In this document: piece after piece, positions 1-64,000 of the stretch
How positions within the stretch are numbered: position 1 is the stretch's first letter
Layout: each line of letters opens with the position of its first letter
Assembly (NCBI RefSeq): GCF_003790525.1
Contig: NZ_CP033635.1
Length of the DNA stretch: 64,000 nt
Reading direction: 5' to 3' (one strand)
Source of the DNA: Escherichia coli
GTDB lineage: Bacteria; Pseudomonadota; Gammaproteobacteria; Enterobacterales; Enterobacteriaceae
Translations under genes and position numbers: made by a program
The notes under the pieces: generated by a model
Database searches by the model: none
The model's input: the letters and a program-made list of their open reading frames with translations, nothing else
What the model was told of the DNA's origin: nothing

Positions 1-118
1 CCGCGCGTTCCGATACCAGTTGATAGTTAATGATGAAAAAAAGACCAATAAATGACAGTGCTGCCAATAAAAATAAAATTATCAGCCTTATCTTTATCTT
101 TTCGTATAAACTCAGCAT
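1..118 (-). CDS. pdeI: c-di-GMP phosphodiesterase PdeI (YliE), first 39 codons only; gene runs off the left edge
   Basis: Reverse strand from ATG at 118-116 reads MLSLYEKIKIRLIILFLLAALSFIGLFFIINYQLVSER, recognised as the YliE/PdeI N-terminus. Its position after gsiD matches K-12 synteny. Too short for the ORF track. Confidence 0.75.
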   Translation of the reverse strand, partial: MLSLYEKIKIRLIILFLLAALSFIGLFFIINYQLVSERA

Positions 119-294
119 GTTAATACATTTAACAAAATAACTGTCTGAACGCTGTGCCGCTGCAAAATAGTCCCTTGCTGCGGCTTTTTAACCAAATTAC
201 CCGATTCTACAAAATCAGCAGAAAGTTACAACACTTGCTTAGGGCAATAATTTCCTGTGAGGTGATTACCCTTTCAAGCAATATTCAAACGTAA

Positions 295-1206
295 CTATCC
301 TTTAATTTTCGGATCCAGCGCATCGCGTAAACCATCGCCCAACAAATTGAACGCCAGTACGGTCAGAAAAATAGCCAGGGCCGGAAAAACAGCGACATGC
401 GGCGCGATAACCATATCCGCTCGTGCCTCATTGAGCATTGCTCCCCACTCTGGTGTCGGCGGCTGCGCACCGAGGCCGAGAAATGACAGGCTGGCGGCAG
501 AGATAATCGAGGTACCAATGCGCATGGTGAAAAACACCACGATAGAAGAGACGGTCCCAGGCAGGATATGACGCAATAAAATGGTCATATCGCTGGCACC
601 AATACTGCGTGCTGACTCGATAAAGGTTTGCTGTTTCAACACCAGCGTGTTGCCGCGCACCAGCCGGGCAAACGCGGGGATGGAAAAAATGGCGACTGCG
701 ATAATCACGTTAGCAATGCCGCTTCCCAACACCGCAACAACAGCGATCGCCAGTAAAATACCCGGGAAGGCAAACAGCACATCGCAAATACGCATGATCA
801 GCCGATCCCACCAGCCTTCATAATATCCAGCCAGCAAGCCCAGCAACGTCCCGATCGCCGCACCGATAAACACGGCAAACACGCCCGCCGCCAGCGAGAT
901 TTGCGCACCAACCAGGACACGGCTGAAAATGTCGCGCCCCAGTGAATCGACGCCAAACCAGTGCTGCAAAGAAGGTCCGTTATTCAGATTGTCATAATCA
1001 AAATAATTTTCGGCGTCATAGGGAGCGATCCAGCGTGCAAAAATGGCCACCACAATCAATAAAATAACGAATAATGCGGCGGTCATCGCCATATGCTGAC
1101 GGCGAAATCGTCGCCAGAATTCATACCACGGTGTACGCACCTGGTCAGGTTTGACCAGTGGCATGGCGTTTAACACCGCCTGACGTCGCCAGTTAAATAG
1201 TCGCAT
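295..1206 (-). CDS. gsiD: glutathione ABC transporter permease GsiD
   Basis: 303-aa ORF, polytopic ABC permease with an EAA-type loop ([21 protein letters not shown]). Fourth gene of the gsiABCD string. Confidence 0.95.
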
Positions 1207-1208
1207 CC

Positions 1209-2129
1209 TTACTTGTACCTGATAGCCGGGTTAATGGCGGCGTAAAGCACATCCACCACTAAGTTGATAAGAATAAATTCCAGCGAGAAAAGCAGAATTT
1301 CCGCCTGAATCACCGGGTAATCGCGCATTTCTACGGAGTCAACGAGTAAGCGTCCAAGTCCGGGCCAGTTGAAAACTTTCTCCACCACGATAGAACCACC
1401 GAGCAAAAAGCCAAACTGTAAGCCCATCATGGTCACTACCGGGATCATCGCGTTACGTAGCCCGTGTTTGAGGACAACCCAGGTTTCGCTCACCCCTTTC
1501 GCCCTCGCGGTACGCATATAATCTTCGCTTAAAACATCGACAAACGACGCGCGGGTAAAGCGCGCCATCACGGCTGCCACTGCCGCGCCGAGCGTCAGGG
1601 AGGGTAAAATGTAGTGCTGCCAACTGTCTGCTCCCACGGTAGGCAGCCAGCCCAGTTCAACGGAGAATACCTGAATTAAAAGCATCCCCAGAGCAAATGC
1701 CGGAAACGAGATCCCCGACACCGCAATGGTCATACTCAATCGATCCGGCCAACGGTTACGCCAGACGGCGGCGATAATTCCCGCCGCCATACCAAATATC
1801 ACCGCCCAGACCATACTGGTTATGGTCAGCCACAGCGTTGGCATAAAGCGGCTGGCAATCTCATCAGCAACCGGACGACGCGACACCATCGACAGGCCAA
1901 AATCTCCCTGCACAGCATTGCTGATATAGTGCCAGAACTGGTGATACAGCGGCTGATCCAACCCCAGCTGCTGACGCACCAGTTCTATAACCTGCGCATC
2001 AGCTTCGGGCCCGGCAATTAATCGCGCCGGATCGCCGGGCAGCATATGGACAAATAAAAACACCAGCACCGAGACGATAAACAGCGTCGGAATCAACCCC
2101 AGCAAGCGTTTGATAACGTAATTAAGCAT
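1209..2129 (-). CDS. gsiC: glutathione ABC transporter permease GsiC
   Basis: 306-aa ORF, ABC permease ([22 protein letters not shown] loop), 2 nt upstream of gsiD. Confidence 0.95.
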
Positions 2130-2146
2130 TCCACTCCCTGCGTTGC

Positions 2147-3685
2147 TTATTGCAAATCTGCGTCTTCAAAGCTGAAGCCGGTGTCTGGCATGATCCAAAA
2201 ACCGGTCAGGTTTTTACTGTGTGCCGACACCAGTTTTTCTACCACCAGCGGGATCCACGGCGACTCTTGCCAGATGATATCCTGCGCCGCCTTATATAAA
2301 CGGGTCTTTTCCGCCGGATCATTAGTTTTTAGTGCCTGAGCCAGGAAGTCATCCACCTGTTTATTGCTGTAAAACGCGGTATTAAACAGCGTTGGTGGCC
2401 AGTTTTGCGAGGCAAACAGCGGCGATAGTGCCCAGTCAGCTTCGCCGGTTGAAGCCGACCAGCCAGTGTAGAACATCCGCACGCCGCTCTCTTTTTGCCC
2501 TTTACCTTCGACTTCTGCCGCCCGCTGTCCGGCATCCATCGCAGTCACCTGGGCTTTAATCCCGACCTGCGCTAACTGCTGCTGGGTAAATTGCAGCACT
2601 TTCTGCGCGGTGCTGTGGTTATGTGACGACCACAGCGTGGTACTGAAACCGTTGGGATATCCCGCCTCTTTCAGTAATTCGCGCGCTTTCACTGGATCGT
2701 AAGGCCACGGTTTATAACTTTGCGCATAGGCGATACTCGGCGGTACCACACCAGTAGCTGGCGTTGCATAGCCCGCGAAGGCCACTTTCACCAGCGCCGG
2801 GCGGTTAATGGCGTAATTCAGCGCCTCACGGACCTTCGGGTTATCGAACGGCTTTTGCGTCACGTTCATACTGATATAACGCTGCATAATTGACGGACTG
2901 GCCATCAACTCGATATTTTTGTTTTTCTCCAGCAATGCGGCCTGCTCGTAAGGAATGGGGAAAGCAAACTGCGCTTCACCGGTTTGTAGCATTGCCGCGC
3001 GGGTGTTGTTATCCGCAACCGGACGCCAGGTTATGCTGTCCAGTTTGGGCAATCCTGGCTGCCAGTAACCCGCGAATTTTTTCACCTTCACAAAATCGGT
3101 CTGATTCCAGGTATCCAGTTCATACGGCCCGGTTCCCACCGGATGAAAACCAATATCCTTGCCATATTTTTCCAGCGCTGCCGGCGAAATCATCGCGGTC
3201 GCCGGATGGGCAAGAATATTAATAAACGCTGAGAACGGCTGTTTGAGGGTAATCTTTACCGTTGTTGGATCGATCGCTTCCGTTTTGGCAATATTCTTAT
3301 ACAGGTTGTAGCGTTTAAGATGATTCGCCGGATCGCTGGCCCGGTCCAGATTCGCTTTTACCGCCGCTGCGTTGAAGTCGGTTCCATCCTGGAATTTAAT
3401 TCCTTCCCGCAGTTTCACGGTGTAAGTAAGGCCGTCATCGGAAACGGTATAACTCTCCGCCAGCACGTTTTTCAGTTTCATCTCTTTATCCAGACCGAAC
3501 AGCCCCTGGTAAAACGATTTCGCTACGGCCTGAGATAACGTGTCATTCGCGTCATATGGATCGAGCGTGGTGAAGTTCGATCCTACCGCCACCACCACAT
3601 CTTTGGCAGCGAATGCACAAGATGCCATCAACGCTGTCGCAATGCCCAGCGCCACTAACCCACTACGGTGTACAGCTCTTGCCAT
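2147..3685 (-). CDS. gsiB: glutathione-binding periplasmic protein GsiB
   Basis: Family-5 substrate-binding protein. Start placed at ATG 3685, giving 512 aa beginning [26 protein letters not shown] (signal peptide). The 601-aa track ORF extends 89 codons into gsiA and is not credible. Confidence 0.93.
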
Positions 3686-3704
3686 TTTATTCTCCGCCTG
3701 AATG

Positions 3705-5576
3705 TTATCTACGCATGAATGCGTATTCTGATTGTGGTTGTGCGACGTAATGCCCCGGCCCGACGCATTGCAACGAGACGGCTGCAACCTCTTCGCCACG
3801 CAGATGAATATTGCTGGGAAGATCGTCCGACAGCAGTACACGCTGCGGTCGTTGTCGGGACGGTTCAGCGACCGGAACTGCCGCCAGTAATTTACGCGTA
3901 TAAGGATGCTGCGGGTTTTCGAAGACCGCGCGCCGTGGACCAATTTCAACAATTTGCCCGAGATACATCACCGCCACACGATGACTAATCCGCTCTACCA
4001 CGGCCATATCGTGGGAGATAAACAGATACGCAATGCCGAAATCACGCTGGAGATCGAGCAACAAGTTGATAATCTGCCCGCGAATAGAAACATCCAGCGC
4101 CGAGACGGCTTCGTCGGCAATGATCACTTTTGGATTCAATGCCAACGCGCGAGCAATGCAGATGCGCTGGCGCTGACCGCCGGAAAACTCATGCGGGTAA
4201 CGCCAGGCATGTTCAGGTAACAGGCCCACGCGCTCCAGCAACCACGCAACACGTGCAGCCGCTTCTTTACCTGGCAATAAACCGTGTACGCGCAGCGGTT
4301 CGATAATCGAATCACCGATGGTCTGACGTGGGTCCAGCGAAGCGTAAGGGTCCTGAAAAATAAACTGAATATCGCGGCGCAATGCCTGAAGTTTACCGGA
4401 TGACAAGGTATCGATTCGCTGACCGTTAAAGATAATTTCGCCGCCCTGCGATTCGACCAGGCGCAGCAACGCCCGCCCGGTAGTGGATTTACCGCTGCCA
4501 GACTCGCCCACCAGCGATAGCGTTTCACCAGGCCAGAGATCAAAACTGACTTTCTCAACGGCATGCACTTCCCGCGTTACGCGATTCAACAAACCGCTGC
4601 GCAAAGGGAAACGGGTGACCAGATTACGCACCCGTAAAACAGGTTCGCCATCCACCACCGTTTTCTGCTCGATGGGTGGCTCCTGTTTCGCTGGATGTTC
4701 AAGCGATATCAACGGGAAACGTCGGGGATAATCTAACCCTTTCATCGCACCAAGTTGCGGAACAGCAGCTAACAGCGCACGGGTATAAGGATGTTGCGGT
4801 GCATGAAAAATCTGTTCGACGCTACCCGTTTCCACCGCCTCGCCCTGATACATCACCAGAACCCGATCGGCAATCTCTGCCACCACGCCCATATCGTGAG
4901 TGATAAAGATAACGCCCATCGACATCTCTTTTTGCAATACTTTGATTAATTGCAGGATCTGCGCCTGAATAGTGACATCCAGCGCGGTGGTTGGCTCATC
5001 GGCAATCAGCACCGCCGGGCAGCATGACAGCGCCATCGCAATCATCACTCGCTGGCGCATCCCGCCAGAGAGTTGATGCGGATAACGTGAAAGAATGGTT
5101 TGTGCCTCCGGAATGCGTACCTGATCCAGCATCCGCTTCGCCTCGACCATCGCTTCTTCACGACTGGCGTTCTGATGCAGACGAATTGATTCGGCAATCT
5201 GTTCACCCACAGTAAATACCGGGTTCAGCGATGTCATCGGTTCCTGAAATATCATCGCCATATCCGCACCGCGCACATGGCGCATTTGTGCAGCGCTCTG
5301 CTCGCTAAGTTCAATCACTTCGCGACTGCGCCGCCGCAACAGCATTTTATCGCACTGTACTAAACCGCCCGCCTGTTCCAACAGACGCATCAATGCCAGC
5401 GCAGTCACTGACTTACCGGAGCCGGATTCGCCAACAATTGCCAGCGTCTCACCGCGTTGCAGGCTAAAAGAGAGATTGCGGACCGCAGCTATTTTCTGCT
5501 GGTCCTGCATAAAGGCAATATTCAGATTTTCAACCGCCAGCACATCACCGGCATCAAGTTCATCACTGTGTGGCAA
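3705..5576 (-). CDS. gsiA: glutathione ABC transporter ATP-binding protein GsiA (double ATPase)
   Basis: Two Walker A motifs (GESGSGKS twice) and two signature motifs. The TTG codon at 5576-5574 gives a 623-aa product starting (M)PHSDELDAG as in K-12. It overlaps the iaaA stop by 14 nt. Confidence 0.9.
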
Positions 5577-6528
5577 CGGTGTCCCCTTTTTCACGGTAGA
5601 TACCGGTGGTTGGCGTATCGCCTGCGTAGCCCCAGGCGCGATACATTCCTTCGGTGTTAAACGGTAGCGCGACGTTACCTTCATGGTCGATAGCGATTAA
5701 GCCACCGCTACCGCCAAGCGCAGGGAGTTTTTCCATTACTACCCGCTCGCAGGCTTCCGCGAGACTTAATCCGCCGTAATCCATTAACGCGGCGATGTCA
5801 TATGCCGCCAGCGCGCGGATGAAGACTTCGCCCGTGCCGGTACAAGAAACCGCCACACTGGCGTTATTGGCGTAGCATCCGGCACCCACTAAGGGACTAT
5901 CGCCAACTCGTCCGGGTAATTTATTGGTCATTCCGCCCGTGGACGTGGCTGCCGCCAGATTGCCGTCTAAATCCAACGCCACGGCCCCCACGGTGCCCAT
6001 TTTCTGTTTTTCATCCAGTGGCGCACCGCTATGGTCGAGGACTGTTGCCCCTTCCTCGCGCGCTGCCAGTAGTTGTTCATAACGCAAAGGCGTGGAGAAA
6101 ATCTCCGGTGAGACGCGCTCCATGCCATGAGCAAACGCAAAATTTTCTGCCCCTTCGCCAATCATCATCACATGCGGGCTTTGCTCCATCACCAGCCGGG
6201 CGGCAAGAACCGGATTACGCAGATGACTAACGCCCGCCACCGCACCGGCTTTCAGGGTGTTACCATCCATCACACAGGCGTCCAGTTCATGGGTTTCATC
6301 ACGCGTAAAGACAGCGCCAATTCCGGCGTTAAACAGTGGACACTCTTCCAGCAGACGCACCGCTTCCGTCACCACATCCAGCGCACTTTCGCCCGCTTCC
6401 AGCATTTTCTGCCCGGTTTCAACAATGGCAGACAGCGCCTCGATGTAGCGTAATTCCTGTTGCAGACTCATCTGCGCGCGGCTAATTGCACCTGCGCCGC
6501 CATGAATTGCAATGACTGCTTTGCCCAT
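5563..6528 (-). CDS. iaaA: isoaspartyl dipeptidase / asparaginase-family Ntn hydrolase IaaA
   Basis: 321-aa ORF with the autoprocessing region GTVGAVALD. First gene of the iaaA-gsiABCD string. Confidence 0.95.
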
Positions 6529-6731
6529 AGTATTCGTCCATTAAGGGTGGCTCGCCACTTTTGCTATAAATATCAGAATTTTTATGAATTACTCATTCAA
6601 TTTTTGAATATAGAAAGATGGATATGGCATGTAAAGGCAGGAGCCAGCGCTACGCCCGAGGTGGCATACAGTCTGTGGCGTTTTTCTGACATAATAGGCA
6701 AATTCGATTTTGCCTCCGCAGGAGTGTTTTC

Positions 6732-7967
6732 ATGGAATTTACCACCGGATTGATGTCGCTCGACACCGCGCTTAATGAGATGCTTTCTCGCGTTACCCCA
6801 CTGACCGCCCAGGAAACGCTGCCACTGGTTCAGTGTTTTGGTCGTATTCTGGCGAGCGATGTCGTTTCGCCACTGGATGTCCCGGGGTTTGATAACTCCG
6901 CTATGGACGGCTACGCGGTGCGTTTAGCCGATATTGCCTCCGGGCAACCGCTGCCCGTTGCCGGTAAATCCTTTGCCGGTCAGCCGTACCATGGTGAATG
7001 GCCTGCGGGTACCTGCATTCGTATTATGACCGGTGCGCCGGTGCCAGAAGGCTGCGAAGGGGTGGTGATGCAGGAGCAGACTGAACAAACGGACAATGGC
7101 GTGCGTTTTACTGCTGAAGTGCGTAGCGGGCAAAATATTCGCCGTCGCGGTGAAGATATCTCTGCAGGTGCGGTTGTTTTCCCGGCGGGGACTCGCCTGA
7201 CTACCGCTGAACTGCCAGTGATTGCTTCGCTAGGGATTGCCGAAGTTCCGGTGATTCGTAAAGTGCGTGTAGCGCTTTTTTCTACCGGTGATGAACTCCA
7301 GTTGCCCGGTCAGCCGCTGGGCGACGGCCAAATCTACGATACCAACCGTCTCGCCGTACACCTGATGTTAGAACAGTTGGGATGCGAGGTAATCAACTTA
7401 GGGATTATCCGCGACGATCCCCATGCCCTGCGCGCCGCATTTATTGAAGCCGACAGCCAGGCGGATGTGGTGATCAGTTCCGGCGGTGTTTCAGTGGGTG
7501 AAGCGGATTACACCAAAACCATTCTTGAAGAGCTGGGGGAGATCGCCTTCTGGAAGCTGGCGATTAAACCAGGTAAACCGTTCGCGTTCGGTAAACTCAG
7601 CAATAGCTGGTTCTGCGGCCTGCCGGGCAACCCGGTTTCAGCAACGCTGACCTTCTATCAACTGGTACAGCCTTTGCTGGCAAAACTAAGCGGCAATACC
7701 GCCAGCGGCCTGCCCGCGCGCCAGCGTGTGCGCACGGCATCGCCTCTGAAGAAATCGCCAGGACGCCTTGATTTCCAGCGCGGCGTGCTGCAACGCAACG
7801 CCGATGGCGAACTGGAAGTGACGACCACCGGACATCAGGGTTCACATATATTTAGCTCCTTTAGCCTCGGCAACTGCTTTATCGTGCTGGAACGCGATCG
7901 CGGCAATGTGGAAGTGGGCGAATGGGTGGAAGTAGAACCGTTTAACGCGTTGTTCGGAGGCCTGTAA
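6732..7967 (+). CDS. moeA: molybdopterin molybdenumtransferase MoeA
   Basis: 411-aa ORF recognised as MoeA. The stop overlaps the moeB ATG at 7967. Confidence 0.96.
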
Positions 7968-8716
7968 TGGCGGAACTCAGCGATCAGGAGATGCTGCGCT
8001 ACAACCGGCAAATCATTCTGCGCGGCTTTGATTTTGACGGCCAGGAGGCGCTGAAAGATTCTCGCGTGCTGGTAGTGGGCCTGGGCGGCCTCGGCTGTGC
8101 AGCCTCGCAGTATCTGGCAAGCGCCGGTGTCGGCAACCTGACGCTGCTCGACTTCGACACGGTTTCGCTCTCCAATCTGCAACGCCAGACGCTGCACAGT
8201 GATGCCACGGTCGGGCAACCGAAGGTGGAATCCGCCCGTGACGCCCTGACGCGGATCAACCCATATATCGCGATTACGCCAGTCAATGCGCTGCTTGATG
8301 ACGCTGAACTTGCTGCGATGATTGCAAAACACGATCTGGTGCTCGACTGTACGGATAACGTTGCAGTACGTAATCAACTGAACGCAGGCTGTTTTGCCGC
8401 GAAGGTGCCGCTGGTTTCCGGCGCGGCAATTCGTATGGAAGGGCAAATCACGGTCTTCACTTATCAGGACGGCGAACCGTGCTATCGCTGCCTTAGCCGT
8501 TTGTTTGGCGAGAACGCGTTAACCTGCGTAGAAGCAGGCGTGATGGCACCGTTAATCGGCGTAATTGGTTCGTTGCAGGCAATGGAAGCAATCAAACTGC
8601 TGGCAGGTTATGGCAAACCAGCCAGCGGGAAAATCGTGATGTACGATGCGATCACCTGTCAGTTTCGCGAAATGAAACTGATGCGCAATCCGGGGTGTGA
8701 GGTGTGCGGGCAGTAA
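7967..8716 (+). CDS. moeB: molybdopterin-synthase adenylyltransferase MoeB
   Basis: 249-aa ThiF/MoeB fold with a GLGGLGC nucleotide loop and CxxC pairs (CYRC, CEVC). Confidence 0.96.
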   Translation: MAELSDQEMLRYNRQIILRGFDFDGQEALKDSRVLVVGLGGLGCAASQYLASAGVGNLTLLDFDTVSLSNLQRQTLHSDATVGQPKVESARDALTRINPYIAITPVNALLDDAELAAMIAKHDLVLDCTDNVAVRNQLNAGCFAAKVPLVSGAAIRMEGQITVFTYQDGEPCYRCLSRLFGENALTCVEAGVMAPLIGVIGSLQAMEAIKLLAGYGKPASGKIVMYDAITCQFREMKLMRNPGCEVCGQ

Positions 8717-8791
8717 CTGCCACCTCCAGGCCAGATAAGACGCGGCACTCCGCCACGTCATCAGCAATTTATGAGGATGCAGAACGTCCGG

Positions 8792-9454
8792 TTAAATCGA
8801 CGTTCTGCCAAACGCACCCAGCCAGTCCTGTTCAAACTTCGCCACAGCGGCATCAACCGCCGGATAGCTAATCATCTGTTGTGCCACATCCAGTGGCAGA
8901 GTAATTGATTCACATCCTGCCAGTAAGCAGTCCAGCGCCTGACGCGGGGTTTTGAAACTCGCTGCCAGCACTTTCGCCTGCGGCGCATGCATTTTCAATA
9001 ACTGGTGTAAGTCGGTCACAGTCTGAATACCGCTACCGCCCTGAGCATCAATACGATTAACGTAAAGCGCAACATATTCTGCACCTGCCAGCGCCGACAT
9101 CAACCCTTGTGCCGCGCCATATACCGCGGTTCCCAGCGTCGGAATCCCTTCCGCTTTTAACATCTTAATCGCTGCCAGCCCCTCGGCGGTCACCGGAACT
9201 TTCACCACGATATCCGCAATAATAGAACGCAGCTTAAGCGCGTCATTCACCATCCCTTCGGCAGTGGTAGCCATTACCTGGGCAAACAGACGCCCCTGAC
9301 CGCCCATCGCTTCATGAAGTTGCGGAAGCACAACCTCCAGCGGTTTTTTACCCGCGGCGATAATGCTTGGGTTAGTGGTCACACCCGCTAGCGGAAAAAT
9401 ACGTGACAGCGCCTTCACCGCAACAACGTCTGAAGTATCCAGATACAGTTCCAT
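8792..9454 (-). CDS. fsaA: fructose-6-phosphate aldolase 1
   Basis: Start taken at [16 protein letters not shown] (220 aa), a transaldolase-like TIM barrel. The track ORF adds 24 unsupported N-terminal codons. Confidence 0.93.
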
Positions 9455-9584
9455 AACCATCCTCAAAATGTACTTTTTGTCTGAATGTAGACTATCACGG
9501 GAAAACTCTCTGAACAGTTGACACACATCAATCTAACTTTCATTCGAAAGTATTTTAATGTTTGAACGAAACAGAGAGGCAACT

Positions 9585-10484
9585 ATGATTTTCAATATTC
9601 AGCGCTACTCGACCCATGATGGCCCCGGTATCCGCACGGTCGTATTTCTTAAAGGCTGTTCGCTGGGCTGCCGCTGGTGTCAGAACCCGGAAAGCCGAGC
9701 CCGCACGCAGGATCTGTTGTATGACGCACGACTGTGTCTGGAAGGCTGCGAGCTGTGCGCTAAGGCCGCGCCGGACGTGATTGAGCGCTCGCTGAATGGT
9801 TTGCTTATTCATCGGGAAAAGTTAACCCCGGAGCATCTGACAGCGTTAACCGACTGCTGTCCGACACAGGCGTTAACCGTGTGTGGTGAAGTGAAAAGCG
9901 TTGAGGAGATCATGGCGACCGTTTTGCGCGATAAACCGTTTTACGATCGCAGCGGCGGCGGCTTAACACTTTCTGGCGGTGAACCCTTTATGCAGCCGGA
10001 AATGGCGACGGAGCTACTGCAAGCCAGCCACGAGGCCGGCATTCATACTGCGGTAGAAACCTGTCTGCATGTGCCGTGGAAATATATCTCCCCTTCTCTG
10101 CCCTATATCGATCTGTTTCTTGCCGATTTAAAACACGTCGCCGACGCGCCGTTTAAACAGTGGACCGACGGTAACGCCGCCAGGGTGCTGGATAATCTGA
10201 AAAAACTCGCTGCGGCGGGGAAAAAAATCATCATCCGCGTACCGCTGATTCAGGGCTTTAATGCCGACGAAACCGCTGTAAAAGCCATTACCGATTTTGC
10301 CGCCGACGAGCTGCACGTTGGCGAAATCCATTTCCTGCCCTACCACACGCTGGGCATCAACAAATATCACTTACTTAATCTGCCCTATGACGCCCCGGAA
10401 AAACCGCTTGATGCGCCAGAACTGCTCGACTTTGCCCAGCAGTATGCCTGCCAGAAAGGGTTAACCGCGACCTTACGAGGATAA
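9585..10484 (+). CDS. ybiY: glycyl-radical enzyme activase (radical SAM), YbiY
   Basis: Starts [36 protein letters not shown] (CxxxCxxC radical-SAM cluster plus ferredoxin-like Cys). 299 aa, directly upstream of ybiW. Confidence 0.92.
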
Positions 10485-10489
10485 CAACC

Positions 10490-12922
10490 ATGACCACACT
10501 GAAACTGGACACGCTCAGCGACCGCATTAAAGCGCACAAAAATGCGCTGGTGCATATTGTGAAACCACCAGTCTGTACCGAGCGCGCGCAGCACTATACC
10601 GAGATGTATCAACAACATCTCGATAAGCCGATCCCGGTACGTCGCGCGCTGGCACTGGCGCATCACCTGGCGAATCGCACCATCTGGATCAAGCACGATG
10701 AATTGATCATTGGCAACCAGGCAAGCGAAGTTCGCGCCGCGCCGATCTTCCCGGAATATACCGTCTCCTGGATCGAAAAAGAGATTGATGATCTGGCAGA
10801 TCGTCCCGGTGCTGGTTTTGCGGTGAGCGAAGAGAACAAACGCGTTCTGCATGAAGTGTGCCCGTGGTGGCGCGGTCAGACCGTACAGGATCGCTGCTAC
10901 GGCATGTTTACCGATGAGCAAAAAGGTCTGCTGGCGACCGGCATCATTAAAGCGGAGGGCAATATGACCTCCGGCGATGCGCACCTGGCGGTCAATTTCC
11001 CGCTACTGCTGGAAAAAGGTCTTGATGGTCTGCGTGAGAAAGTGGCGGAACGTCGCTCGCGCATCAATCTGACGGTACTGGAAGATCTGCACGGCGAGCA
11101 ATTCCTGAAAGCGATTGATATCGTGCTGGTGGCAGTCAGTGAACACATTGAACGTTTCGCTGCCCTGGCGCGTGAAATGGCCGCGACCGAAACCCGCGAA
11201 AGCCGTCGCGATGAACTGCTGACGATAGCAGAAAACTGCGATCTTATCGCCCACCAGCCGCCGCAGACTTTCTGGCAGGCGCTGCAACTGTGTTACTTCA
11301 TCCAGTTGATTTTGCAGATCGAATCTAACGGTCACTCAGTATCGTTTGGTCGTATGGACCAGTATCTCTACCCGTACTATCGCCGCGACGTTGAACTGAA
11401 CCAGACACTGGATCGTGAACACGCCATCGAGATGCTGCATAGCTGCTGGTTAAAATTGCTGGAAGTGAACAAGATCCGCTCCGGCTCACACTCAAAAGCC
11501 TCTGCGGGAAGTCCGCTGTATCAGAACGTCACCATTGGCGGGCAAAATCTGGTTGATGGTCAACCAATGGACGCGGTGAATCCACTCTCTTACGCGCTCC
11601 TCGAATCCTGCGGTCGCCTGCGTTCCACTCAGCCTAACCTCAGCGTGCGTTACCATGCAGGAATGAGCAACGATTTCCTCGACGCCTGCGTACAGGTGAT
11701 CCGTTGCGGCTTCGGGATGCCGGCGTTCAACAACGACGAAATCGTGATCCCGGAATTTATTAAACTCGGTATTGAACCGCAGGACGCTTACGACTATGCA
11801 GCGATTGGTTGTATCGAAACCGCCGTCGGTGGCAAATGGGGCTATCGCTGTACCGGCATGAGCTTTATCAACTTCGCCCGTGTGATGCTGGCGGCGCTGG
11901 AAGGCGGTCGTGATGCCACCAGCGGCAAAGTGTTCCTGCCACAAGAAAAAGCGTTGTCGGCAGGTAGCTTCAACAACTTCGATGAAGTGATGGACGCGTG
12001 GGATACGCAAATCCGTTACTACACGCGTAAATCAATCGAAATCGAATATGTCGTCGACACCATGCTGGAAGAGAACGTACACGATATTCTCTGCTCGGCG
12101 CTGGTGGATGACTGCATTGAGCGAGCGAAAAGTATCAAACAAGGCGGCGCGAAGTATGACTGGGTGTCTGGCTTGCAGGTCGGTATCGCCAACCTCGGCA
12201 ACAGCCTGGCGGCAGTGAAGAAACTGGTATTTGAACAGGGCGCGATTGGTCAGCAACAGCTGGCTGCCGCACTGGCGGATGACTTCGACGGCCTGACTCA
12301 CGAGCAGCTGCGTCAGCGGCTGATTAACGGTGCGCCTAAGTACGGCAACGACGATGATACTGTCGATACGCTGCTGGCTCGCGCTTATCAGACCTATATC
12401 GACGAACTGAAACAGTACCATAATCCGCGCTACGGTCGTGGTCCGGTTGGCGGCAACTATTACGCGGGTACGTCATCTATCTCCGCTAACGTACCTTTTG
12501 GCGCGCAGACGATGGCAACGCCGGACGGGCGTAAAGCCCACACCCCGCTGGCAGAAGGCGCAAGCCCGGCCTCCGGTACTGACCATCTTGGCCCTACCGC
12601 GGTCATTGGCTCGGTGGGTAAACTGCCTACGGCAGCGATTCTCGGCGGCGTGTTGCTCAACCAGAAACTGAATCCGGCAACGCTGGAGAACGAATCTGAC
12701 AAGCAGAAGCTGATGATCCTGCTGCGCACCTTCTTCGAGGTGCATAAAGGCTGGCATATTCAGTACAACATCGTTTCCCGCGAAACGCTGCTGGAGGCGA
12801 AAAAACATCCCGATCAGTATCGCGATCTGGTAGTGCGCGTCGCGGGCTATTCCGCCTTCTTCACCGCGCTCTCTCCAGACGCTCAGGACGATATCATCGC
12901 CCGTACTGAACATATGCTGTAA
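10490..12922 (+). CDS. ybiW: pyruvate formate-lyase-like glycyl radical enzyme YbiW
   Basis: 810-aa ORF. The C-terminal glycyl-radical motif VRVAGYSAFF is present. Confidence 0.95.
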   Translation: MTTLKLDTLSDRIKAHKNALVHIVKPPVCTERAQHYTEMYQQHLDKPIPVRRALALAHHLANRTIWIKHDELIIGNQASEVRAAPIFPEYTVSWIEKEIDDLADRPGAGFAVSEENKRVLHEVCPWWRGQTVQDRCYGMFTDEQKGLLATGIIKAEGNMTSGDAHLAVNFPLLLEKGLDGLREKVAERRSRINLTVLEDLHGEQFLKAIDIVLVAVSEHIERFAALAREMAATETRESRRDELLTIAENCDLIAHQPPQTFWQALQLCYFIQLILQIESNGHSVSFGRMDQYLYPYYRRDVELNQTLDREHAIEMLHSCWLKLLEVNKIRSGSHSKASAGSPLYQNVTIGGQNLVDGQPMDAVNPLSYALLESCGRLRSTQPNLSVRYHAGMSNDFLDACVQVIRCGFGMPAFNNDEIVIPEFIKLGIEPQDAYDYAAIGCIETAVGGKWGYRCTGMSFINFARVMLAALEGGRDATSGKVFLPQEKALSAGSFNNFDEVMDAWDTQIRYYTRKSIEIEYVVDTMLEENVHDILCSALVDDCIERAKSIKQGGAKYDWVSGLQVGIANLGNSLAAVKKLVFEQGAIGQQQLAAALADDFDGLTHEQLRQRLINGAPKYGNDDDTVDTLLARAYQTYIDELKQYHNPRYGRGPVGGNYYAGTSSISANVPFGAQTMATPDGRKAHTPLAEGASPASGTDHLGPTAVIGSVGKLPTAAILGGVLLNQKLNPATLENESDKQKLMILLRTFFEVHKGWHIQYNIVSRETLLEAKKHPDQYRDLVVRVAGYSAFFTALSPDAQDDIIARTEHML

Positions 12923-12929
12923 TCTCCTC

Positions 12930-12954
12930 AGCCCGGCGGCGGCGTCGCCGGGCT
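12930..12954 (+). terminator. GC-rich hairpin downstream of ybiW (no U-tract)
   Basis: AGCCCGGCG / CGCCGGGCT inverted repeat, 8 nt after the ybiW stop. No T-run follows, so termination is uncertain. Confidence 0.4.
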
Positions 12955-13067
12955 AAATCATTCACATCATCAATTTCAGCCTCGCTTTCATTCGAAATAT
13001 AATTTGTGCTCTGCGTCACATTGTTATTACACTGTTACGGTTTCATTTTCGAGCCAGGAGCACACCT

Positions 13068-13883
13068 ATGAGCGTAAAAGTTATCGTCACAGACATGGAC
13101 GGTACTTTTCTTAACGACGCCAAAACGTACAACCAACCACGTTTTATGGCGCAATATCAGGAACTGAAAAAGCGCGGCATTGAGTTCGTTGTCGCCAGCG
13201 GTAATCAGTATTACCAGCTTATTTCGTTCTTTCCTGAGCTAAAGGATGAGATCTCTTTTGTCGCAGAAAACGGCGCACTGGTTTACGAACATGGCAAGCA
13301 GTTGTTCCACGGCGAACTGACCCGACATGAATCGCGGATTGTTATTGGCGAGTTGCTAAAAGATAAGCAACTCAATTTTGTCGCCTGCGGTCTGCAAAGT
13401 GCATATGTCAGCGAAAATGCCCCCGAAGCATTCGTCGCACTGATGGCAAAACACTACCATCGCCTGAAACCTGTAAAAGATTATCAGGAGATTGACGACG
13501 TACTGTTCAAGTTTTCGCTCAACCTGCCGGATGAACAAATCCCGTTAGTGATCGACAAACTGCACATAGCGCTGGATGGCATTATGAAACCCGTCACCAG
13601 TGGTTTTGGCTTTATCGACCTGATTATTCCCGGTCTACATAAAGCAAACGGTATTTCGCGGTTACTGAAACGCTGGGATCTGTCACCGCAAAATGTGGTA
13701 GCGATTGGCGACAGCGGTAACGATGCGGAGATGCTGAAAATGGCGCGTTATTCCTTTGCGATGGGCAATGCTGCGGAAAACATTAAACAAATCGCCCGTT
13801 ATGCTACCGATGATAATAATCATGAAGGCGCGCTGAACGTGATTCAGGCTGTGCTGGATAACACATCCCCTTTTAACAGCTGA
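13068..13883 (+). CDS. ybiV: HAD-IIB sugar phosphatase YbiV (SupH)
   Basis: 271 aa with the N-terminal DMDGTF motif and a C-terminal GDSGND motif (Cof-type HAD). Confidence 0.94.
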
Positions 13884-13890
13884 CCTCTCT

Positions 13891-13920
13891 ACCGGAGCCA
13901 TGCGCTCCGGTTTTCCCTTC
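13891..13920 (+). terminator. rho-independent terminator after ybiV
   Basis: ACCGGAGC-catgc-GCTCCGGT stem-loop followed by TTTTCCCTTCTTTTT. Confidence 0.7.
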
Positions 13921-14034
13921 TTTTTACATCCTGTACATCACATCAAATCATTAAACTTGCATTAACTTATTTATAACTTATATTGTCACATGCAAATCAG
14001 TATAGTTTCGAATGAAAGTTAATGCGAGGTGGTT

Positions 14035-15300
14035 ATGGCTTCTACTTTTACCAGCGACACATTGCCTGCCGATCACAAAGCAGCTATCCGTCAGATGAAG
14101 CACGCGCTGCGGGCGCAGCTTGGCGACGTCCAGCAGATCTTTAATCAGCTAAGCGATGACATTGCCACGCGAGTGGCTGAAATCAACGCACTCAAAGCAC
14201 AGGGCGATGCAGTCTGGCCGGTGCTGTCTTATGCCGATATCAAAGCAGGTCATGTTACTGCAGAGCAACGCGAACAGATTAAACGTCGCGGTTGTGCGGT
14301 GATAAAAGGCCATTTCCCCCGCGAACAAGCGCTAGGCTGGGATCAGTCGATGCTGGACTATCTGGACCGCAACCGCTTTGATGAGGTCTACAAAGGCCCC
14401 GGCGATAATTTCTTCGGGACGCTCAGCGCTTCACGTCCCGAGATTTACCCCATCTACTGGTCGCAGGCGCAAATGCAGGCCCGCCAGAGTGAAGAAATGG
14501 CGAATGCGCAGTCGTTTCTCAATCGTCTGTGGACATTTGAAAGTGATGGAAAGCAATGGTTTAACCCGGATGTGAGCGTCATCTACCCTGACCGTATCCG
14601 CCGCCGTCCGCCCGGAACGGCCTCCAAAGGTCTCGGAGCGCATACCGACTCCGGGGCACTGGAACGCTGGCTGCTTCCAGCGTATCAGCGCGTTTTCGCC
14701 AACGTCTTTAATGGCAATCTGGCGCAATATGATCCCTGGCATGCGGCACATCGTACAGAAGTTGAAGAGTACACGGTGGACAACACCACCAAATGTTCCG
14801 TGTTTCGGACATTCCAGGGCTGGACAGCGCTCTCTGATATGCTGCCTGGTCAGGGACTGCTGCACGTCGTGCCCATTCCTGAAGCCATAGCGTACGTGCT
14901 GTTACGTCCGCTGCTTGATGATGTGCCGGAGGATGAACTGTGCGGCGTAGCGCCCGGAAGAGTGTTGCCGGTATCAGAGCAATGGCATCCACTGTTGATT
15001 GAGGCATTAACCAGCATTCCACAACTCGAAGCCGGAGACTCCGTCTGGTGGCACTGCGACGTCATCCATTCCGTTGCCCCCGTTGAAAATCAACAGGGCT
15101 GGGGCAACGTGATGTACATTCCTGCGGCACCGATGTGCGAGAAAAATCTTGCCTACGCGCACAAGGTGAAGGCCGCACTGGAAAAAGGCGCATCACCTGG
15201 CGACTTCCCGCGGGAAGATTATGAAGCAAACTGGGAAGGCCGCTTTACGCTGGAGGATCTGAACATTCACGGTAAGCGCGCACTGGGCATGGATGTTTGA
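14035..15300 (+). CDS. ybiU: DUF1479-family protein YbiU
   Basis: ATG at 14035 gives MASTFTSDTLPADHKAAIRQ (421 aa). The track ORF starts two codons earlier at a GTG. Confidence 0.92.
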   Translation: MASTFTSDTLPADHKAAIRQMKHALRAQLGDVQQIFNQLSDDIATRVAEINALKAQGDAVWPVLSYADIKAGHVTAEQREQIKRRGCAVIKGHFPREQALGWDQSMLDYLDRNRFDEVYKGPGDNFFGTLSASRPEIYPIYWSQAQMQARQSEEMANAQSFLNRLWTFESDGKQWFNPDVSVIYPDRIRRRPPGTASKGLGAHTDSGALERWLLPAYQRVFANVFNGNLAQYDPWHAAHRTEVEEYTVDNTTKCSVFRTFQGWTALSDMLPGQGLLHVVPIPEAIAYVLLRPLLDDVPEDELCGVAPGRVLPVSEQWHPLLIEALTSIPQLEAGDSVWWHCDVIHSVAPVENQQGWGNVMYIPAAPMCEKNLAYAHKVKAALEKGASPGDFPREDYEANWEGRFTLEDLNIHGKRALGMDV

Positions 15301-15382
15301 GAGTTAATGGAAGTGAATTGATGTGGGATTAAGAAAATCGATTCGACGTTACTCAGATTGCTGACAAATGCGCTTTGTTAAT

Positions 15383-15480
15383 GCCTGATGCGGCGTTAAC
15401 GCCTTATCCGGCCTACAAAGTCCTGCAGATTCAATATATTGCAGGTACTGCGTAGGCCTGATAAGCATAGCGCATCAGGC
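15383..15480. repeat. REP/BIME element (two inverted REP copies)
   Basis: GCCTGATGCGGCGTTAACGCCTTATCCGGCCTAC (15383-15416) and the inverted GTAGGCCTGATAAGCATAGCGCATCAGGC (15452-15480) flank a CCTGCA...TGCAGG palindrome. This is the canonical E. coli REP consensus. Confidence 0.9.
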
Positions 15481-15540
15481 AATCTTGCGTTTGTCATCAG
15501 CCGCCGTCACCCCGACAGTATCGGGCTGACGGATAATAAC

Positions 15541-17133
15541 TTACTCGATCCCTTTACTACGCAGATAATCTTCGTAATTACCGCTAAAGTCGATCACGCG
15601 TTCCGGGGTGATTTCCAGAATACGGGTCGCCAGGGAGCTTACGAACTCACGGTCGTGTGAAACAAAGATCAGCGTGCCCTGATACAGTTCCAGCGCCATG
15701 TTCAGCGACTCAATAGATTCCATATCCAGGTGGTTGGTCGGTTCGTCCATGATCAGAATGTTCGGCTTCTGCATCATTAACTTACCAAACAGCATCCGCC
15801 CTTTCTCCCCACCGGAAAGCACTTTCGCTGGCTTTTTGATATCGTCCTGGCTGAACAGCAAACGACCGAGAATGCTGCGTACCGCCTGCTCGTCATCGCC
15901 TTCCTGCTTCCACTGGCTCATCCATTCGAACACGGTCAGATCATTTTCGAACTCATATTCATGGTCCTGGGCGTAGTAACCAATGCGCGCGTTCTCAGAC
16001 CATTTTACGGTGCCGCTGTCCGGTTGCAGATCGCCCACCAGCGTTTTCAGCAGCGTTGATTTACCGACGCCGTTGGTACCCAGTACCGCCAGTTTTTCAC
16101 CGACTTCCAGCAGCAGGTTGAGATTTTTAAACAGTGGACCGTTATCAAACCCTTTGGTCAGACCTTCCACTTCCAGCGCGTTACGGAACAGTTTCTTATC
16201 CTGCTCAAAACGGATGAACGGGTTCTGACGGCTGGAAGCTTTCACCTCTTCCAGTTTGATTTTATCGATCTGGCGCGCACGCGAAGTTGCCTGGCGAGAT
16301 TTCGAGGCGTTGGCGCTAAAGCGGCTAACGAAAGATTGCAGCTCGGCAATCTGCGCTTTCTTCTTGGCATTATCAGCCAGCAGACGTTCACGCGCCTGGG
16401 TCGCCGCCGTCATGTACTCATCGTAGTTACCTGGATAAACGCGCAGCTCGCCGTAATCCAGATCCGCCATATGGGTACAAACCATGTTAAGGAAGTGACG
16501 GTCGTGCGAGATGATGATCATGGTGCTGTCACGCTCGTTCAGCACCTGTTCCAGCCAACGAATGGTGTCGATGTCGAGGTTGTTGGTCGGTTCGTCGAGC
16601 AGGAGAATGTCCGGATCAGCAAACAGCGCCTGCGCCAGCAGCACACGCAGCTTCCAGCCAGGAGCAACTTCACTCATCGGGCCGTAGTGCTGTTCCACTG
16701 GAATTCCCACGCCAAGCAACAGTTCACCGGCGCGAGCTTCCGCAGAGTAACCGTCCATTTCGCCGTATTTTACTTCCAGATCGGCCACTTTATAACCGTC
16801 TTCTTCGCTCATTTCCGGCAAAGCATAGATACGGTCGCGCTCCTGCTTCACTTCCCACAACTCTTTATGCCCCATGATCACCGTATCCAGCACGGTGAAC
16901 TCTTCAAAGGCAAACTGATCCTGACGCAATTTACCAATGCGCTCGTTGGGATCGAGGGAAACGTTACCCAGCGTCGGCTCTAAGTCGCCGCCGAGGATCT
17001 TCATAAAGGTGGATTTACCACTACCGTTCGCGCCAATCAGGCCGTAACGGTTGCCGCCGCCAAACTTGACGGAAATGTTTTCAAACAACGGCTTACTGCC
17101 GAACTGCATGGTGACGTTACTGGAAACTAACAC
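15541..17133 (-). CDS. ybiT: ABC-F family ATPase YbiT
   Basis: 530 aa with two ABC domains ([18 protein letters not shown]) and no membrane domain. Confidence 0.95.
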
Positions 17134-17351
17134 AGGCGTATCCTGAAAAGAGATATGACAAACCGCGTATTATGCCATAAGTCTGAAAGAAGATCCCGTC
17201 CCCCGCTTAAGGTCTACACTCTTCCCAAAGGCAAAAAATGTGATTTCGTACACATCTGATTTCACTGTGAGCTGGAATGAACTTATAATGCGCTTCCAAT
17301 ACTCTAATATTCTCAACCCAATGGCCTGCCAGGCACAAAATCTCGCTTAAC

Positions 17352-18272
17352 ATGAATATGAAATTGAAAACATTATTCGCAGCGGCCTTCGCTGTTGTCG
17401 GCTTTTGCAGTACCGCCTCTGCGGTAACTTATCCTCTGCCAACCGACGGGAGTCGCCTGGTTGGTCAGAATCAGGTGATCACCATTCCTGAAGGTAACAC
17501 TCAGCCGCTGGAGTATTTTGCCGCCGAGTACCAGATGGGGCTTTCCAATATGATGGAAGCGAACCCGGGTGTGGATACCTTCCTGCCGAAAGGCGGTACT
17601 GTACTGAACATTCCGCAGCAGCTGATCCTGCCGGATACCGTTCATGAAGGCATCGTCATTAACAGTGCAGAGATGCGTCTGTATTACTATCCGAAAGGGA
17701 CCAACACCGTTATCGTGCTGCCGATCGGCATTGGTCAGTTAGGCAAAGATACGCCTATCAACTGGACCACCAAAGTTGAGCGTAAGAAAGCAGGCCCGAC
17801 CTGGACGCCGACCGCCAAAATGCACGCAGAGTACCGCGCTGCGGGCGAACCGCTTCCGGCTGTCGTTCCGGCAGGTCCGGATAACCCGATGGGGCTGTAT
17901 GCACTCTACATCGGTCGCCTGTACGCTATCCATGGCACCAACGCCAACTTCGGTATCGGCCTGCGTGTAAGTCATGGTTGTGTGCGTCTGCGTAACGAAG
18001 ACATAAAATTCCTGTTCGAGAAAGTACCGGTCGGTACCCGCGTACAGTTTATTGATGAGCCGGTAAAAGCGACCACCGAGCCAGACGGCAGCCGTTATAT
18101 TGAAGTCCATAACCCGCTGTCTACCACCGAAGCCCAGTTTGAAGGTCAGGAAATTGTGCCAATTACCCTGACCAAGAGCGTGCAGACAGTAACTGGTCAG
18201 CCTGATGTGGATCAGGTCGTGCTGGATGAAGCGATCAAAAATCGTTCCGGGATGCCGGTTCGTCTGAATTAA
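17352..18272 (+). CDS. ldtB: L,D-transpeptidase LdtB (YbiS)
   Basis: 306 aa with a signal peptide and a YkuD domain carrying the catalytic SHGCVRL motif. Confidence 0.95.
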
Positions 18273-18290
18273 TCGTCAAAACGTAAAACA

Positions 18291-18318
18291 GAGGCGGACT
18301 CATCATCCGCCTTTTTTA
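18291..18318 (+). terminator. rho-independent terminator after ldtB
   Basis: GGCGGA-ctcatca-TCCGCC followed by TTTTTTATTT. Confidence 0.8.
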
Positions 18319-18330
18319 TTTGGCCAGACC

Positions 18331-19449
18331 CTAGTTGGCCGGGAGCATAACGAATAAAACGTATCCCACCAGCGCCGCCCACAACAGCATCGGTATCGAA
18401 TAAAGATGAAAACGCCACCAGATACGGCGATCGTTCGCCATCCGTAACGCAATCAAATTTGCCAGCGATCCGGGTAATAAACCAAAGCCCCCCACGTTTA
18501 CCGCCCATGCCAGCAGCAACGACGGCGGCACATAGTTCAGCAACAATATGGTACTCGGCACATTACTGATCACCTGCGATAAACCGATTGCCGTTAACCA
18601 TAATCCGGGTTCGGATAAATGGCTCACATTGCTCAACACGCCCTGCAAAGCTGGCAGTTGGGTCAGCAAATGGACGTCGATAAACATCGCCATAAATACC
18701 AGCAGCAGCGTCCAGTCCACACTCAACACCACGCGACGTGCCAGCAGCGCAAAGCCCGCCGCCACAATCACCAGTCCCCACAGCTCTTGTTTTAACTCCA
18801 GCGCCGTCAGAAAGACGATATACAGCCCCAGACAACTCCACACCAGCCGCGGTTTCCACTCCGGTGTTTGCACCCCCGTATGGTATTGGAGTGCCTTTCC
18901 AGGGAAACAACACCAGCACAACAGCAGGAGCGTCAGCATCATTGCGCCAGCCAGCGGTGCCATTTGGGCAATAAATCCGGCAAACGAAAGACCAGAACGT
19001 CCCCAGATAAGAATATTTTGCGGGTTGCCAATTGGCGTCAGTAGCGAACCCGCATTGACTGCCAGCGCCTCAAAAATAATCAGCCGATTAACCGGGATCT
19101 CACACAGTCTTTTTAGCGTGATAGTCAGCGGAACAACTATAAACAGCGCGACATCGTTGGTCAGAAAGGTAGAAAGCAGCGCCGCCGCCAGCACCATAAA
19201 CATCGCCAGCCGACGCTCCGTAGCAAAGCGGCGCACCATTTTGCGCCCCAGCACATCAAAATAACCGCTTAACTCCACACCTTTGGTCAGCAGCATCAGG
19301 CCGCTTAAGGTGATGATGGTGTGCCAGTCGATAGCAGCAGGCCAGGATTTCGGTGCAAAGGGCACGAAAAAGCTTAATCCGATACCAACAAGAATTAATA
19401 ACTGAAAAAAACGATCCCCTTGCAGCGTGCGTAAAAAAGGCAGGCTCAT
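18331..19449 (-). CDS. ybiR: ArsB/NhaD-superfamily anion permease YbiR
   Basis: 372-aa polytopic membrane ORF. Its start overlaps the mntR stop (mntR-ybiR operon arrangement). Confidence 0.92.
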
Positions 19450-19913
19450 TTGGCACCGTGTTTCTGGGTAAACAAACGAAAAGCGTCGAGCGTCTCTTCA
19501 CTGACATGGTGCTCCATGCCTTCCGCGTCGCGACGGGCGATTTCCGGACTGACGCCCAACACCAACAAGAAATTTTCGACTATCTGATGTCGCTCGCGGC
19601 TTTCCTGCGCCAGCTTCTCTCCTTCTGCCGTTAAAAACACGCCACGCCAGGGGATCATTTCAATCAGCCCCATGGTTGCCAGTCGCTTAAGCATTTTAGC
19701 CACCGTCGGTTGCGAAACTCCCAAACGAGCAGCCATGTCTACCTGACGAGCTTCCCCCACTTCCCTGATCAAGTCAGAAATCAGCTCAACGTAATCATCA
19801 ATAAGCTCGCGCCGATGCGCCTCTCTGACCTGGCGGAACCCTTCAACGTGCTCTTCCACGTTCACTAACTGCGTCACTTTTTTTGCTGTTGGCGTACCTG
19901 CGCGACGACTCAT
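19446..19913 (-). CDS. mntR: Mn(II)-responsive DtxR-family repressor MntR
   Basis: 155 aa with a winged-helix N-terminal domain ([14 protein letters not shown]) and a DtxR-type metal-binding domain. Confidence 0.95.
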
Positions 19914-20022
19914 TGTGCTTCCTCATTATGGTGACGCATACCTAGCGTTCTCATTTCGTGCGCACATTGTAAACCAGAGTTGCGAAGGTACAAAAAATTA
20001 ACGTTTTAGCAATAGCTATATA

Positions 20023-20040
20023 ATATAGCCTGTGCTATAT
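20023..20040. promoter_or_regulatory. MntR operator upstream of mntS
   Basis: Perfect palindrome ATATAGC-ctgt-GCTATAT, ~60 nt upstream of the mntS start. It matches the MntR box pattern (ATAGC-N4-GCTAT). Confidence 0.7.
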
Positions 20041-20098
20041 CTGTATGTAATGCAATCATCCCTCAAGGATCGACGGGATTAGCAAGTCAGGAGGTCTT

Positions 20099-20227
20099 AT
20101 GAATGAGTTCAAGAGGTGTATGCGCGTGTTTAGTCATTCTCCCTTTAAAGTACGGTTAATGCTGCTCTCTATGTTGTGCGATATGGTCAACAACAAACCG
20201 CAGCAAGATAAACCTTCCGATAAATAG
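20099..20227 (+). CDS. mntS: small protein MntS (within the RybA transcript)
   Basis: 42-codon ORF MNEFKRCMRVFSHSPFKVRLMLLSMLCDMVNNKPQQDKPSDK preceded by AGGAGG. Recognised as MntS. Below the ORF-track cutoff. Confidence 0.88.
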   Translation: MNEFKRCMRVFSHSPFKVRLMLLSMLCDMVNNKPQQDKPSDK

Positions 20228-20498
20228 CGGCGTCGCGGTACGCCGCTTCACTCCTGCTTTTATGCAGGCACAACGCGTTTTGGTCTGAAAAACCCCACTT
20301 TTTGTCGGATTTGCAATCCCCTTCGCGAAAGATTTGTTCGTCAGTAGTTGACCTGAACGGCGGCTCGCTCTATCTTCTTGCAGCCCTGCGTATATTGCGG
20401 CTCGCGGATGCGGACCCCTTTCCCCTCTTCACGCACTCTTGCAGGTATTGACCCTTGACGCCAGGGTAAGCACATGGCGTTTGTTACGATAGTGGCAT

Positions 20499-22082
20499 AT
20501 GAATTTAACCCTCAAAGACTCGCTTGTTACCCGTAGCCGGGTATTTAGCCCGTGGACTGCGTTCTACTTTTTACAGTCGCTATTAATTAACCTCGGCTTA
20601 GGTTATCCCTTCAGTTTGCTCTACACCGCTGCGTTTACGGCTATTTTGCTTTTGCTATGGCGAACATTGCCTCGCGTACAAAAAGTTCTGGTCGGTGTCA
20701 GTTCGCTGGTGGCGGCTTGTTATTTCCCTTTTGCTCAGGCCTACGGCGCGCCTAATTTCAATACATTGCTGGCATTGCACTCCACCAATATGGAAGAGTC
20801 GACCGAAATCCTGACGATTTTTCCGTGGTACAGCTACCTGGTCGGCTTATTTATTTTTGCGCTCGGCGTAATAGCAATCAGGCGAAAAAAAGAGAATGAA
20901 AAAGCGCGCTGGAATACCTTCGACAGCCTGTGTCTGGTATTCAGTGTGGCGACATTTTTTGTTGCTCCCGTGCAAAACCTGGCCTGGGGCGGCGTATTTA
21001 AACTGAAAGATACTGGCTATCCGGTATTTCGTTTTGCTAAGGATGTCATCGTCAATAATAACGAGGTGATCGAAGAGCAAGAACGGATGGCAAAACTTTC
21101 CGGAATGAAAGATACCTGGACGGTCACTGCCGTTAAGCCGAAGTATCAGACCTATGTGGTGGTGATCGGTGAAAGCGCGCGTCGCGATGCCCTCGGTGCC
21201 TTTGGCGGTCACTGGGACAATACCCCGTTTGCCAGCAGCGTTAACGGTTTGATATTTGCTGACTACATTGCCGCCAGTGGCTCCACGCAGAAATCGCTTG
21301 GCTTAACGCTCAATCGCGTTGTCGATGGCAAACCACAGTTTCAGGATAACTTTGTCACCCTGGCAAATCGCGCGGGCTTCCAGACCTGGTGGTTTTCCAA
21401 CCAGGGCCAAATCGGCGAATACGATACCGCCATCGCCAGCATCGCCAAACGTGCAGATGAAGTGTACTTCCTGAAAGAAGGTAATTTTGAAGCAGATAAA
21501 AACACGAAAGACGAAGCGTTACTGGATATGACCGCTCAAGTGCTGGCGCAAGAGCACTCGCAACCGCAGCTGATTGTTCTACATCTGATGGGCTCGCATC
21601 CGCAGGCCTGCGACAGGACACAAGGCAAATACGAAACCTTTGTGCAATCAAAAGAAACGTCGTGCTATCTCTATACCATGACGCAAACGGACGATTTACT
21701 GCGCAAACTGTACGATCAGTTACGCAACAGCGGCAGCAGCTTCTCGCTGGTTTACTTTTCTGACCACGGTCTGGCCTTTAAAGAGCGCGGCAAAGACGTG
21801 CAATACCTTGCCCATGATGATAAGTATCAGCAAAATTTCCAGGTGCCTTTTATGGTCATTTCCAGCGACGATAAAGCGCATCGGGTGATTAAAGCCCGCC
21901 GCTCAGCCAATGACTTCTTAGGTTTTTTCTCCCAGTGGACGGGAATTAAAGCGAAGGAAATTAACATCAAATACCCGTTTATATCTGAGAAGAAAGCCGG
22001 GCCGATATACATCACCAACTTCCAGTTACAGAAGGTAGATTACAACCATCTCGGAACCGATATTTTCGACCCGAAACCTTAA
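20499..22082 (+). CDS. opgE: phosphoethanolamine transferase OpgE (YbiP)
   Basis: 527 aa with an N-terminal multi-TM region and a sulfatase/EptA-like periplasmic domain. Confidence 0.92.
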   Translation: MNLTLKDSLVTRSRVFSPWTAFYFLQSLLINLGLGYPFSLLYTAAFTAILLLLWRTLPRVQKVLVGVSSLVAACYFPFAQAYGAPNFNTLLALHSTNMEESTEILTIFPWYSYLVGLFIFALGVIAIRRKKENEKARWNTFDSLCLVFSVATFFVAPVQNLAWGGVFKLKDTGYPVFRFAKDVIVNNNEVIEEQERMAKLSGMKDTWTVTAVKPKYQTYVVVIGESARRDALGAFGGHWDNTPFASSVNGLIFADYIAASGSTQKSLGLTLNRVVDGKPQFQDNFVTLANRAGFQTWWFSNQGQIGEYDTAIASIAKRADEVYFLKEGNFEADKNTKDEALLDMTAQVLAQEHSQPQLIVLHLMGSHPQACDRTQGKYETFVQSKETSCYLYTMTQTDDLLRKLYDQLRNSGSSFSLVYFSDHGLAFKERGKDVQYLAHDDKYQQNFQVPFMVISSDDKAHRVIKARRSANDFLGFFSQWTGIKAKEINIKYPFISEKKAGPIYITNFQLQKVDYNHLGTDIFDPKP

Positions 22083-22087
22083 AAACA

Positions 22088-22116
22088 AAAATCCGCCCCG
22101 AGAGGCGGATTTTTTA
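22088..22116. terminator. bidirectional terminator between opgE and ompX
   Basis: ATCCGCC-ccgaga-GGCGGAT flanked by an A-run on the left and a T-run on the right. Confidence 0.85.
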
Positions 22117-22130
22117 TATCACCGAAGTGA

Positions 22131-22646
22131 TTAGAAGCGGTAACCAACACCGGCAATCCAGGTGCCTACGTCAACGCTACGAATACGGCTCTGCTCGTAA
22201 GAGAAGTCCAGAGCAACGTTTTCCATCGGGTTGAACTGCAGACCAGCACCGTAGGAGAAACCGTAGTCGCTGGTGTCGTGTTTGTAGGTCGGGTATTCAG
22301 TGGTCTGGAATTTACCATAACCCACACCCACTACACCGTAGATGCTTGCCCAGTCGTTAATGCGGTAAGCCGGACCAGCAGTGATGCCGTAGTACTGGTT
22401 TTTGTTGTAGTCACCAGAGCTTGCAGTACGGCTTTTCTCGGTGTAAGTGAAAGAACCGATCACACCCAGCGGGCTGTTGTCTTCTTCATAGCGGTATTTC
22501 AGGTTGAAACCGCCCATTTTGTTCATTTGGCCCTGAGCGTCGCTCTGTGCGTAACCGCCAGTTACAGTAGAAGTCGCAGCTACGGAAGTACCTGCGGTGA
22601 AAGCCAGAACTGCGGCCAGTGCTGAAAGACATGCAATTTTTTTCAT
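22131..22646 (-). CDS. ompX: outer membrane protein X
   Basis: Start at MKKIACLSALAAVLAFTAGTSVA (171 aa). Eight-stranded Ail/Lom-family barrel ending GVGYRF. Confidence 0.96.
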   Translation of the reverse strand: MKKIACLSALAAVLAFTAGTSVAATSTVTGGYAQSDAQGQMNKMGGFNLKYRYEEDNSPLGVIGSFTYTEKSRTASSGDYNKNQYYGITAGPAYRINDWASIYGVVGVGYGKFQTTEYPTYKHDTSDYGFSYGAGLQFNPMENVALDFSYEQSRIRSVDVGTWIAGVGYRF

Positions 22647-22998
22647 AACCACCTCAAATGTGATTCAAATAAGTCCTAAGTTTTAAATATATCAAAAATT
22701 AATGGGAAACTCTTCGCGATTTATGATGTCTAACGGGCCATTTCATGTAACAGAACGTTTCCATACACCGCTATCCATCTAAATTTAAATCACTTTTTCA
22801 GAGAACTGCGTAAGTATTACGCATGTTTTCCCTGTCATTCATCCAGATTATTCCTAATCACCAGACTAATGATTCCATCAATCCTGGCGCATTTTAGTCA
22901 AAACGGGGGAAAATTTTTTCAACAAATGCTCAACCAGCATTGGGTATATCCAGTACACTCCACGCTTTACTTAGGTTTAGATATTTGTGGGAGAAAGG

Positions 22999-23886
22999 AT
23001 GCCTGGTTCATTACGTAAAATGCCGGTCTGGTTACCAATAGTCATATTGCTCGTTGCCATGGCGTCTATTCAGGGTGGAGCCTCGTTAGCTAAGTCACTT
23101 TTTCCTCTGGTGGGCGCACCGGGGGTCACTGCGCTGCGTCTGGCATTAGGCACGCTGATCCTCATCGCGTTCTTTAAGCCATGGCGACTGCGCTTTGCCA
23201 AAGAGCAGCGGTTACTGCTGTTGTTTTACGGCGTTTCGCTGGGGGGGATGAATTATCTTTTTTATCTTTCTATTCAGACGGTACCGCTGGGTATTGCGGT
23301 GGCGCTGGAGTTCACCGGACCACTGGCGGTGGCGCTGTTCTCTTCTCGTCGCCCGGTAGATTTCGTCTGGGTTGTTCTGGCGGTTCTTGGTCTGTGGTTC
23401 CTGCTACCGCTGGGGCAAGACGTTTCCCATGTCGATTTAACCGGCTGTGCGCTGGCTCTGGGGGCCGGGGCTTGTTGGGCTATTTACATTTTAAGTGGGC
23501 AACGCGCAGGAGCGGAACATGGCCCTGCGACGGTGGCAATTGGTTCGTTGATTGCAGCGTTAATTTTCGTGCCAATTGGAGTGCTTCAGGCTGGTGAAGC
23601 ACTCTGGCACTGGTCGGTTATTCCATTGGGTCTGGCGGTCGCTATTCTCTCGACCGCTCTGCCTTATTCGCTGGAAATGATTGCCCTCACCCGTTTGCCA
23701 ACACGCACATTTGGTACGCTAATGAGCATGGAACCTGCGCTGGCTGCCGTTTCCGGGATGATTTTCCTCGGAGAAACACTGACACCCATACAGCTGCTGG
23801 CGCTCGGCGCTATCATCGCCGCTTCAATGGGTTCTACGCTGACAGTACGCAAAGAGAGCAAAATAAAAGAATTAGACATAAATTAA
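22999..23886 (+). CDS. rhtA: threonine/homoserine exporter RhtA (DMT/EamA)
   Basis: ATG at 22999 gives MPGSLRKMPVWLPIVILLVAMASIQ (295 aa), a ten-TM EamA-type protein. Confidence 0.93.
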   Translation: MPGSLRKMPVWLPIVILLVAMASIQGGASLAKSLFPLVGAPGVTALRLALGTLILIAFFKPWRLRFAKEQRLLLLFYGVSLGGMNYLFYLSIQTVPLGIAVALEFTGPLAVALFSSRRPVDFVWVVLAVLGLWFLLPLGQDVSHVDLTGCALALGAGACWAIYILSGQRAGAEHGPATVAIGSLIAALIFVPIGVLQAGEALWHWSVIPLGLAVAILSTALPYSLEMIALTRLPTRTFGTLMSMEPALAAVSGMIFLGETLTPIQLLALGAIIAASMGSTLTVRKESKIKELDIN

Positions 23887-23895
23887 ATTTACATT

Positions 23896-23930
23896 TCTGC
23901 ATGGTTATGCATAACCATGCAGATTTTCTC
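23896..23930 (+). terminator. terminator after rhtA (28-bp perfect palindrome)
   Basis: TCTGCATGGTTATGCATAACCATGCAGA followed by TTTTCTC. Confidence 0.8.
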
Positions 23931-24011
23931 GCTACTTTTCCTCTACACCGTCTTTATATATCGAATTATGCAAAAGCATATTTATTCCGAAAATTCCTGG
24001 CGAGCAAATAA

Positions 24012-24689
<678 letters not shown>

Positions 24690-24919
24690 ATCCATCGCTG
24701 ATGGTGCAGAACTTTAGTACCCGATAAAAGCGGCTTCCTGACAGGAGGCCGTTTTGTTTTGCAGCCCACCTCAACGCACTTATTTAGTGCATCCATCTGC
24801 TATCTCCAGCTGATTAAGTAAATTTTTTGTATCCATATCATCACACAATCGTTACATAAAGATTGTTTTTTCATCAGGTTTTACGCTAAATAATCACTGT
24901 GTTGAGTGCACAATTTTAG

Positions 24920-24950
24920 CGCACCAGTTTGGTGCCCCAGAATGGTGCAT
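24920..24950 (+). promoter_or_regulatory. NtrC binding sites of glnHp2
   Basis: GCACCAGTTTGGTGC and the overlapping CCCAGAATGGTGCA match the TGCACC-N5-GGTGCA NtrC consensus. They lie ~90 bp upstream of the sigma54 element. Confidence 0.7.
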
Positions 24951-25022
24951 CTTCAGGGTATTGCCCTATAAATCGTGCATCACGTTTTTACCGCATCTCG
25001 ATAAATCAATGAGTTGCAAAAC

Positions 25023-25039
25023 TGGCACGATTTTTTCAT
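25023..25039 (+). promoter_or_regulatory. sigma54 promoter glnHp2
   Basis: TGGCACGATTTTTTCAT carries the -24 GG and a -12-like element, ~55 nt upstream of the glnH ATG. Confidence 0.75.
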
Positions 25040-25077
25040 ATATGTGAATGTCACGCAGGGGATCGTCCCGTGGATAG

Positions 25078-25839
<762 letters not shown>

Positions 25840-25876
25840 TAACGCTACGCCTGTAAGGCGCACTGGCAGTTCCCTC

Positions 25877-25890
25877 TCCCCTCTGGGGAG
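25877..25890 (+). repeat. island direct repeat, left copy (attL core)
   Basis: TCCCCTCTGGGGAG, identical to 52665-52678. Confidence 0.8.
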
Positions 25891-26018
25891 GATCTATTGA
25901 TATCAACTGATTTCAACAGAGCTAACCCCTCCCCCTTTAACCCCCTTTGAAATAAGATATCATCAGAAATTCCTTTTCTCTGGGGGTCAATCATATTCCA
26001 TGAACATCAAGATGATTT

Positions 26019-26039
26019 TGGGGGCTATTCTGGGGGCTA
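26019..26039 (+). repeat. tandem TGGGGGCTA repeats (putative integrase arm-type sites), left end
   Basis: TGGGGGCTA at 26019-26027 and 26031-26039, plus the variant TGGGGGTCA at 25981-25989. The same 9-mer pair recurs at the right end. Confidence 0.6.
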
Positions 26040-26056
26040 CATTTCAGGGGTAACTC

Positions 26057-27250
26057 ATGCCACTTACTGTTCGACAAATTGAGTCGGCTAAACCTGCTGA
26101 CAAGGATTACAAACTTTCTGACGGTCAGGGCCTTTATCTTCTTGTCAAAAAATCCGGTGCCCGTTACTGGAATCTGAAGTACCGGTTTGCCGGTAAGGAA
26201 AAGAAACTGGTGATTGGTGTCTATCCTGACATATCACTGGCTCAGGCTCGTCAGAAGCGGGATGAAGCACGTAAACTTCTGGCTGAAGGTAAAGATCCGT
26301 CGTATGAAAAACAGGCGCGAAAACTTGCCATCAGGGAAAGTATGGCCTGCACATTTCGCACCATTGCAGAGGAGCTGCTTACTCATATGGCACGTCGATG
26401 GACAACAGGTTACCAGGCAGACCAGCGTGCAAGACTTGAAAATCATGTTTTCCCTGCTCTTGGAAACCGTCCTGTGACCGGGATCCGCCCCATGGAAATA
26501 CTGAACGTCCTGAGGACTATAGAAGAACAGGGAAAACTTGAAGCACTGCGTAAAACACGCCAGCTCTGTGCGCAGGTTTTTGATTATGCCATAGCAACAG
26601 GGCGTGCAACCGTTAATCCGGCATCGACACTCAGCGGGGTACTGCTTCCTCCTGAAAAACAACAGCGCAGGACGCTTTCTGAAGAACAGATAGGAGCTTT
26701 CATGTATCAGATAACGGCTTCCGGAAATCTGATGTCGCTGGCAACGCGGATGCTGGTTCTGACCGCTGTTCGCACCGGAGAACTGCGACTGGCAACCTGG
26801 GACGAAATTAATTTCACGGAGGCCCTGTGGGTTATTCCGAAAGAAAGAATGAAAATGCGACGACCGCACGTTGTGCCGCTTTCACGGCAGGTACTGGCGT
26901 TACTGGAGGAGATAAAAACACGCACTGAATCGCGTAATTCCGCCTTTATTATTCCTGGTGCATTCAGAAAAGATCTCCCGCGAAACCGCAAGTGTATCAA
27001 TGAATTCCTTGAGCAGTCAGGCTGGCATGCCCTGACAACAGCCCACGGATTTCGTCATACCTTCAGCACCATTCTCCATGACCATGATTTCAGCTCAGCC
27101 TGGATTGAACTCCAGCTTGCTCATGTTGATAAAAACGTCATGCGTGGCACTTATAACCATGCGCAATATCTGGATGGACGTCGTGAAATGATGCAGTGGT
27201 ACGCTGATTACATTGATTCACTTATGGAGAAAAACGTAAAAACGAAATAA
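26057..27250 (+). CDS. P4-type tyrosine integrase
   Basis: 397 aa with a DUF4102-type N-terminus (MPLTVRQIESAKPADKDYKLSDGQGLYLLVKKSGARYWNLKYRF). The C-terminal catalytic region carries HGFRHTF ... LAH ... Y. Confidence 0.93.
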   Translation: MPLTVRQIESAKPADKDYKLSDGQGLYLLVKKSGARYWNLKYRFAGKEKKLVIGVYPDISLAQARQKRDEARKLLAEGKDPSYEKQARKLAIRESMACTFRTIAEELLTHMARRWTTGYQADQRARLENHVFPALGNRPVTGIRPMEILNVLRTIEEQGKLEALRKTRQLCAQVFDYAIATGRATVNPASTLSGVLLPPEKQQRRTLSEEQIGAFMYQITASGNLMSLATRMLVLTAVRTGELRLATWDEINFTEALWVIPKERMKMRRPHVVPLSRQVLALLEEIKTRTESRNSAFIIPGAFRKDLPRNRKCINEFLEQSGWHALTTAHGFRHTFSTILHDHDFSSAWIELQLAHVDKNVMRGTYNHAQYLDGRREMMQWYADYIDSLMEKNVKTK

Positions 27251-27258
27251 GCCATCAC

Positions 27259-27285
27259 CCCCACCAACCACAGCGGTTGGTGGGG
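27259..27285 (+). terminator. hairpin after the integrase gene
   Basis: CCCCACCAACC-acagc-GGTTGGTGGGG, 8 nt after the stop. The T-run begins only ~20 nt later. Confidence 0.5.
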
Positions 27286-27616
27286 AGTTAACTACCATTT
27301 GTATTTTTTGATTTCTGCCTTCAGGCGACATACTCAATATCATCTGATGAGCGAAGATACCCCACCCAAAATGATGGTAGCTTCACATCGTCATTTTCAT
27401 ATAGCAGCACACTGCTGTTCTGACCTCGTAGTCACATTTCTACAGCATCATTACCAGTCAGGCTGATTGCTCCTCATTGAAAGAATGAATCCATGACTAA
27501 CACAAAAATAGCTCTGGCCGGCTGTTACCGGTGTGAGAAGAAACTTGATACAAACTGCCGTGGGCTTTATTCTTGGAGAACTATAAGTTTTTCCAGATTT
27601 ACAACAGATTCAGCAT

Positions 27617-28672
27617 ATGAACAGATTACGCTTTGAAGTGAAGAATAATCAGGGCTGCTTCATTTTCCCGGAAACCTGGTATGAATCACTACTGGAGAAG
27701 TTTAACGAACTGCTTGACTCCTTTGACGAGGATGAGATCAGCGACAGGTCTTATATCAATGCCCTGAAGCGTATCACACAACAGGAACCGGATTTTATTG
27801 ATGCGTATGCATACATGGCATATGCCTTTCTGGAGCAGGAGACACCGCGAAAAGCGCTGAATATTGCACTCAAAGGACTGGCGGCAGGTAACCGACTGAT
27901 ACCTGAAGGTTTCACCGGTGAAATCAGCTGGTTACATCCGGAAAACAGGCCCTTTCTGAATGCCCTTTACGCCGCCATCCTCGCGAATGTGCACCTGCAG
28001 CATCATCAGAATGCTGTCATGCTCATTGATAAAATTCTGGCTTACAATCCTTCAGATAATCCGGGAGCACGCTGGTTACTGGGACCGGAACTGTTGCGTT
28101 CTGGTGACCATGAACGGGCTCTCTGTGTTCTCCGGCAGTATGCAGATGAATTTTCGCCTTACTGGTATGAGCTTGGTCTTCTGCATTTTATTAATGGAGA
28201 GCCGGTGAAGGCAGCGACAGCTTTCCGGCGCGGCTTTGCAGAAAATACTTATATCGCGGAGATTCTATGCGGAAATCTGTACCCCTTCCCGCTTGCCCTT
28301 TGGCATGATTATTCATCTGAGCCGGATACAGCCAGACAGTATTATGAAACATTCTGCCCGTTATGGGGAAAATATCCCGAGGCATTGTTATTTGTTAACT
28401 GGCTCTACAACCAGTCTGGCGTACTGAGCGAACGGGCTGAATTCATGAAGTGTGCTGAAATGCTGTTAAGGGCAGATGATCAGGAAATGAATGAAAGCAT
28501 TTTTCAGCAGCGGGAGCTCTTACGGGAAAGAATTGATGATCGTCTTTCTGAGGAAATCGTTCAGAAATTACGGACATTGAACGGGGAGGAGATCTGGCCC
28601 TGGATGTTACCGTTTTCCGGAGAACTGATCCCCGCAGACATTTGCTTTCAGAACAGTCTGAAATATCAGTAA
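27617..28672 (+). CDS. TPR-like helical-repeat protein, function unknown
   Basis: 351-aa ORF with no TM segment or signal peptide. It has repeated helix-pair segments with TPR-like spacing (e.g. NAVMLIDKILAYNPSDNPGARWLLGPELLRSGDHERAL). The family was not identified. Confidence 0.55.
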   Translation: MNRLRFEVKNNQGCFIFPETWYESLLEKFNELLDSFDEDEISDRSYINALKRITQQEPDFIDAYAYMAYAFLEQETPRKALNIALKGLAAGNRLIPEGFTGEISWLHPENRPFLNALYAAILANVHLQHHQNAVMLIDKILAYNPSDNPGARWLLGPELLRSGDHERALCVLRQYADEFSPYWYELGLLHFINGEPVKAATAFRRGFAENTYIAEILCGNLYPFPLALWHDYSSEPDTARQYYETFCPLWGKYPEALLFVNWLYNQSGVLSERAEFMKCAEMLLRADDQEMNESIFQQRELLRERIDDRLSEEIVQKLRTLNGEEIWPWMLPFSGELIPADICFQNSLKYQ

Positions 28673-28773
28673 TATCTGCACCAGGATGCCATTCCGGGGT
28701 CAGTAAGGATCTTCCCCCTGACCTGGACAAATGTAATGAAACTCAGCTAAGCCCCAGAAGAGCAGGCATATAG

Positions 28774-29154
28774 TCAACCGAGGTCGCTGCAATAAACCAT
28801 CGCGCTTTGATTCCCCCGATGAAGAGGTGACTGGCAGCGACTTCCTGAGCGACGACTTGTCTTTCCATCAATAGCGACTACCTGAGAAGATAAAACAGGA
28901 AGGACTTCTGAACCCCATCGCCGGAACGCAGCTTCAAACTGCTCAGGGACAATCAGCCCAAAAAGACGGGCGAATGTATCATGGGAAGGTATGCCATTTT
29001 TTAGAGGTAAAAAACTGGCGGAGCCACTCAATGCGTTGCCTGCCCAGAGCTCAATTTCCTGAAAATTATCCGCACCGACCAGCACACCACAAACGGCAAT
29101 GGTCAATGTATCAACCAGAGTGTGCCTGACTTGTCCAGGGCTGACAGGGATCAT
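28774..29154 (-). pseudogene. ISAs1-family (H-repeat) transposase, N-terminal fragment
   Basis: VRHTLVDTLTIAVCGVLVGADNFQEIELWAGN...GIPSHDTFARLF...VVAIDGKTSRRS matches the N-terminal associated domain of ISAs1/YhhI-type transposases. The DDE domain is missing. Confidence 0.75.
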
Positions 29155-29281
29155 GTATTGAGATGAATATATCGGTAACCGGCGGTATATGAGACATAAT
29201 ATATCCCTTTGATAAAAAAGGTTATGTTGACATATTTATCCTGCATGTCACGTATCATTATTTTTCATGCGATTGCCCTGC

Positions 29282-29400
29282 GGTTACCACCGCTCACAGT
29301 TAGTAAAGGACTGGGCGGAAGTGGTCAATATAAGGTTGCATTACCTTCCTCCTTATAGTCCGAATCTGAATCCGATTGAACGGATGTGGAAAAATGCTGC
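29282..29400 (+). pseudogene. IS630-family transposase, C-terminal fragment
   Basis: Frame reads ...QLVKDWAEVVNIRLHYLPPYSPNLNPIERMWKNAA*. This is the conserved LPPYSP-LNPIE motif around the catalytic E of IS630/Tc1 transposases. Confidence 0.75.
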
Positions 29401-29716
29401 TTAATAGTATTGATGTTCATCTTTATGCCTCTAAAAGAAAGCATAAGATCACAACAGGCTCAGCAGGTCAATCACTCTATTTTTGTTCAAAAAACGTTCA
29501 TGATCTTGCCCTACCCAATTTTGTGGGTAAGGATATGCGATGAAATTCTCCTTGCAGTTTAATACAACCTTTCCATATTAAGCGGCAGTATTACCTGCCA
29601 GTCAGGATAATTTTACACCTAATGTTAGTTAAAATTTGTGCAACTTGAAACAATAATACTACAGTATCCACTATCGTCAGCACACCTCAAATACTATTTT
29701 TTATGAAACGTTTATT

Positions 29717-30373
29717 TTATAAATCATTATCAATCAAACTCAGGAATGTATCTCTGGCATAATTACCAACGATGTTGGTTGTTATCGCATCAAGACTACC
29801 ACCAACGATTCCTCCTACAACAGGAACAAACTTTGACATATTAATAACACCAGTAGCACCTGTTTTTGTAAGCAGTCTGAAACCGACTGCCTTATTTATC
29901 TTTACAATAATATCTTTACTAATACATCTAATTGCATTTGTTGTCAACTTTTGTCCTATCTGAATTCCTGCTTCCTTCAAAATATCTTTCGCAGCATTAC
30001 CTACAAGACAGGTATAAACAATAGTTCTGACTTTATCATCACGAATATCCTGGCCACACATGATCGCAATAGATGCAACCATCCTGACCTGAATGAAAAG
30101 GACACTTGAAATATTGGTCGGTATAGTTACTGGTAATGTAATAATTCCTCCAAGACCAGTAAGAAAACCTGATGTGGCTGACTTGGTATTTTGCCATCGA
30201 ATAAGGCTATTTATCTGTTCTTTTAAACTACTACCCGTTTTCAGATAACTTTCCGCAAGACTATGTGCCGTATCAATTCCTGGGATACCAATACCATCGA
30301 TGGATTTTTCATAAGCGTAATCCAGAAATTTTATGATTTTTGATGGCGTGAGAATATTTTCATTATCAGTCAT
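29717..30373 (-). CDS. EcsC-family protein
   Basis: ATG at 30373 (MTDNENIL...). It shows EcsC-like features: SLIRWQNTKSATSGFLTGLGGIITLPVTIPTNISSVLFIQVRMVASIA and a Gly-rich C-terminal segment VPVVGGIVGGSLDA. AT-rich. Confidence 0.65.
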   Translation of the reverse strand: MTDNENILTPSKIIKFLDYAYEKSIDGIGIPGIDTAHSLAESYLKTGSSLKEQINSLIRWQNTKSATSGFLTGLGGIITLPVTIPTNISSVLFIQVRMVASIAIMCGQDIRDDKVRTIVYTCLVGNAAKDILKEAGIQIGQKLTTNAIRCISKDIIVKINKAVGFRLLTKTGATGVINMSKFVPVVGGIVGGSLDAITTNIVGNYARDTFLSLIDNDL

Positions 30374-30464
30374 ACAACAAAACACCTAAAAATTTCACGA
30401 TCACTTTCTAAAAACTATCTCCGACAGATATCGGAACACCAGTATTATCACCAATTAAATAATA

Positions 30465-30656
30465 TTATTTTTTGAGAAACAATTGTATTGCTCTGGCAAA
30501 AAGATTTTCTGTAATTGTAGCCTTACGTTTATAAATAACTTTCTCTCCACACACAGGACATTCATAAAATCCTGCTGTACAATTCATATGAATAATAGTT
30601 TTACTCCATTGACAATTTGTACAGATAAATGTAATGGGTGGACAGGGAAAAATCAT
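30465..30656 (-). CDS. small zinc-ribbon protein (63 aa)
   Basis: From ATG 30656: MIFPCPPITFICTNCQWSKTIIHMNCTAGFYECPVCGEKV..., with two CxxC knuckles. The track ORF begins 10 codons earlier at a GTG. It lies 91 nt upstream of the EcsC gene. Confidence 0.5.
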   Translation of the reverse strand: MIFPCPPITFICTNCQWSKTIIHMNCTAGFYECPVCGEKVIYKRKATITENLFARAIQLFLKK

Positions 30657-30746
30657 TGGCTCACACTCTCGATATATAAATAACACTTACAGGGACATGT
30701 AAATATTTTCGATTTATCCCTATAAAAATAACTTCACCTCCAGTAA

Positions 30747-31100
30747 TCAATTCAGTTCTGTAAGACGATCGATTATTTTACGTAGTTCATCTGCAGAATC
30801 ACATGTATCCAGTGAAATTTTTATTCTAAAATTCTTTAACCAATTAGCAGCCTCCTGATCTTCACGCCATAAACGCTCCCCGCTCCAATCCCCCCTAAAA
30901 CATAGAGCAGCAATAGCCAATCCTCTGCATGCTGGCCGATTATGCTCAGATGTATTATTTTGGTTATAAAAATCGTTAATTCTTTCTACCGGAGATGATT
31001 TTATTTTATCCCACACATTGAAATTAGCTTTTTTCATCGTTTCAGCAGCAGCATTAGAAGCAAGCTTACCGAATCCCATTATAGCATCCCAAAATCCCAT
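30747..31100 (-). CDS. hypothetical protein (117 aa)
   Basis: ORF preceded by AAGGTGA. No recognisable family. AT-rich, and on the same strand as its neighbours. Confidence 0.5.
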   Translation of the reverse strand: MGFWDAIMGFGKLASNAAAETMKKANFNVWDKIKSSPVERINDFYNQNNTSEHNRPACRGLAIAALCFRGDWSGERLWREDQEAANWLKNFRIKISLDTCDSADELRKIIDRLTELN

Positions 31101-31136
31101 ATATCACCTTATGCTATATAATATCTAAATGAGTAT

Positions 31137-31226
31137 CTAATCTTTTAGAACCACTATTTGGACAATGGTTTTACGCCACTTACATCTGGTACAAATGAAT
31201 GTAACCGGGGGCTGAGGAAGTGCCAT
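31137..31226 (-). pseudogene. truncated paralog of the zinc-ribbon ORF (29 codons)
   Basis: MALPQPPVTFICTRCKWRKTIVQIVVLKD* aligns with the first ~23 codons of the 30465-30656 product (MIFPCPPITFICTNCQWSKTIIH). The second CxxC knuckle is absent. Confidence 0.4.
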
Positions 31227-31312
31227 GAAGGTACGTGTCTGTTGTATTAAACTATCAAATCAGACCACACGCTGCGATTTTGAATTTAACAACGTGTAGT
31301 CAGATATTACAT

Positions 31313-32062
31313 TCAGAAGCTGTATGTAGCACCTAACGTAAATTCGTTACTTCTGACATCAACAGAGGATTTATATGTATCCTGCCCGTCTTCATACGTC
31401 AGGGTTGAATCACCTGCATCAAGATAGCGATAAGCAAGGTCAAGACTGAAATCCGGGGTGACCTCATATTTCACGCCAACACCAAGGCTCCATGCGAAAT
31501 TGTTATCATATCCCGAGTAATGTAATGAAGAAGCATCACTTACTTCACCTGATTTATTCCAGGAGGTATCGGTGTATGTTGCCTTATGATGTACCCGCGC
31601 ATAACCCAGTCCGGCTGATACCCACGGAGTGAAAGCACTGCTGTTTCTGAAATCATAATACGTGTTCACCATCAGGGTATTCACGCTGAGCCTGTTTTGT
31701 GTGTCTTCCTTCCAACCATTATCTCCAGACGGGGACTCCCATGTATCCAGTGGATAGCGGGAATTCGCAGAGCCGCGACCATAGAATTCAACTTCCGTGC
31801 GTACAGGGACATTGTAGTGCTGATAAAAGTCGTATCCCACCGCAAGGCCAGCACCAAAAACCGTATCGCTCTTGTCACCGCCTTTATACTTATAAACATC
31901 ATCCCCAAAGTCCTGACTAAAGCGCTGATTATCCTGAGTGATAACAGATGCACCAGCCTTACCCGTGATATAGAAACCGGTTTTATCCGCATCTGCCAGC
32001 GTCAGCGTTGAAAACGTACCGGTAAGCGCAGCTACCGCAGTGAGTGCCAGTAACTTTTTCAC
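31313..32062 (-). CDS. outer-membrane beta-barrel protein (OmpA-like/Opa-type, possibly Tia/Hek-like)
   Basis: 249 aa with a signal peptide MKKLLALTAVAALTGTFSTLTLA. It has alternating amphipathic strands, aromatic girdles and a C-terminal ...TLGATYSF. Confidence 0.7.
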   Translation of the reverse strand: MKKLLALTAVAALTGTFSTLTLADADKTGFYITGKAGASVITQDNQRFSQDFGDDVYKYKGGDKSDTVFGAGLAVGYDFYQHYNVPVRTEVEFYGRGSANSRYPLDTWESPSGDNGWKEDTQNRLSVNTLMVNTYYDFRNSSAFTPWVSAGLGYARVHHKATYTDTSWNKSGEVSDASSLHYSGYDNNFAWSLGVGVKYEVTPDFSLDLAYRYLDAGDSTLTYEDGQDTYKSSVDVRSNEFTLGATYSF

Positions 32063-32377
32063 AATCCACCTCTCCTGATGTTTCCTTCAGACATATGAAT
32101 TTGTCCAATTTTAAGACGGATTTCTCATTGGTAAAATGAATTGTACAGATCGTATCGATCGACAAAGTCGATCGTTAAGCAGAAAAAAGATTTATCGTCA
32201 GCGAAGATTTGTTTATGGAAATGACTGAAAAAACGGGTTAAAAAACAGACTGTTCTGTCCATGTGAAACGGGAAGTGACGGGATAAGACGTTATGTGAGG
32301 ATTGTTACGGGAAATGCTGTTTTACGTTGTTAAAATGTAACTCCGCAATGAAACTATCCCCTGTGGAGGTCCTGTAA

Positions 32378-32731
32378 ATGAACAAAGCACTCTCTTCCAT
32401 TCTGCTCATCTTCGGTATCTGTGCATCATCACTGGCCGCTGAAAAAAACAGAACCGTCAGTTTTCCACGATGTGAAGTACAGGAAGCATCAGCTGTTGCA
32501 GCCAGCGTCAAACGGGACTATCTCCAGAAACAGGTATTTCAGTGGAAAGATGATCAGGAAATTCTCGGTCAGCAGCGTCCCGTTGTCTGGGTGAATCTTC
32601 GTGAGCCGGTAAATAAAGGTGATAATGTCATCACAGTGCATCTCACTGCCCGTGGAAAGAAAGCAGATATTCAGTATCGTGTGCGCGTTGACTGTAAGAA
32701 CGGAAGTGCTACCTGGCAACGCCAGGGATGA
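32378..32731 (+). CDS. YebF-family secreted protein (island paralog)
   Basis: 117 aa with a signal peptide. [39 protein letters not shown]...[21 protein letters not shown] parallels YebF ([22 protein letters not shown]...ADIHYQVSVDCKAG). Confidence 0.7.
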   Translation: [117 protein letters not shown]

Positions 32732-32777
32732 ACGGGTGAAGTTGAATACAGAGCCCGAACGAACGGGCTCTCCATAC

Positions 32778-33350
32778 TCATCGTATATAACTGAATGCGG
32801 TGATGACGTGTTTCACCCCCGCCACGCGACTGGCGATATCAGCAGCAGCCTGTCCTTCCTTCTCTGTAACTCTCCCCATAAGAAAGACTTCACCATTCTC
32901 CGTCAGTACCTTTACATCTGACAGTTTCACCCTGCTGCTCTTCAGTAACTGTGCCCGGATTTTTGTGGTCAGCCACGCATCAGTAGCTGTTTTATCAGCC
33001 CGAAGTGGTTTTCCCGTCCTTATTTCATTCCATACCTGCACAGTCCCCTCAACACCATCTGCAATCTGACGGGCTTTTTCACCTGCACTACGGTCTGGTG
33101 CCTGCCCTGTCAGCAGTACAGTGCCCTGGTATGCTGTGACGATGATTCGCGCATCCCCCCTGAGTTGTGAGTCCTTCGACAGCGCACGGCTGACCCTTGC
33201 TTCCAGAATTTCATCATCAATCTGCGTTCCCGCACTTCGGGGGTCCACTGACACTTTAGTACCCACAGCAGCCGTACCGACCAGCGCAGCGGCAACACAA
33301 CCCTGTAACAGCAACAGAGTCGAAAGAAAAGGCAGAAACCAGCGTTGCAT
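32778..33350 (-). CDS. dual-BON-domain lipoprotein, DolP(YraP)/OsmY-like
   Basis: ATG 33350 is preceded by GGAGG. Lipobox LLLQGC. Two BON-type segments (...IIVTAYQGTVLLTGQAP... and ...VKVLTENGEVFLMGRVT...). Confidence 0.75.
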   Translation of the reverse strand: MQRWFLPFLSTLLLLQGCVAAALVGTAAVGTKVSVDPRSAGTQIDDEILEARVSRALSKDSQLRGDARIIVTAYQGTVLLTGQAPDRSAGEKARQIADGVEGTVQVWNEIRTGKPLRADKTATDAWLTTKIRAQLLKSSRVKLSDVKVLTENGEVFLMGRVTEKEGQAAADIASRVAGVKHVITAFSYIR

Positions 33351-33673
33351 GGCAGAATCCTCCACGGTCTGATATCCGGAATTTCGCAGTATGACGGCAG
33401 GAATCAGCCATCACAGATACCACAAGCTTCAGAGAGTAACGAAAACGTTAAAGGAAACGGAAGTGCCTGAATGTAAAGAACGGGGAACCACACAGGGTAT
33501 GGACAAACATAATAACAATAACAGGATGAAAATATTGAATAAAAAATAAAAACCGAGACATCATCATTTGCAGTAATAGCCACCTCCTTACCGAAAAGTG
33601 TGAGTTGCCGGACATTTTTTAAACGCATGATAAGGTCTGATGATACAGTCACCCTGCAACCAGGAGGTACATC

Positions 33674-33967
33674 ATGCGTATACGTGTTTTTGGTTACCGG
33701 CACTGCCCTTCAGTCCATCGCATCATGCATCACGCAACGCGAATCCCCGATGAAATGGAACCGGATGTTGTGTTTATTGATGTCGCGAAGCACAGTGTGA
33801 CGCTGCGGGATATGGCTGACCGTGCAGGCTGCCCGGTGGATAACTTCCCGTGTGTGTTTGTTGATGATGTCTATCTGGAGCCCCTCCACCAGAACCGGGC
33901 AAACCGCACTTTACATACTGCTGAATATTTATTACCGGATATGGACAATCGCTTTCATTCGGGATAA
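33674..33967 (+). CDS. hypothetical protein, weak glutaredoxin-like pattern
   Basis: 97 aa, GGAGG 7 nt upstream. IRVFGYRHCPSV...FPCVFVDDVYL resembles the beta-alpha-beta start and the VPxIFI strand of Grx/NrdH, but with a single Cys. The assignment is tentative. Confidence 0.4.
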   Translation: MRIRVFGYRHCPSVHRIMHHATRIPDEMEPDVVFIDVAKHSVTLRDMADRAGCPVDNFPCVFVDDVYLEPLHQNRANRTLHTAEYLLPDMDNRFHSG

Positions 33968-34091
33968 AAAATACTGCGCGTTCCTGGTTTATTTTGCGTT
34001 GCTGTCATGACGTGTTTGCCTTCATTGCCGGGATCGCGCACTTTTTGTTATAACTCCCCGGAGGACACTGTCTGTAATCAGATGGAAACCT

Positions 34092-34526
34092 TTATCTCAG
34101 TGATGTCCTGGTTAATACAGAATACTGCCCCGGACCAAGTAACATAATGGCAATCCCCCCCATGAAATACAGCATTTCATTTTCAAGCCCCCACGCCCCT
34201 ACTTCAGTCAGTGTGAAAAACTTCCCTGTTCCGACCAGAAGCGTGGCAACAATCAGTGTCAGCGCATAAATCAGAGCAGCAGGTCTGGTAAATATCCCAA
34301 GAATGATAAGTACCGGAGCCACGATTTCACCAATATACACACCATAGGCAATAAATCCTGGCAAACCAGCATCCTGCAACATTGATATAATCCAGTTGAC
34401 ACCGTGCTCTATTTTGGCCACACCATGGAACAGCATCAATATACCAAATGTCAGTCTCAGCAACAGAAGACCTGTATCCGGGTAGTCTGTCAGTCTGGTA
34501 AAGAACATATTTATTCTTGCTGGCAT
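34092..34526 (-). CDS. DoxX-family inner-membrane protein
   Basis: 144 aa with four TM segments. GLLLLRLTFGILMLFHGVAK is typical of DoxX/YphA. An alternative start at MFFTRL (34508) is possible. Confidence 0.75.
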   Translation of the reverse strand: MPARINMFFTRLTDYPDTGLLLLRLTFGILMLFHGVAKIEHGVNWIISMLQDAGLPGFIAYGVYIGEIVAPVLIILGIFTRPAALIYALTLIVATLLVGTGKFFTLTEVGAWGLENEMLYFMGGIAIMLLGPGQYSVLTRTSLR

Positions 34527-35039
34527 AAAAAACCTCGTTAAACGATAACAGATAATGAAGAAACTATTATCGTTGAGTCGACACCATCAATTGACCAGAT
34601 ATTTCTGACATTCATAATCAAAAAATTTGACAAAACTGTAAACGTTCGCTTTTTATACCAACACAGAATCCACTCAGTCACACAACCTGTATGCGTCATT
34701 TCCTGCTGTTATTTAAAAAATTTCTCACGTAACAGACATTTCAAAAAAACACTAAAAAATACCAGAACAATTAAGATAATATTACGATCAAATAAGTAAA
34801 AGTCTTTTGTCTGTTATTTTTATTTTCTGTGATTACTGTCATTCTTTCACCACTTTAATTAACATCGCATAATAATCCGGGAGGTGGATAAGATATGAAA
34901 ATTAACTATCCTTTACTGGCGCTGGCGTTGAATTATTACCTGTAGAGCTCACTCCGGATGAGCAGAAAGAACCGATGGTGGCTCTTACTCCACTTTTATC
35001 CACTCCTTCACACAGCACTGTCAGTGCAGGTGCCTGAAA

Positions 35040-35310
35040 GATCTCGTTCCGTCACGGTAAAATGACGCTGGAAAATTCTTCACCAGAACTGCTCACTGTG
35101 TTAATTCGTGAACTGACCTGGGGGGAATGCGTGGTACCCTGCTGTACGGACTAATCGGAACCTGTCGGTTGAACGGTATCGATCCGGAAGCGTATCTGCG
35201 CCATATCCTGAACGTTCTACCGGAATGGCCTTCCTGCATGGTTGATGAACTCCTGCCATGGAATATGGTGCTCCCATTGGGGTAAGCGTCAATACGGCGT
35301 TCGCTTAACT
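35040..35310 (+). mobile_element. IS66-family remnant (TnpC C-terminus plus terminal repeat)
   Basis: Reads ...LIGTCRLNGIDPEAYLRHILNVLPEWPSCMVDELLPWNMVLPLG*, followed by GTAAGCGTC...CGCTTAA-like end sequence. Upstream frames are broken. Confidence 0.7.
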
Positions 35311-35410
35311 TAACACTTACTTTCAAAGCCTGATATCTGTCCTACGCTTTTCCTCAATACCACATCGCCAGCAGGAAACAACCTAATGCCTGTGTTGGGG
35401 TCTGAATTAC

Positions 35411-35470
35411 TAATGATAATCATTTGCATTGTGTATAGCTTATGCTATAAAACATAGCCGTTGCTATGTT
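35411..35470 (+). promoter_or_regulatory. sitA control region: Fur box plus two MntR boxes
   Basis: TAATGATAATCATTTGCAT (35411-35429) is Fur-box-like. TATAGC-ttat-GCTATA (35434-35449) and AACATAGC-cgtt-GCTATGTT (35451-35470) are perfect MntR-type palindromes. Confidence 0.75.
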
Positions 35471-35503
35471 TGTTCTAATTTTACTCACTATAGGTACTGA
35501 ATT

Positions 35504-36418
35504 ATGCACTCAATAAAAAAAGTAACCATGCTCCTGGGGTGCCTCGCCCTCACCTGCTCGATAGCATTTCAGGCGAGTGCAACTGAAAAATTCAAGGTCA
35601 TTACAACATTTACCATCATCGCAGATATGGCCAAAAACGTGGCTGGAGATGCTGCAGAAGTCTCATCCATAACCAGGCCCGGTGCAGAAATTCATGAGTA
35701 TCAGCCTACCCCTGGCGATATTAAACGTGCGCAGGGGGCACAACTGATTCTCGCCAACGGTATGAATCTGGAATTGTGGTTCCAGCGCTTTTACCAGCAT
35801 CTCAGTGGGGTTCCAGAAGTGATTGTCTCTTCGGGTGTGACGCCAGTAGGGATCACCGAAGGCCCCTACGAGGGAAAACCTAACCCTCATGCCTGGATGT
35901 CGCCAGATAATGCTTTGATTTACGTCGATAATATTCGTGATGCGTTGATAAAATACGATCCGGCAAATGCAAAAACATACCAACGTAATGCCGATACTTA
36001 TAAAGCCAAGATTACCCAAACCCTTGCCCCCCTGCGTAAGCAGATTGCTGAACTCCCTGAGAATAAAAGATGGATGGTCACCAGTGAAGGGGCTTTTTCT
36101 TATCTCGCACGCGATTTGGGGCTAAAAGAGCTTTATCTGTGGCCGATAAATGCCGATCAACAAGGAACACCCCAGCAGGTACGTAAAGTGGTTGATATAG
36201 TGAAGAAAAATAATATCCCAGCGGTATTTAGTGAGAGTACGGTTTCCGATAAACCAGCGCGTCAGGTTGCGCGTGAAACCGGCGCACACTACGGCGGTGT
36301 GCTCTATGTCGATTCCCTGAGCACAGAAAACGGCCCGGTACCTACGTATATCGACCTTCTGAAGGTTACTACCAGTACGCTGGTGCAGGGAATTAAAGCC
36401 GGGAAAAGGGAGAAGTAA
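35504..36418 (+). CDS. sitA: Mn/Fe ABC transporter substrate-binding protein SitA (YfeA family)
   Basis: 304 aa with a signal peptide. KFKVITTFTIIADMAKNVAGD...PGAEIHEYQPTP...NPHAWMSP...TSEGAFSYLA is the cluster A-I metal SBP signature, recognised as SitA. Confidence 0.88.
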   Translation: MHSIKKVTMLLGCLALTCSIAFQASATEKFKVITTFTIIADMAKNVAGDAAEVSSITRPGAEIHEYQPTPGDIKRAQGAQLILANGMNLELWFQRFYQHLSGVPEVIVSSGVTPVGITEGPYEGKPNPHAWMSPDNALIYVDNIRDALIKYDPANAKTYQRNADTYKAKITQTLAPLRKQIAELPENKRWMVTSEGAFSYLARDLGLKELYLWPINADQQGTPQQVRKVVDIVKKNNIPAVFSESTVSDKPARQVARETGAHYGGVLYVDSLSTENGPVPTYIDLLKVTTSTLVQGIKAGKREK

Positions 36419-36555
36419 TGATGCAATCTGCGGGTATTGTCGTTAATGGCGTTACTGTCACCTGGCGAAACGGGCAGAAAGCACTGCGCGATGCATCCTT
36501 CACAGTACCAGGCGGATCTATTGCCGCTCTGCTTGGGGTAAACGGTTCCGGTGAA
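36418..36555 (+). pseudogene. sitB: sitB, 5' fragment (truncated at about codon 46)
   Basis: TAATG overlap with sitA. MMQSAGIVVNGVTVTWRNGQKALRDASFTVPGGSIAALLGVNGSG matches SitB up to the Walker A GxxGxG, then diverges. sitC and sitD are absent. Confidence 0.8.
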
Positions 36556-36756
36556 ATCGTCTTGACACGTTTCTGGGCTCGTCATCAGCGGTTGTTGCGA
36601 ATGATCGCCGCCCTGCGATGGTTGATTTATTTTATTGCGCCCCGGCGTCTGCCTTGCCAGGTACCGGAGGCGGGCTCTGAAGGACTGAGTAGGGTGAGCG
36701 CGTCAGGCCGCGAAGTACTGACACGGGAGTTTGTGGCAGGCAGTGAAGTCCTGACC

Positions 36757-37300
36757 AGGGTAAGGGAGGCGCTGACGTGCAGGTCCTGACTGTCAGCCAG
36801 GCGCATGGTGACTGACTTTCTCAATAACCCGCTGTCAGGCGCTCAACGCCCGACAGCAGGCCATGGCCCGGTGTGCAAAGACCTGACGGCAGGTGTTGTG
36901 TCACCCGGAGAAGGTAAATCCCTCAAGAGGCAGCAGCTCAGCCAGTCGGTCCTCAGGCCACTCCGGCAGGCGCGTCAGTACGTCCGTCAGCCAGGCATGT
37001 GGCTCCAGACCATTACGCTTTGCTGTTTCCAGAAGACTCATTATCTGTGCCGCGCGTTTGCCGGCCATCAGCGAGCCTGCGAATAACCATGCCTTTCGCC
37101 CCAGCGTGACCGGGCGGATGGCTCGTTCGCAGATATTGTTGTCCGGTGGCACAGAGCCATCATCCAGAAAACGGCACAGCTCATCAGGTCGTTTCAGGAT
37201 ATAGCTGATAGCCTTATGCAATGGACTGTCTGGCGGACCGCCTGCTCCTGCTCTTGACGGTTTTTTGCCTTGTATATCAGGTTATAGACGAGAAGATTGT
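36757..37300 (-). mobile_element. IS66-family remnant (TnpC C-terminal part and end)
   Basis: Reverse frame reads ...KAISYILKRPDELCRFLDDGSVPPDNNICERAIRPVTLGRKAWLFAGS...LLPLEGFTFSG*. A GTAAGGGAGGCG-type terminus sits at ~36757. Boundaries are approximate. Confidence 0.65.
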
Positions 37301-37694
37301 CGTCTTCGTGGTTTCCGTCAGGAAAAGAGAATGCTCAAAAGTGTATAGTAAGGCGGTCAAACGCATTCGCTGAAATAAGATGTGTCACTTCAGCTTTGCG
37401 TTAACACGACTATTTTTCATCACTCAAGCGGTAGTCCCGGTGACTCACACGTATACGAGTCACCGCTTCAGATTTGAGTATCCGAATTTAAATCAGGGAC
37501 ACAATGGAAGAAGCGAACACTTTCGCATCCTCTTCCTGCAATTCGCAGACTGTCACTCTGCGTCCAGTTCCCTCTTTCCTCAGCAGGTACCAACGCCAGG
37601 CTCCCGACAAAGGTTGACCTGAAACGACCAAATACACAGGAAACAAAATACTGTCAGACAGAACGAGGCGTGCTATACATCACGCCTCAATGCT

Positions 37695-37952
37695 TCAGTG
37701 GCTGATTTTTTTCAGCTGTTCTTCACTCAATCCCGTGATTTTCATGATGGTCTGAAGCCCCATTCCTTCAGCCAACATATTACGCGCCGTTTCCAGTTTG
37801 CCTTCCAGTTGTCCTTCGAGTCGCCCTTCGGCACGGCCTTCCATTCTGCCTTCCATTCTGCCTTCTAGCTTACCGCGCTCCATACCCTGGGCAATACCGC
37901 GCTCAAATCCCTTGACTTCCCCTTCCTGCTTCAGTTGTTCAGCCAGTGTCAT
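37695..37952 (-). CDS. possible in-frame internal ORF (85 aa, RpnS-like C-terminal small protein)
   Basis: Internal ATG at 37952-37950 is preceded by GAGGG with a 7-nt spacer. It would give MTLAEQLKQEGEVKGFERG...SEEQLKKISH. Inferred by analogy only. Confidence 0.35.
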   Translation of the reverse strand: MTLAEQLKQEGEVKGFERGIAQGMERGKLEGRMEGRMEGRAEGRLEGQLEGKLETARNMLAEGMGLQTIMKITGLSEEQLKKISH

Positions 37953-38684
37953 TATGTTGCCCTCATGCTGTGGCAGCCGCTCCGCCAGCGTCTGCAAAAA
38001 CCTTACCGTCACATGTTCACTGCCGTTCAGCAGATAGTGGAACAGAGCCTTCGCCAGCTCTTCATTCAGTGAAGTCTGTATCAGCTGAACCAGCCTGTCC
38101 ATCTGCAGCATGATGTCGCGGCTGCGGCTGTGTTTCATCAGCAGCGTCAGTGCCCCCATTCGGCGGTGTTGCATTATCTCATCGTCATCCAGTACCGTCA
38201 CGTCCACCAGGTGGAACGGTCTGGTGTAGATTTTAGCAGCAAGTTCCGGATTTCTGAAACACTCCAGCCAGTTCATGCTGTACGGGTACGGGCTCCGCTC
38301 ACCGTGGTAGAATAACAGCGGGATCACCAGCGGCAGCTCATGGTGCTGTTCAAAGTGACGCTGCATCGCCGCCACCGCATATCTGAGCATCCTGAACGCC
38401 ATAAACGCGTTTTCCGTACTCTGGTGTTCCGCGAGGCAATAAATATACCCCTCCTCACCGCTGACGGTCTTCATGCTGAACAGCGCATCGCACGCATACT
38501 GTTTCAGATCCTGGTCCACAAAGGTACAGGGCTCCAGCCGCAGCGTCGACAGATCACACAACTGCCGGTATTCCGCCGGAAGATGCAGTTCAACAAAATC
38601 ACGGGCCACCTCTGCTGAGGCCATAAACGCCCTGAAGGCGGCATCATGCGGCGTGGGCGTATTTTTCTCTTTCCTGCTGCTCAC
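37695..38684 (-). CDS. Rpn-family (YhgA-like) PD-(D/E)XK recombination-promoting nuclease
   Basis: 329 aa. The N-terminus TPHDAAFRAFMASAEVARDFVELHLP and the ...DALFSMK...IYCLAEHQS nuclease core are typical of RpnA-E. The C-terminus carries an EG-rich repeat region. Confidence 0.85.
   Translation of the reverse strand: MSSRKEKNTPTPHDAAFRAFMASAEVARDFVELHLPAEYRQLCDLSTLRLEPCTFVDQDLKQYACDALFSMKTVSGEEGYIYCLAEHQSTENAFMAFRMLRYAVAAMQRHFEQHHELPLVIPLLFYHGERSPYPYSMNWLECFRNPELAAKIYTRPFHLVDVTVLDDDEIMQHRRMGALTLLMKHSRSRDIMLQMDRLVQLIQTSLNEELAKALFHYLLNGSEHVTVRFLQTLAERLPQHEGNIMTLAEQLKQEGEVKGFERGIAQGMERGKLEGRMEGRMEGRAEGRLEGQLEGKLETARNMLAEGMGLQTIMKITGLSEEQLKKISH
37800..37871 (-). repeat. six tandem 12-nt coding repeats in the rpn 3' region
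   Basis: Units NCCTTCNNNNNN: GCCTTCCAGTTG, TCCTTCGAGTCG, CCCTTCGGCACG, GCCTTCCATTCT, GCCTTCCATTCT, GCCTTCTAGCTT. They encode (K/R/Q)(L/M/A)EG tetrapeptide repeats. Confidence 0.85.
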
Positions 38685-38918
38685 TGTTTATCTCTTCTGA
38701 ACCAGGTAACATTAACAGAACATGTTTCAGGATATCCGCGCAGTGCGGAACATTACGGCTCACCACTGTGACGGCGGATCATCGCCACCCAGTATCCGAC
38801 AGACCCCTTACTTTGTTCGTAAACATCCTTCCTGCCCCCCTGAATCTCCAGACAACCAATATCACTTAAATAAGTGATAGTCTTAATACTAGTTTTTAGA
38901 CTAGTCATTGGAGAACAG

Positions 38919-39284
38919 ATGATTGATGTCTTAGGGCCGGAGAAACGCAGACGGCGTACCACACAGGAAAAGATCGCAATTGTTCAGCAGAGTTTTGAAC
39001 CGGGAATGACGGTCTCCCTTGTAGCCCGGCAACACGGTGTGGCAGCCAGCCAGCTATTTCTCTGGCGCAAGCAATACCAGGAGGGAAGTCTTACTGCTGT
39101 GGCCGCAGGAGAACAGGTCGTTCCTGCCTCTGAACTTGCTGCTGCCATGAAGCAGATTAAAGAACTCCAGCGCCTGCTCGGCAAAAAAACGATGGAAAAT
39201 GAACTCCTCAAAGAAGCCGTTGAATATGGACGGGCAAAAAAGTGGATAGCGCACGCGCCCTTATTGCCCGGGGATGGGGAGTAA
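38919..39284 (+). CDS. insC: IS2 transposase OrfA (InsC)
   Basis: [41 protein letters not shown]..., 121 aa. The slippery AAAAAAG is at 39236-39242. Confidence 0.93.
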
Positions 39285-40147
39285 GCTTAGTCAGCCGTTG
39301 TCTCCGGGTGTCGCGTGCGCAGTTGCACGTCATTCTCAGACGAACCGATGACTGGATGGATGGCCGCCGCAGTCGTCACACTGATGATACGGATGTGCTT
39401 CTCCGTATACACCATGTTATCGGAGAGCTGCCCACGTATGGTTATCGTCGGGTATGGGCGCTGCTTCGCAGACAGGCAGAACTTGATGGTATGCCTGCGA
39501 TCAATGCCAAACGTGTTTACCGGATCATGCGCCAGAATGCGCTGTTGCTTGAGCGAAAACCTGCTGTACCGCCATCGAAACGGGCACATACAGGCAGAGT
39601 GGCTGTGAAAGAAAGTAATCAGCGATGGTGCTCTGACGGGTTCGAGTTCCGCTGTGATAACGGAGAAAAACTGCGAGTCACGTTCGCGCTGGACTGCTGT
39701 GACCGTGAGGCACTGCACTGGGCGGTCACTACGGGCGGCTTCAACAGTGAAACAGTACAGGACGTCATGCCAGGAGCGGTGGAACGCCGCTTCGGCAACG
39801 ATCTTCCGGCGTCTCCAGTAGAGTGGCTGACGGATAATGGTTCATGCTACCGGGCTAATGAAACACGGCAGTTTGCCCGGATGTTGGGGCTTGAACCGAA
39901 GAGCACGGCGGTGCGGAGTCCGGAGAGTAACGGCATAGCAGAGAGCTTCGTGAAAACGATAAAGCGTGACTACATCAGTATCATGCCTAAACCAGACGGG
40001 TTAACGGCAGCAAAGAACCTTGCAGAGGCGTTCGAGCATTATAACGAATGGCATCCGCATAGTGCACTGGGTTATCGCTCGCCACGGGAATATCTGCGGC
40101 AGCAGGCCAGTAATGGGTTAAGTGATAACAGGTGTCTGGAAATATAG
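39242..40147 (+). CDS. insD: IS2 transposase OrfB (InsD; made as an OrfAB fusion by -1 frameshift)
   Basis: 301-aa ORF with a DDE integrase-core domain (…WCSDGFEF…TDNGSCY…NGIAESF…). Confidence 0.93.
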
Positions 40148-40158
40148 GGGCAAATCCA

Positions 40159-40293
40159 CCTGAATCTGAGGCAGCACCTGGCACGGCTGGGACGGAAGTC
40201 GCTGTCGTTTTCAAAATCGGTGGAGCTGCATGACAAAGTCATCAGGCATTATCTGAACATAAAACACTATCAATAAGTTGGAGTCATTACCGT
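40159..40293 (+). mobile_element. IS1 remnant (last ~135 bp including the terminal inverted repeat)
   Basis: CCTGAATCTGAGGCAGCACCTGGCACGGCTGGGACGGAAGTCGCTGTCG...CATAAAACACTATCAATAAGTTGGAGTCATTACC is the 3' end of IS1. It abuts the IS2 right end directly. Confidence 0.88.
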
Positions 40294-40485
40294 GTTCCCG
40301 ACAGACGACTCGGTGAAAAAAGTGGTGTGGCTGGCAATCCAGTCTGCGTCCCAGAAATGGACGATGCCGTTGAAGGACTGGCGAATGGCAATGAGCCGCT
40401 TTATTATCGAGTTCGGTGACCGCCTGGACGGTCACTTCTGAGAAAAGGCATTTACACAGAATCCTAAACAGGCTCATGTACAGCG
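40294..40485 (+). mobile_element. IS256-family remnant (transposase C-terminus plus end)
   Basis: Reads VFPTDDSVKKVVWLAIQSASQKWTMPLKDWRMAMSRFIIEFGDRLDGHF* (stop at 40439-40441), the conserved mutator-type transposase tail. It starts immediately after the IS1 end. Confidence 0.75.
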
Positions 40486-41211
40486 CTGTACCGGGCAATG
40501 GGTAATACCGGTCACAACCGGTAACCCCAGAGACAATGCAACTGTTTTTAACGCAATATACTGGCCGGATGTATCACCCCGGGCAGCCTGAAAACACCTT
40601 TCCACCCGGCATTGTCCGTCAGCACTTATCACCCGCCATGTCTGTTGCAATAAATCCACCCGTTGCGAACATTCTTCATCAACCGTGGCACTGACCCGTG
40701 GATGGCAAATGCTCGTCTGGCTGAGCAGCAACAGGCATCGCATTGTTGCTCCTCCATGTTGTTCCCGCAACCAGCGTAATACCACCGGTGGTGCTGGACT
40801 GGCCGTGTGATTACGTTCAGTAATACGCTCGTGCACCTGTCGGTAAAAGGAAGTACAGAATGCATGAATCTGTTGTCCGTTGATGTTTCCTTCTGCCGAA
40901 TGGAGTGTGAAGTGGACGGCCAGCAGACGCGGCCAGTGATCCACCGCCTGCTGAATAAAACGCCGGATTTCCACCGGCTCTGAAAGTACGGTTTCGGTTA
41001 TTTGCACGATTTGATCCCCTTGAATGTTGCTGAACCGGTGTCGGTACGCAGGAAAGCACGCCGAGACCGGTACGATGCCTGTTACAGCGAAGAACGAGGA
41101 ATGACAGACGGGGGCAGCAGGTCGCCAGCACCAGGGACAGGGCTGATTTCCACAATACCAACGCTGGTATTTTGCACATTGCCAGCGTACCGGCATTACA
41201 ACACGTTTCAT
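40474..41211 (-). CDS. inovirus-Gp2-like (YagK/YfjJ family) protein, paralog 1
   Basis: The segment ...EIRRFIQQAVDHWPRLLAVHFTLHSAEG...FYRQVHERI... is YfjJ/YagK-like. The ATG at 41211 forms an ATGA overlap with the alpA stop. The Cys/Trp-rich first ~60 codons and the C-terminus next to the IS256 remnant make both ends uncertain. Confidence 0.55.
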   Translation of the reverse strand: MKRVVMPVRWQCAKYQRWYCGNQPCPWCWRPAAPVCHSSFFAVTGIVPVSACFPAYRHRFSNIQGDQIVQITETVLSEPVEIRRFIQQAVDHWPRLLAVHFTLHSAEGNINGQQIHAFCTSFYRQVHERITERNHTASPAPPVVLRWLREQHGGATMRCLLLLSQTSICHPRVSATVDEECSQRVDLLQQTWRVISADGQCRVERCFQAARGDTSGQYIALKTVALSLGLPVVTGITHCPVQRCT

Positions 41212-41444
41212 GCTGCTGCCCCTCGTGATGCCTCGATTCGTTGCTGCATCCACTGCTCCACTTCACTTTTGTACCAGCGGCTGCTGCGCCCCAGTTTGAT
41301 GGGTTTAGGGAAATGGCCTTCACTGATCAGCTTGTAAAACCATTTGTCGGTCATACCAGTGAAGCTGGTGATGTAGTTCATGTCGATCAGGGGATCGTCG
41401 GCACGCAGCAATACGCTGTCGTGACCTGTCATTGAGGTCAACAT
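41208..41444 (-). CDS. alpA: AlpA-family transcriptional regulator / excisionase-like
   Basis: 78 aa. ITSFTGMTDKWFYKLISEGHFPKPIKLGRSSRWYKSEVEQWM is the AlpA/phage_AlpA helix-turn-helix signature. The start could be an internal Met. Confidence 0.85.
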   Translation of the reverse strand: MLTSMTGHDSVLLRADDPLIDMNYITSFTGMTDKWFYKLISEGHFPKPIKLGRSSRWYKSEVEQWMQQRIEASRGAAA

Positions 41445-41512
41445 GGTCAGAATGTCCTCTGTGAGATTTATGAATGTTGGGCAAATGCGGGTGAATCTGC
41501 TGAGCTGAGCTT

Positions 41513-42115
41513 TCAGAGCTGGCCTGCTACGGGATACCAGGGATTACCGGCGAGGTAACGGGCTTCCGGATCGCGCACACCACGACGATCGCGGGCGAAA
41601 TCACTGAACGCCCATATCAGCTCTTTGAGTCTCTCTTCGCAGTCCGGTGAACAACTGTCCAGCACCACATCCCGGGTTATCTGTTTCTGGTACGGTGCCG
41701 CTTCACCCGGTGAGGCGAAGCCCAGCACGTTGCTCCAGGCATCCAGAATCAGCCGATCCAGTTCAGGGCCGTCGAAATACTCCTGCCTGACGCACAGCAC
41801 CACGTGGTATTCCGGCTTTTCAGGATGACGTGTCAGGAGCCAGCAGAGGTCACGTCCGGGGGTTGCATTCATCAGGTCACTGACGGTTTCAATAAAGGCC
41901 ATACCGAACCAGGTCCTGCGGCTGCTGAAGGTATTATCGGGTTCCCACGGCAGACGAAGCAGGATACGTCGTATCCGGGAGCCGGACTGCTCACGCAGCG
42001 CACGGTCAAGAACGCCAATAACTTTGTTCTGATACGAGGGCCAGAAGGGTGCCATGCTGTCGTCGAAATAAGAGAAAGTATTCACAGGATATGCTCCGTT
42101 ATGCGCAGCCCACAA
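41513..42115 (-). CDS. inovirus-Gp2-like (YagK/YfjJ family) protein, paralog 2
   Basis: 200 aa. ...RRILLRLPWEPD...YHVVLCVRQEYF... follows the same pattern as paralogs 1 and 3. Confidence 0.6.
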   Translation of the reverse strand: MWAAHNGAYPVNTFSYFDDSMAPFWPSYQNKVIGVLDRALREQSGSRIRRILLRLPWEPDNTFSSRRTWFGMAFIETVSDLMNATPGRDLCWLLTRHPEKPEYHVVLCVRQEYFDGPELDRLILDAWSNVLGFASPGEAAPYQKQITRDVVLDSCSPDCEERLKELIWAFSDFARDRRGVRDPEARYLAGNPWYPVAGQL

Positions 42116-42417
42116 CGCGTCCTGCCCGGGGATGGATGGGCTGACGGGTTACAGGCTGCGGATGAGGTTGATGGAACAGGTGAAGAACCGACGCTGAGCG
42201 GGAATATCAGGGAAGAACATTCAGGGTGAATGAACTCCGTTGACTTCGGTTCACATCATTAAGCAGGGCGGTAAGGTTTTACCGACAGATTGTTTCCGGG
42301 TGCGGAAGCAGATACCGCTGCTGACTTCATGACGGGTTATCAGAATACGGGATAAGGGCATTGGCTGACTCTCTTACCGTGGCATAAGTTCAGGTACCGG
42401 ATACCGTTTTACCGACC

Positions 42418-43149
42418 TCACCTGCCATCCAGCAAACGCCCCGGCCCACGGCTGCAACCATAATTACGCTGACCGGAACCATTATGCTGCTTCGTTTTAT
42501 TTTTCACGAGATAACTGGCTCTGTTCCTGGCTTTCTGCATCGCTGCCACATCACCACGCTTGATCCAGAGAACAGCGGCTTCACCCGGCTTTTTTTCTGA
42601 AGCCTTCCTGGTATCAGAACATCCACCCGACAAAGGCGTGTCATCGGAAGAAGGGCGAGCATCAGACGATGCTGGTTTACGAAAAGGCTTCCACCTGGAA
42701 AAATGGACCAGGCCATCGCCTTGCCAGGGCTCAAGATGCAGAGCGCTGCACCATGCCTCCTGGATCATCGCCGCCAGCGAAGACGGTTCGCTGAAATCCC
42801 CGAGCGAGCACCAGGTATCTTTGTTGAGCAGCAATATCACGTGATAATGTTTCCTGTTTTCTTCCTCTCCGAACTCCCGGCACCAGAAATAACGCAGGCT
42901 GGTTGCATGCACACGCTGACTGGCACGTCGCTTATGCTGCTGGTAAGCCTGGATTTTGGCTTTCAGGGATTCGAAAAAACGAGAAATCACCGCTGAATCC
43001 GGATCGGGATCCATGATGGTGACAGGCATATACTCAGGGAAACGTAAATCCACCCGGATTAACGAGACGGCACGGTGCTGCGACAGGGCACTGTCGAGAA
43101 GGCTGTCAAAACGGGATAACCAGTAAGCATTGTGTATTGGTTGATTCAT
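42418..43149 (-). CDS. inovirus-Gp2-like (YagK/YfjJ family) protein, paralog 3
   Basis: 243 aa. ...VSLIRVDLRFPEY...RYFWCREFGEEENRKHYHVILLLNKD... is the family core. Confidence 0.7.
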   Translation of the reverse strand: MNQPIHNAYWLSRFDSLLDSALSQHRAVSLIRVDLRFPEYMPVTIMDPDPDSAVISRFFESLKAKIQAYQQHKRRASQRVHATSLRYFWCREFGEEENRKHYHVILLLNKDTWCSLGDFSEPSSLAAMIQEAWCSALHLEPWQGDGLVHFSRWKPFRKPASSDARPSSDDTPLSGGCSDTRKASEKKPGEAAVLWIKRGDVAAMQKARNRASYLVKNKTKQHNGSGQRNYGCSRGPGRLLDGR

Positions 43150-44722
43150 GATGAGAGATCTCCGTTGATTTGGATTGACTTCACATCATTAATCACCGCG
43201 GTAAAACTTTACGGCATCATGTCATTAAGCAATGCTACAACTCTCTGATTAAGAGTGATTGAAACGGAACAAACCATCCCGGAACGAAAAGATAATCCTG
43301 CACACAGCAGCAAAACACGCAACAACAGCATGAATGGATTTAAAAACGACATGGACGACGAGAAAAGCCTGAAGGGAAAAGGATCCACAGAACATTCGAA
43401 CAAAACACCAGAAACGCAACCAGAACGCTTCCTGGCAATGCAAATCAACAACAACACCAAAACCTACAGCTTAATCACACAACTCAATCACGAATGCGAA
43501 TGACACGTTTAAAACCTGTTTACAGATAACGTCGTAACAAGATCATCCCCATCAGAATCGATTTTCTTATCTTGAGTATGTTACTTTTCAACATACCTAA
43601 ACGATTAACCACCGATAACGTAAATCTCATCTGAATCAAAACACCAAAACCAATCATCACGTTTTCGACAGAAGAAAAACACCACATCATGACAAAAAGA
43701 ATGACCTTACACGGAAAAGAAAAACGTCAGGAATCGTTAATGCATACCTCAATCTGATTGTTATCAAAACATCCAGAAAGTCGTTTAACAGAATCGTCGT
43801 AAGCACATCGAAAAGAACGTCAGATCACCTCAGGAAAGTTCGGGTTGATTTAGCGTAAAGATACTTTTCTCAGCTTAACGTCGAAACACAAACCAAAAAC
43901 CACAAACAACCAAAGCTCAGGAAAGGTTAAACGTCACATCAGTAAAATCGAATAGCAGATTGATTGCTTAAACAGGAAGGATTGTTTTACAGCAGCATTA
44001 AACTGATTTAGTTAACGTAAAATCAGAACTGACAGGTTTACTAACTTGGATGTGTATCAGTTCAAAAATGTGTACAGCAATGCGTAATGAAACACATTTA
44101 AAGGAGATTAATGGGAAAAGTGTGTAAATGCGTAAACATGCACTAATGAATCACTGAAGGAATACATACAAAACGACTTAATGAAAACATAAAAGGACCT
44201 AATGGAAAAGGTGTATATAATACCATATCCGACATTCTCAACATCTTAAGACATCCATGCAGACTGAATGTTGGTTTCAGTTTTTCACGGTAAGCATGAA
44301 TCTTTTCTGTTCAAAAGCAGAGCAGATTTACTCTGGAATTATTTTTCTTACTCCGTATTCTGTACAGCAAAAACTTGTGCTAACTTTACAGCAAACCATC
44401 ATAATCAGCGTCTGTAGTCCCATCGCTTTACCCCATGAAAGTGAATCCATATGATGCGAGAGAGATAAGTCATCGTATCCGGTAAACACTGCTAACCATA
44501 ACATAAGATCATTCAGTCAGTTTTATCTCTGAACTGACGATTATGGCATGCTCATTTATATGGCTCACAGAGGAGTGTTATTATCTGTAAGCTTTAATCA
44601 TCAAATCACATGACCATACCAAACTGGCGCTATATCAGCTCATTTGACACCCCTTCCCTTTAGATTTCTTTATGTGTTTTTTGTCGATAATTAAAATGTA
44701 ATATGAATTTAATATTTTTACA

Positions 44723-45946
44723 TCATAAACACCATTTAAAACCATTATCCTGAACATCATACAACAATATATTTTTACTAAAGCATGAATTGTATATTTC
44801 TATTAATTCAGGAAAATTATCAGGATTCACCTTTAAATTCACCTGAATGTTACGCCTAATTTCACCCAGCAGTTTTTCATGCGTGAATTTTATTATTTCT
44901 TTATCATAATCTATAAATTCACACATGTTTTTTATGAATTCAAACCCTTTTCCTGTATACAGTTTGATGAATGCCACAAGAGCAAACATTTCAAGATGCA
45001 GCCATAATGCCACGTGAGTTTTTCGCAAAGTATAAAAAATTGAATTCACCTCTTTTTTACTTATTGCTCTTTTGTACTGTGAGTGTGCCAGATTCAGTAG
45101 TGGCAATTCTCTCTCGATAAATGAAAGTGAAAAAGGCGGGTAAATTGATGTCGGAAATATTTTAGGTCTTATGATATTTTCTATTTCCACCATAAATCTA
45201 TCCATAGAAAGAAAATCATTTTCTTTTTTTATTCTGGTATAGAGACCGCCTTTATTTCTTACTGCGACTTTTTTTCGTGCTACCCCCCCCAACACTTCCT
45301 CTAATTGTTTATTTATCTTCGTATCATTAAATACAACCATTCTTCTTATCATCCTGGGAAGGATGATAATATCAGAGCTTGAATCACTTGAACGGTAATT
45401 ATTATTGATCCATGCAACTTCAAGTTGAAGTATCGGAACATTAAATTCTCTGGGGTTAATAACTCTCTGATATTGTTTTTTGTATGCGTTTTTATTAAGA
45501 TATTCTCTGCTGTAGAGAAACTTATAGCAATATAATCTGACAATATCCTTTATGTAAGATTTAAATGAGTCACCTGTAACAGATATATTTTTTCTGCTCA
45601 GTAACTCCTGTGTATTGAGCCATTCCCGTGACCGGAGTACTCCCTTATGAAGACTTTTTCTTACTTGCATTGAACTGCGCAATTGATGTAATATTTTTGC
45701 GTCCTCAACAATTCTCTTTCCCGTTTGATTTCTTGCAGCATCTATTACTCTGTCAAATATCTCCCGGTCCAGACTTTTGTCATATTTACTGATTATACGA
45801 CAAATATTCCTGACCCGACGGTTCTCTTTATTTCGTTTCCATAACTGATAATGATCATCACATAACCTCAGGGCATTTGCCTCATCAAATTCTGAAACAG
45901 GATTGCTGCATTTTTTATTCCGACAGATACCTTTGTTTTTAGCCAT
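44723..45946 (-). CDS. orphan 407-aa protein with an N-terminal CCCH-type zinc-finger-like motif; function unknown
   Basis: Long uninterrupted ORF in a markedly AT-rich segment. The N-terminus is GICRNKKCSNPVSEFDEANALRLCDDHY (C-x4-C-x15-C-x2-H). The rest is Lys/Ile/Asn-rich and predicted helical. I recognise no family. Confidence 0.6.
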   Translation of the reverse strand: MAKNKGICRNKKCSNPVSEFDEANALRLCDDHYQLWKRNKENRRVRNICRIISKYDKSLDREIFDRVIDAARNQTGKRIVEDAKILHQLRSSMQVRKSLHKGVLRSREWLNTQELLSRKNISVTGDSFKSYIKDIVRLYCYKFLYSREYLNKNAYKKQYQRVINPREFNVPILQLEVAWINNNYRSSDSSSDIIILPRMIRRMVVFNDTKINKQLEEVLGGVARKKVAVRNKGGLYTRIKKENDFLSMDRFMVEIENIIRPKIFPTSIYPPFSLSFIERELPLLNLAHSQYKRAISKKEVNSIFYTLRKTHVALWLHLEMFALVAFIKLYTGKGFEFIKNMCEFIDYDKEIIKFTHEKLLGEIRRNIQVNLKVNPDNFPELIEIYNSCFSKNILLYDVQDNGFKWCL

Positions 45947-46046
45947 ACTCTTCTTCCCGTCAATGGAAAATTTTTCACGTCCATATTACCTGACTGAGAG
46001 ACCGGATTAATGTGATCCGGTTCAGTGAAATCAACAGGATACCGGT

Positions 46047-46931
46047 ATGTCATTCAGCCATTCTTCCCTTTCCGCACACGTAAAATCACATCTGACCTTT
46101 CTTCCTGAAGAAATACGCCAGAAAATCCTTGAATATCTTCACAGCGTCATTCAGTACGAACCCGTGATTGGCATTATGGGTAAATCCGGTGCCGGAAAAA
46201 GCAGCCTGTGCAATGCCATTTTTCAGTCCCGTGTCTGCGCCACGCATCCACTGAACGGCTGCACCCGTCAGGCTCATCGTCTTACCTTTCAGCCTGGTGA
46301 ACGCAGAATGACGCTCGTCGATCTGCCCGGCACTGGCGAAACACCACAGCATGATCAGGAATACCGGGCACTTTACCGTCAGTTACTGCCCGAACTGGAT
46401 CTGATTATCTGGATCCTGCGTGCTGATGAACGTGCGTATGCTGCCGACATCGCCATGCATCAGTTTTTACTGAATGAAGGTGCCGATCCCTCGCGTTTTC
46501 TGTTTGTTCTCAGCCATGCTGATCGCATCCACCCGGCTGAAGAATGGAACAGCCAGAGCAACACGCCATCCCGTCAGCAGGAACTCTCACTGGCAACAGT
46601 AACAGCCCGGGTGGCAACCCTGTTCCCTTCATCATTTCCGGTACTCCCCATAGCTGCCCCTGCAGGCTGGAATCTTCCGGCATTTGTGTCACTGATGATC
46701 CACGCCCTGCCACCACAGGCAACCAGCACGGTTTATTCGCATATCCGGAATGAAAAGCGCACTGCGCAGGATCAGCAACACGCACAGCAGGCTTTTGGTG
46801 ACGCCATCGGCCAGAGCTTTGACGCGGCCATTGCCCGGTTCAGCTTTCCGGCCTGGATGCTGCAGCTTCTGCGTAAAGCCCGTGATCGCATTATCCGCCT
46901 GCTGGTCACACTGTGGGATCGCCTGTTCTGA
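46047..46931 (+). CDS. YeeP/YfjP/YkfA-type GTPase (50S ribosome-binding GTPase family), intact
   Basis: 294 aa with a P-loop GIMGKSGAGKSSLCNAIF and a DLPG switch. This is the typical first gene of the CP4-type conserved module. Confidence 0.85.
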   Translation: MSFSHSSLSAHVKSHLTFLPEEIRQKILEYLHSVIQYEPVIGIMGKSGAGKSSLCNAIFQSRVCATHPLNGCTRQAHRLTFQPGERRMTLVDLPGTGETPQHDQEYRALYRQLLPELDLIIWILRADERAYAADIAMHQFLLNEGADPSRFLFVLSHADRIHPAEEWNSQSNTPSRQQELSLATVTARVATLFPSSFPVLPIAAPAGWNLPAFVSLMIHALPPQATSTVYSHIRNEKRTAQDQQHAQQAFGDAIGQSFDAAIARFSFPAWMLQLLRKARDRIIRLLVTLWDRLF

Positions 46932-47116
46932 ATTTCCCCGCTTTTTGACCGGCACAGACGATGACCAGGGAACGCATTTCCGGCGGCTTTACCACAATGC
47001 TGAAGGGCTTTTGGTAAACCTCATTCATTTCATCCATCAGGCAGCGTCTTCTCCGGGAGATGCGGCTTTTTCATTGATTACGTCAGTCAGTCTTAACCAC
47101 TGATAAGGAGCAAAGT

Positions 47117-47935
47117 ATGCGATTAGCCAGTCGTTTTGGTTATGCGAACCAGATACGCCGTGACCGTCCGCTGACACATGAAGAGCTGATGCACCATGTG
47201 CCCGGGATTTTCGGGGAGGATAAGCACACCTCCCGGAGCCGGAACTATACATACATCCCCACCATCACCGTGCTGGAAAGCCTGCAACGGGAAGGCTTTC
47301 AGCCGTTCTTTGCCTGCCAGACCCGCGTGCGTGACCCGGGACGCCGGGGATACACAAAGCACATGCTGCGTCTGCGCCGTGACGGGGAGATAAACGGACA
47401 GCATGTCCCTGAAATCATCCTGCTCAACTCCCATGACGGCACCTCCAGCTACCAGATGCTGCCGGGTTACTTCCGGTTCGTGTGTCAGAACGGATGTGTC
47501 TGTGGTCAGTCTCTCGGAGAGGTGCGTGTCCCGCACCGGGGAGACGTGGTGGACAGGGTCATTGAAGGGGCTTACGAGGTGGTGGGCGTGTTTGACCGGA
47601 TAGAGGAAAAGCGTGATGCCATGCAGTCACTGATTTTACCACCACCGGCTCGTCAGGCGCTGGCACAGGCCGCCCTGACTTACCGTTATGGTGACGAACA
47701 TCAGCCCGTCACCACCGCCGACATTCTGACACCACGACGCCGGGAGGATTACGGTCAGGACCTGTGGAGTGCTTATCAGACCATCCAGGAGAATATGCTG
47801 AAAGGCGGGATTTCCGGTCGCAGTGCAAAAGGAAAACGTATCCATACCCGGGCCATTCACAGCATTGATACCGATATAAAACTCAACCGCGCATTGTGGG
47901 TGATGGCAGAAACGCTGCTGGAGAGCATGCGCTGA
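47117..47935 (+). CDS. DUF932-family protein (YfjQ/YafZ-like)
   Basis: 272 aa. MRLASRFGYANQIRRDRPLTHEELMHHVPGIFGEDKH...LLNSHDGTSSYQ matches YfjQ/YafZ. Confidence 0.85.
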   Translation: MRLASRFGYANQIRRDRPLTHEELMHHVPGIFGEDKHTSRSRNYTYIPTITVLESLQREGFQPFFACQTRVRDPGRRGYTKHMLRLRRDGEINGQHVPEIILLNSHDGTSSYQMLPGYFRFVCQNGCVCGQSLGEVRVPHRGDVVDRVIEGAYEVVGVFDRIEEKRDAMQSLILPPPARQALAQAALTYRYGDEHQPVTTADILTPRRREDYGQDLWSAYQTIQENMLKGGISGRSAKGKRIHTRAIHSIDTDIKLNRALWVMAETLLESMR

Positions 47936-48016
47936 TGCCGTTTCCCTGAGTGAGGGAATCATTCAGCTTTCGTTCCTGAAAAACACACATTTATTTGTTA
48001 TTTAAGGAGTTATCTC

Positions 48017-48457
48017 ATGAAAACCGTTTCTCAGAATACCCCCACAATTTATTCAGCTACAACACCAGAGAATAATCCGCCTCAGTTGGTTGCCAGCCTC
48101 GTCCCTGATGAACAGCGCATCAGCTTCTGGCCGCAGCATTTTGGCCTCATTCCACAGTGGGTGACCCTGGAGCCCCGTGTCTTCGGCTGGATGGACCGTC
48201 TGTGCGAAGACTACTGCGGTGGTATCTGGAATCTGTACACCCTGAACAACGGCGGCGCATTTATGGCCCCCGAACCGGATGATGATGATGACGAAACATG
48301 GGTACTGTTCAATGCCATGAACGGTAACCGCGCTGAAATGAGCCCGGAAGCCGCCGGCATTGCTGCCTGTCTGATGACGTACAGTCATCATGCCTGTCGT
48401 ACGGAGTGTTATGCCATGACGGTTCATTATTACCGTCTGCGGGATTACGCCCTGTAG
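48017..48457 (+). CDS. antirestriction protein, KlcA/ArdB family (YfjX-like)
   Basis: 146 aa. ISFWPQHFGLIPQWVTLEPRVFGWMDRLCEDYCGGIWNLYTLNNGGAFMAP matches YfjX. Confidence 0.85.
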   Translation: MKTVSQNTPTIYSATTPENNPPQLVASLVPDEQRISFWPQHFGLIPQWVTLEPRVFGWMDRLCEDYCGGIWNLYTLNNGGAFMAPEPDDDDDETWVLFNAMNGNRAEMSPEAAGIAACLMTYSHHACRTECYAMTVHYYRLRDYAL

Positions 48458-48511
48458 CATCCGGAATGCAGCGCCATTATGCGCATCATTGACTGAAAGG
48501 GGGCCGGAACA

Positions 48512-48988
48512 ATGCAACAGATTTCCTTTCTGCCCGGAGAAATGACAACCAGAGAGCGCAGCCTCATTCAGCGGGCCCTGAAAGCCCTGGACCGCCATCT
48601 TCATGAACCCGGCGTGGCCTTCACCTCCACCCGTGCGGCACGGGAATGGCTGATTCTGAACATGGCGGGACTGGAGCGGGAAGAGTTCCGGGTGCTGTAC
48701 CTGAACAACCAGAATCAGCTGATTGCCGGTGAAACCCTCTTCACCGGCACCATCAACCGCACGGAAGTCCATCCCCGGGAGGTGGTTAAACGCGCCCTGT
48801 ACCACAATGCCGCTGCCGTGGTGCTGGCACACAATCATCCGTCCGGTGAAGTCACACCCGGTAAGGCAGACCGGCTTATCACTGAACGTCTGGTACAGGC
48901 ACTGGCCCTGGTGGATATCCGGGTGCCGGACCATCTGATAATCGGTGGCAGCCGGGTGTTCTCCTTTGCCGAACACGGTCTGCTTTAA
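48512..48988 (+). CDS. RadC-like JAB-domain protein (YfjY/YeeS-like)
   Basis: 158 aa with the JAMM motif HNHPSGEVTPGKADRLIT. Confidence 0.88.
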   Translation: MQQISFLPGEMTTRERSLIQRALKALDRHLHEPGVAFTSTRAAREWLILNMAGLEREEFRVLYLNNQNQLIAGETLFTGTINRTEVHPREVVKRALYHNAAAVVLAHNHPSGEVTPGKADRLITERLVQALALVDIRVPDHLIIGGSRVFSFAEHGLL

Positions 48989-49077
48989 TCCGTCACCGTC
49001 ACAACCACCTTCATATTGTCACTTCAGTTTCTCTTTCTCAGCTGTTTCTCACTTTCACATTCAGGAGGACTGTTCTC

Positions 49078-49299
49078 ATGAAAATCGTCACCCGTGGTGA
49101 AGCCATGCGCGTTCACCGTCAGTATCCGTCATCCCGTCTTTTTCCGTTCTGCACCGGTAAGTACCGCTGGCACGGCGGCACTGAGGCGTATACCGGTCGT
49201 GAAGTGCAGGATATCCCCGGCGTACTGGCCGTGTTTGCCGAACGCCGCAAGGACAGTTTTGGCCCGTATGTCCGGCTGATGAGCGTCACCCTGAACTGA
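49078..49299 (+). CDS. DUF987-family protein (YpjJ/YeeT-like)
   Basis: 73 aa. MKIVTRGEAMRVHRQYPSSRLFPFCTGKYRWHG... matches YpjJ/YeeT. Confidence 0.85.
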   Translation: MKIVTRGEAMRVHRQYPSSRLFPFCTGKYRWHGGTEAYTGREVQDIPGVLAVFAERRKDSFGPYVRLMSVTLN

Positions 49300-49315
49300 G
49301 TCAGTGGAGATGCTG

Positions 49316-49960
49316 ATGAGCAGCATTATCACCACCACCGTGTATACGCTGAATGAACTTTCCGCCACAGCACGGGAAAAAGCCCGCGGCTGGTACCGTC
49401 AGCATCATGCTGACAGCCGCTGGTATGAAAACGTGTATGAGGACTTCAGGGCGGTCTGTGAGATTGTCGGGATTGTCCTCCGCCAGCGTGTTATCCGGCT
49501 CAGCAGCGGCAGGTTTATGGAAGAGCCGTGCATCTGGTTCAGCGGATTCTGCAGCCAGGGGGACGGAGCCTGTTTTGAAGGGCGCTGGCACTGGCAGCCG
49601 GCAACAGCCAGGCGAGTCCGGGAATATGCCCCGCAGGACCGTGAGCTTCATCGTATCACGGATGCCCTGCAGGCGGTGCAGAAGCATAACTTCCGGCAGT
49701 TACAGGCTGAAATCCGTCACCGGGGACGCTACTGCCATCCGTACAGCATGGATATCACCGTCACCCGGGACAGCCCGACCGGACAGGCAATGACAGCCGG
49801 CGCGGAAACCGTTGTCTGTGACGCCCTGCGGGACCTGGCCTTCTGGTTATACAGTCAACTGGAAAACGAGTACGACTGGCTGACCTCAGATGACGCCGTG
49901 GATGAGGCGCTTCTCATCAACGGATACACCTTCACCGAAGCCGGTCTGCGCGCCGGCTGA
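49316..49960 (+). CDS. conserved island protein of unknown function (214 aa)
   Basis: ATG 49316 is preceded by GGAG (alternative starts at 49304/49310). The ORF lies between the DUF987 and cbeA-like genes. I recall homologs being annotated loosely as antitoxin-associated, but I cannot assign a family. Confidence 0.55.
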   Translation: MSSIITTTVYTLNELSATAREKARGWYRQHHADSRWYENVYEDFRAVCEIVGIVLRQRVIRLSSGRFMEEPCIWFSGFCSQGDGACFEGRWHWQPATARRVREYAPQDRELHRITDALQAVQKHNFRQLQAEIRHRGRYCHPYSMDITVTRDSPTGQAMTAGAETVVCDALRDLAFWLYSQLENEYDWLTSDDAVDEALLINGYTFTEAGLRAG

Positions 49961-50010
49961 CCCGTCATTGTTAAAACCATTCTTAACCGATTATCAGTGA
50001 GGACTTTATC

Positions 50011-50388
50011 ATGTCAGACACACTCACCGGGACAACGCATCCCGACGACAACAGCGACCGCCCCTGGTGGGGGCTGCCCTGCACCGTGACGCCCTGTTTC
50101 GGTGCCCGTCTGGTGCAGGAGGGTAACCGCCTGCATTACCTTGCAGACCGCGCCGGCATCAGAGGCCGGTTCAGCGACGCAGATGCGTACCACCCGGACC
50201 AGGCCTTTCCGCTGCTGATGAAACAGCTGGAACTCATGCTCACCAGTGGTGAACTCAGTCCCCGCCATCAGCATACCGTCACACTGTATGCGAAAGGGCT
50301 GACCTGCGAAGCCGACACCCTCGGCAGTTGTGGTTACGTGTATATCGCCATTTATCCGACACCGGCAACACCCGGAACCACCGCATAA
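50011..50388 (+). CDS. type IV antitoxin, CbeA/YeeU/YfjZ family
   Basis: 125 aa. [55 protein letters not shown] is the family hallmark. Confidence 0.88.
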
Positions 50389-50434
50389 CCCCGGACAGCA
50401 CTTCTTTATCACCACCTGTTACAGAGTACTTAAG

Positions 50435-50809
50435 ATGAAAACATTCCCCGACACACATGTACGGGCAACATCGCGCTGCCCGTCTCCGGTTGAAATCTGG
50501 CAGACACTGCTCACCCGGTTGCTGGACCAGCACTACGGCCTCACGCTGAATGACACACCGTTCGCCGATGAACGTGTGATTGAACAGCATATTGAGGCAG
50601 GTATTTCACTGTGTGATGCGGTGAACTTTCTCGTGGAAAAATACGCACTGGTGCGTACCGACCAGCCGGGATTCAGTGCCTGCACCCGCTCTCAGTTAAT
50701 CAACAGCATTGATATCCTCCGGGCCCGCCGGGCAACCGGCCTGATGACCCGCAGCCACTACCGAATGGTGAGCAACATCACCCTGGGTAAACACTGTGAG
50801 GTGAAATGA
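50435..50809 (+). CDS. type IV toxin, CbtA/YeeV/YpjF family
   Basis: Start at [43 protein letters not shown] (124 aa). The track ORF adds 35 unsupported codons. Confidence 0.88.
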
Positions 50810-51297
50810 TGAAACTGTCCCTGACGCTGGAAGCAGACAGCGTTAACGTCCGGGCACTGAACATGGGGCGCATTGTCGCTGACGTCGATGGTGTTAATCT
50901 CGCTGAACTGATTAACGTGGTCTGCGATAACGGCTGTTCCCTTCGTGTTGTTGATGAATCTGACCGGACCTCAGCAGACTGCATGCCACCATTTACTGCC
51001 CTTACCGGCATACGCTGCAGTACCGCACATATCACGGAACAGGACAATGCCTGGCTGTACTCGCTGTCGCATCAGACGAATGACAACGGCGAATCAGAAT
51101 GGATTCATTTTACAGGCAGCGGATATCTGTTACGTACTGATGCGTGGTCGTACCCGGCTCTGCGGCTTAAACGCCTGGGGCTGTCAAAAACCTTCCGCCG
51201 TCTGGTTGTCACACTTATCCGGCGTTATGGCGTCAGTCTCATTCATCTGGATGCCGGCGCTGAATGTCTGCCGGGTTTACCCACTTTCGACTGGTAA
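50806..51297 (+). CDS. DUF5983-family protein (YeeW-like)
   Basis: 163 aa. ATGA overlap with the cbtA-like stop. The gene position and sequence are YeeW-like. Confidence 0.7.
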
Positions 51298-51316
51298 CCG
51301 GGACAAAAGACACCGT

Positions 51317-51514
51317 ATGAAATCATTAACCACAGAAACGGCACCGGATATTCTGATTGCGTGGCTGCAGGACAATATCGACTGCGGCTCCGGCATTATC
51401 TTCGACAACGATGAGGATAAAACGGATTCGGCAGCACTGCTGCCCTGTATCGAACAGGCCAGAGCGGATATCCGCACCCTGCGCCACCTGCAGCTTCAGC
51501 ACCAGAACCGGTGA
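51317..51514 (+). CDS. DUF957-family small protein
   Basis: 65 aa from ATG 51317: MKSLTTETAPDILIAWLQDNIDCGSGIIFDNDEDKTDSAALLPCIEQARADIRTLR. Only this tail of track ORF 50945-51514 is credible. Confidence 0.65.
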   Translation: MKSLTTETAPDILIAWLQDNIDCGSGIIFDNDEDKTDSAALLPCIEQARADIRTLRHLQLQHQNR

Positions 51515-51609
51515 GTCTCACTCATCATCTCACTCACCACGATTCATTCCCCTGACGCCAGTCCGAATACGGCTGGCGTTTTCATTTATAAACCACAAGG
51601 AAAAATGTA

Positions 51610-52458
51610 ATGTCTGATATCACAATCCCTTATCCGGAAGCGGTCAACGGACATACGGACGTTATCTGCTCCACAGATATCCGGCACGTTGTGACGGTAC
51701 GGAATGAAGCACTGCAACAAACCGAAAGGGTTATCCGGCAACTGGCAGAAATCTCAGCAATGACAGAAAGCATAGGCGGTAAAACGGCGCGGGACTGGGC
51801 CGTGAAACAGGATTTTCGCTGTGGCTGCTGGCTGATGGAAAAACCGGAAACCGCAATGAAAGCCATCACCCGGAACCTTGACCGTGAAATCTGGCGTGAC
51901 CTGATGCAACGCTCCGGGATGCTGAGTCTGATGGATGCACAGGCGCGTGATGAATGGTACCGTTCACAGGAGGACGATAATTTCCCGGAAATCAGCGAAG
52001 CGAATATCCTGAGCACGTCTGAACAACTGCACCGTAACAGGGATGAAATGGCTGAACGGGGCGTCATCAACCTCTTCAGGGGACTGAGCCGGACGCAAAA
52101 CAGCGGGTCACCCTGTAAATTCGGCAGCAAGATTATCCTCAACAACCTGGTGAAATGGGACTGGTGGGGATTTGGTCTGAACCATGGCCCGCAGGCCGGG
52201 CGGCTTGCCGACCTGGAAAGAATGTTGTATCTGTTCAGTGGTAAACCCATACCCGATTACAGGGACAATATCCTCATTCGTCTGGATGAGCACATCCGGT
52301 CCGTTCAGGGTGAAGCGTGTTATGAAGATGAGATGTTCAGCATCAGATACTTCAGGAAAGGCTCTGCGCATATCACGTTTAAACACCCGGAACTGGTGGA
52401 GAAGCTGAATGCTGTTCTGGCGAAACATTATTCGGTAAAGTTCCATTCTTCTGTATAA
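51610..52458 (+). CDS. DUF4942-family protein (terminal gene of CP4-type islands)
   Basis: 282 aa. It is the last ORF before the right junction, and it resembles the DUF4942 proteins that end such islands. Confidence 0.65.
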   Translation: MSDITIPYPEAVNGHTDVICSTDIRHVVTVRNEALQQTERVIRQLAEISAMTESIGGKTARDWAVKQDFRCGCWLMEKPETAMKAITRNLDREIWRDLMQRSGMLSLMDAQARDEWYRSQEDDNFPEISEANILSTSEQLHRNRDEMAERGVINLFRGLSRTQNSGSPCKFGSKIILNNLVKWDWWGFGLNHGPQAGRLADLERMLYLFSGKPIPDYRDNILIRLDEHIRSVQGEACYEDEMFSIRYFRKGSAHITFKHPELVEKLNAVLAKHYSVKFHSSV

Positions 52459-52583
52459 ACTTACAGATCACGGGTATTGTGTCTCGTCCTGAACAGGGCC
52501 GACAGGTATACTGCATTCGCTGAGCCATTACAGATAATGCCTCAACTGAGTTCAATCTACCTCCATGTACAACAACAATACGA

Positions 52584-52604
52584 TGGGGGCTACATTGGGG
52601 GCTA
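52584..52604 (+). repeat. tandem TGGGGGCTA repeats (putative arm-type sites), right end
   Basis: TGGGGGCTA at 52584-52592 and 52596-52604, in the same orientation as the left-end pair. Confidence 0.6.
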
Positions 52605-52664
52605 TACTTTCAAGTAAAACTGATATAACCAAGATTAAACAATAAGATAGAGAATTTTCACCAT

Positions 52665-52678
52665 TCCCCTCTGGGGAG
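52665..52678 (+). repeat. island direct repeat, right copy (attR core)
   Basis: TCCCCTCTGGGGAG, identical to 25877-25890. It continues into AGGATTAGGGTGAGGGGCG, the native spacer palindrome. Confidence 0.8.
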
Positions 52679-52765
52679 AGGATTAGGGTGAGGGGCGCAA
52701 ACCCGCTCCGGGGCCATTAATTACCCTGAATTTGATTATTTACACCACGGTAACAGGAACAACAT

Positions 52766-53425
52766 ATGCAGTTTGACTGGAGTGCCATCTGGCCAGCCAT
52801 TCCGCTTCTGATTGAAGGTGCCAAAATGACCCTGTGGATCTCGGTCCTCGGTCTGGCTGGCGGCCTGGTGATCGGATTGCTGGCAGGTTTTGCACGCACC
52901 TTCGGTGGTTGGATAGCCAACCACGTCGCGCTGGTCTTTATTGAAGTGATCCGCGGCACACCTATCGTCGTCCAGGTGATGTTTATCTATTTCGCCCTGC
53001 CGATGGCGTTTAACGACTTACGCATCGACCCGTTTACTGCGGCGGTGGTCACCATCATGATCAACTCTGGCGCGTACATTGCGGAAATCACGCGTGGTGC
53101 GGTGCTGTCTATTCACAAAGGTTTTCGTGAAGCAGGACTGGCGCTCGGTCTTTCACGTTGGGAAACCATTCGCTACGTCATTTTACCGCTGGCACTGCGT
53201 CGTATGCTGCCGCCGCTGGGTAACCAGTGGATCATCAGCATTAAAGACACCTCGCTGTTTATTGTTATCGGTGTGGCGGAACTGACCCGTCAGGGGCAAG
53301 AAATTATTGCCGGTAACTTCCGCGCCCTTGAGATCTGGAGCGCCGTGGCGGTGTTCTATCTGATTATTACCCTGGTGCTGAGCTTTATTCTGCGTCGTCT
53401 GGAAAGAAGGATGAAAATCCTGTGA
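52766..53425 (+). CDS. glnP: glutamine ABC transporter permease GlnP
   Basis: 219-aa permease with an EAA loop ([21 protein letters not shown]). Confidence 0.96.
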
Positions 53426-54144
53426 TTGAATTTAAAAACGTCTCCAAGCATTTTGGTCCAACCCAGGTGCTGCACAATATCGATTTGAACATTGCTCAGG
53501 GCGAAGTCGTGGTGATTATCGGGCCGTCCGGTTCCGGTAAATCGACCCTGCTGCGCTGCATCAACAAACTGGAAGAAATCACTTCCGGCGATCTGATTGT
53601 CGATGGCCTGAAGGTTAACGATCCGAAAGTTGACGAGCGCCTGATTCGCCAGGAAGCAGGTATGGTGTTCCAGCAGTTTTACCTCTTCCCGCATCTGACG
53701 GCGCTGGAAAACGTCATGTTTGGTCCGCTACGCGTGCGTGGCGCGAACAAAGAAGAGGCGGAAAAACTGGCGCGTGAGCTGCTGGCGAAAGTCGGTCTGG
53801 CAGAACGTGCACATCACTACCCTTCCGAACTTTCTGGTGGTCAACAGCAGCGTGTGGCGATCGCACGCGCGCTGGCGGTGAAGCCGAAAATGATGCTGTT
53901 TGATGAACCGACTTCCGCTCTTGACCCGGAACTGCGCCATGAAGTGCTGAAGGTTATGCAGGATCTGGCTGAAGAAGGGATGACGATGGTGATCGTGACA
54001 CACGAAATCGGTTTTGCCGAGAAAGTAGCTTCGCGCCTGATCTTTATCGACAAAGGCCGGATTGCGGAAGATGGCGATCCGCAGGTGTTGATCAAGAACC
54101 CACCGAGCCAGCGCTTGCAGGAATTTTTGCAGCACGTCTCTTAA
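53422..54144 (+). CDS. glnQ: glutamine ABC transporter ATP-binding protein GlnQ
   Basis: 240 aa with Walker [10 protein letters not shown] and signature LSGGQQQR. 4-nt overlap with glnP. Confidence 0.96.
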
Positions 54145-54260
54145 CTTCTCAGCCTCCCTTTCCCCCGAAAGGGAGGCACACCAGATTCCTCTCATTTAAA
54201 ATCGCCCCTCCTCCAGCATCTATACTTATCTTTTTGCTCTGTTTTCTCACTGGAGGAGTC

Positions 54261-56486
54261 ATGCGGTGGATCCTGTTCATCCTCTTCTGCCTGCTGGGCG
54301 CACCTGCCCACGCGGTATCCATACCCGGCGTTACAACCACAACGACAACGGACTCAACGACTGAACCGGCCCCGGAACCGGATATCGAACAAAAAAAAGC
54401 GGCCTATGGCGCACTGGCGGATGTGCTGGATAATGACACCTCGCGTAAAGAGTTGATCGACCAGTTGCGCACCGTCGCCGCGACGCCCCCGGCAGAACCC
54501 GTACCGAAGATCGTGCCGCCGACGCTGGTTGAAGAGCAAACCGTGCTGCAAAAGGTCACCGAAGTCAGCCGCCATTATGGTGAAGCCCTTTCCGCCCGCT
54601 TCGGGCAACTTTATCGCAATATCACCGGCTCCCCGCATAAGCCGTTTAATCCACAAACCTTCAGCAATGCGTTGACCCATTTTTCAATGTTAGCGGTATT
54701 AGTGTTTGTTTTTTACTGGCTGATTCGCCTGTGCGCACTTCCGCTGTATCGCAAAATGGGCCAGTGGGCGCGGCAAAAAAATCGTGAGCGCAGTAACTGG
54801 TTGCAGCTTCCGGCGATGATTATCGGGGCGTTTATTATCGACCTGCTGTTACTGGCACTGACATTGTTTGTCGGCCAGGTATTAAGCGACAACCTGAATG
54901 CGGGCAGTCGCACCATCGCTTTCCAACAAAGTTTGTTTCTCAACGCCTTTGCCCTGATTGAATTTTTCAAAGCCGTACTACGCCTGATTTTTTGCCCAAA
55001 CGTGGCTGAACTGCGCCCGTTCACGATTCATGACGAGACCGCCCGTTACTGGAGCCGTCGCCTGAGCTGGTTAAGCAGCCTGATTGGCTATGGCCTGATT
55101 GTGGCCGTGCCGATTATCTCTAATCAGGTGAATGTACAGATAGGTGCGCTGGCGAACGTCATCATTATGCTGTGCATGACGGTCTGGGCGCTGTACCTGA
55201 TCTTTCGTAATAAAAAAGAGATTACCCAGCATTTGCTCAACTTCGCGGAGCATTCGCTGGCCTTTTTCAGCCTGTTTATCCGCGCCTTTGCGCTGGTGTG
55301 GCACTGGCTGGCAAGCGCCTATTTTATCGTGCTGTTTTTCTTTTCGTTGTTCGATCCGGGCAACAGCCTGAAATTTATGATGGGTGCAACGGTGCGCAGC
55401 CTGGCGATTATTGGTATCGCAGCATTTGTTTCCGGTATGTTTTCCCGCTGGCTGGCGAAAACCATCACCCTCTCGCCACATACTCAGCGTAACTATCCGG
55501 AGCTGCAAAAACGGTTGAATGGCTGGCTGTCGGCGGCGCTGAAAACGGCGCGTATTCTGACAGTCTGCGTGGCGGTAATGCTGCTGTTGAGCGCATGGGG
55601 ATTGTTCGATTTCTGGAACTGGCTGCAAAACGGCGCGGGGCAGAAAACCGTAGATATCCTGATCCGTATCGCACTCATTCTTTTCTTCTCGGCGGTTGGC
55701 TGGACAGTGCTCGCCAGTTTGATCGAAAACCGGCTGGCTTCGGATATTCATGGCCGCCCGCTACCCAGCGCCCGTACGCGTACCCTGCTGACGCTGTTTC
55801 GTAACGCGCTGGCGGTGATTATCAGTACCATCACCATCATGATTGTGTTGTCGGAAATCGGCGTTAATATCGCGCCATTGCTGGCAGGTGCCGGGGCATT
55901 AGGTCTGGCTATCTCGTTTGGTTCGCAAACGCTGGTGAAAGATATTATCACCGGGGTATTTATTCAGTTTGAAAACGGCATGAACACTGGAGATTTGGTG
56001 ACTATCGGGCCGTTGACCGGCACTGTGGAACGGATGTCGATTCGCTCCGTGGGCGTGCGTCAGGATACCGGGGCGTATCACATCATTCCGTGGTCTTCGA
56101 TAACTACCTTTGCTAACTTCGTCCGCGGCATTGGTTCGGTGGTGGCAAATTACGATGTTGATCGCCATGAAGATGCTGATAAAGCCAATCAGGCACTGAA
56201 AGATGCGGTAGCGGAATTAATGGAAAACGAAGAAATTCGCGGGCTGATTATTGGTGAACCGAATTTTGCCGGGATTGTCGGCTTAAGCAATACCGCGTTT
56301 ACACTGCGTGTTTCGTTCACCACGCTGCCACTCAAACAGTGGACGGTCCGCTTTGCCCTCGACAGCCAGGTGAAAAAACATTTCGACCTGGCGGGCGTTC
56401 GCGCGCCAGTGCAGACTTATCAGGTGCTGCCTGCTCCGGGCGCGACCCCGGCTGAACCGTTGCCGCCGGGGGAACCAACGCTTTAA
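54261..56486 (+). CDS. ybiO: MscS-family mechanosensitive channel YbiO
   Basis: ATG 54261 gives [18 protein letters not shown] (741 aa), multi-TM with a C-terminal MscS domain. Confidence 0.93.
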
Positions 56487-57409
56487 CGCTGGCGATTGAC
56501 AAAACGGCGGCGCTGCTCGTCGTTCATAAAGGTCCAGGCTATAAAGCGGCTCTGCTTTTGCCCCTGGGCCATCTCTTTTTTGACCACTTTCACCGCGCCC
56601 ACTTCCGTCAGAGCACGATACAACGGCGGTAAGTTTTCGCCACGAGATACCAGCGAGGTAAACCACATCACCTGCTTCGCGAAGCCTTTGCTCTCTTCAA
56701 TCATCTTTTTAATAAAAGCGACTTCACCGCCTTCACACCACAACTCCTGTTGCTGACCACCAAAATTCAGTGCATCGTCTTTGTTTAGCCCCAGGTTACG
56801 GCGTTTACGTTCACTACCTGCCCGTGCCGCAGCGGCGGAATCGTGGAATGGCGGGTTACACAAGGTCGCGTCGTATTGCTCGTTTTTATGGATGATGCCG
56901 TTAAAAATCGCCCCACTCTCTTTTTGCCGACGCAGACGAATGGCGCGGTTAAGCCCCGGATTAGCACTGATGATCGCCTGCGCACTGCTTAACGCCTGGC
57001 TGCTGGTTTCACTACCAGTAAAACGCCAGCCATATTCATGTACGCCAATCAGCGGATAAATACAGTTCGCACCAACGCCGATATCCAGAATGCTGGCATT
57101 AGCTAGAATTGATCCTGTTGCTTCTGCCAGTAAATCGGCAAGGTGATGAATATAATCCGCCCGGCCCGGTACTGGTGGGCAGAGAAAACCGTCGGGGATA
57201 TCCCAGTTCGCTACGGCGTAAAAATGGGCCAGCAACGCCTTATTGAGCGCCTTCACCGCCAGCGGATTGGCAAAGTCTACGCTTTGCTCCCCGGCGGGTG
57301 TAAGCGTGAGGAATTGCCTGAGTTCAGGATTGACCTGACAAAGCGTGGCGAGATCGTAGCGGCTGTGATGACGGTTGCGCGGATGCAACCCCGGTTTCTG
57401 GGCGGACAT
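56483..57409 (-). CDS. rlmF: 23S rRNA m6A1618 methyltransferase RlmF (YbiN)
   Basis: Start at [19 protein letters not shown] (308 aa) with the NPPF catalytic motif (CNPPFH). Convergent 4-nt overlap with the ybiO stop. Confidence 0.93.
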
Positions 57410-57684
57410 AGCATTCTCCTTTAAGCAGCGGCGTAAGATACCCGCATAACGCGACAGGGTAAATATCTGGCTGCGTTTATCATTTCTATAAACCTTCACA
57501 TGGCTATGTTTTATGGCAATTCATCATAAAAATCAGCATTATGCATATCATTGATTTGTCTTGTTTTGTAAAAATATATCGTTCAAAAAACAAGCACATC
57601 TCTGTCAATTTTTTGCGTCATTTTCATCGCCCAGGCGACCTACACTTATCAGGCACTACCCGTTGTATTTATGAGGATGTCATT

Positions 57685-57945
57685 ATGAAAAAGTGCCTCA
57701 CACTACTGATTGCCACCGTCCTGAGCGGAATCTCTCTCACGGCTTATGCCGCGCAACCGATGAGTAACCTGGACAGCGGTCAGCTACGGCCCGCCGGTAC
57801 CGTTTCGGCAACTGGCGCATCAAACCTAAGCGATCTGGAGGATAAACTGGCAGAAAAAGCGCGCGAACAAGGCGCGAAAGGTTATGTCATTAATTCCGCA
57901 GGCGGAAATGACCAGATGTTCGGTACTGCAATCATCTACAAATAA
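57685..57945 (+). CDS. mcbA: YhcN/DUF1471-family periplasmic protein McbA (YbiM)
   Basis: ATG 57685 gives MKKCLTLLIATVLSGISLTAYA (86 aa), ending GTAIIYK. Confidence 0.9.
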   Translation: MKKCLTLLIATVLSGISLTAYAAQPMSNLDSGQLRPAGTVSATGASNLSDLEDKLAEKAREQGAKGYVINSAGGNDQMFGTAIIYK

Positions 57946-58080
57946 CCCCACCAACGTAACTGCATTCGCCTCTGGATGCAGTTTTCGTCCGATTTGTAAG
58001 CAAAAAACATCAAATATGAACGCAATGTAAATAAATGTATTTCTTTTTCGCGCAATGGGTGATAGAAAATCGCGCCAAGT

Positions 58081-58107
58081 GATAATGCTTATCAAAATTA
58101 TTATCAC
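58081..58107 (+). promoter_or_regulatory. Fur box upstream of fiu
   Basis: GATAATGCTTATCAAAATTATTATCAC resembles the GATAATGATAATCATTATC consensus, ~100 nt upstream of the fiu start. Confidence 0.7.
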
Positions 58108-58209
58108 TTGCACGAACGCTATCACGAGATTAACAATGGCATCGCATCCGCAGAGATGCTTTCTCGTGGCAGTGAAAATTTCAACATATAAGAAAAAGTC
58201 ACCTGCAAA

Positions 58210-60492
58210 ATGGAAAACAATCGCAATTTCCCTGCCAGACAATTTCATTCGCTCACGTTCTTTGCCGGTCTTTGTATTGGCATCACGCCTGTGGCTCAGG
58301 CTCTCGCCGCCGAAGGGCAAATTAACGCGGATGACACGCTGGTTGTCGAAGCATCAACGCCTTCGCTTTATGCGCCACAACAATCTGCCGATCCGAAATT
58401 CTCGCGTCCGGTAGCGGATACTACCCGCACGATGACGGTGATTTCTGAACAAGTGATTAAAGATCAGGGTGCAACCAACCTTACCGACGCGCTCAAAAAC
58501 GTCCCCGGCGTGGGTGCGTTTTTTGCGGGTGAGAACGGTAACTCCACCACTGGCGACGCCATTTATATGCGTGGTGCCGATACCTCTAACAGTATTTATA
58601 TTGATGGCATTCGCGATATCGGCAGCGTCTCGCGCGACACCTTCAATACCGAGCAGGTCGAAGTGATTAAAGGGCCGTCCGGCACCGACTACGGGCGCAG
58701 CGCACCGACGGGCTCGATCAATATGATCAGCAAGCAGCCGCGCAATGATTCGGGCATTGACGCCTCCGCGAGTATTGGCAGCGCCTGGTTCCGCCGCGGC
58801 ACGCTGGACGTCAATCAGGTCATTGGTGATACCACCGCGGTGCGCCTGAATGTAATGGGCGAAAAAACGCACGATGCCGGACGCGACAAAGTCAAAAATG
58901 AGCGTTACGGCGTCGCCCCTTCTGTCGCTTTTGGCCTTGGTACAGCGAATCGTTTGTATCTTAATTATCTGCATGTCACCCAGCACAACACGCCAGACGG
59001 TGGCATTCCGACTATCGGTTTACCGGGCTATTCTGCCCCATCTGCGGGAACAGCGGCCCTGAATCATTCCGGAAAAGTTGATACGCATAACTTTTACGGC
59101 ACGGATTCCGATTACGACGATTCGACCACCGACACCGCTACCATGCGTTTTGAGCACGACATCAACGATAACACCACCATTCGCAATACTACCCGTTGGT
59201 CGCGCGTGAAGCAGGATTACCTGATGACGGCGATTATGGGTGGGGCGTCGAATATTACCCAGCCCACCAGCGATGTGAATAGCTGGACGTGGTCACGCAC
59301 GGCGAATACCAAAGATGTGAGTAACAAAATTCTCACCAACCAGACCAACCTGACCTCGACGTTCTATACCGGCGCTATCGGTCATGATGTCAGTACCGGC
59401 GTGGAATTTACCCGTGAAACGCAGACTAACTATGGCGTTAATCCGGTGACGTTACCGGCGGTAAATATTTATCATCCTGACAGCAGCATTCATCCCGGCG
59501 GCCTGACGCGCAACGGCGCAAACGCCAATGGTCAGACGGATACCTTCGCAATTTACGCCTTCGATACGCTGCAAATCACCCGTGATTTTGAGCTGAACGG
59601 CGGGATCCGTCTGGATAATTATCATACTGAATATGACAGTGCCACCGCCTGCGGCGGCAGCGGACGCGGTGCCATCACCTGCCCAGCTGGTGTGGCAAAA
59701 GGTTCTCCGGTCACCACCGTCGACACCGCCAGGTCGGGCAATCTGGTGAACTGGAAAGCCGGGGCGCTGTATCACCTGACGGAAAACGGCAATGTCTATA
59801 TTAACTATGCCGTTTCCCAGCAGCCTCCGGGCGGCAACAACTTCGCCCTTGCGCAGTCTGGCAGCGGTAACAGTGCCAACCGCACCGATTTTAAACCGCA
59901 AAAAGCCAACACCAGCGAGATTGGCACCAAATGGCAGGTTCTGGATAAACGCCTGTTGCTCACCGCCGCGCTGTTCCGTACTGATATCGAAAATGAAGTT
60001 GAGCAAAATGATGACGGAACTTACTCGCAATACGGTAAGAAACGCGTCGAAGGCTATGAGATATCCGGGGCCGGGAATATCACCCCCGCGTGGCAGGTGA
60101 TTGGCGGCTATACCCAGCAAAAAGCAACCATCAAAAACGGCAAAGATGTTGCCCAAGATGGTTCCTCATCGCTGCCCTATACGCCGGAGCACGCCTTTAC
60201 CTTATGGAGCCAATATCAGGCAACCGATGATATTTCCGTTGGTGCGGGCGCACGGTATATCGGCAGTATGCATAAAGGTTCTGACGGCGCGGTGGGAACG
60301 CCAGCGTTTACCGAAGGTTATTGGGTCGCCGACGCTAAACTGGGGTATCGGGTTAATCGCAATCTCGACTTCCAGCTAAACGTCTACAACCTGTTTGATA
60401 CCGATTACGTCGCCTCAATCAACAAGAGCGGCTACCGTTATCACCCGGGCGAGCCAAGAACCTTCTTGCTCACGGCCAATATGCATTTCTGA
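58210..60492 (+). CDS. fiu: TonB-dependent catecholate siderophore receptor Fiu
   Basis: 760 aa with a signal peptide, a TonB box/plug region and a C-terminal ...LLTANMHF. Confidence 0.95.
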
Positions 60493-60533
60493 TTCAGATG
60501 TGGGGCGCAGGCCCCACTTTTTGGAGAACTTGT

Positions 60534-61211
60534 ATGATGTACCACATTCCCGGCGTGCTATCGCCACAGGACGTCGCCCGGTTTCGCGAACAACTGGAAC
60601 AAGCCGAATGGGTGGATGGACGCGTCACCACCGGCGCACAAGGTGCGCAAGTTAAGAACAATCAACAGGTAGACACCCGCAGCACGTTATACGCCGCCCT
60701 GCAAAATGAGGTGCTGAACGCGGTTAATCAACATGCTTTATTCTTTGCCGCGGCCTTGCCGCGTACCCTTTCCACGCCGCTGTTTAATCGCTATCAGAAC
60801 AATGAAACCTATGGTTTCCATGTGGATGGCGCAGTACGCAGCCATCCACAAAACGGCTGGATGCGCACTGACCTTTCTGCCACGCTGTTTTTAAGCGATC
60901 CAGAAAGCTACGACGGCGGCGAACTGGTCGTTAATGACACCTTCGGGCAACATCGGGTAAAACTCCCGGCAGGCGATCTGGTGTTGTATCCCTCCAGCAG
61001 CCTGCATTGCGTGACACCCGTAACCCGCGGCGTGCGAGTGGCATCATTTATGTGGATCCAGTCGATGATCCGCGATGATAAAAAGCGCGCCATGCTGTTT
61101 GAACTGGACAACAATATTCAGTCGCTGAAAAGCCACTACGGCGAAAGTGAAGAGATCCTGTCGCTGCTCAATCTTTATCATAATCTGCTGCGGGAATGGT
61201 CGGAGATCTGA
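60534..61211 (+). CDS. ybiX: PKHD-type Fe(II)/2-oxoglutarate hydroxylase YbiX
   Basis: Start [17 protein letters not shown] (225 aa) with HVDG...H iron ligands. Confidence 0.92.
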
Positions 61212-61284
61212 CGCTTGAACTGCCCGAGTTCGTCCCTATATTAGCTACACTTAACTGTACAAGCATTGATATGGGGAGGACGAT

Positions 61285-61551
61285 ATGGCATCCGGTTGGG
61301 CTAACGATGACGCCGTCAACGAACAGATCAACAGTACAATTGAAGATGCGATTGCTCGTGCCCGGGGTGAAATTCCGCGTGGCGAGAGCCTGTATGAATG
61401 TGAAGAGTGCGGCGCCCCCATCCCGCAGGCCCGTCGGGAAGCCATTCCTGGCGTGCGCTTATGCATTCATTGTCAGCAGGATAAAGATTTACAAAAATCA
61501 GCTTATACAGGATATAATCGCAGAGGTTCGAAAGACAGCCAGTTACGTTAA
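61285..61551 (+). CDS. ybiI: DksA/TraR-family C4 zinc-finger protein YbiI
   Basis: 88 aa with CEECGAPIPQARREAIPGVRLCIHC. Confidence 0.92.
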   Translation: MASGWANDDAVNEQINSTIEDAIARARGEIPRGESLYECEECGAPIPQARREAIPGVRLCIHCQQDKDLQKSAYTGYNRRGSKDSQLR

Positions 61552-61815
61552 CTACAACTGGCGGGATGTATAGCGAGTATAATTTGTGTTTTGCGTGGCA
61601 TTCCGTGCCTTTAACGCTGTCGTGACTGCCACGCTGCATAAAACAAGTCCATAAGTTCAACAAATAAATGGATTATCAGTATGTTAGATATCAATCAATT
61701 TATTTGAACAAGGCGGTCAATTCTCTTCGATTTTATCTCTCGTAAAAAAACGTGATACTCATCACATCGACGAAACAACGTCACTTATACAAAAATCACC
61801 TGCGAGAGATTAATT

Positions 61816-62076
61816 ATGAAAACTATCAATACTGTTGTTGCTGCTATGGCTCTTTCAACTCTGTCATTTGGCGTGTTCGCGGCGGAACCGGTAACGACAT
61901 CCCAGGCACAGAACATGAATAAAATCGGCGTGGTTTCTGCCGATGGCGCATCCACCCTCGATGCCCTGGAAGCGAAACTGGCTGAGAAAGCCGCGGCGGC
62001 CGGTGCCAGTGGATACAGCATCACTTCTGCCACCAACAACAATAAATTAAGCGGTACTGCGGTAATTTATAAGTAA
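61816..62076 (+). CDS. ybiJ: YhcN/DUF1471-family periplasmic protein YbiJ
   Basis: 86 aa with a signal peptide, ending GTAVIYK. Paralog of mcbA. Confidence 0.92.
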   Translation: MKTINTVVAAMALSTLSFGVFAAEPVTTSQAQNMNKIGVVSADGASTLDALEAKLAEKAAAAGASGYSITSATNNNKLSGTAVIYK

Positions 62077-62187
62077 TTCGTATGCTAGATCAGGCGTTTA
62101 CGCTACATTCAGCACAAGTATTTCCCTGTCTGTTTGCCGACAGACGCATATGCTCTAACCCTCATTGATCCTATGTTACCCTTGTTT

Positions 62188-62214
62188 GCCCGTCCGCCAC
62201 TGGACGGGCTTTTT

Positions 62215-62216
<2 letters not shown>
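62188..62216 (+). terminator. rho-independent terminator downstream of ybiJ
   Basis: GCCCGTCC-gccact-GGACGGGC followed by TTTTTTT. The T-run overlaps the ybiC stop codon on the other strand. Confidence 0.8.
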
Positions 62217-63434
<1,218 letters not shown>

Positions 63435-63440
63435 AAAGAA

Positions 63441-64000
<560 letters not shown>

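What the first reader, a model, noticed from the sequence alone, without database searches (positions are those of the whole stretch)
25877..52678. 26.8-kb integrase island inserted inside the glnHPQ operon, at an intergenic palindrome rather than a tRNA
Seen: glnH stops at 25839 and glnP starts at 52766. Between them lie a P4-type integrase gene at the left end and a CP4-type conserved module at the right end. The 14-mer TCCCCTCTGGGGAG occurs at 25877-25890 and 52665-52678. Joining the sequence left of the first copy to the sequence right of the second rebuilds an uninterrupted palindromic spacer (CTCTCCCC-TC-TGGGGAGAG followed by GATTAGGGTGAGGGG). Established: integrases of this family usually target tRNA/tmRNA 3' ends, and glnHPQ is described as a single transcription unit driven from the glnH promoters. 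Inference: the NtrC/sigma54 promoter at 24920-25039 can now reach only glnH. glnPQ would then depend on read-through from the island or on a cryptic promoter. The last island gene, at 51610-52458, is on the same strand, and I see no hairpin plus U-tract in 52459-52664.
Basis: partly seen in the sequence, partly recalled or inferred. Interest (0 to 1): 0.6.

Follow-up and report, generated by a model that had tools for sequence, protein, structure and literature searches.

The report
Genomic island integrated into a BoxC repeat
A 26.8-kb mobile island has split the E. coli glutamine-transporter operon by inserting precisely into a small repeated palindrome (a BoxC element), and its integrase belongs to a group that uses such palindromes at many chromosomal places instead of the usual tRNA genes.

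Summary
TCCCCTCTGGGGAG occurs only at 25877-25890 and 52665-52678. Deleting the DNA between the copies gives a sequence 691/691 identical to the empty glnH-glnP spacer of strain SMS-3-5. About 5,400 of 5,426 complete E. coli genomes have the empty site and 18 have the glnH-integrase junction.

The island has an intact P4-type tyrosine integrase, an AlpA-family gene, paired TGGGGGCTA repeats in both arms, decayed cargo and a CP4-like right-hand module. The window holds no tRNA.

The target is the stem-loop of a BoxC (PIT/TMECO)-like repeat. Integrases at least 95% identical sit at five further BoxC copies: lptG-yjgR, zntA-tusA, gcvP-ygfF, yhfS-frlR and gabT-gabP. A sister group (82-84% identical) inserts into the palindrome CTCCCCGCCGGGGAG inside ulaE, in both orientations. 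Relatives at 55% identity or less mostly sit next to tRNA genes.

"gln" and "ula" island sites were already published (Biggel 2020). I found no paper describing the BoxC core or the multi-site use.

The claim that glnPQ is cut off from the glnH promoters is plausible but untested. No terminator or consensus promoter was predicted just upstream of glnP.

The parts
25093..25839 (+). glnH, the last chromosomal gene before the island
   Evidence: ORF. The protein is identical to K-12 GlnH. It is annotated glnH in matching genomes.
25872..25890 (+). attL core. This is the left block of the BoxC-like repeat (CCCTCTCCCC), the loop TCT and GGGGAG. The 14-bp direct repeat is 25877-25890.
   Evidence: Chromosomal matches in island-free genomes end at 25890.
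25891..26056 (+). Integrase-proximal arm of the attachment site (P' arm). It carries tandem TGGGGGCTA repeats at 26019-26027 and 26031-26039.
   Evidence: GGGGGCTA occurs only 4 times in the window, all on the + strand, as two pairs 12 bp apart, one pair in each arm. The same arm lies next to six different chromosomal flanks. Relatives at tRNA sites show GGGGGC doublets at the same position.
26057..27250 (+). P4-type tyrosine integrase, 397 aa, intact
   Evidence: Pfam Arm-DNA-bind_3, Phage_int_M and Phage_integrase. The motifs R239 (RTGE), H330-x-x-R333 (HGFRH), H356 and Y366 are visible in the translation. The protein is identical to WP_001131672.1, which sits at lptG-yjgR in strain CM2.
27617..40147 (.). 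Decayed cargo: a TPR protein, an ISAs1 fragment, EcsC, an outer-membrane barrel protein, YebF-like, BON/DolP-like, DoxX, sitA plus the first 50 codons of sitB, an Rpn nuclease and IS2
   Evidence: Pfam and NCBIfam. PGAP annotation of the 99.9% identical stretch in CM2.
41208..41444 (-). AlpA-family small DNA-binding protein, a candidate excisionase or regulator
   Evidence: Pfam PF05930 Phage_AlpA, E 2e-10, above the curated cut-off.
42418..43149 (-). YagK/YfjJ (inovirus Gp2-like) protein, part of the CP4-type backbone
   Evidence: Pfam PF11726. Annotated the same way in LH50-c and NT1W22.
46047..52458 (+). CP4-type conserved module, co-oriented with glnPQ: YeeP-like GTPase, DUF932, antirestriction, RadC, DUF987, CbeA/YeeU antitoxin, CbtA toxin, DUF5983 and DUF4942
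   Evidence: Pfam and matching annotation.
52459..52664 (+). Distal arm of the attachment site (P arm). It carries tandem TGGGGGCTA repeats at 52584-52592 and 52596-52604.
   Evidence: The same arm lies next to glnP, yjgR, tusA, frlR, ygfF and ulaE in other genomes.
52665..52695 (+). attR core plus the remaining BoxC blocks (TCCCC TCT GGGGAGAGGA TTA GGGTGAGGGG). The 14-bp direct repeat is 52665-52678.
   Evidence: Empty-site matches start at 52665.
52766..54144 (+). glnP (52766-53425) and glnQ (53422-54144), intact, now 26.9 kb from glnH
   Evidence: Compared with K-12 there are 0 and 1 amino-acid differences and no internal stops.

Best explanation
The segment is a degraded but probably still recombination-competent genomic island of the CP4/P4-integrase type. 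It entered the chromosome by conservative site-specific recombination between its own attachment site and the stem-loop of a BoxC-like repeat in the glnH-glnP spacer. The element's site reads ...TTCACCAT-TCCCC-TNT-GGGGAG-GATCTATTG...

Shown:
- The junctions are precise, and the empty site is restored exactly when the island is removed in silico.
- The integrase and an AlpA-family gene are intact.
- Paired TGGGGGCTA repeats lie in both arms.
- The same integrase with the same arms occurs at six different BoxC copies.
- Its sister group occurs at a BoxC-like palindrome inside ulaE, in both orientations.
- More distant relatives mostly sit at tRNA genes.

Inferred:
- The N-terminal arm-binding domain binds the TGGGGGCTA pairs.
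- The core-binding and catalytic domains recognise the dyad (C)TCCCC / GGGGA(G). This dyad imitates the stem-loop symmetry that relatives exploit in tRNA genes.
- Strand exchange occurs at or just to the right of the loop's middle base, within (T/C)GGGGAG or the symmetric CC-N3-GG.
- A non-self-complementary loop (T-N-T) fixes the orientation at BoxC sites. The nearly perfect palindrome in ulaE (G-N-C) allows both orientations.
- Transcripts from the glnH promoters now run into the integrase gene instead of glnPQ. glnPQ then depends on transcription coming out of the co-oriented right-hand module.
For: Repeat and junctions.

Integrase: domains and motifs; AlpA; arm repeats.

Other sites:
- The identical integrase protein sits at lptG-yjgR in CM2. 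The empty BoxC is present there in SMS-3-5.
- Integrases 98-99.5% identical sit at zntA-tusA, gcvP-ygfF, yhfS-frlR and gabT-gabP.
- Three of these sites are catalogued TMECO/BoxC elements #11, #15 and #16 of K-12.
- The ulaE subgroup occurs in both orientations.
- A 95.9% identical integrase sits at glnH-glnP in strain 2/0. Its 91%-nucleotide-identity class holds 16 genomes.

Relatives:
- The two closest relatives outside E. coli (63% identity) also abut CTCTCCC-N3-GGGAGG palindromes and have no tRNA.
- 39 of the 50 scanned relatives at 55% identity or less have a tRNA gene 150-400 bp upstream.

Crossover position: in CM2 and GPEC1040 attL keeps the native loop base (TTT) while attR carries a different one (TAT, TCT).
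Against: Nothing here shows activity in this strain. No circular form or restored empty site was observed.

The cargo is riddled with IS fragments and a truncated sit operon. No transfer genes were recognised.

The exact cleavage positions cannot be read from the sequences, and two models remain open.

Only about ten genomes and eleven metagenome contigs were inspected for site usage. About 13 of the 23 K-12 BoxC copies fit the core (my count on the table), yet only some are seen occupied. Further determinants, or selection against insertion, must therefore exist.

No promoter was predicted that would explain glnPQ expression.
Confidence: 0.85

Rival explanations
1. The island is a fixed fossil. 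It integrated once by this route but can no longer move, and the different locations seen in other genomes are old, independent events.
For: There is heavy IS decay, a truncated sit operon and variable island sizes of 27 to about 115 kb. One genome has its island halves 1.6 Mb apart.
Against: The integrase reading frame and catalytic motifs are intact and AlpA is intact. The direct repeats are perfect. A 100% identical integrase gene and a 99.9% identical 14.6-kb left part lie at two different loci in different strains, which points to recent movement.
Confidence: 0.2
2. The island reached the different BoxC copies by homologous recombination between the repeats, or by transfer together with its flanks, and not through its own integrase.
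For: BoxC copies are 34-37 bp and nearly identical. Their surroundings are reported to be unusually variable, with the mechanism unknown.
Against: Every junction falls at the same nucleotide of the palindrome, with the same two element arms. The ulaE target is not a BoxC repeat, sharing only the 15-bp palindrome, yet it shows the same junction geometry. Recombination between chromosomal repeats would invert or delete DNA. It would not move an element cleanly.
Confidence: 0.04
3. The insertion has little physiological effect, because glnPQ is adequately expressed from island-borne transcription or from a weak promoter in the preserved 87-bp leader. The operon split would then be tolerated, not regulatory.
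For: GlnP and GlnQ are intact. An island at this site is present in 18 of 5,426 complete genomes and in papGII-carrying clinical lineages. No terminator is predicted in the last 300 bp, and the last 6.4 kb of the island is co-oriented with glnPQ. The GlnZ pairing region near the glnP ribosome-binding site lies in the part that is preserved.
Against: No consensus sigma-70 promoter is found in 51500-52800, and a terminator-like hairpin lies at 51554-51580. Intact genes prove little if the insertion is recent. Nitrogen control through NtrC at the glnH promoters can hardly survive 26.8 kb of foreign DNA.
Confidence: 0.45

Closest known systems
papGII-carrying pathogenicity islands at the 'gln' and 'ula' sites of uropathogenic E. 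coli (Biggel et al. 2020, PMC7686366, Supplementary Fig. 5)
   Same: They share the chromosomal positions (between glnH and glnP; between ulaD and ulaE) and have an integrase at one end. Strain 2/0, a urinary isolate, carries a 95.9% identical integrase at the gln site.
   Different: The window's island has no pap operon and is much smaller. In the text I could search, that paper describes the sites by flanking genes only and calls the integrases site-specific. Here the gln-type integrase is seen at five further loci. The ula site turns out to be inside ulaE, not between the genes.
P4/CP4-type integrase islands at tRNA or tmRNA genes (CP4-57 with AlpA; CP4-44/CP4-6-type modules with YeeU-CbtA)
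   Same: They share the integrase domain architecture, an AlpA-family gene, GGGGGC-type doublets just upstream of int, and the same conserved right-hand module.
   Different: The target is not a tRNA or tmRNA gene. It is a short palindrome present in many copies. Identity to tRNA-site relatives is at most about 55%.
BoxC / PIT / TMECO repeats of E. coli (Hoffmann et al. 2015, PMC4666352)
   Same: Three of the occupied sites are TMECO #11, #15 and #16 of K-12. The glnH-glnP spacer has the same three-block layout.
   Different: That study reported no association of the motif with mobile elements. It attributed local variability to DNA structure, with the mechanism unclear. Here the repeat serves as an attachment site. 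The glnH-glnP copy deviates from their consensus by one base and is not in their list.
Insertion sequences that target REP/BIME palindromes (IS1397, ISKpn1, IS110-family elements). This comparison rests on my own knowledge and was not checked here.
   Same: They also use a dispersed intergenic palindrome as a safe, multi-copy landing site.
   Different: Those are transposases moving 1-2 kb elements. This is a tyrosine integrase with arm sites moving islands of 27 to about 115 kb, conservatively and reversibly.

Membership tests
P4-type (arm-binding) tyrosine integrase island | Integrase with an N-terminal arm-binding domain, a central domain and a catalytic tyrosine-recombinase domain | tested here: met
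   Pfam PF13356, PF22022 and PF00589. The R, H-x-x-R, H and Y motifs are present. The N-terminal domain matches the solved CP4-like integrase domains 3ju0 and 3jtz.
P4-type (arm-binding) tyrosine integrase island | Bounded by direct repeats that are one copy in island-free relatives | tested here: met
P4-type (arm-binding) tyrosine integrase island | Integration into the 3' part of a tRNA or tmRNA gene | tested here: not met
   The window has no tRNA or tmRNA and the junction lies in an intergenic palindrome. Of the 50 relatives at 55% identity or less that were scanned, 39 are next to tRNA genes.
P4-type (arm-binding) tyrosine integrase island | Excision and integration activity | not testable with these tools
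   The only evidence is indirect: an identical integrase gene at two loci.
BoxC / PIT / TMECO repeat (as the target) | Consensus CCCTCNCCC-N3-6-GGGNGAGGG-N3-GGGNGAGGG (PMC4666352) | tested here: inconclusive
   The restored glnH-glnP site reads CCCTCTCCC-CTCTG-GGGAGAGGA-TTA-GGGTGAGGG. It has one mismatch, in the last base of block 2, and is not among the 23 listed K-12 copies. The sites at zntA, gcvP and yhfS are listed copies.
BoxC / PIT / TMECO repeat (as the target) | Intergenic location | tested here: met
   It lies between glnH and glnP. The ulaE target of the sister group is inside a coding sequence and is not a BoxC element.
CP4-type island backbone | Conserved gene string: YeeP-like GTPase, DUF932, antirestriction, RadC, DUF987, CbeA-CbtA, DUF5983, DUF4942 | tested here: met
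   with the same order.
papGII pathogenicity island (Biggel 2020) | Carries a papGII operon | tested here: not met
   No pap genes appear among the island ORFs or in the annotations of near-identical stretches.

The most novel reading that the evidence does not exclude
BoxC/PIT repeats act as a dispersed family of attachment sites for a dedicated and still active integrase lineage that switched from tRNA stem-loops to this palindrome. On this reading the lineage accounts for part of the unexplained hypervariability around BoxC elements. It also repeatedly splits operons (glnH|PQ, gabT|P, ulaD|E), placing the downstream genes under island control and the integrase under host promoters such as the nitrogen-regulated glnH promoters.
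Probability: 0.4. Interest if true: 0.7.

Novelty: new variant of a known kind. Interest (0 to 1): 0.55.

Why it matters
Integrases of this family are textbook tRNA-site enzymes, and tools that look for islands search next to tRNA genes. A lineage that lands in a 15-bp palindrome present in a dozen or more copies per genome has three consequences.
- It gives islands, including the papGII virulence islands already seen at the gln and ula sites, many alternative entry points.
- It offers a concrete mechanism for part of the variability reported around BoxC repeats.
- It provides a natural system for asking how a tyrosine recombinase changes target class.

The operon-internal positions also create simple, testable cases of host regulation rewired by an island.

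Tried and rejected
- I first suspected gene conversion of the loop triplet, because strain 2/0 has GCC at both junctions while K-12 has TAT. I rejected this: at least 1,042 genomes have GCC natively at the empty site.
- A search for a tRNA or tmRNA remnant at either island end found none in the whole window. Rfam gave only an unrelated sRNA hit.
- Consensus promoter and terminator scans of both island ends found no promoter and no + strand terminator in either scanned end stretch (24700-26100 and 51500-52800) apart from the hairpin at 51554-51580. They cannot settle glnPQ expression.
- RNA folding of the native spacer and of both junctions shows the BoxC hairpin but no U-tract and added nothing further.
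- PADLOC and Pfam gave nothing for the 407-aa low-GC protein.
- Literature searches for BoxC or TMECO together with integrases found no paper describing the repeat as an attachment site. The library lacks many subscription papers, so this is not proof of absence.
- I did not find the far junction of the NT1W22 ulaE island, which is longer than 50 kb.
Full report
**1. Observation**

The 14-mer TCCCCTCTGGGGAG is present exactly twice in the window, at 25877-25890 and 52665-52678. Both copies are on the + strand, and none is expected by chance. glnH ends at 25839 and glnP starts at 52766.

I compared both flanks with 5,426 complete E. coli genomes.
- The left flank matches in 5,421 genomes and in nearly all of them the match stops at 25890.
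- Only 18 genomes continue into the integrase gene.
- The right flank matches from 52665 onward in island-free genomes.
- Removing 25891-52678 in silico gives 691 bases with no mismatch to strain SMS-3-5, which has glnH and glnP 138 bp apart.

K-12 has the same spacer with TAT in the loop. At least 1,042 genomes, including Nissle 1917, have GCC. The unit between repeat starts is 26,788 bp.

**2. Anatomy of the island**

| Coordinates | Strand | Feature | Basis |
|---|---|---|---|
| 26057-27250 | + | 397-aa tyrosine integrase with the P4-type arm-binding, central and catalytic domains; the usual R, H-x-x-R, H and Y motifs are present | |
| 41208-41444 | - | AlpA-family protein | |
| 26020, 26032, 52585, 52597 | + | GGGGGCTA, found only four times in the window, as two pairs 12 bp apart: one pair just upstream of int, one about 70 bp inside the far end | |
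| 27617-40147 | mixed | decayed cargo: a TPR protein, an ISAs1 fragment, EcsC, an outer-membrane protein, YebF-like, BON, DoxX, sitA plus 50 codons of sitB, an Rpn nuclease and IS2 | |
| 44723-45946 | - | low-GC 407-aa ORF with no family match | |
| 46047-52458 | + | CP4-type string: GTPase, DUF932, antirestriction, RadC, DUF987, CbeA, CbtA, DUF5983, DUF4942; same strand as glnPQ | |

I read the GGGGGCTA pairs as arm-type integrase sites. Relatives at tRNA sites have GGGGGC doublets at the same place. There is no tRNA or tmRNA anywhere in the window.

**3. What the target is**

The restored spacer reads CCCTCTCCCC-TCT-GGGGAGAGGA-TTA-GGGTGAGGGG. This is the three-block layout of the BoxC repeat, also called PIT or TMECO. 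Its published consensus is CCCTCNCCC-N3-6-GGGNGAGGG-N3-GGGNGAGGG, and K-12 has 23 catalogued copies (PMC4666352). The glnH-glnP copy misses the consensus by one base and is not in that list.

**4. The same integrase at other BoxC copies**

All six BoxC loci in the table show the same orientation. The CCCTCNCCCC block stays on the integrase side, and GGGGAGAGGGTTAGGGTGAGGGG stays on the far side. The "TMECO number" is the copy's number in the K-12 catalogue of PMC4666352.

| Site | Example | Integrase vs window (amino acids) | attL loop / attR loop | TMECO number |
|---|---|---|---|---|
| glnH-glnP | window | 100% (reference) | TCT / TCT | not listed |
| glnH-glnP | strain 2/0 (island about 57 kb) | 95.9% | GCC / GCC | not listed |
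| lptG-yjgR | CM2 (island about 92 kb) | 100% (WP_001131672.1) | TTT / TAT | absent in K-12 |
| zntA-tusA | HCM-27C-1 | 98.5% | TCT / TCT | #16 |
| gcvP-ygfF | TUM9803 | same protein accession as HCM-27C-1 | TTT / TTT | #11 |
| yhfS-frlR | GPEC1040 | not computed (99.9% nucleotide identity) | TTT / TCT | #15 |
| gabT-gabP | metagenome contig L098 | 99.5% | TCT / not seen | not checked |

At lptG-yjgR the empty BoxC is present in SMS-3-5, while K-12 has a REP element there instead.

Nine complete genomes carry an integrase gene at least 95% identical in nucleotide sequence, and a further 16 fall in the 90-95% band. Strain 2/0 is one of those 16 (91.1%) and is the only one whose junctions I read. 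Its loop triplet GCC at both junctions is the native one for its lineage.

**5. The sister group in ulaE**

Integrases 82-84% identical to the window's protein form a second group. They are inserted inside ulaE, at codons 15-19, in the palindrome CTCCCC-GCC-GGGGAG.
- In AR_0085 the integrase lies next to ulaD.
- In NT1W22, Eco889 and AF39 it lies next to the rest of ulaE, which is the opposite orientation.
- In metagenome contigs the same arm type appears in both orientations: two forward and six reverse.

The common denominator of all targets is the dyad (C)TCCCC-N3-GGGGAG.

**6. Relatives in other genera**

A scan of one genome per species returned 80 integrase relatives.
- The two closest are from Lelliottia wanjuensis and Scandinavium, at 63% identity. 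Neither has a tRNA upstream, and both abut CTCTCCC-N3-GGGAGG palindromes. The Lelliottia one is a BoxC-like element after an FMN-reductase-type gene.
- I scanned the first 52 of the 80 relatives for tRNA genes. Fifty of these are at 55% identity or less, and 39 of the 50 have a tRNA gene (Phe, Arg, Sec, Asn, Gly or Thr) ending 150-400 bp upstream of int.

The palindrome-targeting habit is therefore a derived trait of one clade within a tRNA-targeting family.

**7. Where the exchange happens**

In five of the seven insertions where I read both junctions, the loop triplet is the same at attL and attR. In CM2 and GPEC1040 it differs: attL keeps the native TTT, while attR carries TAT or TCT next to the element's own TCCCC half-site (native TTT at TMECO #15). 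The element therefore brings its own left half-site and middle base, and the exchange lies at or to the right of the middle base.

The block shared by every partner on that side is (T/C)GGGGAG. It is seven bases long, the usual size of an overlap region. After it the element reads GATCTATT and the chromosome reads AGGGTTAGGG. A symmetric CC-N3-GG overlap with tolerated heterology at the middle base fits equally well, and the sequences cannot decide between the two.

Loop asymmetry offers an explanation for the orientation data. T-N-T is not self-complementary, which fits the single orientation at all six BoxC loci. G-N-C in ulaE is self-complementary apart from the middle base, which fits both orientations there. 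This is inference from the general rule that overlap asymmetry sets directionality in tyrosine recombinases.

**8. Consequences for the operon**

GlnH, GlnP and GlnQ are intact, with 0, 0 and 1 amino-acid differences from K-12.

The scans of the two island ends gave the following.
- No + strand terminator is predicted between the glnH stop and the int start. Transcripts from the glnH promoters would therefore be expected to enter int. This is an inference.
- At the far end, no terminator-like hairpin and no consensus sigma-70 promoter is predicted in 52459-52765.
- One terminator-like hairpin lies at 51554-51580, before the last island gene.

The 87 bases upstream of glnP are unchanged. They include the region near the ribosome-binding site where the sRNA GlnZ pairs. 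PIT/BoxC elements were reported to have no promoter or terminator activity.

In strain 2/0 an IS21-type element lies directly before the distal arm, so the upstream context differs between lineages. Whether glnPQ is still expressed or still nitrogen-regulated cannot be decided with these tools.

**9. What was already known**

Biggel et al. [quoted passage not shown] They defined the sites by flanking genes and stated that the integrases are specific to their insertion sites (PMC7686366). Hoffmann et al. 2015 catalogued BoxC/TMECO. They found the surroundings unusually variable, found no link to mobile elements, and left the mechanism open.

In the searchable library I found no paper that connects the two, defines the core palindrome, or shows multi-site or two-orientation use.

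**10. Verdict**

The island at this position is a further example of a published site. What appears to be new is that the attachment site is a dispersed repeat. One integrase lineage uses at least six copies of it, and a sister lineage uses a look-alike inside a gene.

I rate the structural explanation at 0.85. The regulatory inference is open. Interest is 0.55.

Noticed in passing
window 25840-26056: No + strand terminator is predicted between the glnH stop codon and the integrase start codon. The nitrogen-regulated glnH promoters may therefore read into int.
   Followed up: partly
window 44723-45946 (-): A 407-aa ORF in a 33-35% GC patch has no Pfam, NCBIfam or PADLOC match. The annotated gene at the same position in LH50-c (same length and strand, also next to the YeeP-like GTPase gene) is a hypothetical protein.
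   Followed up: partly
L091 1966-2877 (E. coli AR_0085): At the ulaE site the island's distal arm supplies an in-frame ATG. The annotated epimerase is a 303-aa fusion in which 33 island-encoded residues replace the first 14 of UlaE, so the disrupted gene may be partly rescued. In the window's arm the same frame is closed by a stop codon.
   Followed up: partly
NZ_CP182371.1 (strain Br_112_kylling), about 2.55 Mb and 4.19 Mb: glnH plus the left 14.5 kb of the island lies about 1.6 Mb from the island's right end plus glnP, and on the opposite strand. This suggests a large inversion through island or IS copies.
   Followed up: no
L094 (MG1655) versus L093 (SMS-3-5), lptG-yjgR spacer: The BoxC copy used as an attachment site in CM2 is present in SMS-3-5 but is replaced by a REP-type element in K-12. 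The attachment sites themselves are therefore polymorphic.
   Followed up: partly
window 35504-36789: The sit iron/manganese transporter operon is reduced to sitA plus the first 50 codons of sitB, followed by IS66 and RelE fragments. The cargo is non-functional here.
   Followed up: yes
window 15417-15459 (+): This is the only Rfam match above threshold in the window: ES036 (CssrF) sRNA, 41.6 bits. It is unrelated to the island.
   Followed up: no
L010 about 780-1010 (Scandinavium sp.): The palindrome next to the integrase is directly preceded by the end of an ORF that reads like the C-terminus of an IS110-family transposase. That is only my reading of the translated DNA and was not checked.
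   Followed up: no
L103 and L106 (metagenome contigs), ulaE junctions: The junction cores vary (CTCCCC-AGC-GGGGAG and CTCCTC-AGC-GGGGAG) compared with the usual GGC. These are either ulaE polymorphisms or bases brought in by the element.
   Followed up: no

What the first reader, a model, noticed from the sequence alone, without database searches (positions are those of the whole stretch)
29717..32062. Same-strand AT-rich gene string: outer-membrane barrel, Zn-ribbon remnant, 117-aa unknown, Zn-ribbon, EcsC-family protein
Seen: five consecutive minus-strand ORFs with short spacers. They are 31313-32062 (OMP), 31137-31226 (Zn-ribbon remnant), 30747-31100 (unknown), 30465-30656 (Zn ribbon) and 29717-30373 (EcsC-family). 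All are AT-rich, and IS remnants lie on the EcsC side. Established: EcsC-family proteins are poorly characterised outside the Bacillus ecsABC context. Inference: the arrangement looks like one transcription unit pairing a surface-exposed barrel with cytoplasmic or membrane-associated proteins of unknown role. I am not aware of a described system with this composition.
Basis: partly seen in the sequence, partly recalled or inferred. Interest (0 to 1): 0.58.

Follow-up and report, generated by a model that had tools for sequence, protein, structure and literature searches.

The report
Adhesin gene beside candidate phage-defence cassette
The five-gene string is not one system: it is a known-type E. 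coli adhesin gene, the stump of a deleted operon's first gene, and a separate three-gene cassette whose last gene is an untested candidate anti-phage gene.

Summary
All five minus-strand ORFs exist at the stated coordinates. The four intact ones evolve as real genes (dN/dS 0.11-0.42). They are not one system.

The 249-aa barrel is a Tia/Hek/Hra-family adhesin/invasin (76% identical to Tia). A conserved hairpin follows its stop codon. The 29-aa "remnant" is the 5' stump of a Zn-ribbon gene. In a related locus (L173) the intact gene heads a leoC-leoB-leoA (Eleos-type dynamin) operon, and homology with the window stops at 31156. So the string is a deletion scar in a tia/leoABC-type island.

The real unit is 117-aa -> Zn-ribbon -> EcsC-like, conserved in three diverged E. 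coli lineages; two of them have lost the barrel. The EcsC-like protein matches PADLOC's single-gene candidate PDC-S29 (E 6e-86). It has no conserved neighbour in 78 diverse genomes and is the only annotated CDS on a 2.1-kb plasmid. I found no functional test of it.

The Zn-ribbon ORF belongs to a large, uncurated, mostly uncalled family. It sits directly upstream of variable effector-like genes (Leo GTPases, Sir2, HEPN-like, EcsC), including unannotated between tia and leoC.

The parts
31313..32062 (-). Tia/Hek/Hra-family outer-membrane beta-barrel adhesin/invasin gene (249 aa); probably its own transcription unit
   Evidence: Pfam OMP_b-brl E 5e-19. 76% aa identity to the PGAP-named Tia of L089 and 75% to that of L083. 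dN/dS 0.15-0.16. The exact sequence is on at least 1000 contigs, and UniRef names it 'Adhesin'.
31253..31311 (-). Stem-loop directly after the OMP stop codon (13-bp core stem at 31263-31301), followed by a U-rich tract; putative intrinsic terminator or mRNA-end hairpin
   Evidence: Folds at -21.8 kcal/mol, z -2.4. AR_0085 keeps the stem while a 9-nt deletion shrinks the loop from 13 to 4 nt. Hairpins with different stem sequences follow tia in L089 (15 bp, z -3.5) and L083 (10 bp, z -1.4).
31137..31226 (-). 5' stump (pseudogene) of a Zn-ribbon gene that originally headed a leoC-leoB-leoA (Eleos-type) operon; similarity to the intact gene ends at 31156
   Evidence: L173 has OMP -> intact Zn-ribbon gene (88% identical over the 24 shared residues) -> leoC/leoB/leoA. 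blastn homology with the window runs 31998->31156 and stops there. AR_0085 has an extra stop codon in the stump.
30747..31100 (-). 117-aa all-helical (TPR-like) protein of a very small family; first gene of the conserved three-gene cassette
30465..30656 (-). 63-aa Zn-ribbon protein (CxxC...CxxC; N-terminal motif PPxTFxCxxCxWxKT), not annotated by PGAP; member of a large uncurated family
   Evidence: Family HMM hits. No curated family reaches its cut-off. dN/dS 0.24-0.42, and a divergence hot spot relative to its flanking genes. The exact sequence is on 803 contigs.
29717..30373 (-). EcsC-family protein (218 aa) of the PADLOC PDC-S29 subfamily, a candidate single-gene anti-phage effector
   Evidence: Pfam EcsC E 1.9e-11. 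PADLOC PDC-S29 E 6.4e-86 over the full length. About 60% identity across phyla. All-helical model, pTM 0.65. One hydrophobic stretch at about residues 76-107.
26057..29400 (.). Island context: P4-type tyrosine integrase (26057-27250, +), TPR protein (27617-28672, +), ISAs1 fragment (28774-29154, -) and another transposase fragment (about 29282-29392)
   Evidence: The same integrase-TPR backbone carries different cargo in L083, L084 and L107.

Best explanation
The string is a mosaic inside a mobile, integrase-borne island related to the ETEC tia/leoABC island.

(1) The barrel gene is a Tia/Hek/Hra-family adhesin/invasin. It is probably expressed on its own and ends in its own hairpin.

(2) The 29-aa ORF is what remains of a small Zn-ribbon gene that once led a leoC-leoB-leoA (Eleos-type dynamin-like, anti-phage) operon. 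A deletion starting at 31155 removed the rest of that gene and the operon. This joined the adhesin gene to the next module.

(3) That module, 117-aa -> Zn-ribbon -> EcsC-like, is the only real multi-gene unit here. Its last gene belongs to the PDC-S29 subfamily, a horizontally mobile, stand-alone gene that PADLOC lists as a single-gene phage-defence candidate.

Inferred mechanism (not shown): the helical EcsC-like protein, with its glycine-rich hydrophobic segment, associates with the inner membrane. It acts as the effector, blocking phage infection or killing the infected cell by disturbing the membrane. The upstream Zn-ribbon protein and the TPR-like 117-aa protein are lineage-specific accessory parts (regulator, sensor or adaptor) and are not obligate partners.
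For: Shown:
- The OMP is 76% identical to Tia, and a conserved hairpin follows its stop codon.
- L173 carries OMP, an intact Zn-ribbon gene and leoCBA, with window homology ending at 31156. PADLOC Leo models confirm leoC/B/A in L089 and leoC in L173.
- tia-(Zn-ribbon)-leoC-leoB is present in 62 complete E. coli genomes.
- The window has no leo genes.
- The cassette 117-ZnR-EcsC is conserved at 68-90% aa identity for the 117-aa and EcsC genes in three E. coli lineages, with purifying selection on all three genes.
- A decayed OMP 5' fragment lies upstream of the 117-aa gene in the other two lineages.
- The EcsC-like protein matches PDC-S29 at E 6e-86.
- It has no conserved neighbour in 78 loci apart from WYL regulators in 6.
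- It is on 209 plasmids and is the only annotated CDS on a 2131-bp plasmid.

Defence context:
- WYL/BrxR-like regulators, HEPN-like, SIR2, ScoMcrA-HNH and Leo genes lie nearby.
- EcsC-like genes are listed as putative effectors in operons with the jukA sensor gene (bioRxiv 10.1101/2022.09.17.508391).
- LeoA+LeoBC is the Eleos anti-phage system.
Against: - No functional test of PDC-S29 or this EcsC subfamily was found. The one paper naming it only lists a PADLOC hit.
- The EcsC model is only moderately confident (pLDDT 60) and has no structural or sequence relative in the PDB, so the membrane-effector mechanism is inference.
- The hairpin after the OMP has a 13-nt loop and an imperfect U-tract, so read-through into the cassette cannot be excluded.
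- In all three E. coli lineages the cassette descends from a locus with the OMP upstream, so a functional OMP link in the ancestor is not excluded.
- The roles of the 117-aa and Zn-ribbon proteins are unknown.
Confidence: 0.6

Rival explanations
1. One reading: all five ORFs form one operon-encoded envelope system that couples a surface barrel to cytoplasmic or membrane proteins.
For: All are on one strand with short spacers. OMP remnants lie upstream of the cassette in all three E. coli lineages. In Luteimonas-like soil contigs an unrelated OMP barrel also precedes 46aa-ZnR-WYL-EcsC.
Against: A conserved hairpin follows the OMP stop codon. The junction is a deletion scar. The OMP has decayed twice while the cassette persisted. 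OMP and 117-aa are each absent from all 80 distant EcsC loci. Tia-family loci without leo genes lack the Zn-ribbon gene. GC content steps from 0.47 to 0.31-0.38.
Confidence: 0.05
2. The three genes 117-aa, Zn-ribbon and EcsC-like form an obligate three-component system in E. coli. On this reading PADLOC's single-gene model misses two small partners.
For: Order, strand and spacing are conserved in three lineages diverged to 68-90% aa identity for the 117-aa and EcsC genes, with purifying selection on all three genes. PGAP does not annotate the Zn-ribbon ORF, so single-gene models could overlook it.
Against: EcsC homologs at about 60% identity lack both partners in 77 of 80 loci, and the gene is the only annotated CDS on a 2.1-kb plasmid. 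The three lineages may reflect common descent and not independent assembly. Distant 117-aa relatives sit next to a kinase-AAA gene, not EcsC. Most Zn-ribbon family members have no EcsC nearby (2 of 120 loci).
Confidence: 0.2
3. The cassette is not anti-phage at all. On this reading the EcsC-like protein is a membrane or stress protein, or a plasmid/island maintenance protein, that merely hitch-hikes in variable regions.
For: No experimental defence data were found. The Pfam EcsC family is named after a Bacillus gene of unclear function. The gene is frequent on Klebsiella plasmids next to Ter-type stress genes.
Against: It is a PADLOC candidate. WYL regulators, HEPN-like, Leo, SIR2 and restriction-type genes lie close by. 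EcsC-like genes pair with jukA. The patchy cross-phylum distribution at 60% identity is typical of defence genes.
Confidence: 0.2

Closest known systems
Tia / Hek / Hra1 / Hra2 / Hes heat-resistant agglutinin family of E. coli outer-membrane adhesins/invasins
   Same: 249-aa beta-barrel, 76% identical to Tia over the full length. It sits in an integrase-borne island, and the gene order OMP -> small Zn-ribbon ORF matches the tia locus. Family membership as listed in PMC5539235.
   Different: PGAP does not name it Tia. It is a distinct allele/paralog, and whether it equals the published Hra2 could not be checked because that paper is not held. Adhesion and invasion were not tested.
ETEC tia locus / Eleos (LeoA + LeoBC) dynamin-like anti-phage system
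   Same: The island backbone and the OMP-Zn-ribbon start of the locus are homologous. The relative L173 continues into leoC-leoB-leoA. The locus is described in PMC4159319, and Eleos in bioRxiv 10.1101/2022.12.12.520048.
   Different: The window has lost the leo genes; only the stump of the leading Zn-ribbon gene remains. The published five-gene description of the tia locus does not mention the Zn-ribbon ORF.
PADLOC PDC-S29 (single-gene phage-defence candidate; EcsC-family subfamily)
   Same: Full-length HMM match, 285 bits. It behaves as a stand-alone, horizontally mobile gene with variable neighbours.
   Different: In E. coli it carries two conserved upstream small genes that are not part of the PADLOC model. 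Defence is a prediction only.
Bacillus subtilis EcsC of the ecsABC operon
   Same: Passes the Pfam EcsC (PF12787) cut-off.
   Different: No adjacent EcsA/EcsB ABC transporter here. An ABC ATPase cluster lies within 3 kb in only 3 of 78 loci. It matches only the C-terminal two-thirds of the Pfam model.
Juk (JukA sensor + variable effector) jumbo-phage immunity
   Same: EcsC-like (PF12787) genes are reported in putative operons with jukA as possible effectors. The logic of a conserved small upstream gene plus a variable downstream effector resembles what is seen for the Zn-ribbon family.
   Different: No jukA/YaaW homolog was recognised in the cassette. The Zn-ribbon and 117-aa proteins match no curated family, and nothing here was tested functionally.

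Membership tests
Tia/Hek/Hra adhesin family | About 25-kDa outer-membrane beta-barrel with high full-length identity to a named member | tested here: met
   76% aa identity to the PGAP-named Tia of L089 and 75% to that of L083; Pfam OMP_b-brl/Opacity/OmpA_membrane hits.
Tia/Hek/Hra adhesin family | Mediates adhesion, invasion or autoaggregation | not testable with these tools
   Needs cell-adhesion and invasion assays.
Pfam EcsC (PF12787) | Score above the curated gathering threshold | tested here: met
   44.5 bits against a cut-off of 30.4.
Bacillus ecsABC system | EcsC encoded with the EcsA/EcsB ABC transporter | tested here: not met
   No ABC transporter genes are adjacent in the window. 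An ABC ATPase cluster occurs in 3 of 78 homologous loci.
PADLOC PDC-S29 | Full-length match to the PDC-S29 HMM | tested here: met
   E 6.4e-86, residues 10-216 against model positions 10-214 of 220.
PADLOC PDC-S29 | Functions as a single gene (no obligate partner) | tested here: inconclusive
   No conserved neighbour in 78 loci, and the only annotated CDS on a 2.1-kb plasmid. In E. coli, however, it is always preceded by the 117-aa and Zn-ribbon genes.
PADLOC PDC-S29 | Confers phage resistance | not testable with these tools
   No experimental report found.
Eleos (LeoA + LeoBC) | Presence of Leo dynamin-like GTPase genes | tested here: not met
   tblastn of LeoA/B/C against the window gives no hit. 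Only the stump of the upstream Zn-ribbon gene remains.
   Hairpin after the OMP. OMP lost in two lineages. OMP and 117-aa each 0 of 80 in distant EcsC loci.

The most novel reading that the evidence does not exclude
The small Zn-ribbon protein (motif PPxTFxCxxCxWxKT) is a shared, so far unrecognised upstream component (sensor, regulator or adaptor) of interchangeable anti-phage effector modules. These include Eleos-type Leo GTPases (also in the classic ETEC tia-leoCBA locus, where it is unannotated), PDC-S29 EcsC, Sir2, HEPN-like and DUF726 hydrolases. In Pseudomonas-like genomes it comes with a conserved upstream set: a divergent WYL regulator, a TM/coiled-coil protein and an ADP-ribosylglycohydrolase. 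On this reading the window holds one intact copy (leading EcsC) and the stump of a second (formerly leading Eleos).
Probability: 0.3. Interest if true: 0.7.

Novelty: new variant of a known kind. Interest (0 to 1): 0.42.

Why it matters
For this locus, the result removes a false lead. There is no new barrel-coupled envelope system here, only a deletion scar in a tia/leo-type island.

Three leads survive.
1. A candidate defence gene (PDC-S29) comes in E. coli with two conserved, unannotated or unnamed small partners. This gives a compact cassette that is easy to test.
2. An overlooked small Zn-ribbon gene sits between tia and leoC in a locus that has been studied since the 1990s. The same family precedes Leo-type and other effector-like genes in many bacteria. 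If it takes part in Eleos or other systems, current two-gene models would be incomplete.
3. The locus shows how defence modules are swapped or deleted next to a virulence adhesin gene in mobile islands of poultry-associated E. coli.

Tried and rejected
- I first concluded that the Zn-ribbon family was very rare (20 clusters) and almost always next to EcsC. A degenerate-motif DNA scan of metagenome contigs showed this was ascertainment bias. About 115 of 120 hits are true family members and only 2 have EcsC, so I dropped the idea of a specific ZnR-EcsC pair.
- I also dropped the idea that the Zn-ribbon gene is the OMP's partner. Tia-family loci without leo genes lack it.
- PHROGs and NCBIfam gave no useful hits for the small proteins.
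- Rfam found nothing relevant in 29000-33000.
- The simple promoter/terminator scan was uninformative and missed the OMP hairpin. The hairpins in the 117/ZnR and ZnR/EcsC spacers are not significant (z -1.3 and -0.5).
- The Hra2 paper is not held, so identity to Hra2 is untested.
- The 243-aa EcsC form that overlaps the Zn-ribbon stop in L093 is a gene-caller extension. The conserved ATG lies 75 nt further downstream.
- The phage collection holds only two distant Listeria records with an EcsC homolog.
Full report
OBSERVATION. The window is E. coli chromosome. All five minus-strand ORFs are present where stated: OMP 31313-32062 (249 aa), a 29-aa ORF 31137-31226, a 117-aa ORF 30747-31100, a Zn-ribbon ORF 30465-30656 (63 aa) and an EcsC-family ORF 29717-30373 (218 aa). 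Spacers are 86, 36, 90 and 91 nt. GC content is 0.31-0.38 for the last three genes and 0.42 for the remnant, but 0.47 for the OMP against 0.50 for the window, so 'all AT-rich' holds only for the distal genes. IS fragments flank the EcsC side. PGAP annotates only the OMP, the 117-aa protein and EcsC; both Zn-ribbon ORFs are unannotated. Comparison of three E. coli lineages gives dN/dS of 0.18-0.23 (117-aa), 0.24-0.42 (Zn-ribbon), 0.11-0.15 (EcsC) and 0.15-0.16 (OMP), so the four intact ORFs are genuine genes.

CONTEXT. The block lies in an island that begins with a P4-type tyrosine integrase (26057-27250) and a TPR protein. The whole block is present in 16 of 5426 complete E. coli genomes, mostly from poultry. 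It is inserted next to lptG in one group and next to ulaD in another, so the island is mobile. The exact OMP and Zn-ribbon proteins occur on at least 1000 and on 803 contigs of public assemblies. The same integrase-TPR backbone carries different cargo in other strains.

THE BARREL. The OMP passes Pfam OMP_b-brl. It is 76% identical to the protein PGAP names Tia in L089 and 75% identical to that of L083. The Hra family (Hra1, Hra2, Tia, Hek, Hes) consists of adhesins/invasins that are often encoded in pathogenicity islands (PMC5539235). Immediately after the stop codon the transcript can form a 13-bp stem (-21.8 kcal/mol, z -2.4) followed by a U-rich tract. In AR_0085 a 9-nt deletion shortens only the loop and keeps the stem. 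After tia in L089 and L083, hairpins with different stem sequences occupy the same place. I read this as the OMP's own terminator or 3'-end hairpin; read-through is not excluded.

THE REMNANT IS A DELETION SCAR. In 62 complete E. coli genomes the order is tia, an unannotated 64-aa Zn-ribbon ORF, then leoC, leoB (and leoA). PADLOC's LeoC, LeoB and LeoA models confirm the identities. The published description of the tia locus lists five genes and does not mention this ORF (PMC4159319). LeoA+LeoBC is the Eleos anti-phage system (bioRxiv 10.1101/2022.12.12.520048). A metagenomic contig, L173, carries an OMP 83% identical to the window's. It is followed by an intact Zn-ribbon gene whose first 24 residues are 88% identical to the window's remnant, and then by leoC, leoB and leoA. 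Nucleotide homology with the window runs from 31998 to 31156 and stops there, inside the remnant. The window contains no leo genes. So the 29-aa ORF is the 5' stump of a Zn-ribbon gene that led an Eleos-type operon, and a deletion fused it to the next module. AR_0085 has gained a further stop codon in the stump.

THE CASSETTE. Two other diverged E. coli lineages carry 117-aa -> Zn-ribbon -> EcsC in the same order and orientation. One is the PapRG-04-4 type, found in 8 complete genomes and one plasmid. The other is a third type that sits directly beside an integrase. Both lack an intact OMP, but each keeps a decayed 5' fragment of the OMP gene just upstream of the 117-aa gene. The L093 match is solid (80% over 91 nt) and the L084 match is weak (71% over 83 nt). 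The linkage is therefore ancestral, and the barrel has been lost twice while the cassette persisted. In the PapRG type the cassette itself is decaying in some strains: EcsC is split in strain 1303, the 117-aa gene is interrupted by ISEc8 in RM8082, and the Zn-ribbon has Cys-to-Tyr and frameshift variants. In PapRG-04-4 the same island also carries tia-ZnR-leoCBA about 10 kb away. This suggests an ancestral layout of OMP-ZnR-leoCBA ... 117-ZnR-EcsC, of which the window is a deletion derivative.

THE EcsC-LIKE GENE. It passes Pfam EcsC and matches PADLOC PDC-S29 at E 6e-86 over its full length. From my own knowledge, 'PDC-S' denotes a single-gene phage-defence candidate. The only paper naming PDC-S29 merely lists a PADLOC hit. 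Homologs of about 208 aa keep roughly 60% identity across Gamma- and Betaproteobacteria, Bacilli, Bacteroidales and others. In 80 loci from different species the OMP and the 117-aa gene never occur, and a Zn-ribbon relative occurs in three. The only specific recurrent neighbour is a WYL-domain regulator, in 6 of 78 loci. The gene is on 209 plasmids (180 of them Klebsiella) and is the only annotated CDS on the 2131-bp E. coli plasmid pE6474.4, which has neither small partner. EcsC-like genes are also reported as putative effectors in operons with the jumbo-phage sensor gene jukA. The AlphaFold model is all-helical (pTM 0.65, pLDDT 60) with one hydrophobic, glycine-rich stretch. It has no relative in the PDB by fold or by profile. 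A membrane-acting effector role is my inference.

THE SMALL PARTNERS. The 117-aa family is tiny: 10 clusters in the word-indexed search and 14 representatives in the exhaustive search. Its distant members share an MGFWD N-terminus, and one sits beside a kinase-AAA gene, not beside EcsC. Its model is confident (pLDDT 82) and resembles TPR-like helical repeats only generically.

The Zn-ribbon family at first looked rare and tied to EcsC. About 115 are true members, and only two, both of E. coli type, have EcsC. No curated family covers it. In 110 of these loci the upstream side is relatively conserved. It holds a same-strand TM/coiled-coil protein (at least 23 loci) and/or an ADP-ribosylglycohydrolase ending 1-30 nt before the Zn-ribbon start (14 loci). 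A divergent WYL regulator is present in 37 loci.

The gene immediately downstream is on the same strand in 65 of 101 loci, and it is variable. It can be HEPN-like, Sir2, a DUF726 hydrolase, or P-loop GTPases that match PADLOC LeoA/LeoBC. L175 is a further independent example of Zn-ribbon followed by Leo-type GTPases. Zn-ribbon relatedness follows host group and not effector type. Within E. coli the gene is a divergence hot spot: 84% aa identity between the window and AR_0085 against 99-100% for its flanking genes, with a 4-7-fold higher dS. Two readings remain open. It may be a shared upstream component of interchangeable effector modules, or it may be a conserved gene bordering a cargo hotspot.

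VERDICT. The locus combines a known-type adhesin gene, the stump of an Eleos-leading Zn-ribbon gene, and a conserved three-gene cassette whose terminal gene is an untested single-gene defence candidate. The most interesting by-product is the overlooked Zn-ribbon family upstream of Eleos-type and other effector-like genes.

Noticed in passing
L089 6001-6195 (+); equivalent position in 62 complete E. coli genomes: An unannotated 64-aa Zn-ribbon ORF lies between tia and leoC in the classic ETEC tia/leoABC locus. The published five-gene description of that locus does not mention it.
   Followed up: partly
Metagenome loci L108-L227 (e.g. L122, L134, L152, L208): The Zn-ribbon family is large and mostly uncalled. 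A typical neighbourhood is: divergent WYL regulator, small TM/coiled-coil protein (motif ENRELRSALRAE), ADP-ribosylglycohydrolase ending 1-30 nt before the Zn-ribbon gene, then a variable gene (Sir2, HEPN-like with an RNQLMHGG motif, DUF726 hydrolase, Leo-like GTPase).
   Followed up: partly
window 30465-30656 compared with L002 9953-10141: The Zn-ribbon gene is a divergence hot spot between otherwise 96% identical islands: 84% aa identity and dS 0.31, against 99-100% aa identity and dS 0.04-0.08 for the flanking 117-aa and EcsC genes. This suggests allele replacement or diversifying selection.
   Followed up: partly
L104 (plasmid pE6474.4, NZ_CP116985.1, 2131 bp): A 2.1-kb E. coli plasmid carries an EcsC/PDC-S29 homolog (63% identity) as its only annotated CDS. 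A closely matching EcsC cluster (P0009, also 63% identical to the window's protein) is recorded on 13 contigs, the longest 2212 bp.
   Followed up: partly
window 32378-32731 (+) and 32778-33365 (-); also 33674-33967 (+) and 34092-34526 (-): Next to the OMP gene the island carries genes that PGAP names yebF and dolP. From my own knowledge of K-12, these lie away from their usual chromosomal positions, so they are probably extra diverged copies. A GrxA-like ORF and a DoxX gene follow.
   Followed up: no
window 26057-27250 (+); L002, L093, L094: The P4-type integrase island has no tRNA gene anywhere in the window. It is found next to different core genes in different strains (lptG, ulaD, a DUF554/ornithine decarboxylase region, dsbD/cutA), so the insertion sites are varied and apparently not tRNA genes.
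   Followed up: no
L001 15105-16165 compared with L002 14977-18426: Downstream in the island, sitABCD is truncated after sitA in the CM2-type island (99.9% identical to the window) but intact in AR_0085.
   Followed up: no
L085 5980-6636; L086 6996-9826; proteins P0135, P0148-P0150: The PapRG-type cassette is decaying in some strains: EcsC is split into two ORFs (strain 1303), the 117-aa gene is interrupted by ISEc8 (RM8082), and the Zn-ribbon has Cys-to-Tyr or frameshift variants.
   Followed up: partly
L032 2937-3587 (-), L047 1408-2079 (+), cluster C5 in metagenome loci: A 216-224-aa protein with an RNQxMHGG (HEPN-like) motif and no Pfam, NCBIfam or PADLOC hit recurs next to WYL regulators, EcsC and the Zn-ribbon gene in Pseudomonas- and Stenotrophomonas-like genomes.
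   Followed up: no
L107 5446-8602; L089 1-4566: Other tia-type islands carry SIR2-family, type I restriction-modification, SIR2_2 and ScoMcrA-HNH genes close to tia. These adhesin islands therefore double as defence islands.
   Followed up: no

Follow-up and report, generated by a model that had tools for sequence, protein, structure and literature searches.

Divergent second copies of yebF and dolP in a mosaic island of Escherichia coli CM2

Organization of the locus

The window, that is, the whole stretch of 64,000 nucleotides that was analysed, comes from the chromosome of E. coli CM2, a strain from chicken. All four of the ORFs listed in the initial annotation are present (Table 1), and they encode a YebF-like protein (yebF2), a DolP-like lipoprotein (dolP2), a glutaredoxin-like protein (grxL) and a DoxX protein. 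The genes lie on the +, -, + and - strands in that order, and because the strands alternate the four do not constitute an operon; each presumably has its own transcript. The convergent yebF2 and dolP2 genes are separated by a 46-nt spacer that contains an inverted repeat. No T-run follows this repeat on either strand, and a terminator scan made no call there. The spacer between the divergent dolP2 and grxL genes presumably carries the promoters of both, and travels with the two genes as a single 1.18 kb block. To the left, yebF2 has a conserved and divergently oriented neighbour that encodes an outer membrane (OM) beta-barrel protein.

Table 1. Features of the yebF2-DoxX region and their positions in the window
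Feature	Position	Strand	Basis or remark
OM beta-barrel protein gene, 249 aa	31313..32062	-	Pfam OMP_b-brl, E = 5e-19
yebF2	32378-32731	+	ORF
Inverted repeat, 8-bp	32750..32771	.	AGAGCCCG-AACGAA-CGGGCTCT, read directly from the sequence
dolP2	32778..33350 (likely gene); 32778-33365 (longest ORF, GTG at 33365)	-	ORF and ribosome-binding site
dolP2-grxL divergent spacer	33351..33673	.	AT-rich; GC 41.6% over 33366-33673
grxL	33674-33967	+	ORF
DoxX gene	34092-34526	-	ORF

The four genes had been described as AT-rich, a description that does not hold for the genes themselves, as their GC contents are 48.0% (yebF2), 52.9% (dolP2), 50.3% (grxL) and 44.8% (DoxX) versus 50.4% for the whole window. AT-richness in the region is confined to the spacers and to the left-hand neighbours. 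The proposal that the genes sit in a horizontally acquired island is sound, since a tyrosine integrase adjoins lptG and many IS fragments are found in the region. Decay is evident around the four genes in the form of a truncated sit operon (sitB), IS fragments, partial transposases and a toxin-antitoxin fragment. There is no tRNA gene in the window and there are no transfer genes near the four genes. Thus, the hallmarks of ICEs of the SPI-7/PFGI-1, ICEEc2-like type (transfer genes, a TraI relaxase and an integrase at a tRNA gene) are lacking, and what the region shares with ICEs is limited to homologues of their cargo. No Rfam matches were found over 29000-36500. In searches for a phage role of the four genes, PHROGs returned only a generic DoxX match, and PADLOC gave nothing for a role in defence. 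A plasmid origin was considered and rejected, as a megablast search was empty and the tblastn matches were almost all to chromosomes mislabelled as plasmids.

yebF2 encodes an additional YebF

The 117-aa product of yebF2 passes both of the profiles by which its assignment was examined, with 93.5 bits against Pfam PF13995 (cutoff 27) and 115.2 bits against the NCBIfam model YebF_not_Cmi (NF041240; cutoff 110), and the designation as a YebF family member is upheld. The protein matches the E. coli YebF structure (PDB 2LQV, E = 1.3e-27), and aligns with K-12 YebF over its full length at 51% identity. In the alignment with K-12 YebF, the N-terminal hydrophobic region and both cysteines of YebF2 line up with their counterparts. 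By visual inspection, the signal peptide ends in SLAA, with cleavage before E. A GGAGG ribosome-binding site is present in the sequence. YebF2 would thus be a Sec-exported, disulfide-bonded paralogue of YebF that is presumably released through the porins OmpF or OmpC, as is the case for YebF.

The yebF2 type is found in 51 of 5426 complete genomes, where it forms an island-only lineage. The copies are often pseudogenes, and a single genome may have them in as many as five places. LH50-c and Ch1, for instance, have frameshifted yebF2 genes. YebF2 is approximately equidistant (47-55% identity) from the core YebFs of Escherichia, Citrobacter, Enterobacter, Salmonella and Kosakonia. In a search for the donor lineage, a contig scan with YebF2 alone was empty, and a scan with an alignment recovered just core YebFs at 36-55% identity. 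On the sequences compared, no donor lineage can be named for the island genes.

dolP2 encodes a lipoprotein related to DolPs of mobile elements

The likely start of dolP2 is the ATG at 33350, which is served by a GGAGGA ribosome-binding site and yields a protein of 190 aa, as in RefSeq. DolP2 scores 279.4 bits against the equivalog model PRK11023 (NF008247; cutoff 184), contains two stretches that match Pfam BON and a lipobox, and matches the DolP structure (PDB 7A2D, E = 1.3e-62), all in agreement with its description as a dual-BON DolP lipoprotein. With E. coli DolP (YraP), DolP2 shares its length, lipobox, flexible linker and two BON domains. The lipobox, LLQGC, is followed by CVAAA, the V at position +2 being identical to that of K-12 DolP. 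According to the Lol sorting rule, lipoproteins that have no Asp at +2 are directed to the OM, and DolP2 is predicted to be sorted there. In E. coli DolP, phospholipid binding requires W127 and L137 in the BON2 alpha-1 helix (PMC7806268), and alignment with the K-12 protein places their equivalents among the conserved residues of DolP2. Of the eleven further residues that the same study lists as lipid-contacting or buttressing, four differ in DolP2, the micelle-contacting differences being G120->D, S123->A, N124->T and S134->A. The DolP of Neisseria, though distant, complements an E. coli dolP mutant (PMC7806268). By analogy, DolP2 would be a working DolP-type lipoprotein with two BON domains, sorted by Lol to the OM, that would bind anionic phospholipid through its BON2 alpha-1 helix and would, like the core DolP, support both BamA and the integrity of the OM.

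At about 61-62% identity, DolP2 is farther from K-12 DolP than are the core DolPs of Serratia or Yersinia (73-77%). In a phylogenetic tree, DolP2 branches with a clade of ICE-borne DolPs and falls outside the core proteins of Enterobacteriaceae, Yersinia and Serratia. Its nearest relatives are encoded on pheV-inserted ICEs of the SPI-7/PFGI-1 type (ICEEc2-like), where the dolP gene is situated between a DUF465 gene and genes for a UvrD helicase, a TraI relaxase and an integrase, at tRNA-Phe. The identity to these proteins is just 66-69%, with dS saturated, and relatives above 69% identity are found in E. coli only. Both the ICE-borne genes and dolP2 are extra copies on mobile elements, but the ICEs are intact, whereas dolP2 sits beside yebF2 and grxL in a decayed island without transfer genes. 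A further shared feature is a gene for a YadA-like adhesin, which is found nearby in the ICEs and in GF4, and ~7.8 kb away in the window. These relationships suggest that dolP2 belongs to a mobile DolP lineage, the other members of which ride on ICEs.

The dolP2 type was found in 19 genomes, and the gene is full-length in all of the carriers examined except GF4, in which IS1414 cuts the end of the gene; it is the most consistently intact of the four genes across lineages. No sigmaE-type motif was found near dolP2, and control of the gene by sigmaE was rejected for that reason. Likewise, no sigma-70 consensus was found in the dolP2-grxL spacer, a scan yielding no more sites than shuffled sequence. 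Because the core dolP locus (lpoA-yraN-diaA-dolP) is separate from the island site between yebF2 and grxL, and because a sigmaE motif was not found, dolP2 is to be regarded as a paralogue or xenologue of dolP and not as an orthologue.

The core genes are retained alongside the island copies

The core yebF gene is present elsewhere on the chromosome in 5425 of 5426 complete E. coli genomes, and core dolP in 5424, as the initial annotation had supposed. The 2.5 kb block that contains all four island genes is carried by 16 complete genomes. When the K-12 genes were added to the block query, the number of places found per record rose by exactly two, so that both core genes are kept in 16 of 16 block carriers, CM2 included. 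The island genes are therefore true second copies, at 51% (YebF2) and 62% (DolP2) identity to the K-12 proteins and with intact core genes alongside, and the possibility that they are displaced orthologues is ruled out. No copies were found outside E. coli.

The glutaredoxin-like and DoxX genes

DNA alignment with the CFSAN061770 allele and with an ICE-remnant copy reveals that the 97-aa ORF of grxL is a frameshifted allele, which lacks one base, between 33885 and 33886, that an 83-aa form has. Residues 72-97 are out of frame, and the ancestral stop, which would have ended an 83-aa product, is at 33922-33924. The degenerate glutaredoxin-like pattern ascribed to this ORF is a weak but real signal, in that the family profile matches residues 1-67 of E. 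coli glutaredoxin 1 (GrxA, PDB 1EGO) at E = 2e-5. The ORF scores below the cutoffs of both Pfam glutaredoxin (PF00462, 16.4 versus 22.9 bits) and NCBIfam GrxA (NF008401, 32.2 versus 84 bits), and the 97-aa form itself is a product of the frameshift. Over the collinear region the active-site Cys-Pro is in the same position as in glutaredoxin 1, and the Pro of the TVP motif is retained as FP, whereas the CPYC site has become CPSV. This CPSV is invariant in E. coli variants and is CNLT in a distant variant; neither a CPYC nor a CGFS site is present. In glutaredoxin 1, the GG motif and the C-terminal helix come after the region around residue 67, where the match ends, and neither the glutathione-binding GG motif nor the helix is seen in grxL. 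The ancestral protein ends in a Pro-rich tail with a terminal Cys (...PLPPxPGxPxxTxC), and this tail is conserved even in a variant of 58% identity.

When 1.84 billion representative proteins were searched with a grxL profile, seven matches emerged, the sole true CPTC glutaredoxin among them being marginal; the family is an orphan nearly confined to E. coli. In 115 genomes the 83-aa form adjoins TIGR03757/TIGR03756 ICE transfer-gene remnants. An AlphaFold model has a mean pLDDT of 49.6, too poor for a fold search; its secondary-structure elements come in the order beta-alpha-beta-alpha-beta, which would be compatible with a thioredoxin fold. Judged by these matches, grxL is a putative cytoplasmic remnant of glutaredoxin 1, an 83-aa derivative that would have kept only the nucleophilic Cys. 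The allele in CM2 is probably impaired, because the frameshift corrupts the C-terminus.

The DoxX protein (144 aa) passes its family profile, with 70.4 bits against Pfam DoxX (PF07681; cutoff 23.6). It had also been counted among second copies of core functions. This does not hold, as its identity to K-12 YqjF and YphA, with which it shares the domain, is just 31% and 30%, in partial alignments. The closer relatives are chromosomal proteins of Hafnia, Yersinia and Pectobacterium (70-76% identity), which share the DoxX domain and small size; at the Hafnia locus, however, the gene has LysR-regulator and metallo-beta-lactamase-fold partner genes that are missing from the island. A common E. coli island variant is 88% identical, and stands alone between IS elements in >1,700 data blocks. 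The gene would encode an inner-membrane DoxX protein of foreign origin, with a probable link to quinone or thiol redox. Neither the DoxX protein nor the glutaredoxin-like protein is an envelope biogenesis factor.

Mosaic structure and sister islands

The four genes differ in their distributions, as is clear from the numbers of genomes with the yebF2 type (51), the dolP2 type (19) and the whole block (16). Where homology to other islands stops, it does so at gene boundaries, and the breakpoints differ by gene. For instance, the SCU-115 island is without the dolP2-grxL segment of 1.18 kb, precisely (32782-33965), and homology of the DoxX gene to other islands is gene-sized, extending over 34086-34535 only. 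The ICE homologues of DolP2 and grxL occupy different cargo slots. The members that have been inactivated also differ by lineage: grxL in CM2, yebF2 in LH50-c and Ch1, and both the DoxX gene (by a frameshift) and the OM protein gene (split by IS21) in the CFSAN061770 type.

In the islands of Ch1, LH50-c and SCU-115, an ecf LPS/lipid A modification operon of the pO157 type, encoding a deacetylase, a glycosyltransferase, a CptA-like transferase and LpxM/MsbB2, is found directly upstream of the yebF2-type genes. This cluster and the ecf operon of pO157 are truly homologous, sharing 83% nucleotide identity over 5 kb. A 5' fragment of the OM beta-barrel gene is still present upstream of the yebF2-type genes in these three islands, and to the left of the gene or its fragment a single island site is occupied either by the ecf operon or by ISAs1, EcsC and a 117-aa ORF. 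The window has the latter arrangement, with the OM beta-barrel gene intact and no ecf. Plasmid-borne ecf operons, in contrast, are without yebF2, and homology to them stops before that gene. Island variants also hold sodC or genes for cytochrome b562 or an OM beta-barrel protein.

Purifying selection has acted over the history of the genes. The dN/dS ratio is 0.14 for yebF2 (versus another island allele), 0.13-0.14 for dolP2, 0.12 for codons 1-71 of grxL and 0.08-0.14 over all four genes, low values that reflect long-term history and are no measure of present-day function in CM2. Among close alleles, the counts of synonymous to non-synonymous changes are 5:1 and 6:5 for yebF2, and 5:2 and 8:4 for dolP2.

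Explanations for the gene arrangement

The favoured explanation, to which we assign a probability of roughly 0.7, is that accessory genes, acquired separately and each most likely working alone, form a patchwork in a large, IS-riddled and decaying island by lptG in a bird-associated lineage. DolP2 and YebF2 would be expressed and act like their core counterparts, and their carriage could be of benefit, for instance if extra DolP dosage outside sigmaE control were to buffer stress from island-encoded OM proteins. One observation that sits poorly with a patchwork of working genes is that no recognisable sigma-70 or sigmaE promoter lies upstream of dolP2.

The lack of a recognised promoter is one reason to consider that the genes are functionless remnants heading for loss, intact for want of time and adding nothing to the envelope of CM2. 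Such a fate is also suggested by the heavily decayed surroundings, by the frameshift that grxL has already suffered in CM2, and by the loss of the DoxX, OM beta-barrel or yebF2 gene in other carriers. However, dolP2 remains full-length in every carrier examined except GF4, synonymous changes outnumber non-synonymous changes among close alleles of both dolP2 and yebF2, the dN/dS values over deeper divergence are low, and the ribosome-binding sites are strong. We therefore consider it unlikely that the genes are mere remnants.

The initial annotation had proposed that the genes make up an acquired envelope-remodelling or envelope-stress module. If this were so, YebF2, DolP2, the glutaredoxin-like protein and DoxX would jointly alter OM biogenesis or permeability, perhaps together with the OM beta-barrel protein or the ecf products. 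The gene order is identical in 16 genomes, LH50-c has ecf, yebF2, dolP2, grxL and the DoxX gene in one run, ecf adjoins yebF2 in Ch1 and SCU-115 as well, and the homology of this cluster to the ecf operon of pO157 is genuine. Against such a module, neighbouring genes lie on opposite strands and share no promoter, each of the four is found elsewhere without the others, the breaks in homology fall on gene boundaries, ecf operons on plasmids occur without yebF2, members have been knocked out independently in different lineages, and the DolP2 and grxL homologues occupy different ICE cargo slots; nor is there synteny of the four across independent lineages or taxa. A coherent module is thus quite unlikely; what stands of the proposal is the acquired island, the divergent extra copies of yebF and dolP, and the envelope theme of the cargo, which extends to the periplasm. 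The same gene order in all 16 carriers would also fit weak selection for the set, or recent common descent.

The theme itself (ecf, OM beta-barrel protein, SodC, cytochrome b562 and YadA-like adhesin) exceeds what would be expected of a random patchwork, and for this reason there may be some functional grouping of envelope cargo.

Finally, that YebF2 is a Cmi-type immunity protein against a colicin M-like toxin is highly improbable: Cmi and YebF have a fold in common, and a plasmid yebF-like gene has been described as a colicin immunity gene (PMC3893438), but YebF2 passes the model that separates YebF from Cmi, is half identical to YebF over its whole length, has a YebF-like signal peptide where Cmi is anchored in the inner membrane (PMC4661593), and has no annotated ColM-like gene among its neighbours.

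Significance

DolP, an OM integrity factor associated with virulence, has been proposed as a drug target, and YebF is a secretion carrier in wide use. A small number of E. coli strains, mostly from poultry settings, have extra, divergent copies of both, and in such strains the second dolP copy could mask the outcome of dolP knock-out or inhibitor studies. The divergent alleles also indicate which residues of DolP and YebF tolerate change. The mildly new element is a mobile DolP lineage; otherwise, the locus is an ordinary mosaic of accessory genes with an envelope and periplasm theme, and established views are unchanged.

It is conceivable, if doubtful, that E. coli mobile elements keep their own DolP lineage, in the form of the ICE copies at pheV and the island copy, as a portable OM-homeostasis factor outside sigmaE control, which would buffer the BAM and OM stress caused by the OM cargo of the element itself; dolP2 would then be an adaptive helper and not a passenger. 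The cargo meant here comprises YadA-like adhesins, autotransporters, TonB-dependent receptors, beta-barrel proteins and conjugation machinery. That both ICEs and islands carry a DolP lineage is a hint that envelope-stress buffering may be imported into hosts by mobile elements.

The four genes and their arrangement

The chromosome of CM2, an E. coli chicken isolate from China (NZ_CP158308.1), carries a sequence identical to the window, with window position x corresponding to record position 1694061 + x. The four ORFs of the initial annotation were confirmed at their coordinates (see table), and all four have good ribosome-binding sites. They are not AT-rich as had been described, their GC contents lying at 44.8 to 52.9% as compared to 50.4% for the window. 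Translation of dolP2 most likely begins with the ATG at 33350; a GGAGGA ribosome-binding site precedes this codon, and the resulting 190-aa product is the one annotated by RefSeq.

Genes of the island segment and neighbouring features (window positions)
Feature	Position	Strand	Assignment	GC (%)
Integrase	26057-27250	+	island tyrosine integrase, directly behind lptG	
EcsC-family gene	29717-30385	-	two genes left of the OM beta-barrel gene	
ORF1, yebF2	32378-32731	+	YebF-family protein	48.0
ORF2, dolP2	32778-33365	-	DolP-type lipoprotein, two BON domains	52.9
ORF3, grxL	33674-33967	+	glutaredoxin-like, below thresholds	50.3
ORF4	34092-34526	-	DoxX protein	44.8
sitA, sitB	35504-36564	+	sitA intact; sitB cut after ~50 codons by IS66-related fragments	
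YadA-like adhesin and sigma-factor-like HTH genes	40631-42512	-		

Because the strands alternate, the genes presumably form four separate transcription units. No sigmaE-type motif was found near dolP2, sigma-70 consensus sites were not more numerous than in shuffled sequence, and Rfam gave zero matches. Comparison of divergent alleles gives dN/dS values of 0.08-0.14 across the four genes, so that all of them are, or were, real genes under constraint.

Second copies of yebF and dolP

Profile searches bear out the assignment of ORF1 to YebF (Pfam, 93.5 bits, cutoff 27; NCBIfam YebF_not_Cmi, 115.2, cutoff 110) and of ORF2, with its two BON domains, to DolP (NCBIfam PRK11023, 279 bits, cutoff 184), and the products match PDB entries 2LQV (E = 1.3e-27) and 7A2D (E = 1.3e-62), respectively. 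Identity to the core proteins is 51% for YebF2 against K-12 YebF and 62% for DolP2 against K-12 DolP.

Of 5426 complete E. coli genomes, 5425 have core yebF and 5424 have core dolP. When K-12 dolP and yebF were appended to the 2.5 kb query spanning all four genes, the number of matching places per genome rose by exactly two in CM2 (from 3 to 5) and in every other genome carrying the whole block. The island genes yebF2 and dolP2 are therefore extra copies that co-exist with the core genes in every carrier, and displaced orthologues, the alternative for these two genes, are ruled out by the core copies found in CM2 and all carriers.

Sixteen of the 5426 complete genomes contain the whole block, always on the chromosome, with none found on plasmids; poultry is the source of ten carriers and a raptor that of two. 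Among complete E. coli genomes, dolP2 is found in 19 and yebF2-type genes in 51, the latter frequently as pseudogenes and at as many as five sites in one genome. In the island of strain SCU-115, homology skips from window position 32781 to 33966, and the intervening 1.18 kb with dolP2 and grxL is thus a separable block. The core YebFs of several genera are about equally far from YebF2 (47-55%), and no donor lineage could be named from the relatives of YebF2 and DolP2 compared.

CM2 has a second yebF2-type gene in the same large island, outside the window (27395-27748 of stretch L004; record 1774394-1774747), with 80% protein identity and an internal stop, annotated as a pseudogene. It lies near genes for an S6 serine-protease autotransporter and a truncated phosphoethanolamine transferase.

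A foreign DoxX and a damaged glutaredoxin derivative

The DoxX assignment of ORF4 is secure in profile terms (70.4 bits, cutoff 23.6), whereas its description as a second core copy fails, with only 30-31% identity to K-12 YqjF and YphA. Chromosomal DoxX proteins from Hafnia, Yersinia and Pectobacterium share 70-76% identity with it. An 88%-identical DoxX gene, alone between IS elements, occurs in >1,700 data blocks, its homology to the window being limited to the gene itself.

The glutaredoxin-like pattern noted in ORF3 misses the Pfam and NCBIfam glutaredoxin thresholds, but the family profile aligns collinearly with residues 1-67 of E. coli glutaredoxin 1 (1EGO, E = 2e-5). The CPYC motif of Grx1 is CPSV in grxL, and the glutathione-binding C-terminal part is absent. 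An AlphaFold model is of low confidence (pLDDT 49.6), with an order of secondary-structure elements that fits the fold. Aligned at the DNA level with the CFSAN061770 allele and with an ICE-remnant copy, the window gene is one base short between 33885 and 33886. Ancestrally the protein has 83 aa and the conserved end PLPPxPGxPxxTxC; in the 97-aa ORF the final 26 residues are out of frame, and the window gene is a damaged allele.

grxL belongs to a near-orphan family (14 clusters in 5.8 billion proteins; 7 hits in 1.84 billion representatives), in which all hits with a source name are E. coli. The 83-aa form is found in 115 genomes, between iha and the ICE transfer-gene remnants TIGR03757 and TIGR03756. 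The island of E. coli XDL with this form also has an extra amiC amidase gene (7666-8925 of stretch L016), another core envelope gene duplicated on an E. coli island. The most distant relative (58% identical, 83 aa, CNLT motif) comes from L059, a metagenome assembly of 43.7% GC, where the region 1391-6047 holds a catalase-peroxidase gene next to it and one for a Cu,Zn superoxide dismutase some 3.9 kb off, neighbours that hint at a tie of this family to oxidative stress.

Loss of genes and island cargo

Gene loss differs by lineage. In the CM2 type it affects grxL, and in the CFSAN061770 type DoxX is frameshifted and the OM beta-barrel gene, left of yebF2, is broken by an IS21 insertion; sitABC is whole in CFSAN061770, downstream of the same block. 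In LH50-c and Ch1, yebF2 is lost by a frameshift directly after the signal peptide, at an A-run right behind its codons (3099-3229 of stretch L056; window 32440-32450) that reads GAAAAAAAC in the window and GATAAAAAAAAG in these strains.

Behind the TPR gene, at the same island site, an ecf operon (deacetylase, GT4 glycosyltransferase, CptA-like transferase and LpxM) is followed in both Ch1 and LH50-c by a fragment of the OM beta-barrel gene and by yebF2 and dolP2; in LH50-c all four genes follow the operon. The island operon is 83% identical in nucleotides to that of pO157, a proposed modifier of LPS structure (PMC2811833), and the plasmid homology ends short of yebF2. Island variants also bear sodC, cytochrome b562 or a YadA-like adhesin, and the cargo is thus enriched for envelope and periplasm functions. 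This bears out in part the idea behind the proposed envelope-remodelling or stress module, but the evidence speaks for a thematic patchwork rather than a unit.

Since the window contains no tRNA gene, the island attachment site is not a tRNA. The EcsC-family protein matches the PADLOC candidate anti-phage family PDC-S29 nearly end to end (E = 6e-86), and could represent a candidate single-gene defence system of the island.

A mobile DolP lineage

Of the four genes, dolP2 is the most consistently intact across lineages, its 3' end being cut, by IS1414, in GF4 only. DolP2 retains W127 and L137, which have been shown to be indispensable for binding phospholipid and for function, and an E. coli dolP mutant is complemented by DolPs as distant as that of Neisseria (PMC7806268); on these grounds DolP2 is very probably able to act as a DolP.

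Outside its own E. coli cluster, DolP2 has no relative that exceeds 69% identity. The nearest (66-69%) are cargo genes on intact ICEs at tRNA-Phe, of the SPI-7/PFGI-1 type and ICEEc2-like, where dolP lies between a DUF465 gene and genes for UvrD helicase, TraI relaxase and integrase; both ICEEc2 and the role of pheV as a hotspot for ICEs have been described (PMC11537424). In a neighbour-joining tree, DolP2 is a long branch attached to the ICE DolP clade, outside all core DolPs of Enterobacteriaceae, Yersinia and Serratia. The pair of YadA-like adhesin and HTH genes also adjoins dolP2 in GF4, and YadA-like genes adjoin ICE-borne dolP copies, making DolP with a trimeric autotransporter a recurrent pairing.

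Taken together, the observation in the initial annotation was largely correct and its interpretation partly so: the four genes comprise YebF and DolP paralogues carried on an island, a foreign DoxX, and a Grx1 derivative that is degenerate and frameshifted. Mild novelty lies solely in the mobile DolP lineage that ICEs and the island of the window have in common.

Follow-up and report, generated by a model that had tools for sequence, protein, structure and literature searches.

A probable gene-within-gene toxin-antitoxin locus of the Rpn family on an Escherichia coli island, with IS2 in place of its upstream helicase gene

The window analysed here is the whole 64,000-nucleotide stretch of Escherichia coli contig NZ_CP033635.1. 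It carries a 329-codon open reading frame of the Rpn/YhgA-like family, named rpnL, and a small open reading frame, rpnS, which is nested in frame within its 3' part. The locus is best described as a gene-within-gene toxin-antitoxin of the RpnL/RpnS kind (Zhong et al. 2023, PMC10400941), a reading to which we assign a probability of roughly 0.8. Systems of this kind are known, and the gene is an ordinary member of the Rpn family save for the IS2-driven loss of its upstream region. The features of the locus, from the upstream side of the gene to its downstream side, are:

38853..40158, plus strand: IS2, in place of the helicase gene; the position of its left junction is uncertain, between about 38828 and 38852
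38685..38852, minus strand: native upstream remnant, composed of a 68-nt intergenic segment and the final 100 nt of an SF1 helicase-ankyrin gene (38753-38852)
37695..38684, minus strand: rpnL, Rpn/YhgA-like PD-(D/E)XK nuclease open reading frame, 329 aa with a GTG start, taken from the ORF listing
38643..38645, minus strand: codon of D14 in the PHD motif (RpnA D11), an invariant alignment column with D in 126 of the 126 homologs having the N-terminus
38487..38489, minus strand: codon of the catalytic D66 (RpnA D63), D in 134 of 135 homologs
38421..38429, minus strand: codons of E86-H87-Q88, the E-x-Q of the PD-(D/E)XK core (RpnA E82 and Q84), with E and Q in all 135 homologs
38258..38230 and 38201..38173, minus strand: promoter-like sites within rpnL, TTCAGA-17-TAAAAT and GTGACG-17-GATAAT, each with a TG upstream; no more than candidate promoters of rpnS
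37960..37964, minus strand: Shine-Dalgarno (SD) sequence GAGGG of the internal ATG, with a 7-nt spacer (context CAT GAG GGC AAC ATA)
37695..37952, minus strand: rpnS, in-frame internal open reading frame and candidate antitoxin, 85 aa, whose ATG at 37952 is M245 of rpnL
37794..37925, minus strand: 11 consecutive x-G-x-x tetrads (the "EG repeat"), RpnS residues 10-53, with perfect 12-nt copies at 37836-37865
37704..37823, minus strand: C-terminal helical bundle (HTH_Rpn_C), found by phmmer with E=0.006 over residues 288-327 and resembling the RpnA-S crystal structure 7TH0
37664..37689, minus strand: terminator-like hairpin, a candidate only, 6 nt past the stop codon; conserved in AR_0085 but with a poor T-run

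The N-terminal part of the rpnL product is an Rpn/YhgA-like PD-(D/E)XK domain, as the first-pass annotation of this DNA had recognised. The family corresponds to PF04754, TIGR01784 and COG5464. Residues 11-207 match PF04754 (Transposase_31) with E=6.5e-74 (248.3 bits, cut-off 21), the product matches TIGR01784 at 175.7 bits (cut-off 52.1), and the core segment CLAEHQST occupies residues 83-90. The product is 43-49% identical to RpnA, RpnB, RpnC and RpnE of K-12. Loss of catalytic residues, which the annotation had raised as an objection to its own proposal, is not seen on alignment: the residues essential in RpnA, D11, D63, E82 and Q84, and also R94, correspond to D14, D66, E86, Q88 and R98, all of which lie in invariant columns. 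In RpnA, the D11A substitution abolishes all RpnA phenotypes (Kingston et al. 2017, PMC5350276). The dN/dS of the N-domain against close alleles is 0.04-0.09, which indicates that the nuclease domain is under purifying selection. In a Foldseek search with the model of the whole protein, matches to the N-domain were weak (E of at least 0.009) and not decisive, and all of them were PD-(D/E)XK nucleases. Intact motifs do not guarantee that RpnL is active, because K-12 RpnE is inactive in toxicity and SOS assays despite intact motifs (Kingston et al. 2017, PMC5350276). Since the score against the RpnA equivalog model NF007361 of NCBIfam is 303.3 bits, below its cut-off of 583, and identity to RpnA is 49%, the gene is a separate paralog and not an RpnA ortholog.

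Older names of the matching profiles, "Transposase_31" and "ISNCY family transposase", would make rpnL a transposase or an IS element, and the distribution of the gene is indeed patchy and island-borne. We consider this reading very improbable. A search for terminal inverted repeats flanking the open reading frame found none, all inverted pairs being short and internal; the ends of homology vary among genomes; and the score of 303.6 with the NCBIfam ISNCY model falls short of the 583 required. Furthermore, the published analysis of the family found no inverted repeats, target duplications or autonomous PD-(D/E)XK transposases (Zhong et al. 2023, PMC10400941).

The GTG start of rpnL is also the start codon in AR_0085 and in the intact helicase-rpn cassette described below. 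The RefSeq model of the same allele has 309 aa and starts at 38624, so that the codon of D14 lies upstream of that start, and the small open reading frame is nowhere annotated in RefSeq. The locus thus exposes an annotation problem: the 309-aa model is without the Asp that is essential in RpnA, and a protein of that length would be expected to be inactive.

The internal ATG at 37952, with GAGGG and a 7-nt spacer ahead of it, can be read directly in the sequence as the first-pass annotation had stated, and what that annotation said about the Rpn literature is borne out by the papers (Zhong et al. 2023, PMC10400941; Kingston et al. 2017, PMC5350276). The SD pairing energy of this start is -6.1 kcal/mol, which ranks second among the 18 in-frame ATGs and ninth among the 72 candidate starts in all frames, and by sequence alone the start is only moderately distinctive. 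We judge that homology and conservation, not the SD motif itself, place it beyond chance. M245 aligns to M244 of RpnA, an experimentally verified internal start (Zhong et al. 2023, PMC10400941), and a Met is found at this position in 134 of 135 homologs. The RpnA tail from M244 has 49 aa, the same length as the 7TH0 chain. In the K-12 genes, codons -4 and -3 likewise hold the internal SD, which reads AAGGAG in rpnA, rpnB and rpnE and GGGGAG in rpnC; GAGGG is identical across close alleles, and the ST131-type rpn has GAGGA.

Two promoter-like sites are located within the gene (0.9 expected), 220-305 nt upstream of the internal ATG. Both are present in AR_0085, and they are not conserved in the ST131-type rpn (86% identical) or in the K-12 paralogs. 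An internal promoter that gives a short, more abundant transcript has been reported for K-12 rpn genes (Zhong et al. 2023, PMC10400941). All sequence-level hallmarks of RpnL/RpnS that were examined are present in this gene, the internal promoter aside.

The conserved Met might instead be a structural residue that opens the C-terminal helix, with no separate protein made from this paralog. The start signal is statistically unremarkable, and constraints on the protein alone could conserve a Met. However, small proteins were obtained from all five K-12 rpn genes and from one C. difficile rpn, and mutation of the ribosome-binding site and internal start abolished the small product of rpnA and of the C. 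difficile gene (Zhong et al. 2023, PMC10400941). In addition, the two codons in question encode different residues in different genes (K-E, G-E, E-G, E-D), and yet in each case they form a purine-rich SD. A purely structural Met therefore appears improbable, and RpnS is probably made from this allele.

The predicted 85-aa product consists of the repeat-bearing C-terminal domain, as proposed earlier, and its tetrads begin at residue 10. This is within the published range, in which four-residue repeats begin 8-20 residues past the internal Met and vary in number among strains (Zhong et al. 2023, PMC10400941). The array of 11 tetrads has 9 more than that of RpnA-S. In the DNA, arrays with a 12-nt period span 37791-37829 and 37836-37865, the second with 2.5 perfect copies. 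Tail lengths, counted from the alignment of 135 homologs, equal 49+4n in 131 of them; a loose regular expression was discarded because of false anchors. Close alleles differ by whole 12-nt units, with (MEGR)x2 in the window and (MEGR)x6 in Br_112_kylling, and the array is shorter, by 4 tetrads, in 23CRST013.

In the AF2 model, the C-terminal part of the rpnL product is composed of a single uninterrupted helix (238-305) with two short ones (310-317 and 321-328) after it. The modelled C-terminus superposes on 7TH0 with an RMSD of 0.6 Å, a target-normalised TM of 0.80 and a probability of 1.00 in Foldseek, and the precomputed assignment for this protein includes PF27070 (HTH_Rpn_C).

K-12 RpnA (YhgA) is the biochemically and structurally characterised exemplar of these systems (Zhong et al. 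2023; Kingston et al. 2017; PDB 7TH0), and its two-domain layout is shared by the gene described here, together with the essential residues, the aligned internal Met (244 vs 245) and the position of the SD. The differences lie in the tail, where RpnS has 85 aa and RpnA-S 49 aa, the 9 extra tetrads lengthening helix 1, and in the setting: this gene is island-borne and begins with GTG downstream of a helicase gene, whereas rpnA stands alone at the feoC-bioH core locus. E. coli RpnC, 43% identical, likewise has several x-G-x-x tetrads (KGIE-type) right after the internal start, in strain-variable number, but here the array is far longer and is built of E-G-R/K/Q-hydrophobic units. RpnC is the paralog with which toxin-antitoxin specificity was shown to be set by the number of repeats (Zhong et al. 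2023, PMC10400941).

Another close relative is the ST131-type rpn, WP_024192850.1 (313 aa), which lies downstream of the helicase WP_000686652.1 on the same type of island, in the same helicase-then-rpn tandem and with a GTG start. Its N-domain is 86% identical and its internal Met is also at residue 245. However, its partner helicase is intact and its toxin SD is strong (AAGGGAG), its tail has 69 aa with 5 extra tetrads compared with 9 here, and the sequence of its bundle is distinct.

The upstream side of rpnL in the window is a truncated version of this arrangement. The window is collinear with the IS2-free LH50-c locus up to 38852, where IS2-free homology ends, and the C-terminal peptide of the helicase is common to both; the remnant is homologous to the intact ST131-type cassette, which consists of the helicase, a 59-nt gap and rpn. 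IS2 follows and reaches 40158, so the earlier statement that IS2 adjoins the gene is correct. From this alignment we conclude that the native upstream neighbour, the SF1 helicase-ankyrin gene, is removed by IS2. A further break in homology, at the GTG, was initially taken to mean that the 5' end had been replaced and a native ATG lost; this was rejected, as the 168 nt upstream of rpnL match the intact helicase-rpn cassette, which is also GTG-started. The suggestion that the Rpn protein could promote local rearrangement found no support: the adjacent rearrangements all end at IS elements (IS2, IS21), and no Rpn activity is needed for them.

The signals for expression of the toxin are weak. The SD ahead of the GTG is AAGAGA instead of the AAGGGAG of the intact cassette, with a pairing energy of -2.9 compared with -6.1 for the internal ATG. 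A consensus scan of the interval between IS2 and the GTG (38685..38852) found no promoter-like site, while at the helicase-free AR_0085-type locus such a site lies 40-68 nt upstream. Because the toxin start keeps a weak SD and has no recognisable promoter, expression of full-length toxin is doubtful; RpnS is probably made. The first-pass annotation had proposed a self-contained toxin gene with an internal antitoxin; the architecture holds, and "self-contained" is doubtful for the toxin arm, with its upstream gene lost to IS2, a weak start and no recognisable promoter.

Taken further, these observations raise the possibility that rpnL is silent and only RpnS is made, the locus being an orphan RpnS gene, either a relic or a toxin-less antitoxin, heading to decay. 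The replacement of the helicase gene by IS2 168 nt upstream, the interval without a promoter-like site and the degraded SD are in its favour. Sister copies are already broken, that of FDAARGOS_1260 by stops and frameshifts and that of EC958 by an IS21 that splits it, and K-12 gave a visible RpnA-S but no detectable RpnA-L (Zhong et al. 2023, PMC10400941). Nevertheless, the 329-codon frame is intact with all essential residues kept, a consensus scan would miss weak promoters and any read-through out of IS2, and several K-12 rpn starts are equally weak, with SD energies of -3.5 to -3.8. We regard complete silence of rpnL as a possibility, though the less likely one, and as a refinement of the RpnL/RpnS reading rather than a replacement for it. 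If true, it would represent a route to disarm Rpn systems without any mutation of the open reading frame. This exact sequence is present in more than 300 assemblies, which is uninformative on selection since the IS2 event because these are probably clonal.

The tandem of helicase-ankyrin gene and rpn could also be seen as a helicase-nuclease defence module of Gabija-like type, in which the helicase is needed and the copy in the window would be a dead half-system. The two genes lie on the same strand, separated by a gap of 59-68 nt in which no promoter-like site is found, and they occur in two versions whose helicase genes are 83-84% identical; the junction is present in 93 genomes. The helicase core matches GajB models weakly. 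These matches are confined to generic helicase motifs, however, and the junctions are largely clonal, 91 of the 93 showing at least 99% identity. Moreover, each gene is found without the other. Plasmid C5 carries the helicase without rpn, and a cross-species search for helicase relatives gave a single full-length match that lacks an rpn in its vicinity, a result that speaks against obligate pairing; conversely, AR_0085 and 23CRST013 have this rpn type without the helicase. K-12 Rpn proteins also work alone (Zhong et al. 2023, PMC10400941). A module that requires the helicase is thus quite unlikely. A looser association is somewhat easier to accept but still speculative: rpn might be the distal gene of a helicase-ankyrin/rpn operon whose arms IS2 has uncoupled, leaving RpnS only, or the helicase-ankyrin protein might be a functional partner or sensor of this Rpn clade. 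The position of this clade directly downstream of a helicase-ankyrin gene is recorded here, and no mention of it was found in the Rpn literature consulted.

In the RpnL/RpnS reading, which we prefer, the full open reading frame from the GTG at 38684 to 37695 would give RpnL, a PD-(D/E)XK DNA endonuclease that continues into a long helix and then a small bundle of helices, while initiation at the internal ATG would give RpnS, an 85-aa copy of these two C-terminal elements. If RpnA is a guide, RpnS would pair through its long helix with the identical segment of RpnL and block the nuclease, and the number of four-residue repeats, 11 here, would set the specificity of this pairing. The 12-nt repeats in the DNA let the number of units shift by unequal recombination or slippage, and shifts in number are seen among the close alleles. 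In the native setting, rpn follows the same-strand helicase-ankyrin gene across the short promoterless gap. In the window, with that gene lost, the SD decayed and no promoter-like site in the remnant, the toxin arm is probably under-expressed.

The value of the locus as a further example is modest: the RpnL/RpnS architecture can be recognised by sequence in an island-borne paralog outside K-12. It also adds a natural allelic series within a single gene lineage, whose members exceed RpnA-S by 5, 9 and 13 tetrads and on which the repeat-number rule of specificity could be tested. New for this allele are the loss of the Asp in the RefSeq model, the removal of the helicase-ankyrin gene by IS2, and a toxin start whose SD is weak and for which no promoter can be recognised. 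PADLOC 2.0, which is without any Rpn model, gave no relevant match at the locus, and a search of the Rpn literature after 2023 yielded only the original paper and a commentary on it.

Any role of this copy in phage defence would be by analogy with the plasmid-encoded RpnP2 L/S, which is likewise a mobile-element-borne rpn with an internal antitoxin. RpnP2 is the only Rpn protein with demonstrated anti-phage activity (T-even phages, BASEL #40) (Zhong et al. 2023, PMC10400941). Among the homologs, the 60%-identical cluster P0017, by far the largest and for which a plasmid location is not shown, has a tail of 61 aa. Plasmid rpn genes have about 75% DNA identity to the N-domain of the gene in the window.

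The rpn gene lies on the minus strand and holds, in one frame, rpnL, which encodes the full-length nuclease and candidate toxin RpnL, and rpnS, an internal small ORF for the candidate antitoxin RpnS. The features of the region are:

37695-38684, minus strand: rpnL, ORF of 329 aa with a GTG start
37695-37952, minus strand: rpnS, candidate ORF of 85 aa
38624-38684: variants of the rpn start in RefSeq (PGAP), giving 309 aa, 329 aa or two further codons; also at E. coli loci L001 (20096-21025) and L003 (3096-4085, AR_0085)
38753-38852: last 100 nt of a helicase-ankyrin gene; also at E. coli loci L001 (21154-24061) and L024 (3983-6832)
35504-37373, downstream of rpn: intact sitA, and only the first 147 nt of sitB (36418-36564)
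36901-37233, downstream of rpn: IS66 transposase fragment
37266-37373, downstream of rpn: RelE/StbE toxin fragment

The first-pass annotation had reported a 329-aa ORF with a LAEHQS core, and this frame is present, with CLAEHQST read in it. The protein matches PF04754 (Transposase_31, YhgA-like; E=6.5e-74); with TIGR01784, the model for the Rpn subfamily, it clears the cut-off by a wide margin, and it scores far under the cut-off of the RpnA equivalog model. Because it is only 43-49% identical to the K-12 proteins (49, 49, 43 and 47% to RpnA, RpnB, RpnC and RpnE, respectively, by alignment), its sequence marks it as a separate paralog. Its public label is always 'Rpn family recombination-promoting nuclease/putative transposase'. 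We give almost no credence to the gene being a transposase or IS element: no inverted repeats were found flanking it, the ends of homology vary between genomes, and a transposase role was rejected by published analysis (Zhong et al., PMC10400941). Elsewhere in the window, no further copy of rpn and nothing resembling rpnS was found.

In RpnA, each of the substitutions D11A, D63A, E82A and Q84K abolishes the recombination, toxicity and SOS phenotypes (Kingston et al., PMC5350276). The equivalent residues of the window protein are D14, D66, E86 and Q88, in columns that are invariant in the K-12 paralog alignment; all four are present, and the loss of nuclease residues that the first-pass annotation had allowed for is not seen. 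In a sample of 135 full-length homologs (51-100% identity), none departs from E86, Q88 or R98; D66 is kept in 134, and D14 is kept in all 126 that possess the N-terminus. The nuclease domain has a dN/dS of 0.04-0.09 between the window and two close alleles.

RefSeq (PGAP) places the start of this allele differently among E. coli genomes: at the ATG at 38624 in LH50-c, GF60 and CM2 (309 aa), at the GTG in AR_0085 (329 aa), and, in 23CRST013, in a model two codons longer (MT). The 309-aa model lacks D14 and, given the RpnA D11A result, would be catalytically dead. The 329-aa reading is thus judged the right one, since the shorter model lacks D14, no further start codon separates the GTG from M21 in the ORF, and the GTG is also the annotated start of the intact ST131-type rpn, which belongs to a helicase-then-rpn cassette. 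The internal small ORF is annotated in none of the records examined.

An AlphaFold2 model of the window protein (56 sequences, mean pLDDT 74.5) comprises an alpha/beta core, an unbroken helix from residue 238 to 305, and helices 310-317 and 321-328. The long helix begins close to the internal Met and is extended by the repeats; helix lengthening was predicted for inserted repeats (Zhong et al., PMC10400941). With Foldseek, the C-terminal 38 columns aligned to 7TH0, the crystal structure of E. coli RpnA-S, with an rmsd of 0.6 Å, a target-normalised TM of 0.80 and a probability of 1.00. For the rest of the model the top matches were weak and all PD-(D/E)XK nucleases (among them BspD6I subunits, the cap-snatching endonucleases of bunyaviruses and arenaviruses, Cap4 and XPF). 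In current Pfam this exact protein carries the assignment PF27070 (HTH_Rpn_C).

The internal start was found as first described. The sense strand reads CAT GAG GGC AAC ATA ATG, in which an in-frame ATG at 37952, corresponding to M245 of RpnL, lies 7 nt past GAGGG and would yield 85 aa. Its Shine-Dalgarno (SD) pairing energy, -6.1 kcal/mol, ranks second of 18 in-frame ATGs and ninth of 72 ATG/GTG/TTG candidates, so that the start is only mildly distinctive by sequence statistics, and the comparative evidence is decisive. An internal start gives rise to a small C-terminal protein, RpnS, in each of the five K-12 rpn genes and in a C. difficile rpn; RpnS binds its cognate full-length nuclease and inhibits it, mutation of K240, E241 and M244 of rpnA abolishes RpnA-S, and plasmid RpnP2 protects against T-even phages (Zhong et al., PMC10400941). 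M245 shares an invariant column with RpnA M244 and is kept in 134 of the 135 homologs, and the RpnA tail counted from M244 has 49 aa, as many as the chain in the crystal structure. Every paralog has an SD at codons -4 and -3, AAG GAG in rpnA, B and E, GGG GAG in rpnC, GAG GGC in the window and GAG GAC in the ST131-type relative; the purine run is retained although the encoded residues differ. The homologous M244/M245, the SD position, the tail repeats and the bundle fold support the proposed toxin with internal antitoxin, and the known RpnL/RpnS system appears correctly recognised in a new paralog.

The EG-repeat C-terminal domain consists of 11 consecutive x-G-x-x tetrads at RpnS residues 10-53: EGEV KGFE RGIA QGME RGKL EGRM EGRM EGRA EGRL EGQL EGKL. 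Tandem Repeats Finder detects two arrays of 12-nt period here, one with 2.5 perfect copies. An antisense 79-aa Pro/Ser-rich ORF (37798-38037, plus strand) spans the array and is apparently a consequence of the 12-nt period rather than a gene. In known systems the four-residue repeats start 8-20 residues past the internal Met, vary in number among strains and set pairing specificity (Zhong et al., PMC10400941). Tails counted from the aligned Met have 49, 53, 57, 61, 65, 69, 73, 77, 81 or 85 aa, that is 49+4n, in 131 of the 135 homologs, the other four having frameshifted or altered C-termini; the window tail (85 aa, n=9) belongs to the longest intact class of that sample. The window tail is shared by few E. 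coli genomes. Of these, Br_112_kylling has (MEGR)x6 against x2 in the window, exactly 48 nt more, and 23CRST013 has a contracted array with a tail of 69 aa. In AR_0085 (aligned to window 37880-37925) the tail length is equal, and the first tetrads are SGRE EGIA LGMA versus EGEV KGFE RGIA; this segment matches the tails of rpn clusters P0002 and P0003, which suggests mosaic exchange. Homology to commoner relatives (N-domain DNA about 91% identical) ends at about 37897-37900, in the second tetrad, 18 codons into the small ORF. This break and the length changes fit the published hypervariable behaviour. Br_112_kylling also lacks one nucleotide of the A7 run before the stop (L002 around 3096-3120), which changes the terminus from …KKISH to …KKSATEALRRDV; the deletion may be genuine or an assembly error in the homopolymer.

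Homology to AR_0085 is lost abruptly at 38684, and a displaced rpn 5' end was considered and ruled out. From the GTG up to IS2, the upstream neighbour noted earlier, 168 nt remain, made up of intergenic region and the 3' end of a gene for an ankyrin-repeat helicase of SF1/UvrD type. That gene is present and frameshifted in LH50-c and GF60, and replaced by IS2 in the window, CM2 and Br_112_kylling. An intact version (949 aa, 83-84% identical) occurs in about 110 E. coli genomes. In ST131-type chromosomes the helicase is followed, after a 59-nt gap, by an rpn whose GTG stands behind AAGGGAG and whose N-domain is 86% identical to that of the window protein; the junction occurs in 93 genomes, mostly ST131-type, and is at least 99% identical in 91. 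A consensus scan, which misses weak promoters, found no promoter-like site between helicase and rpn in the intact cassette or the window. The helicase-free AR_0085-type locus has GTGACT-17-TATGAT 40-68 nt upstream of rpn. The window rpnL SD has decayed to AAGAGA (-2.9 kcal/mol); SDs just as weak precede several rpn starts in K-12. Inside rpn, 220-305 nt upstream of the internal ATG, the scan found two sigma-70-like sites with extended -10, both retained in AR_0085, absent in the ST131-type gene and not conserved in the K-12 paralogs. We infer only that rpnL may once have been co-transcribed with the helicase gene and no longer is, and that rpnS retains its own signals. The helicase is probably not an obligate partner: plasmid C5 carries it without rpn, and the window rpn type also occurs without it (AR_0085, 23CRST013). 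The only full-length relative among species representatives, 48% identical, is in a Nitrosomonas MAG, with no rpn within 4 kb. PADLOC matches of the helicase to GajB cover generic helicase motifs only.

IS2 has a length of 1331 bp. Counted back from its right end at 40158, this gives 38828, and homology with the IS2-free helicase gene runs to 38852; the left junction is thus ambiguous within 38828-38852. Over about 20 nt (…CTGGAGATTC[A/T]GGGGGG…) the left end of IS2 looks almost the same as the helicase gene, which suggests that IS2 inserted or recombined at a site similar to its own inverted repeat. Immediately to the right of IS2, 40159-40441 holds fragments that the CM2 annotation calls IS1 and the C-terminus of an IS256-family transposase (ORF 40292-40441). 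The window, CM2 and Br_112_kylling differ in sequence on the far side of IS2, a sign of rearrangement by IS elements. The idea that rpn promotes local rearrangement is not borne out, since all adjoining rearrangements end at IS elements (IS2 in the window, IS21 in EC958) and do not require Rpn activity. Downstream of rpn, 35504-37373 is a patchwork of truncated cargo.

Sister rpn copies are inactivated in EC958 (L022 1847-4923), where IS21 splits the gene, and in FDAARGOS_1260 (L005 2835-3783), which has several stops and frameshifts. The exact 329-aa sequence is found in public collections on 329 contigs, with 125 more for the 309-aa call, and also in 321 index blocks; the window tail type is carried by only 6 of 5,426 complete E. 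coli genomes.
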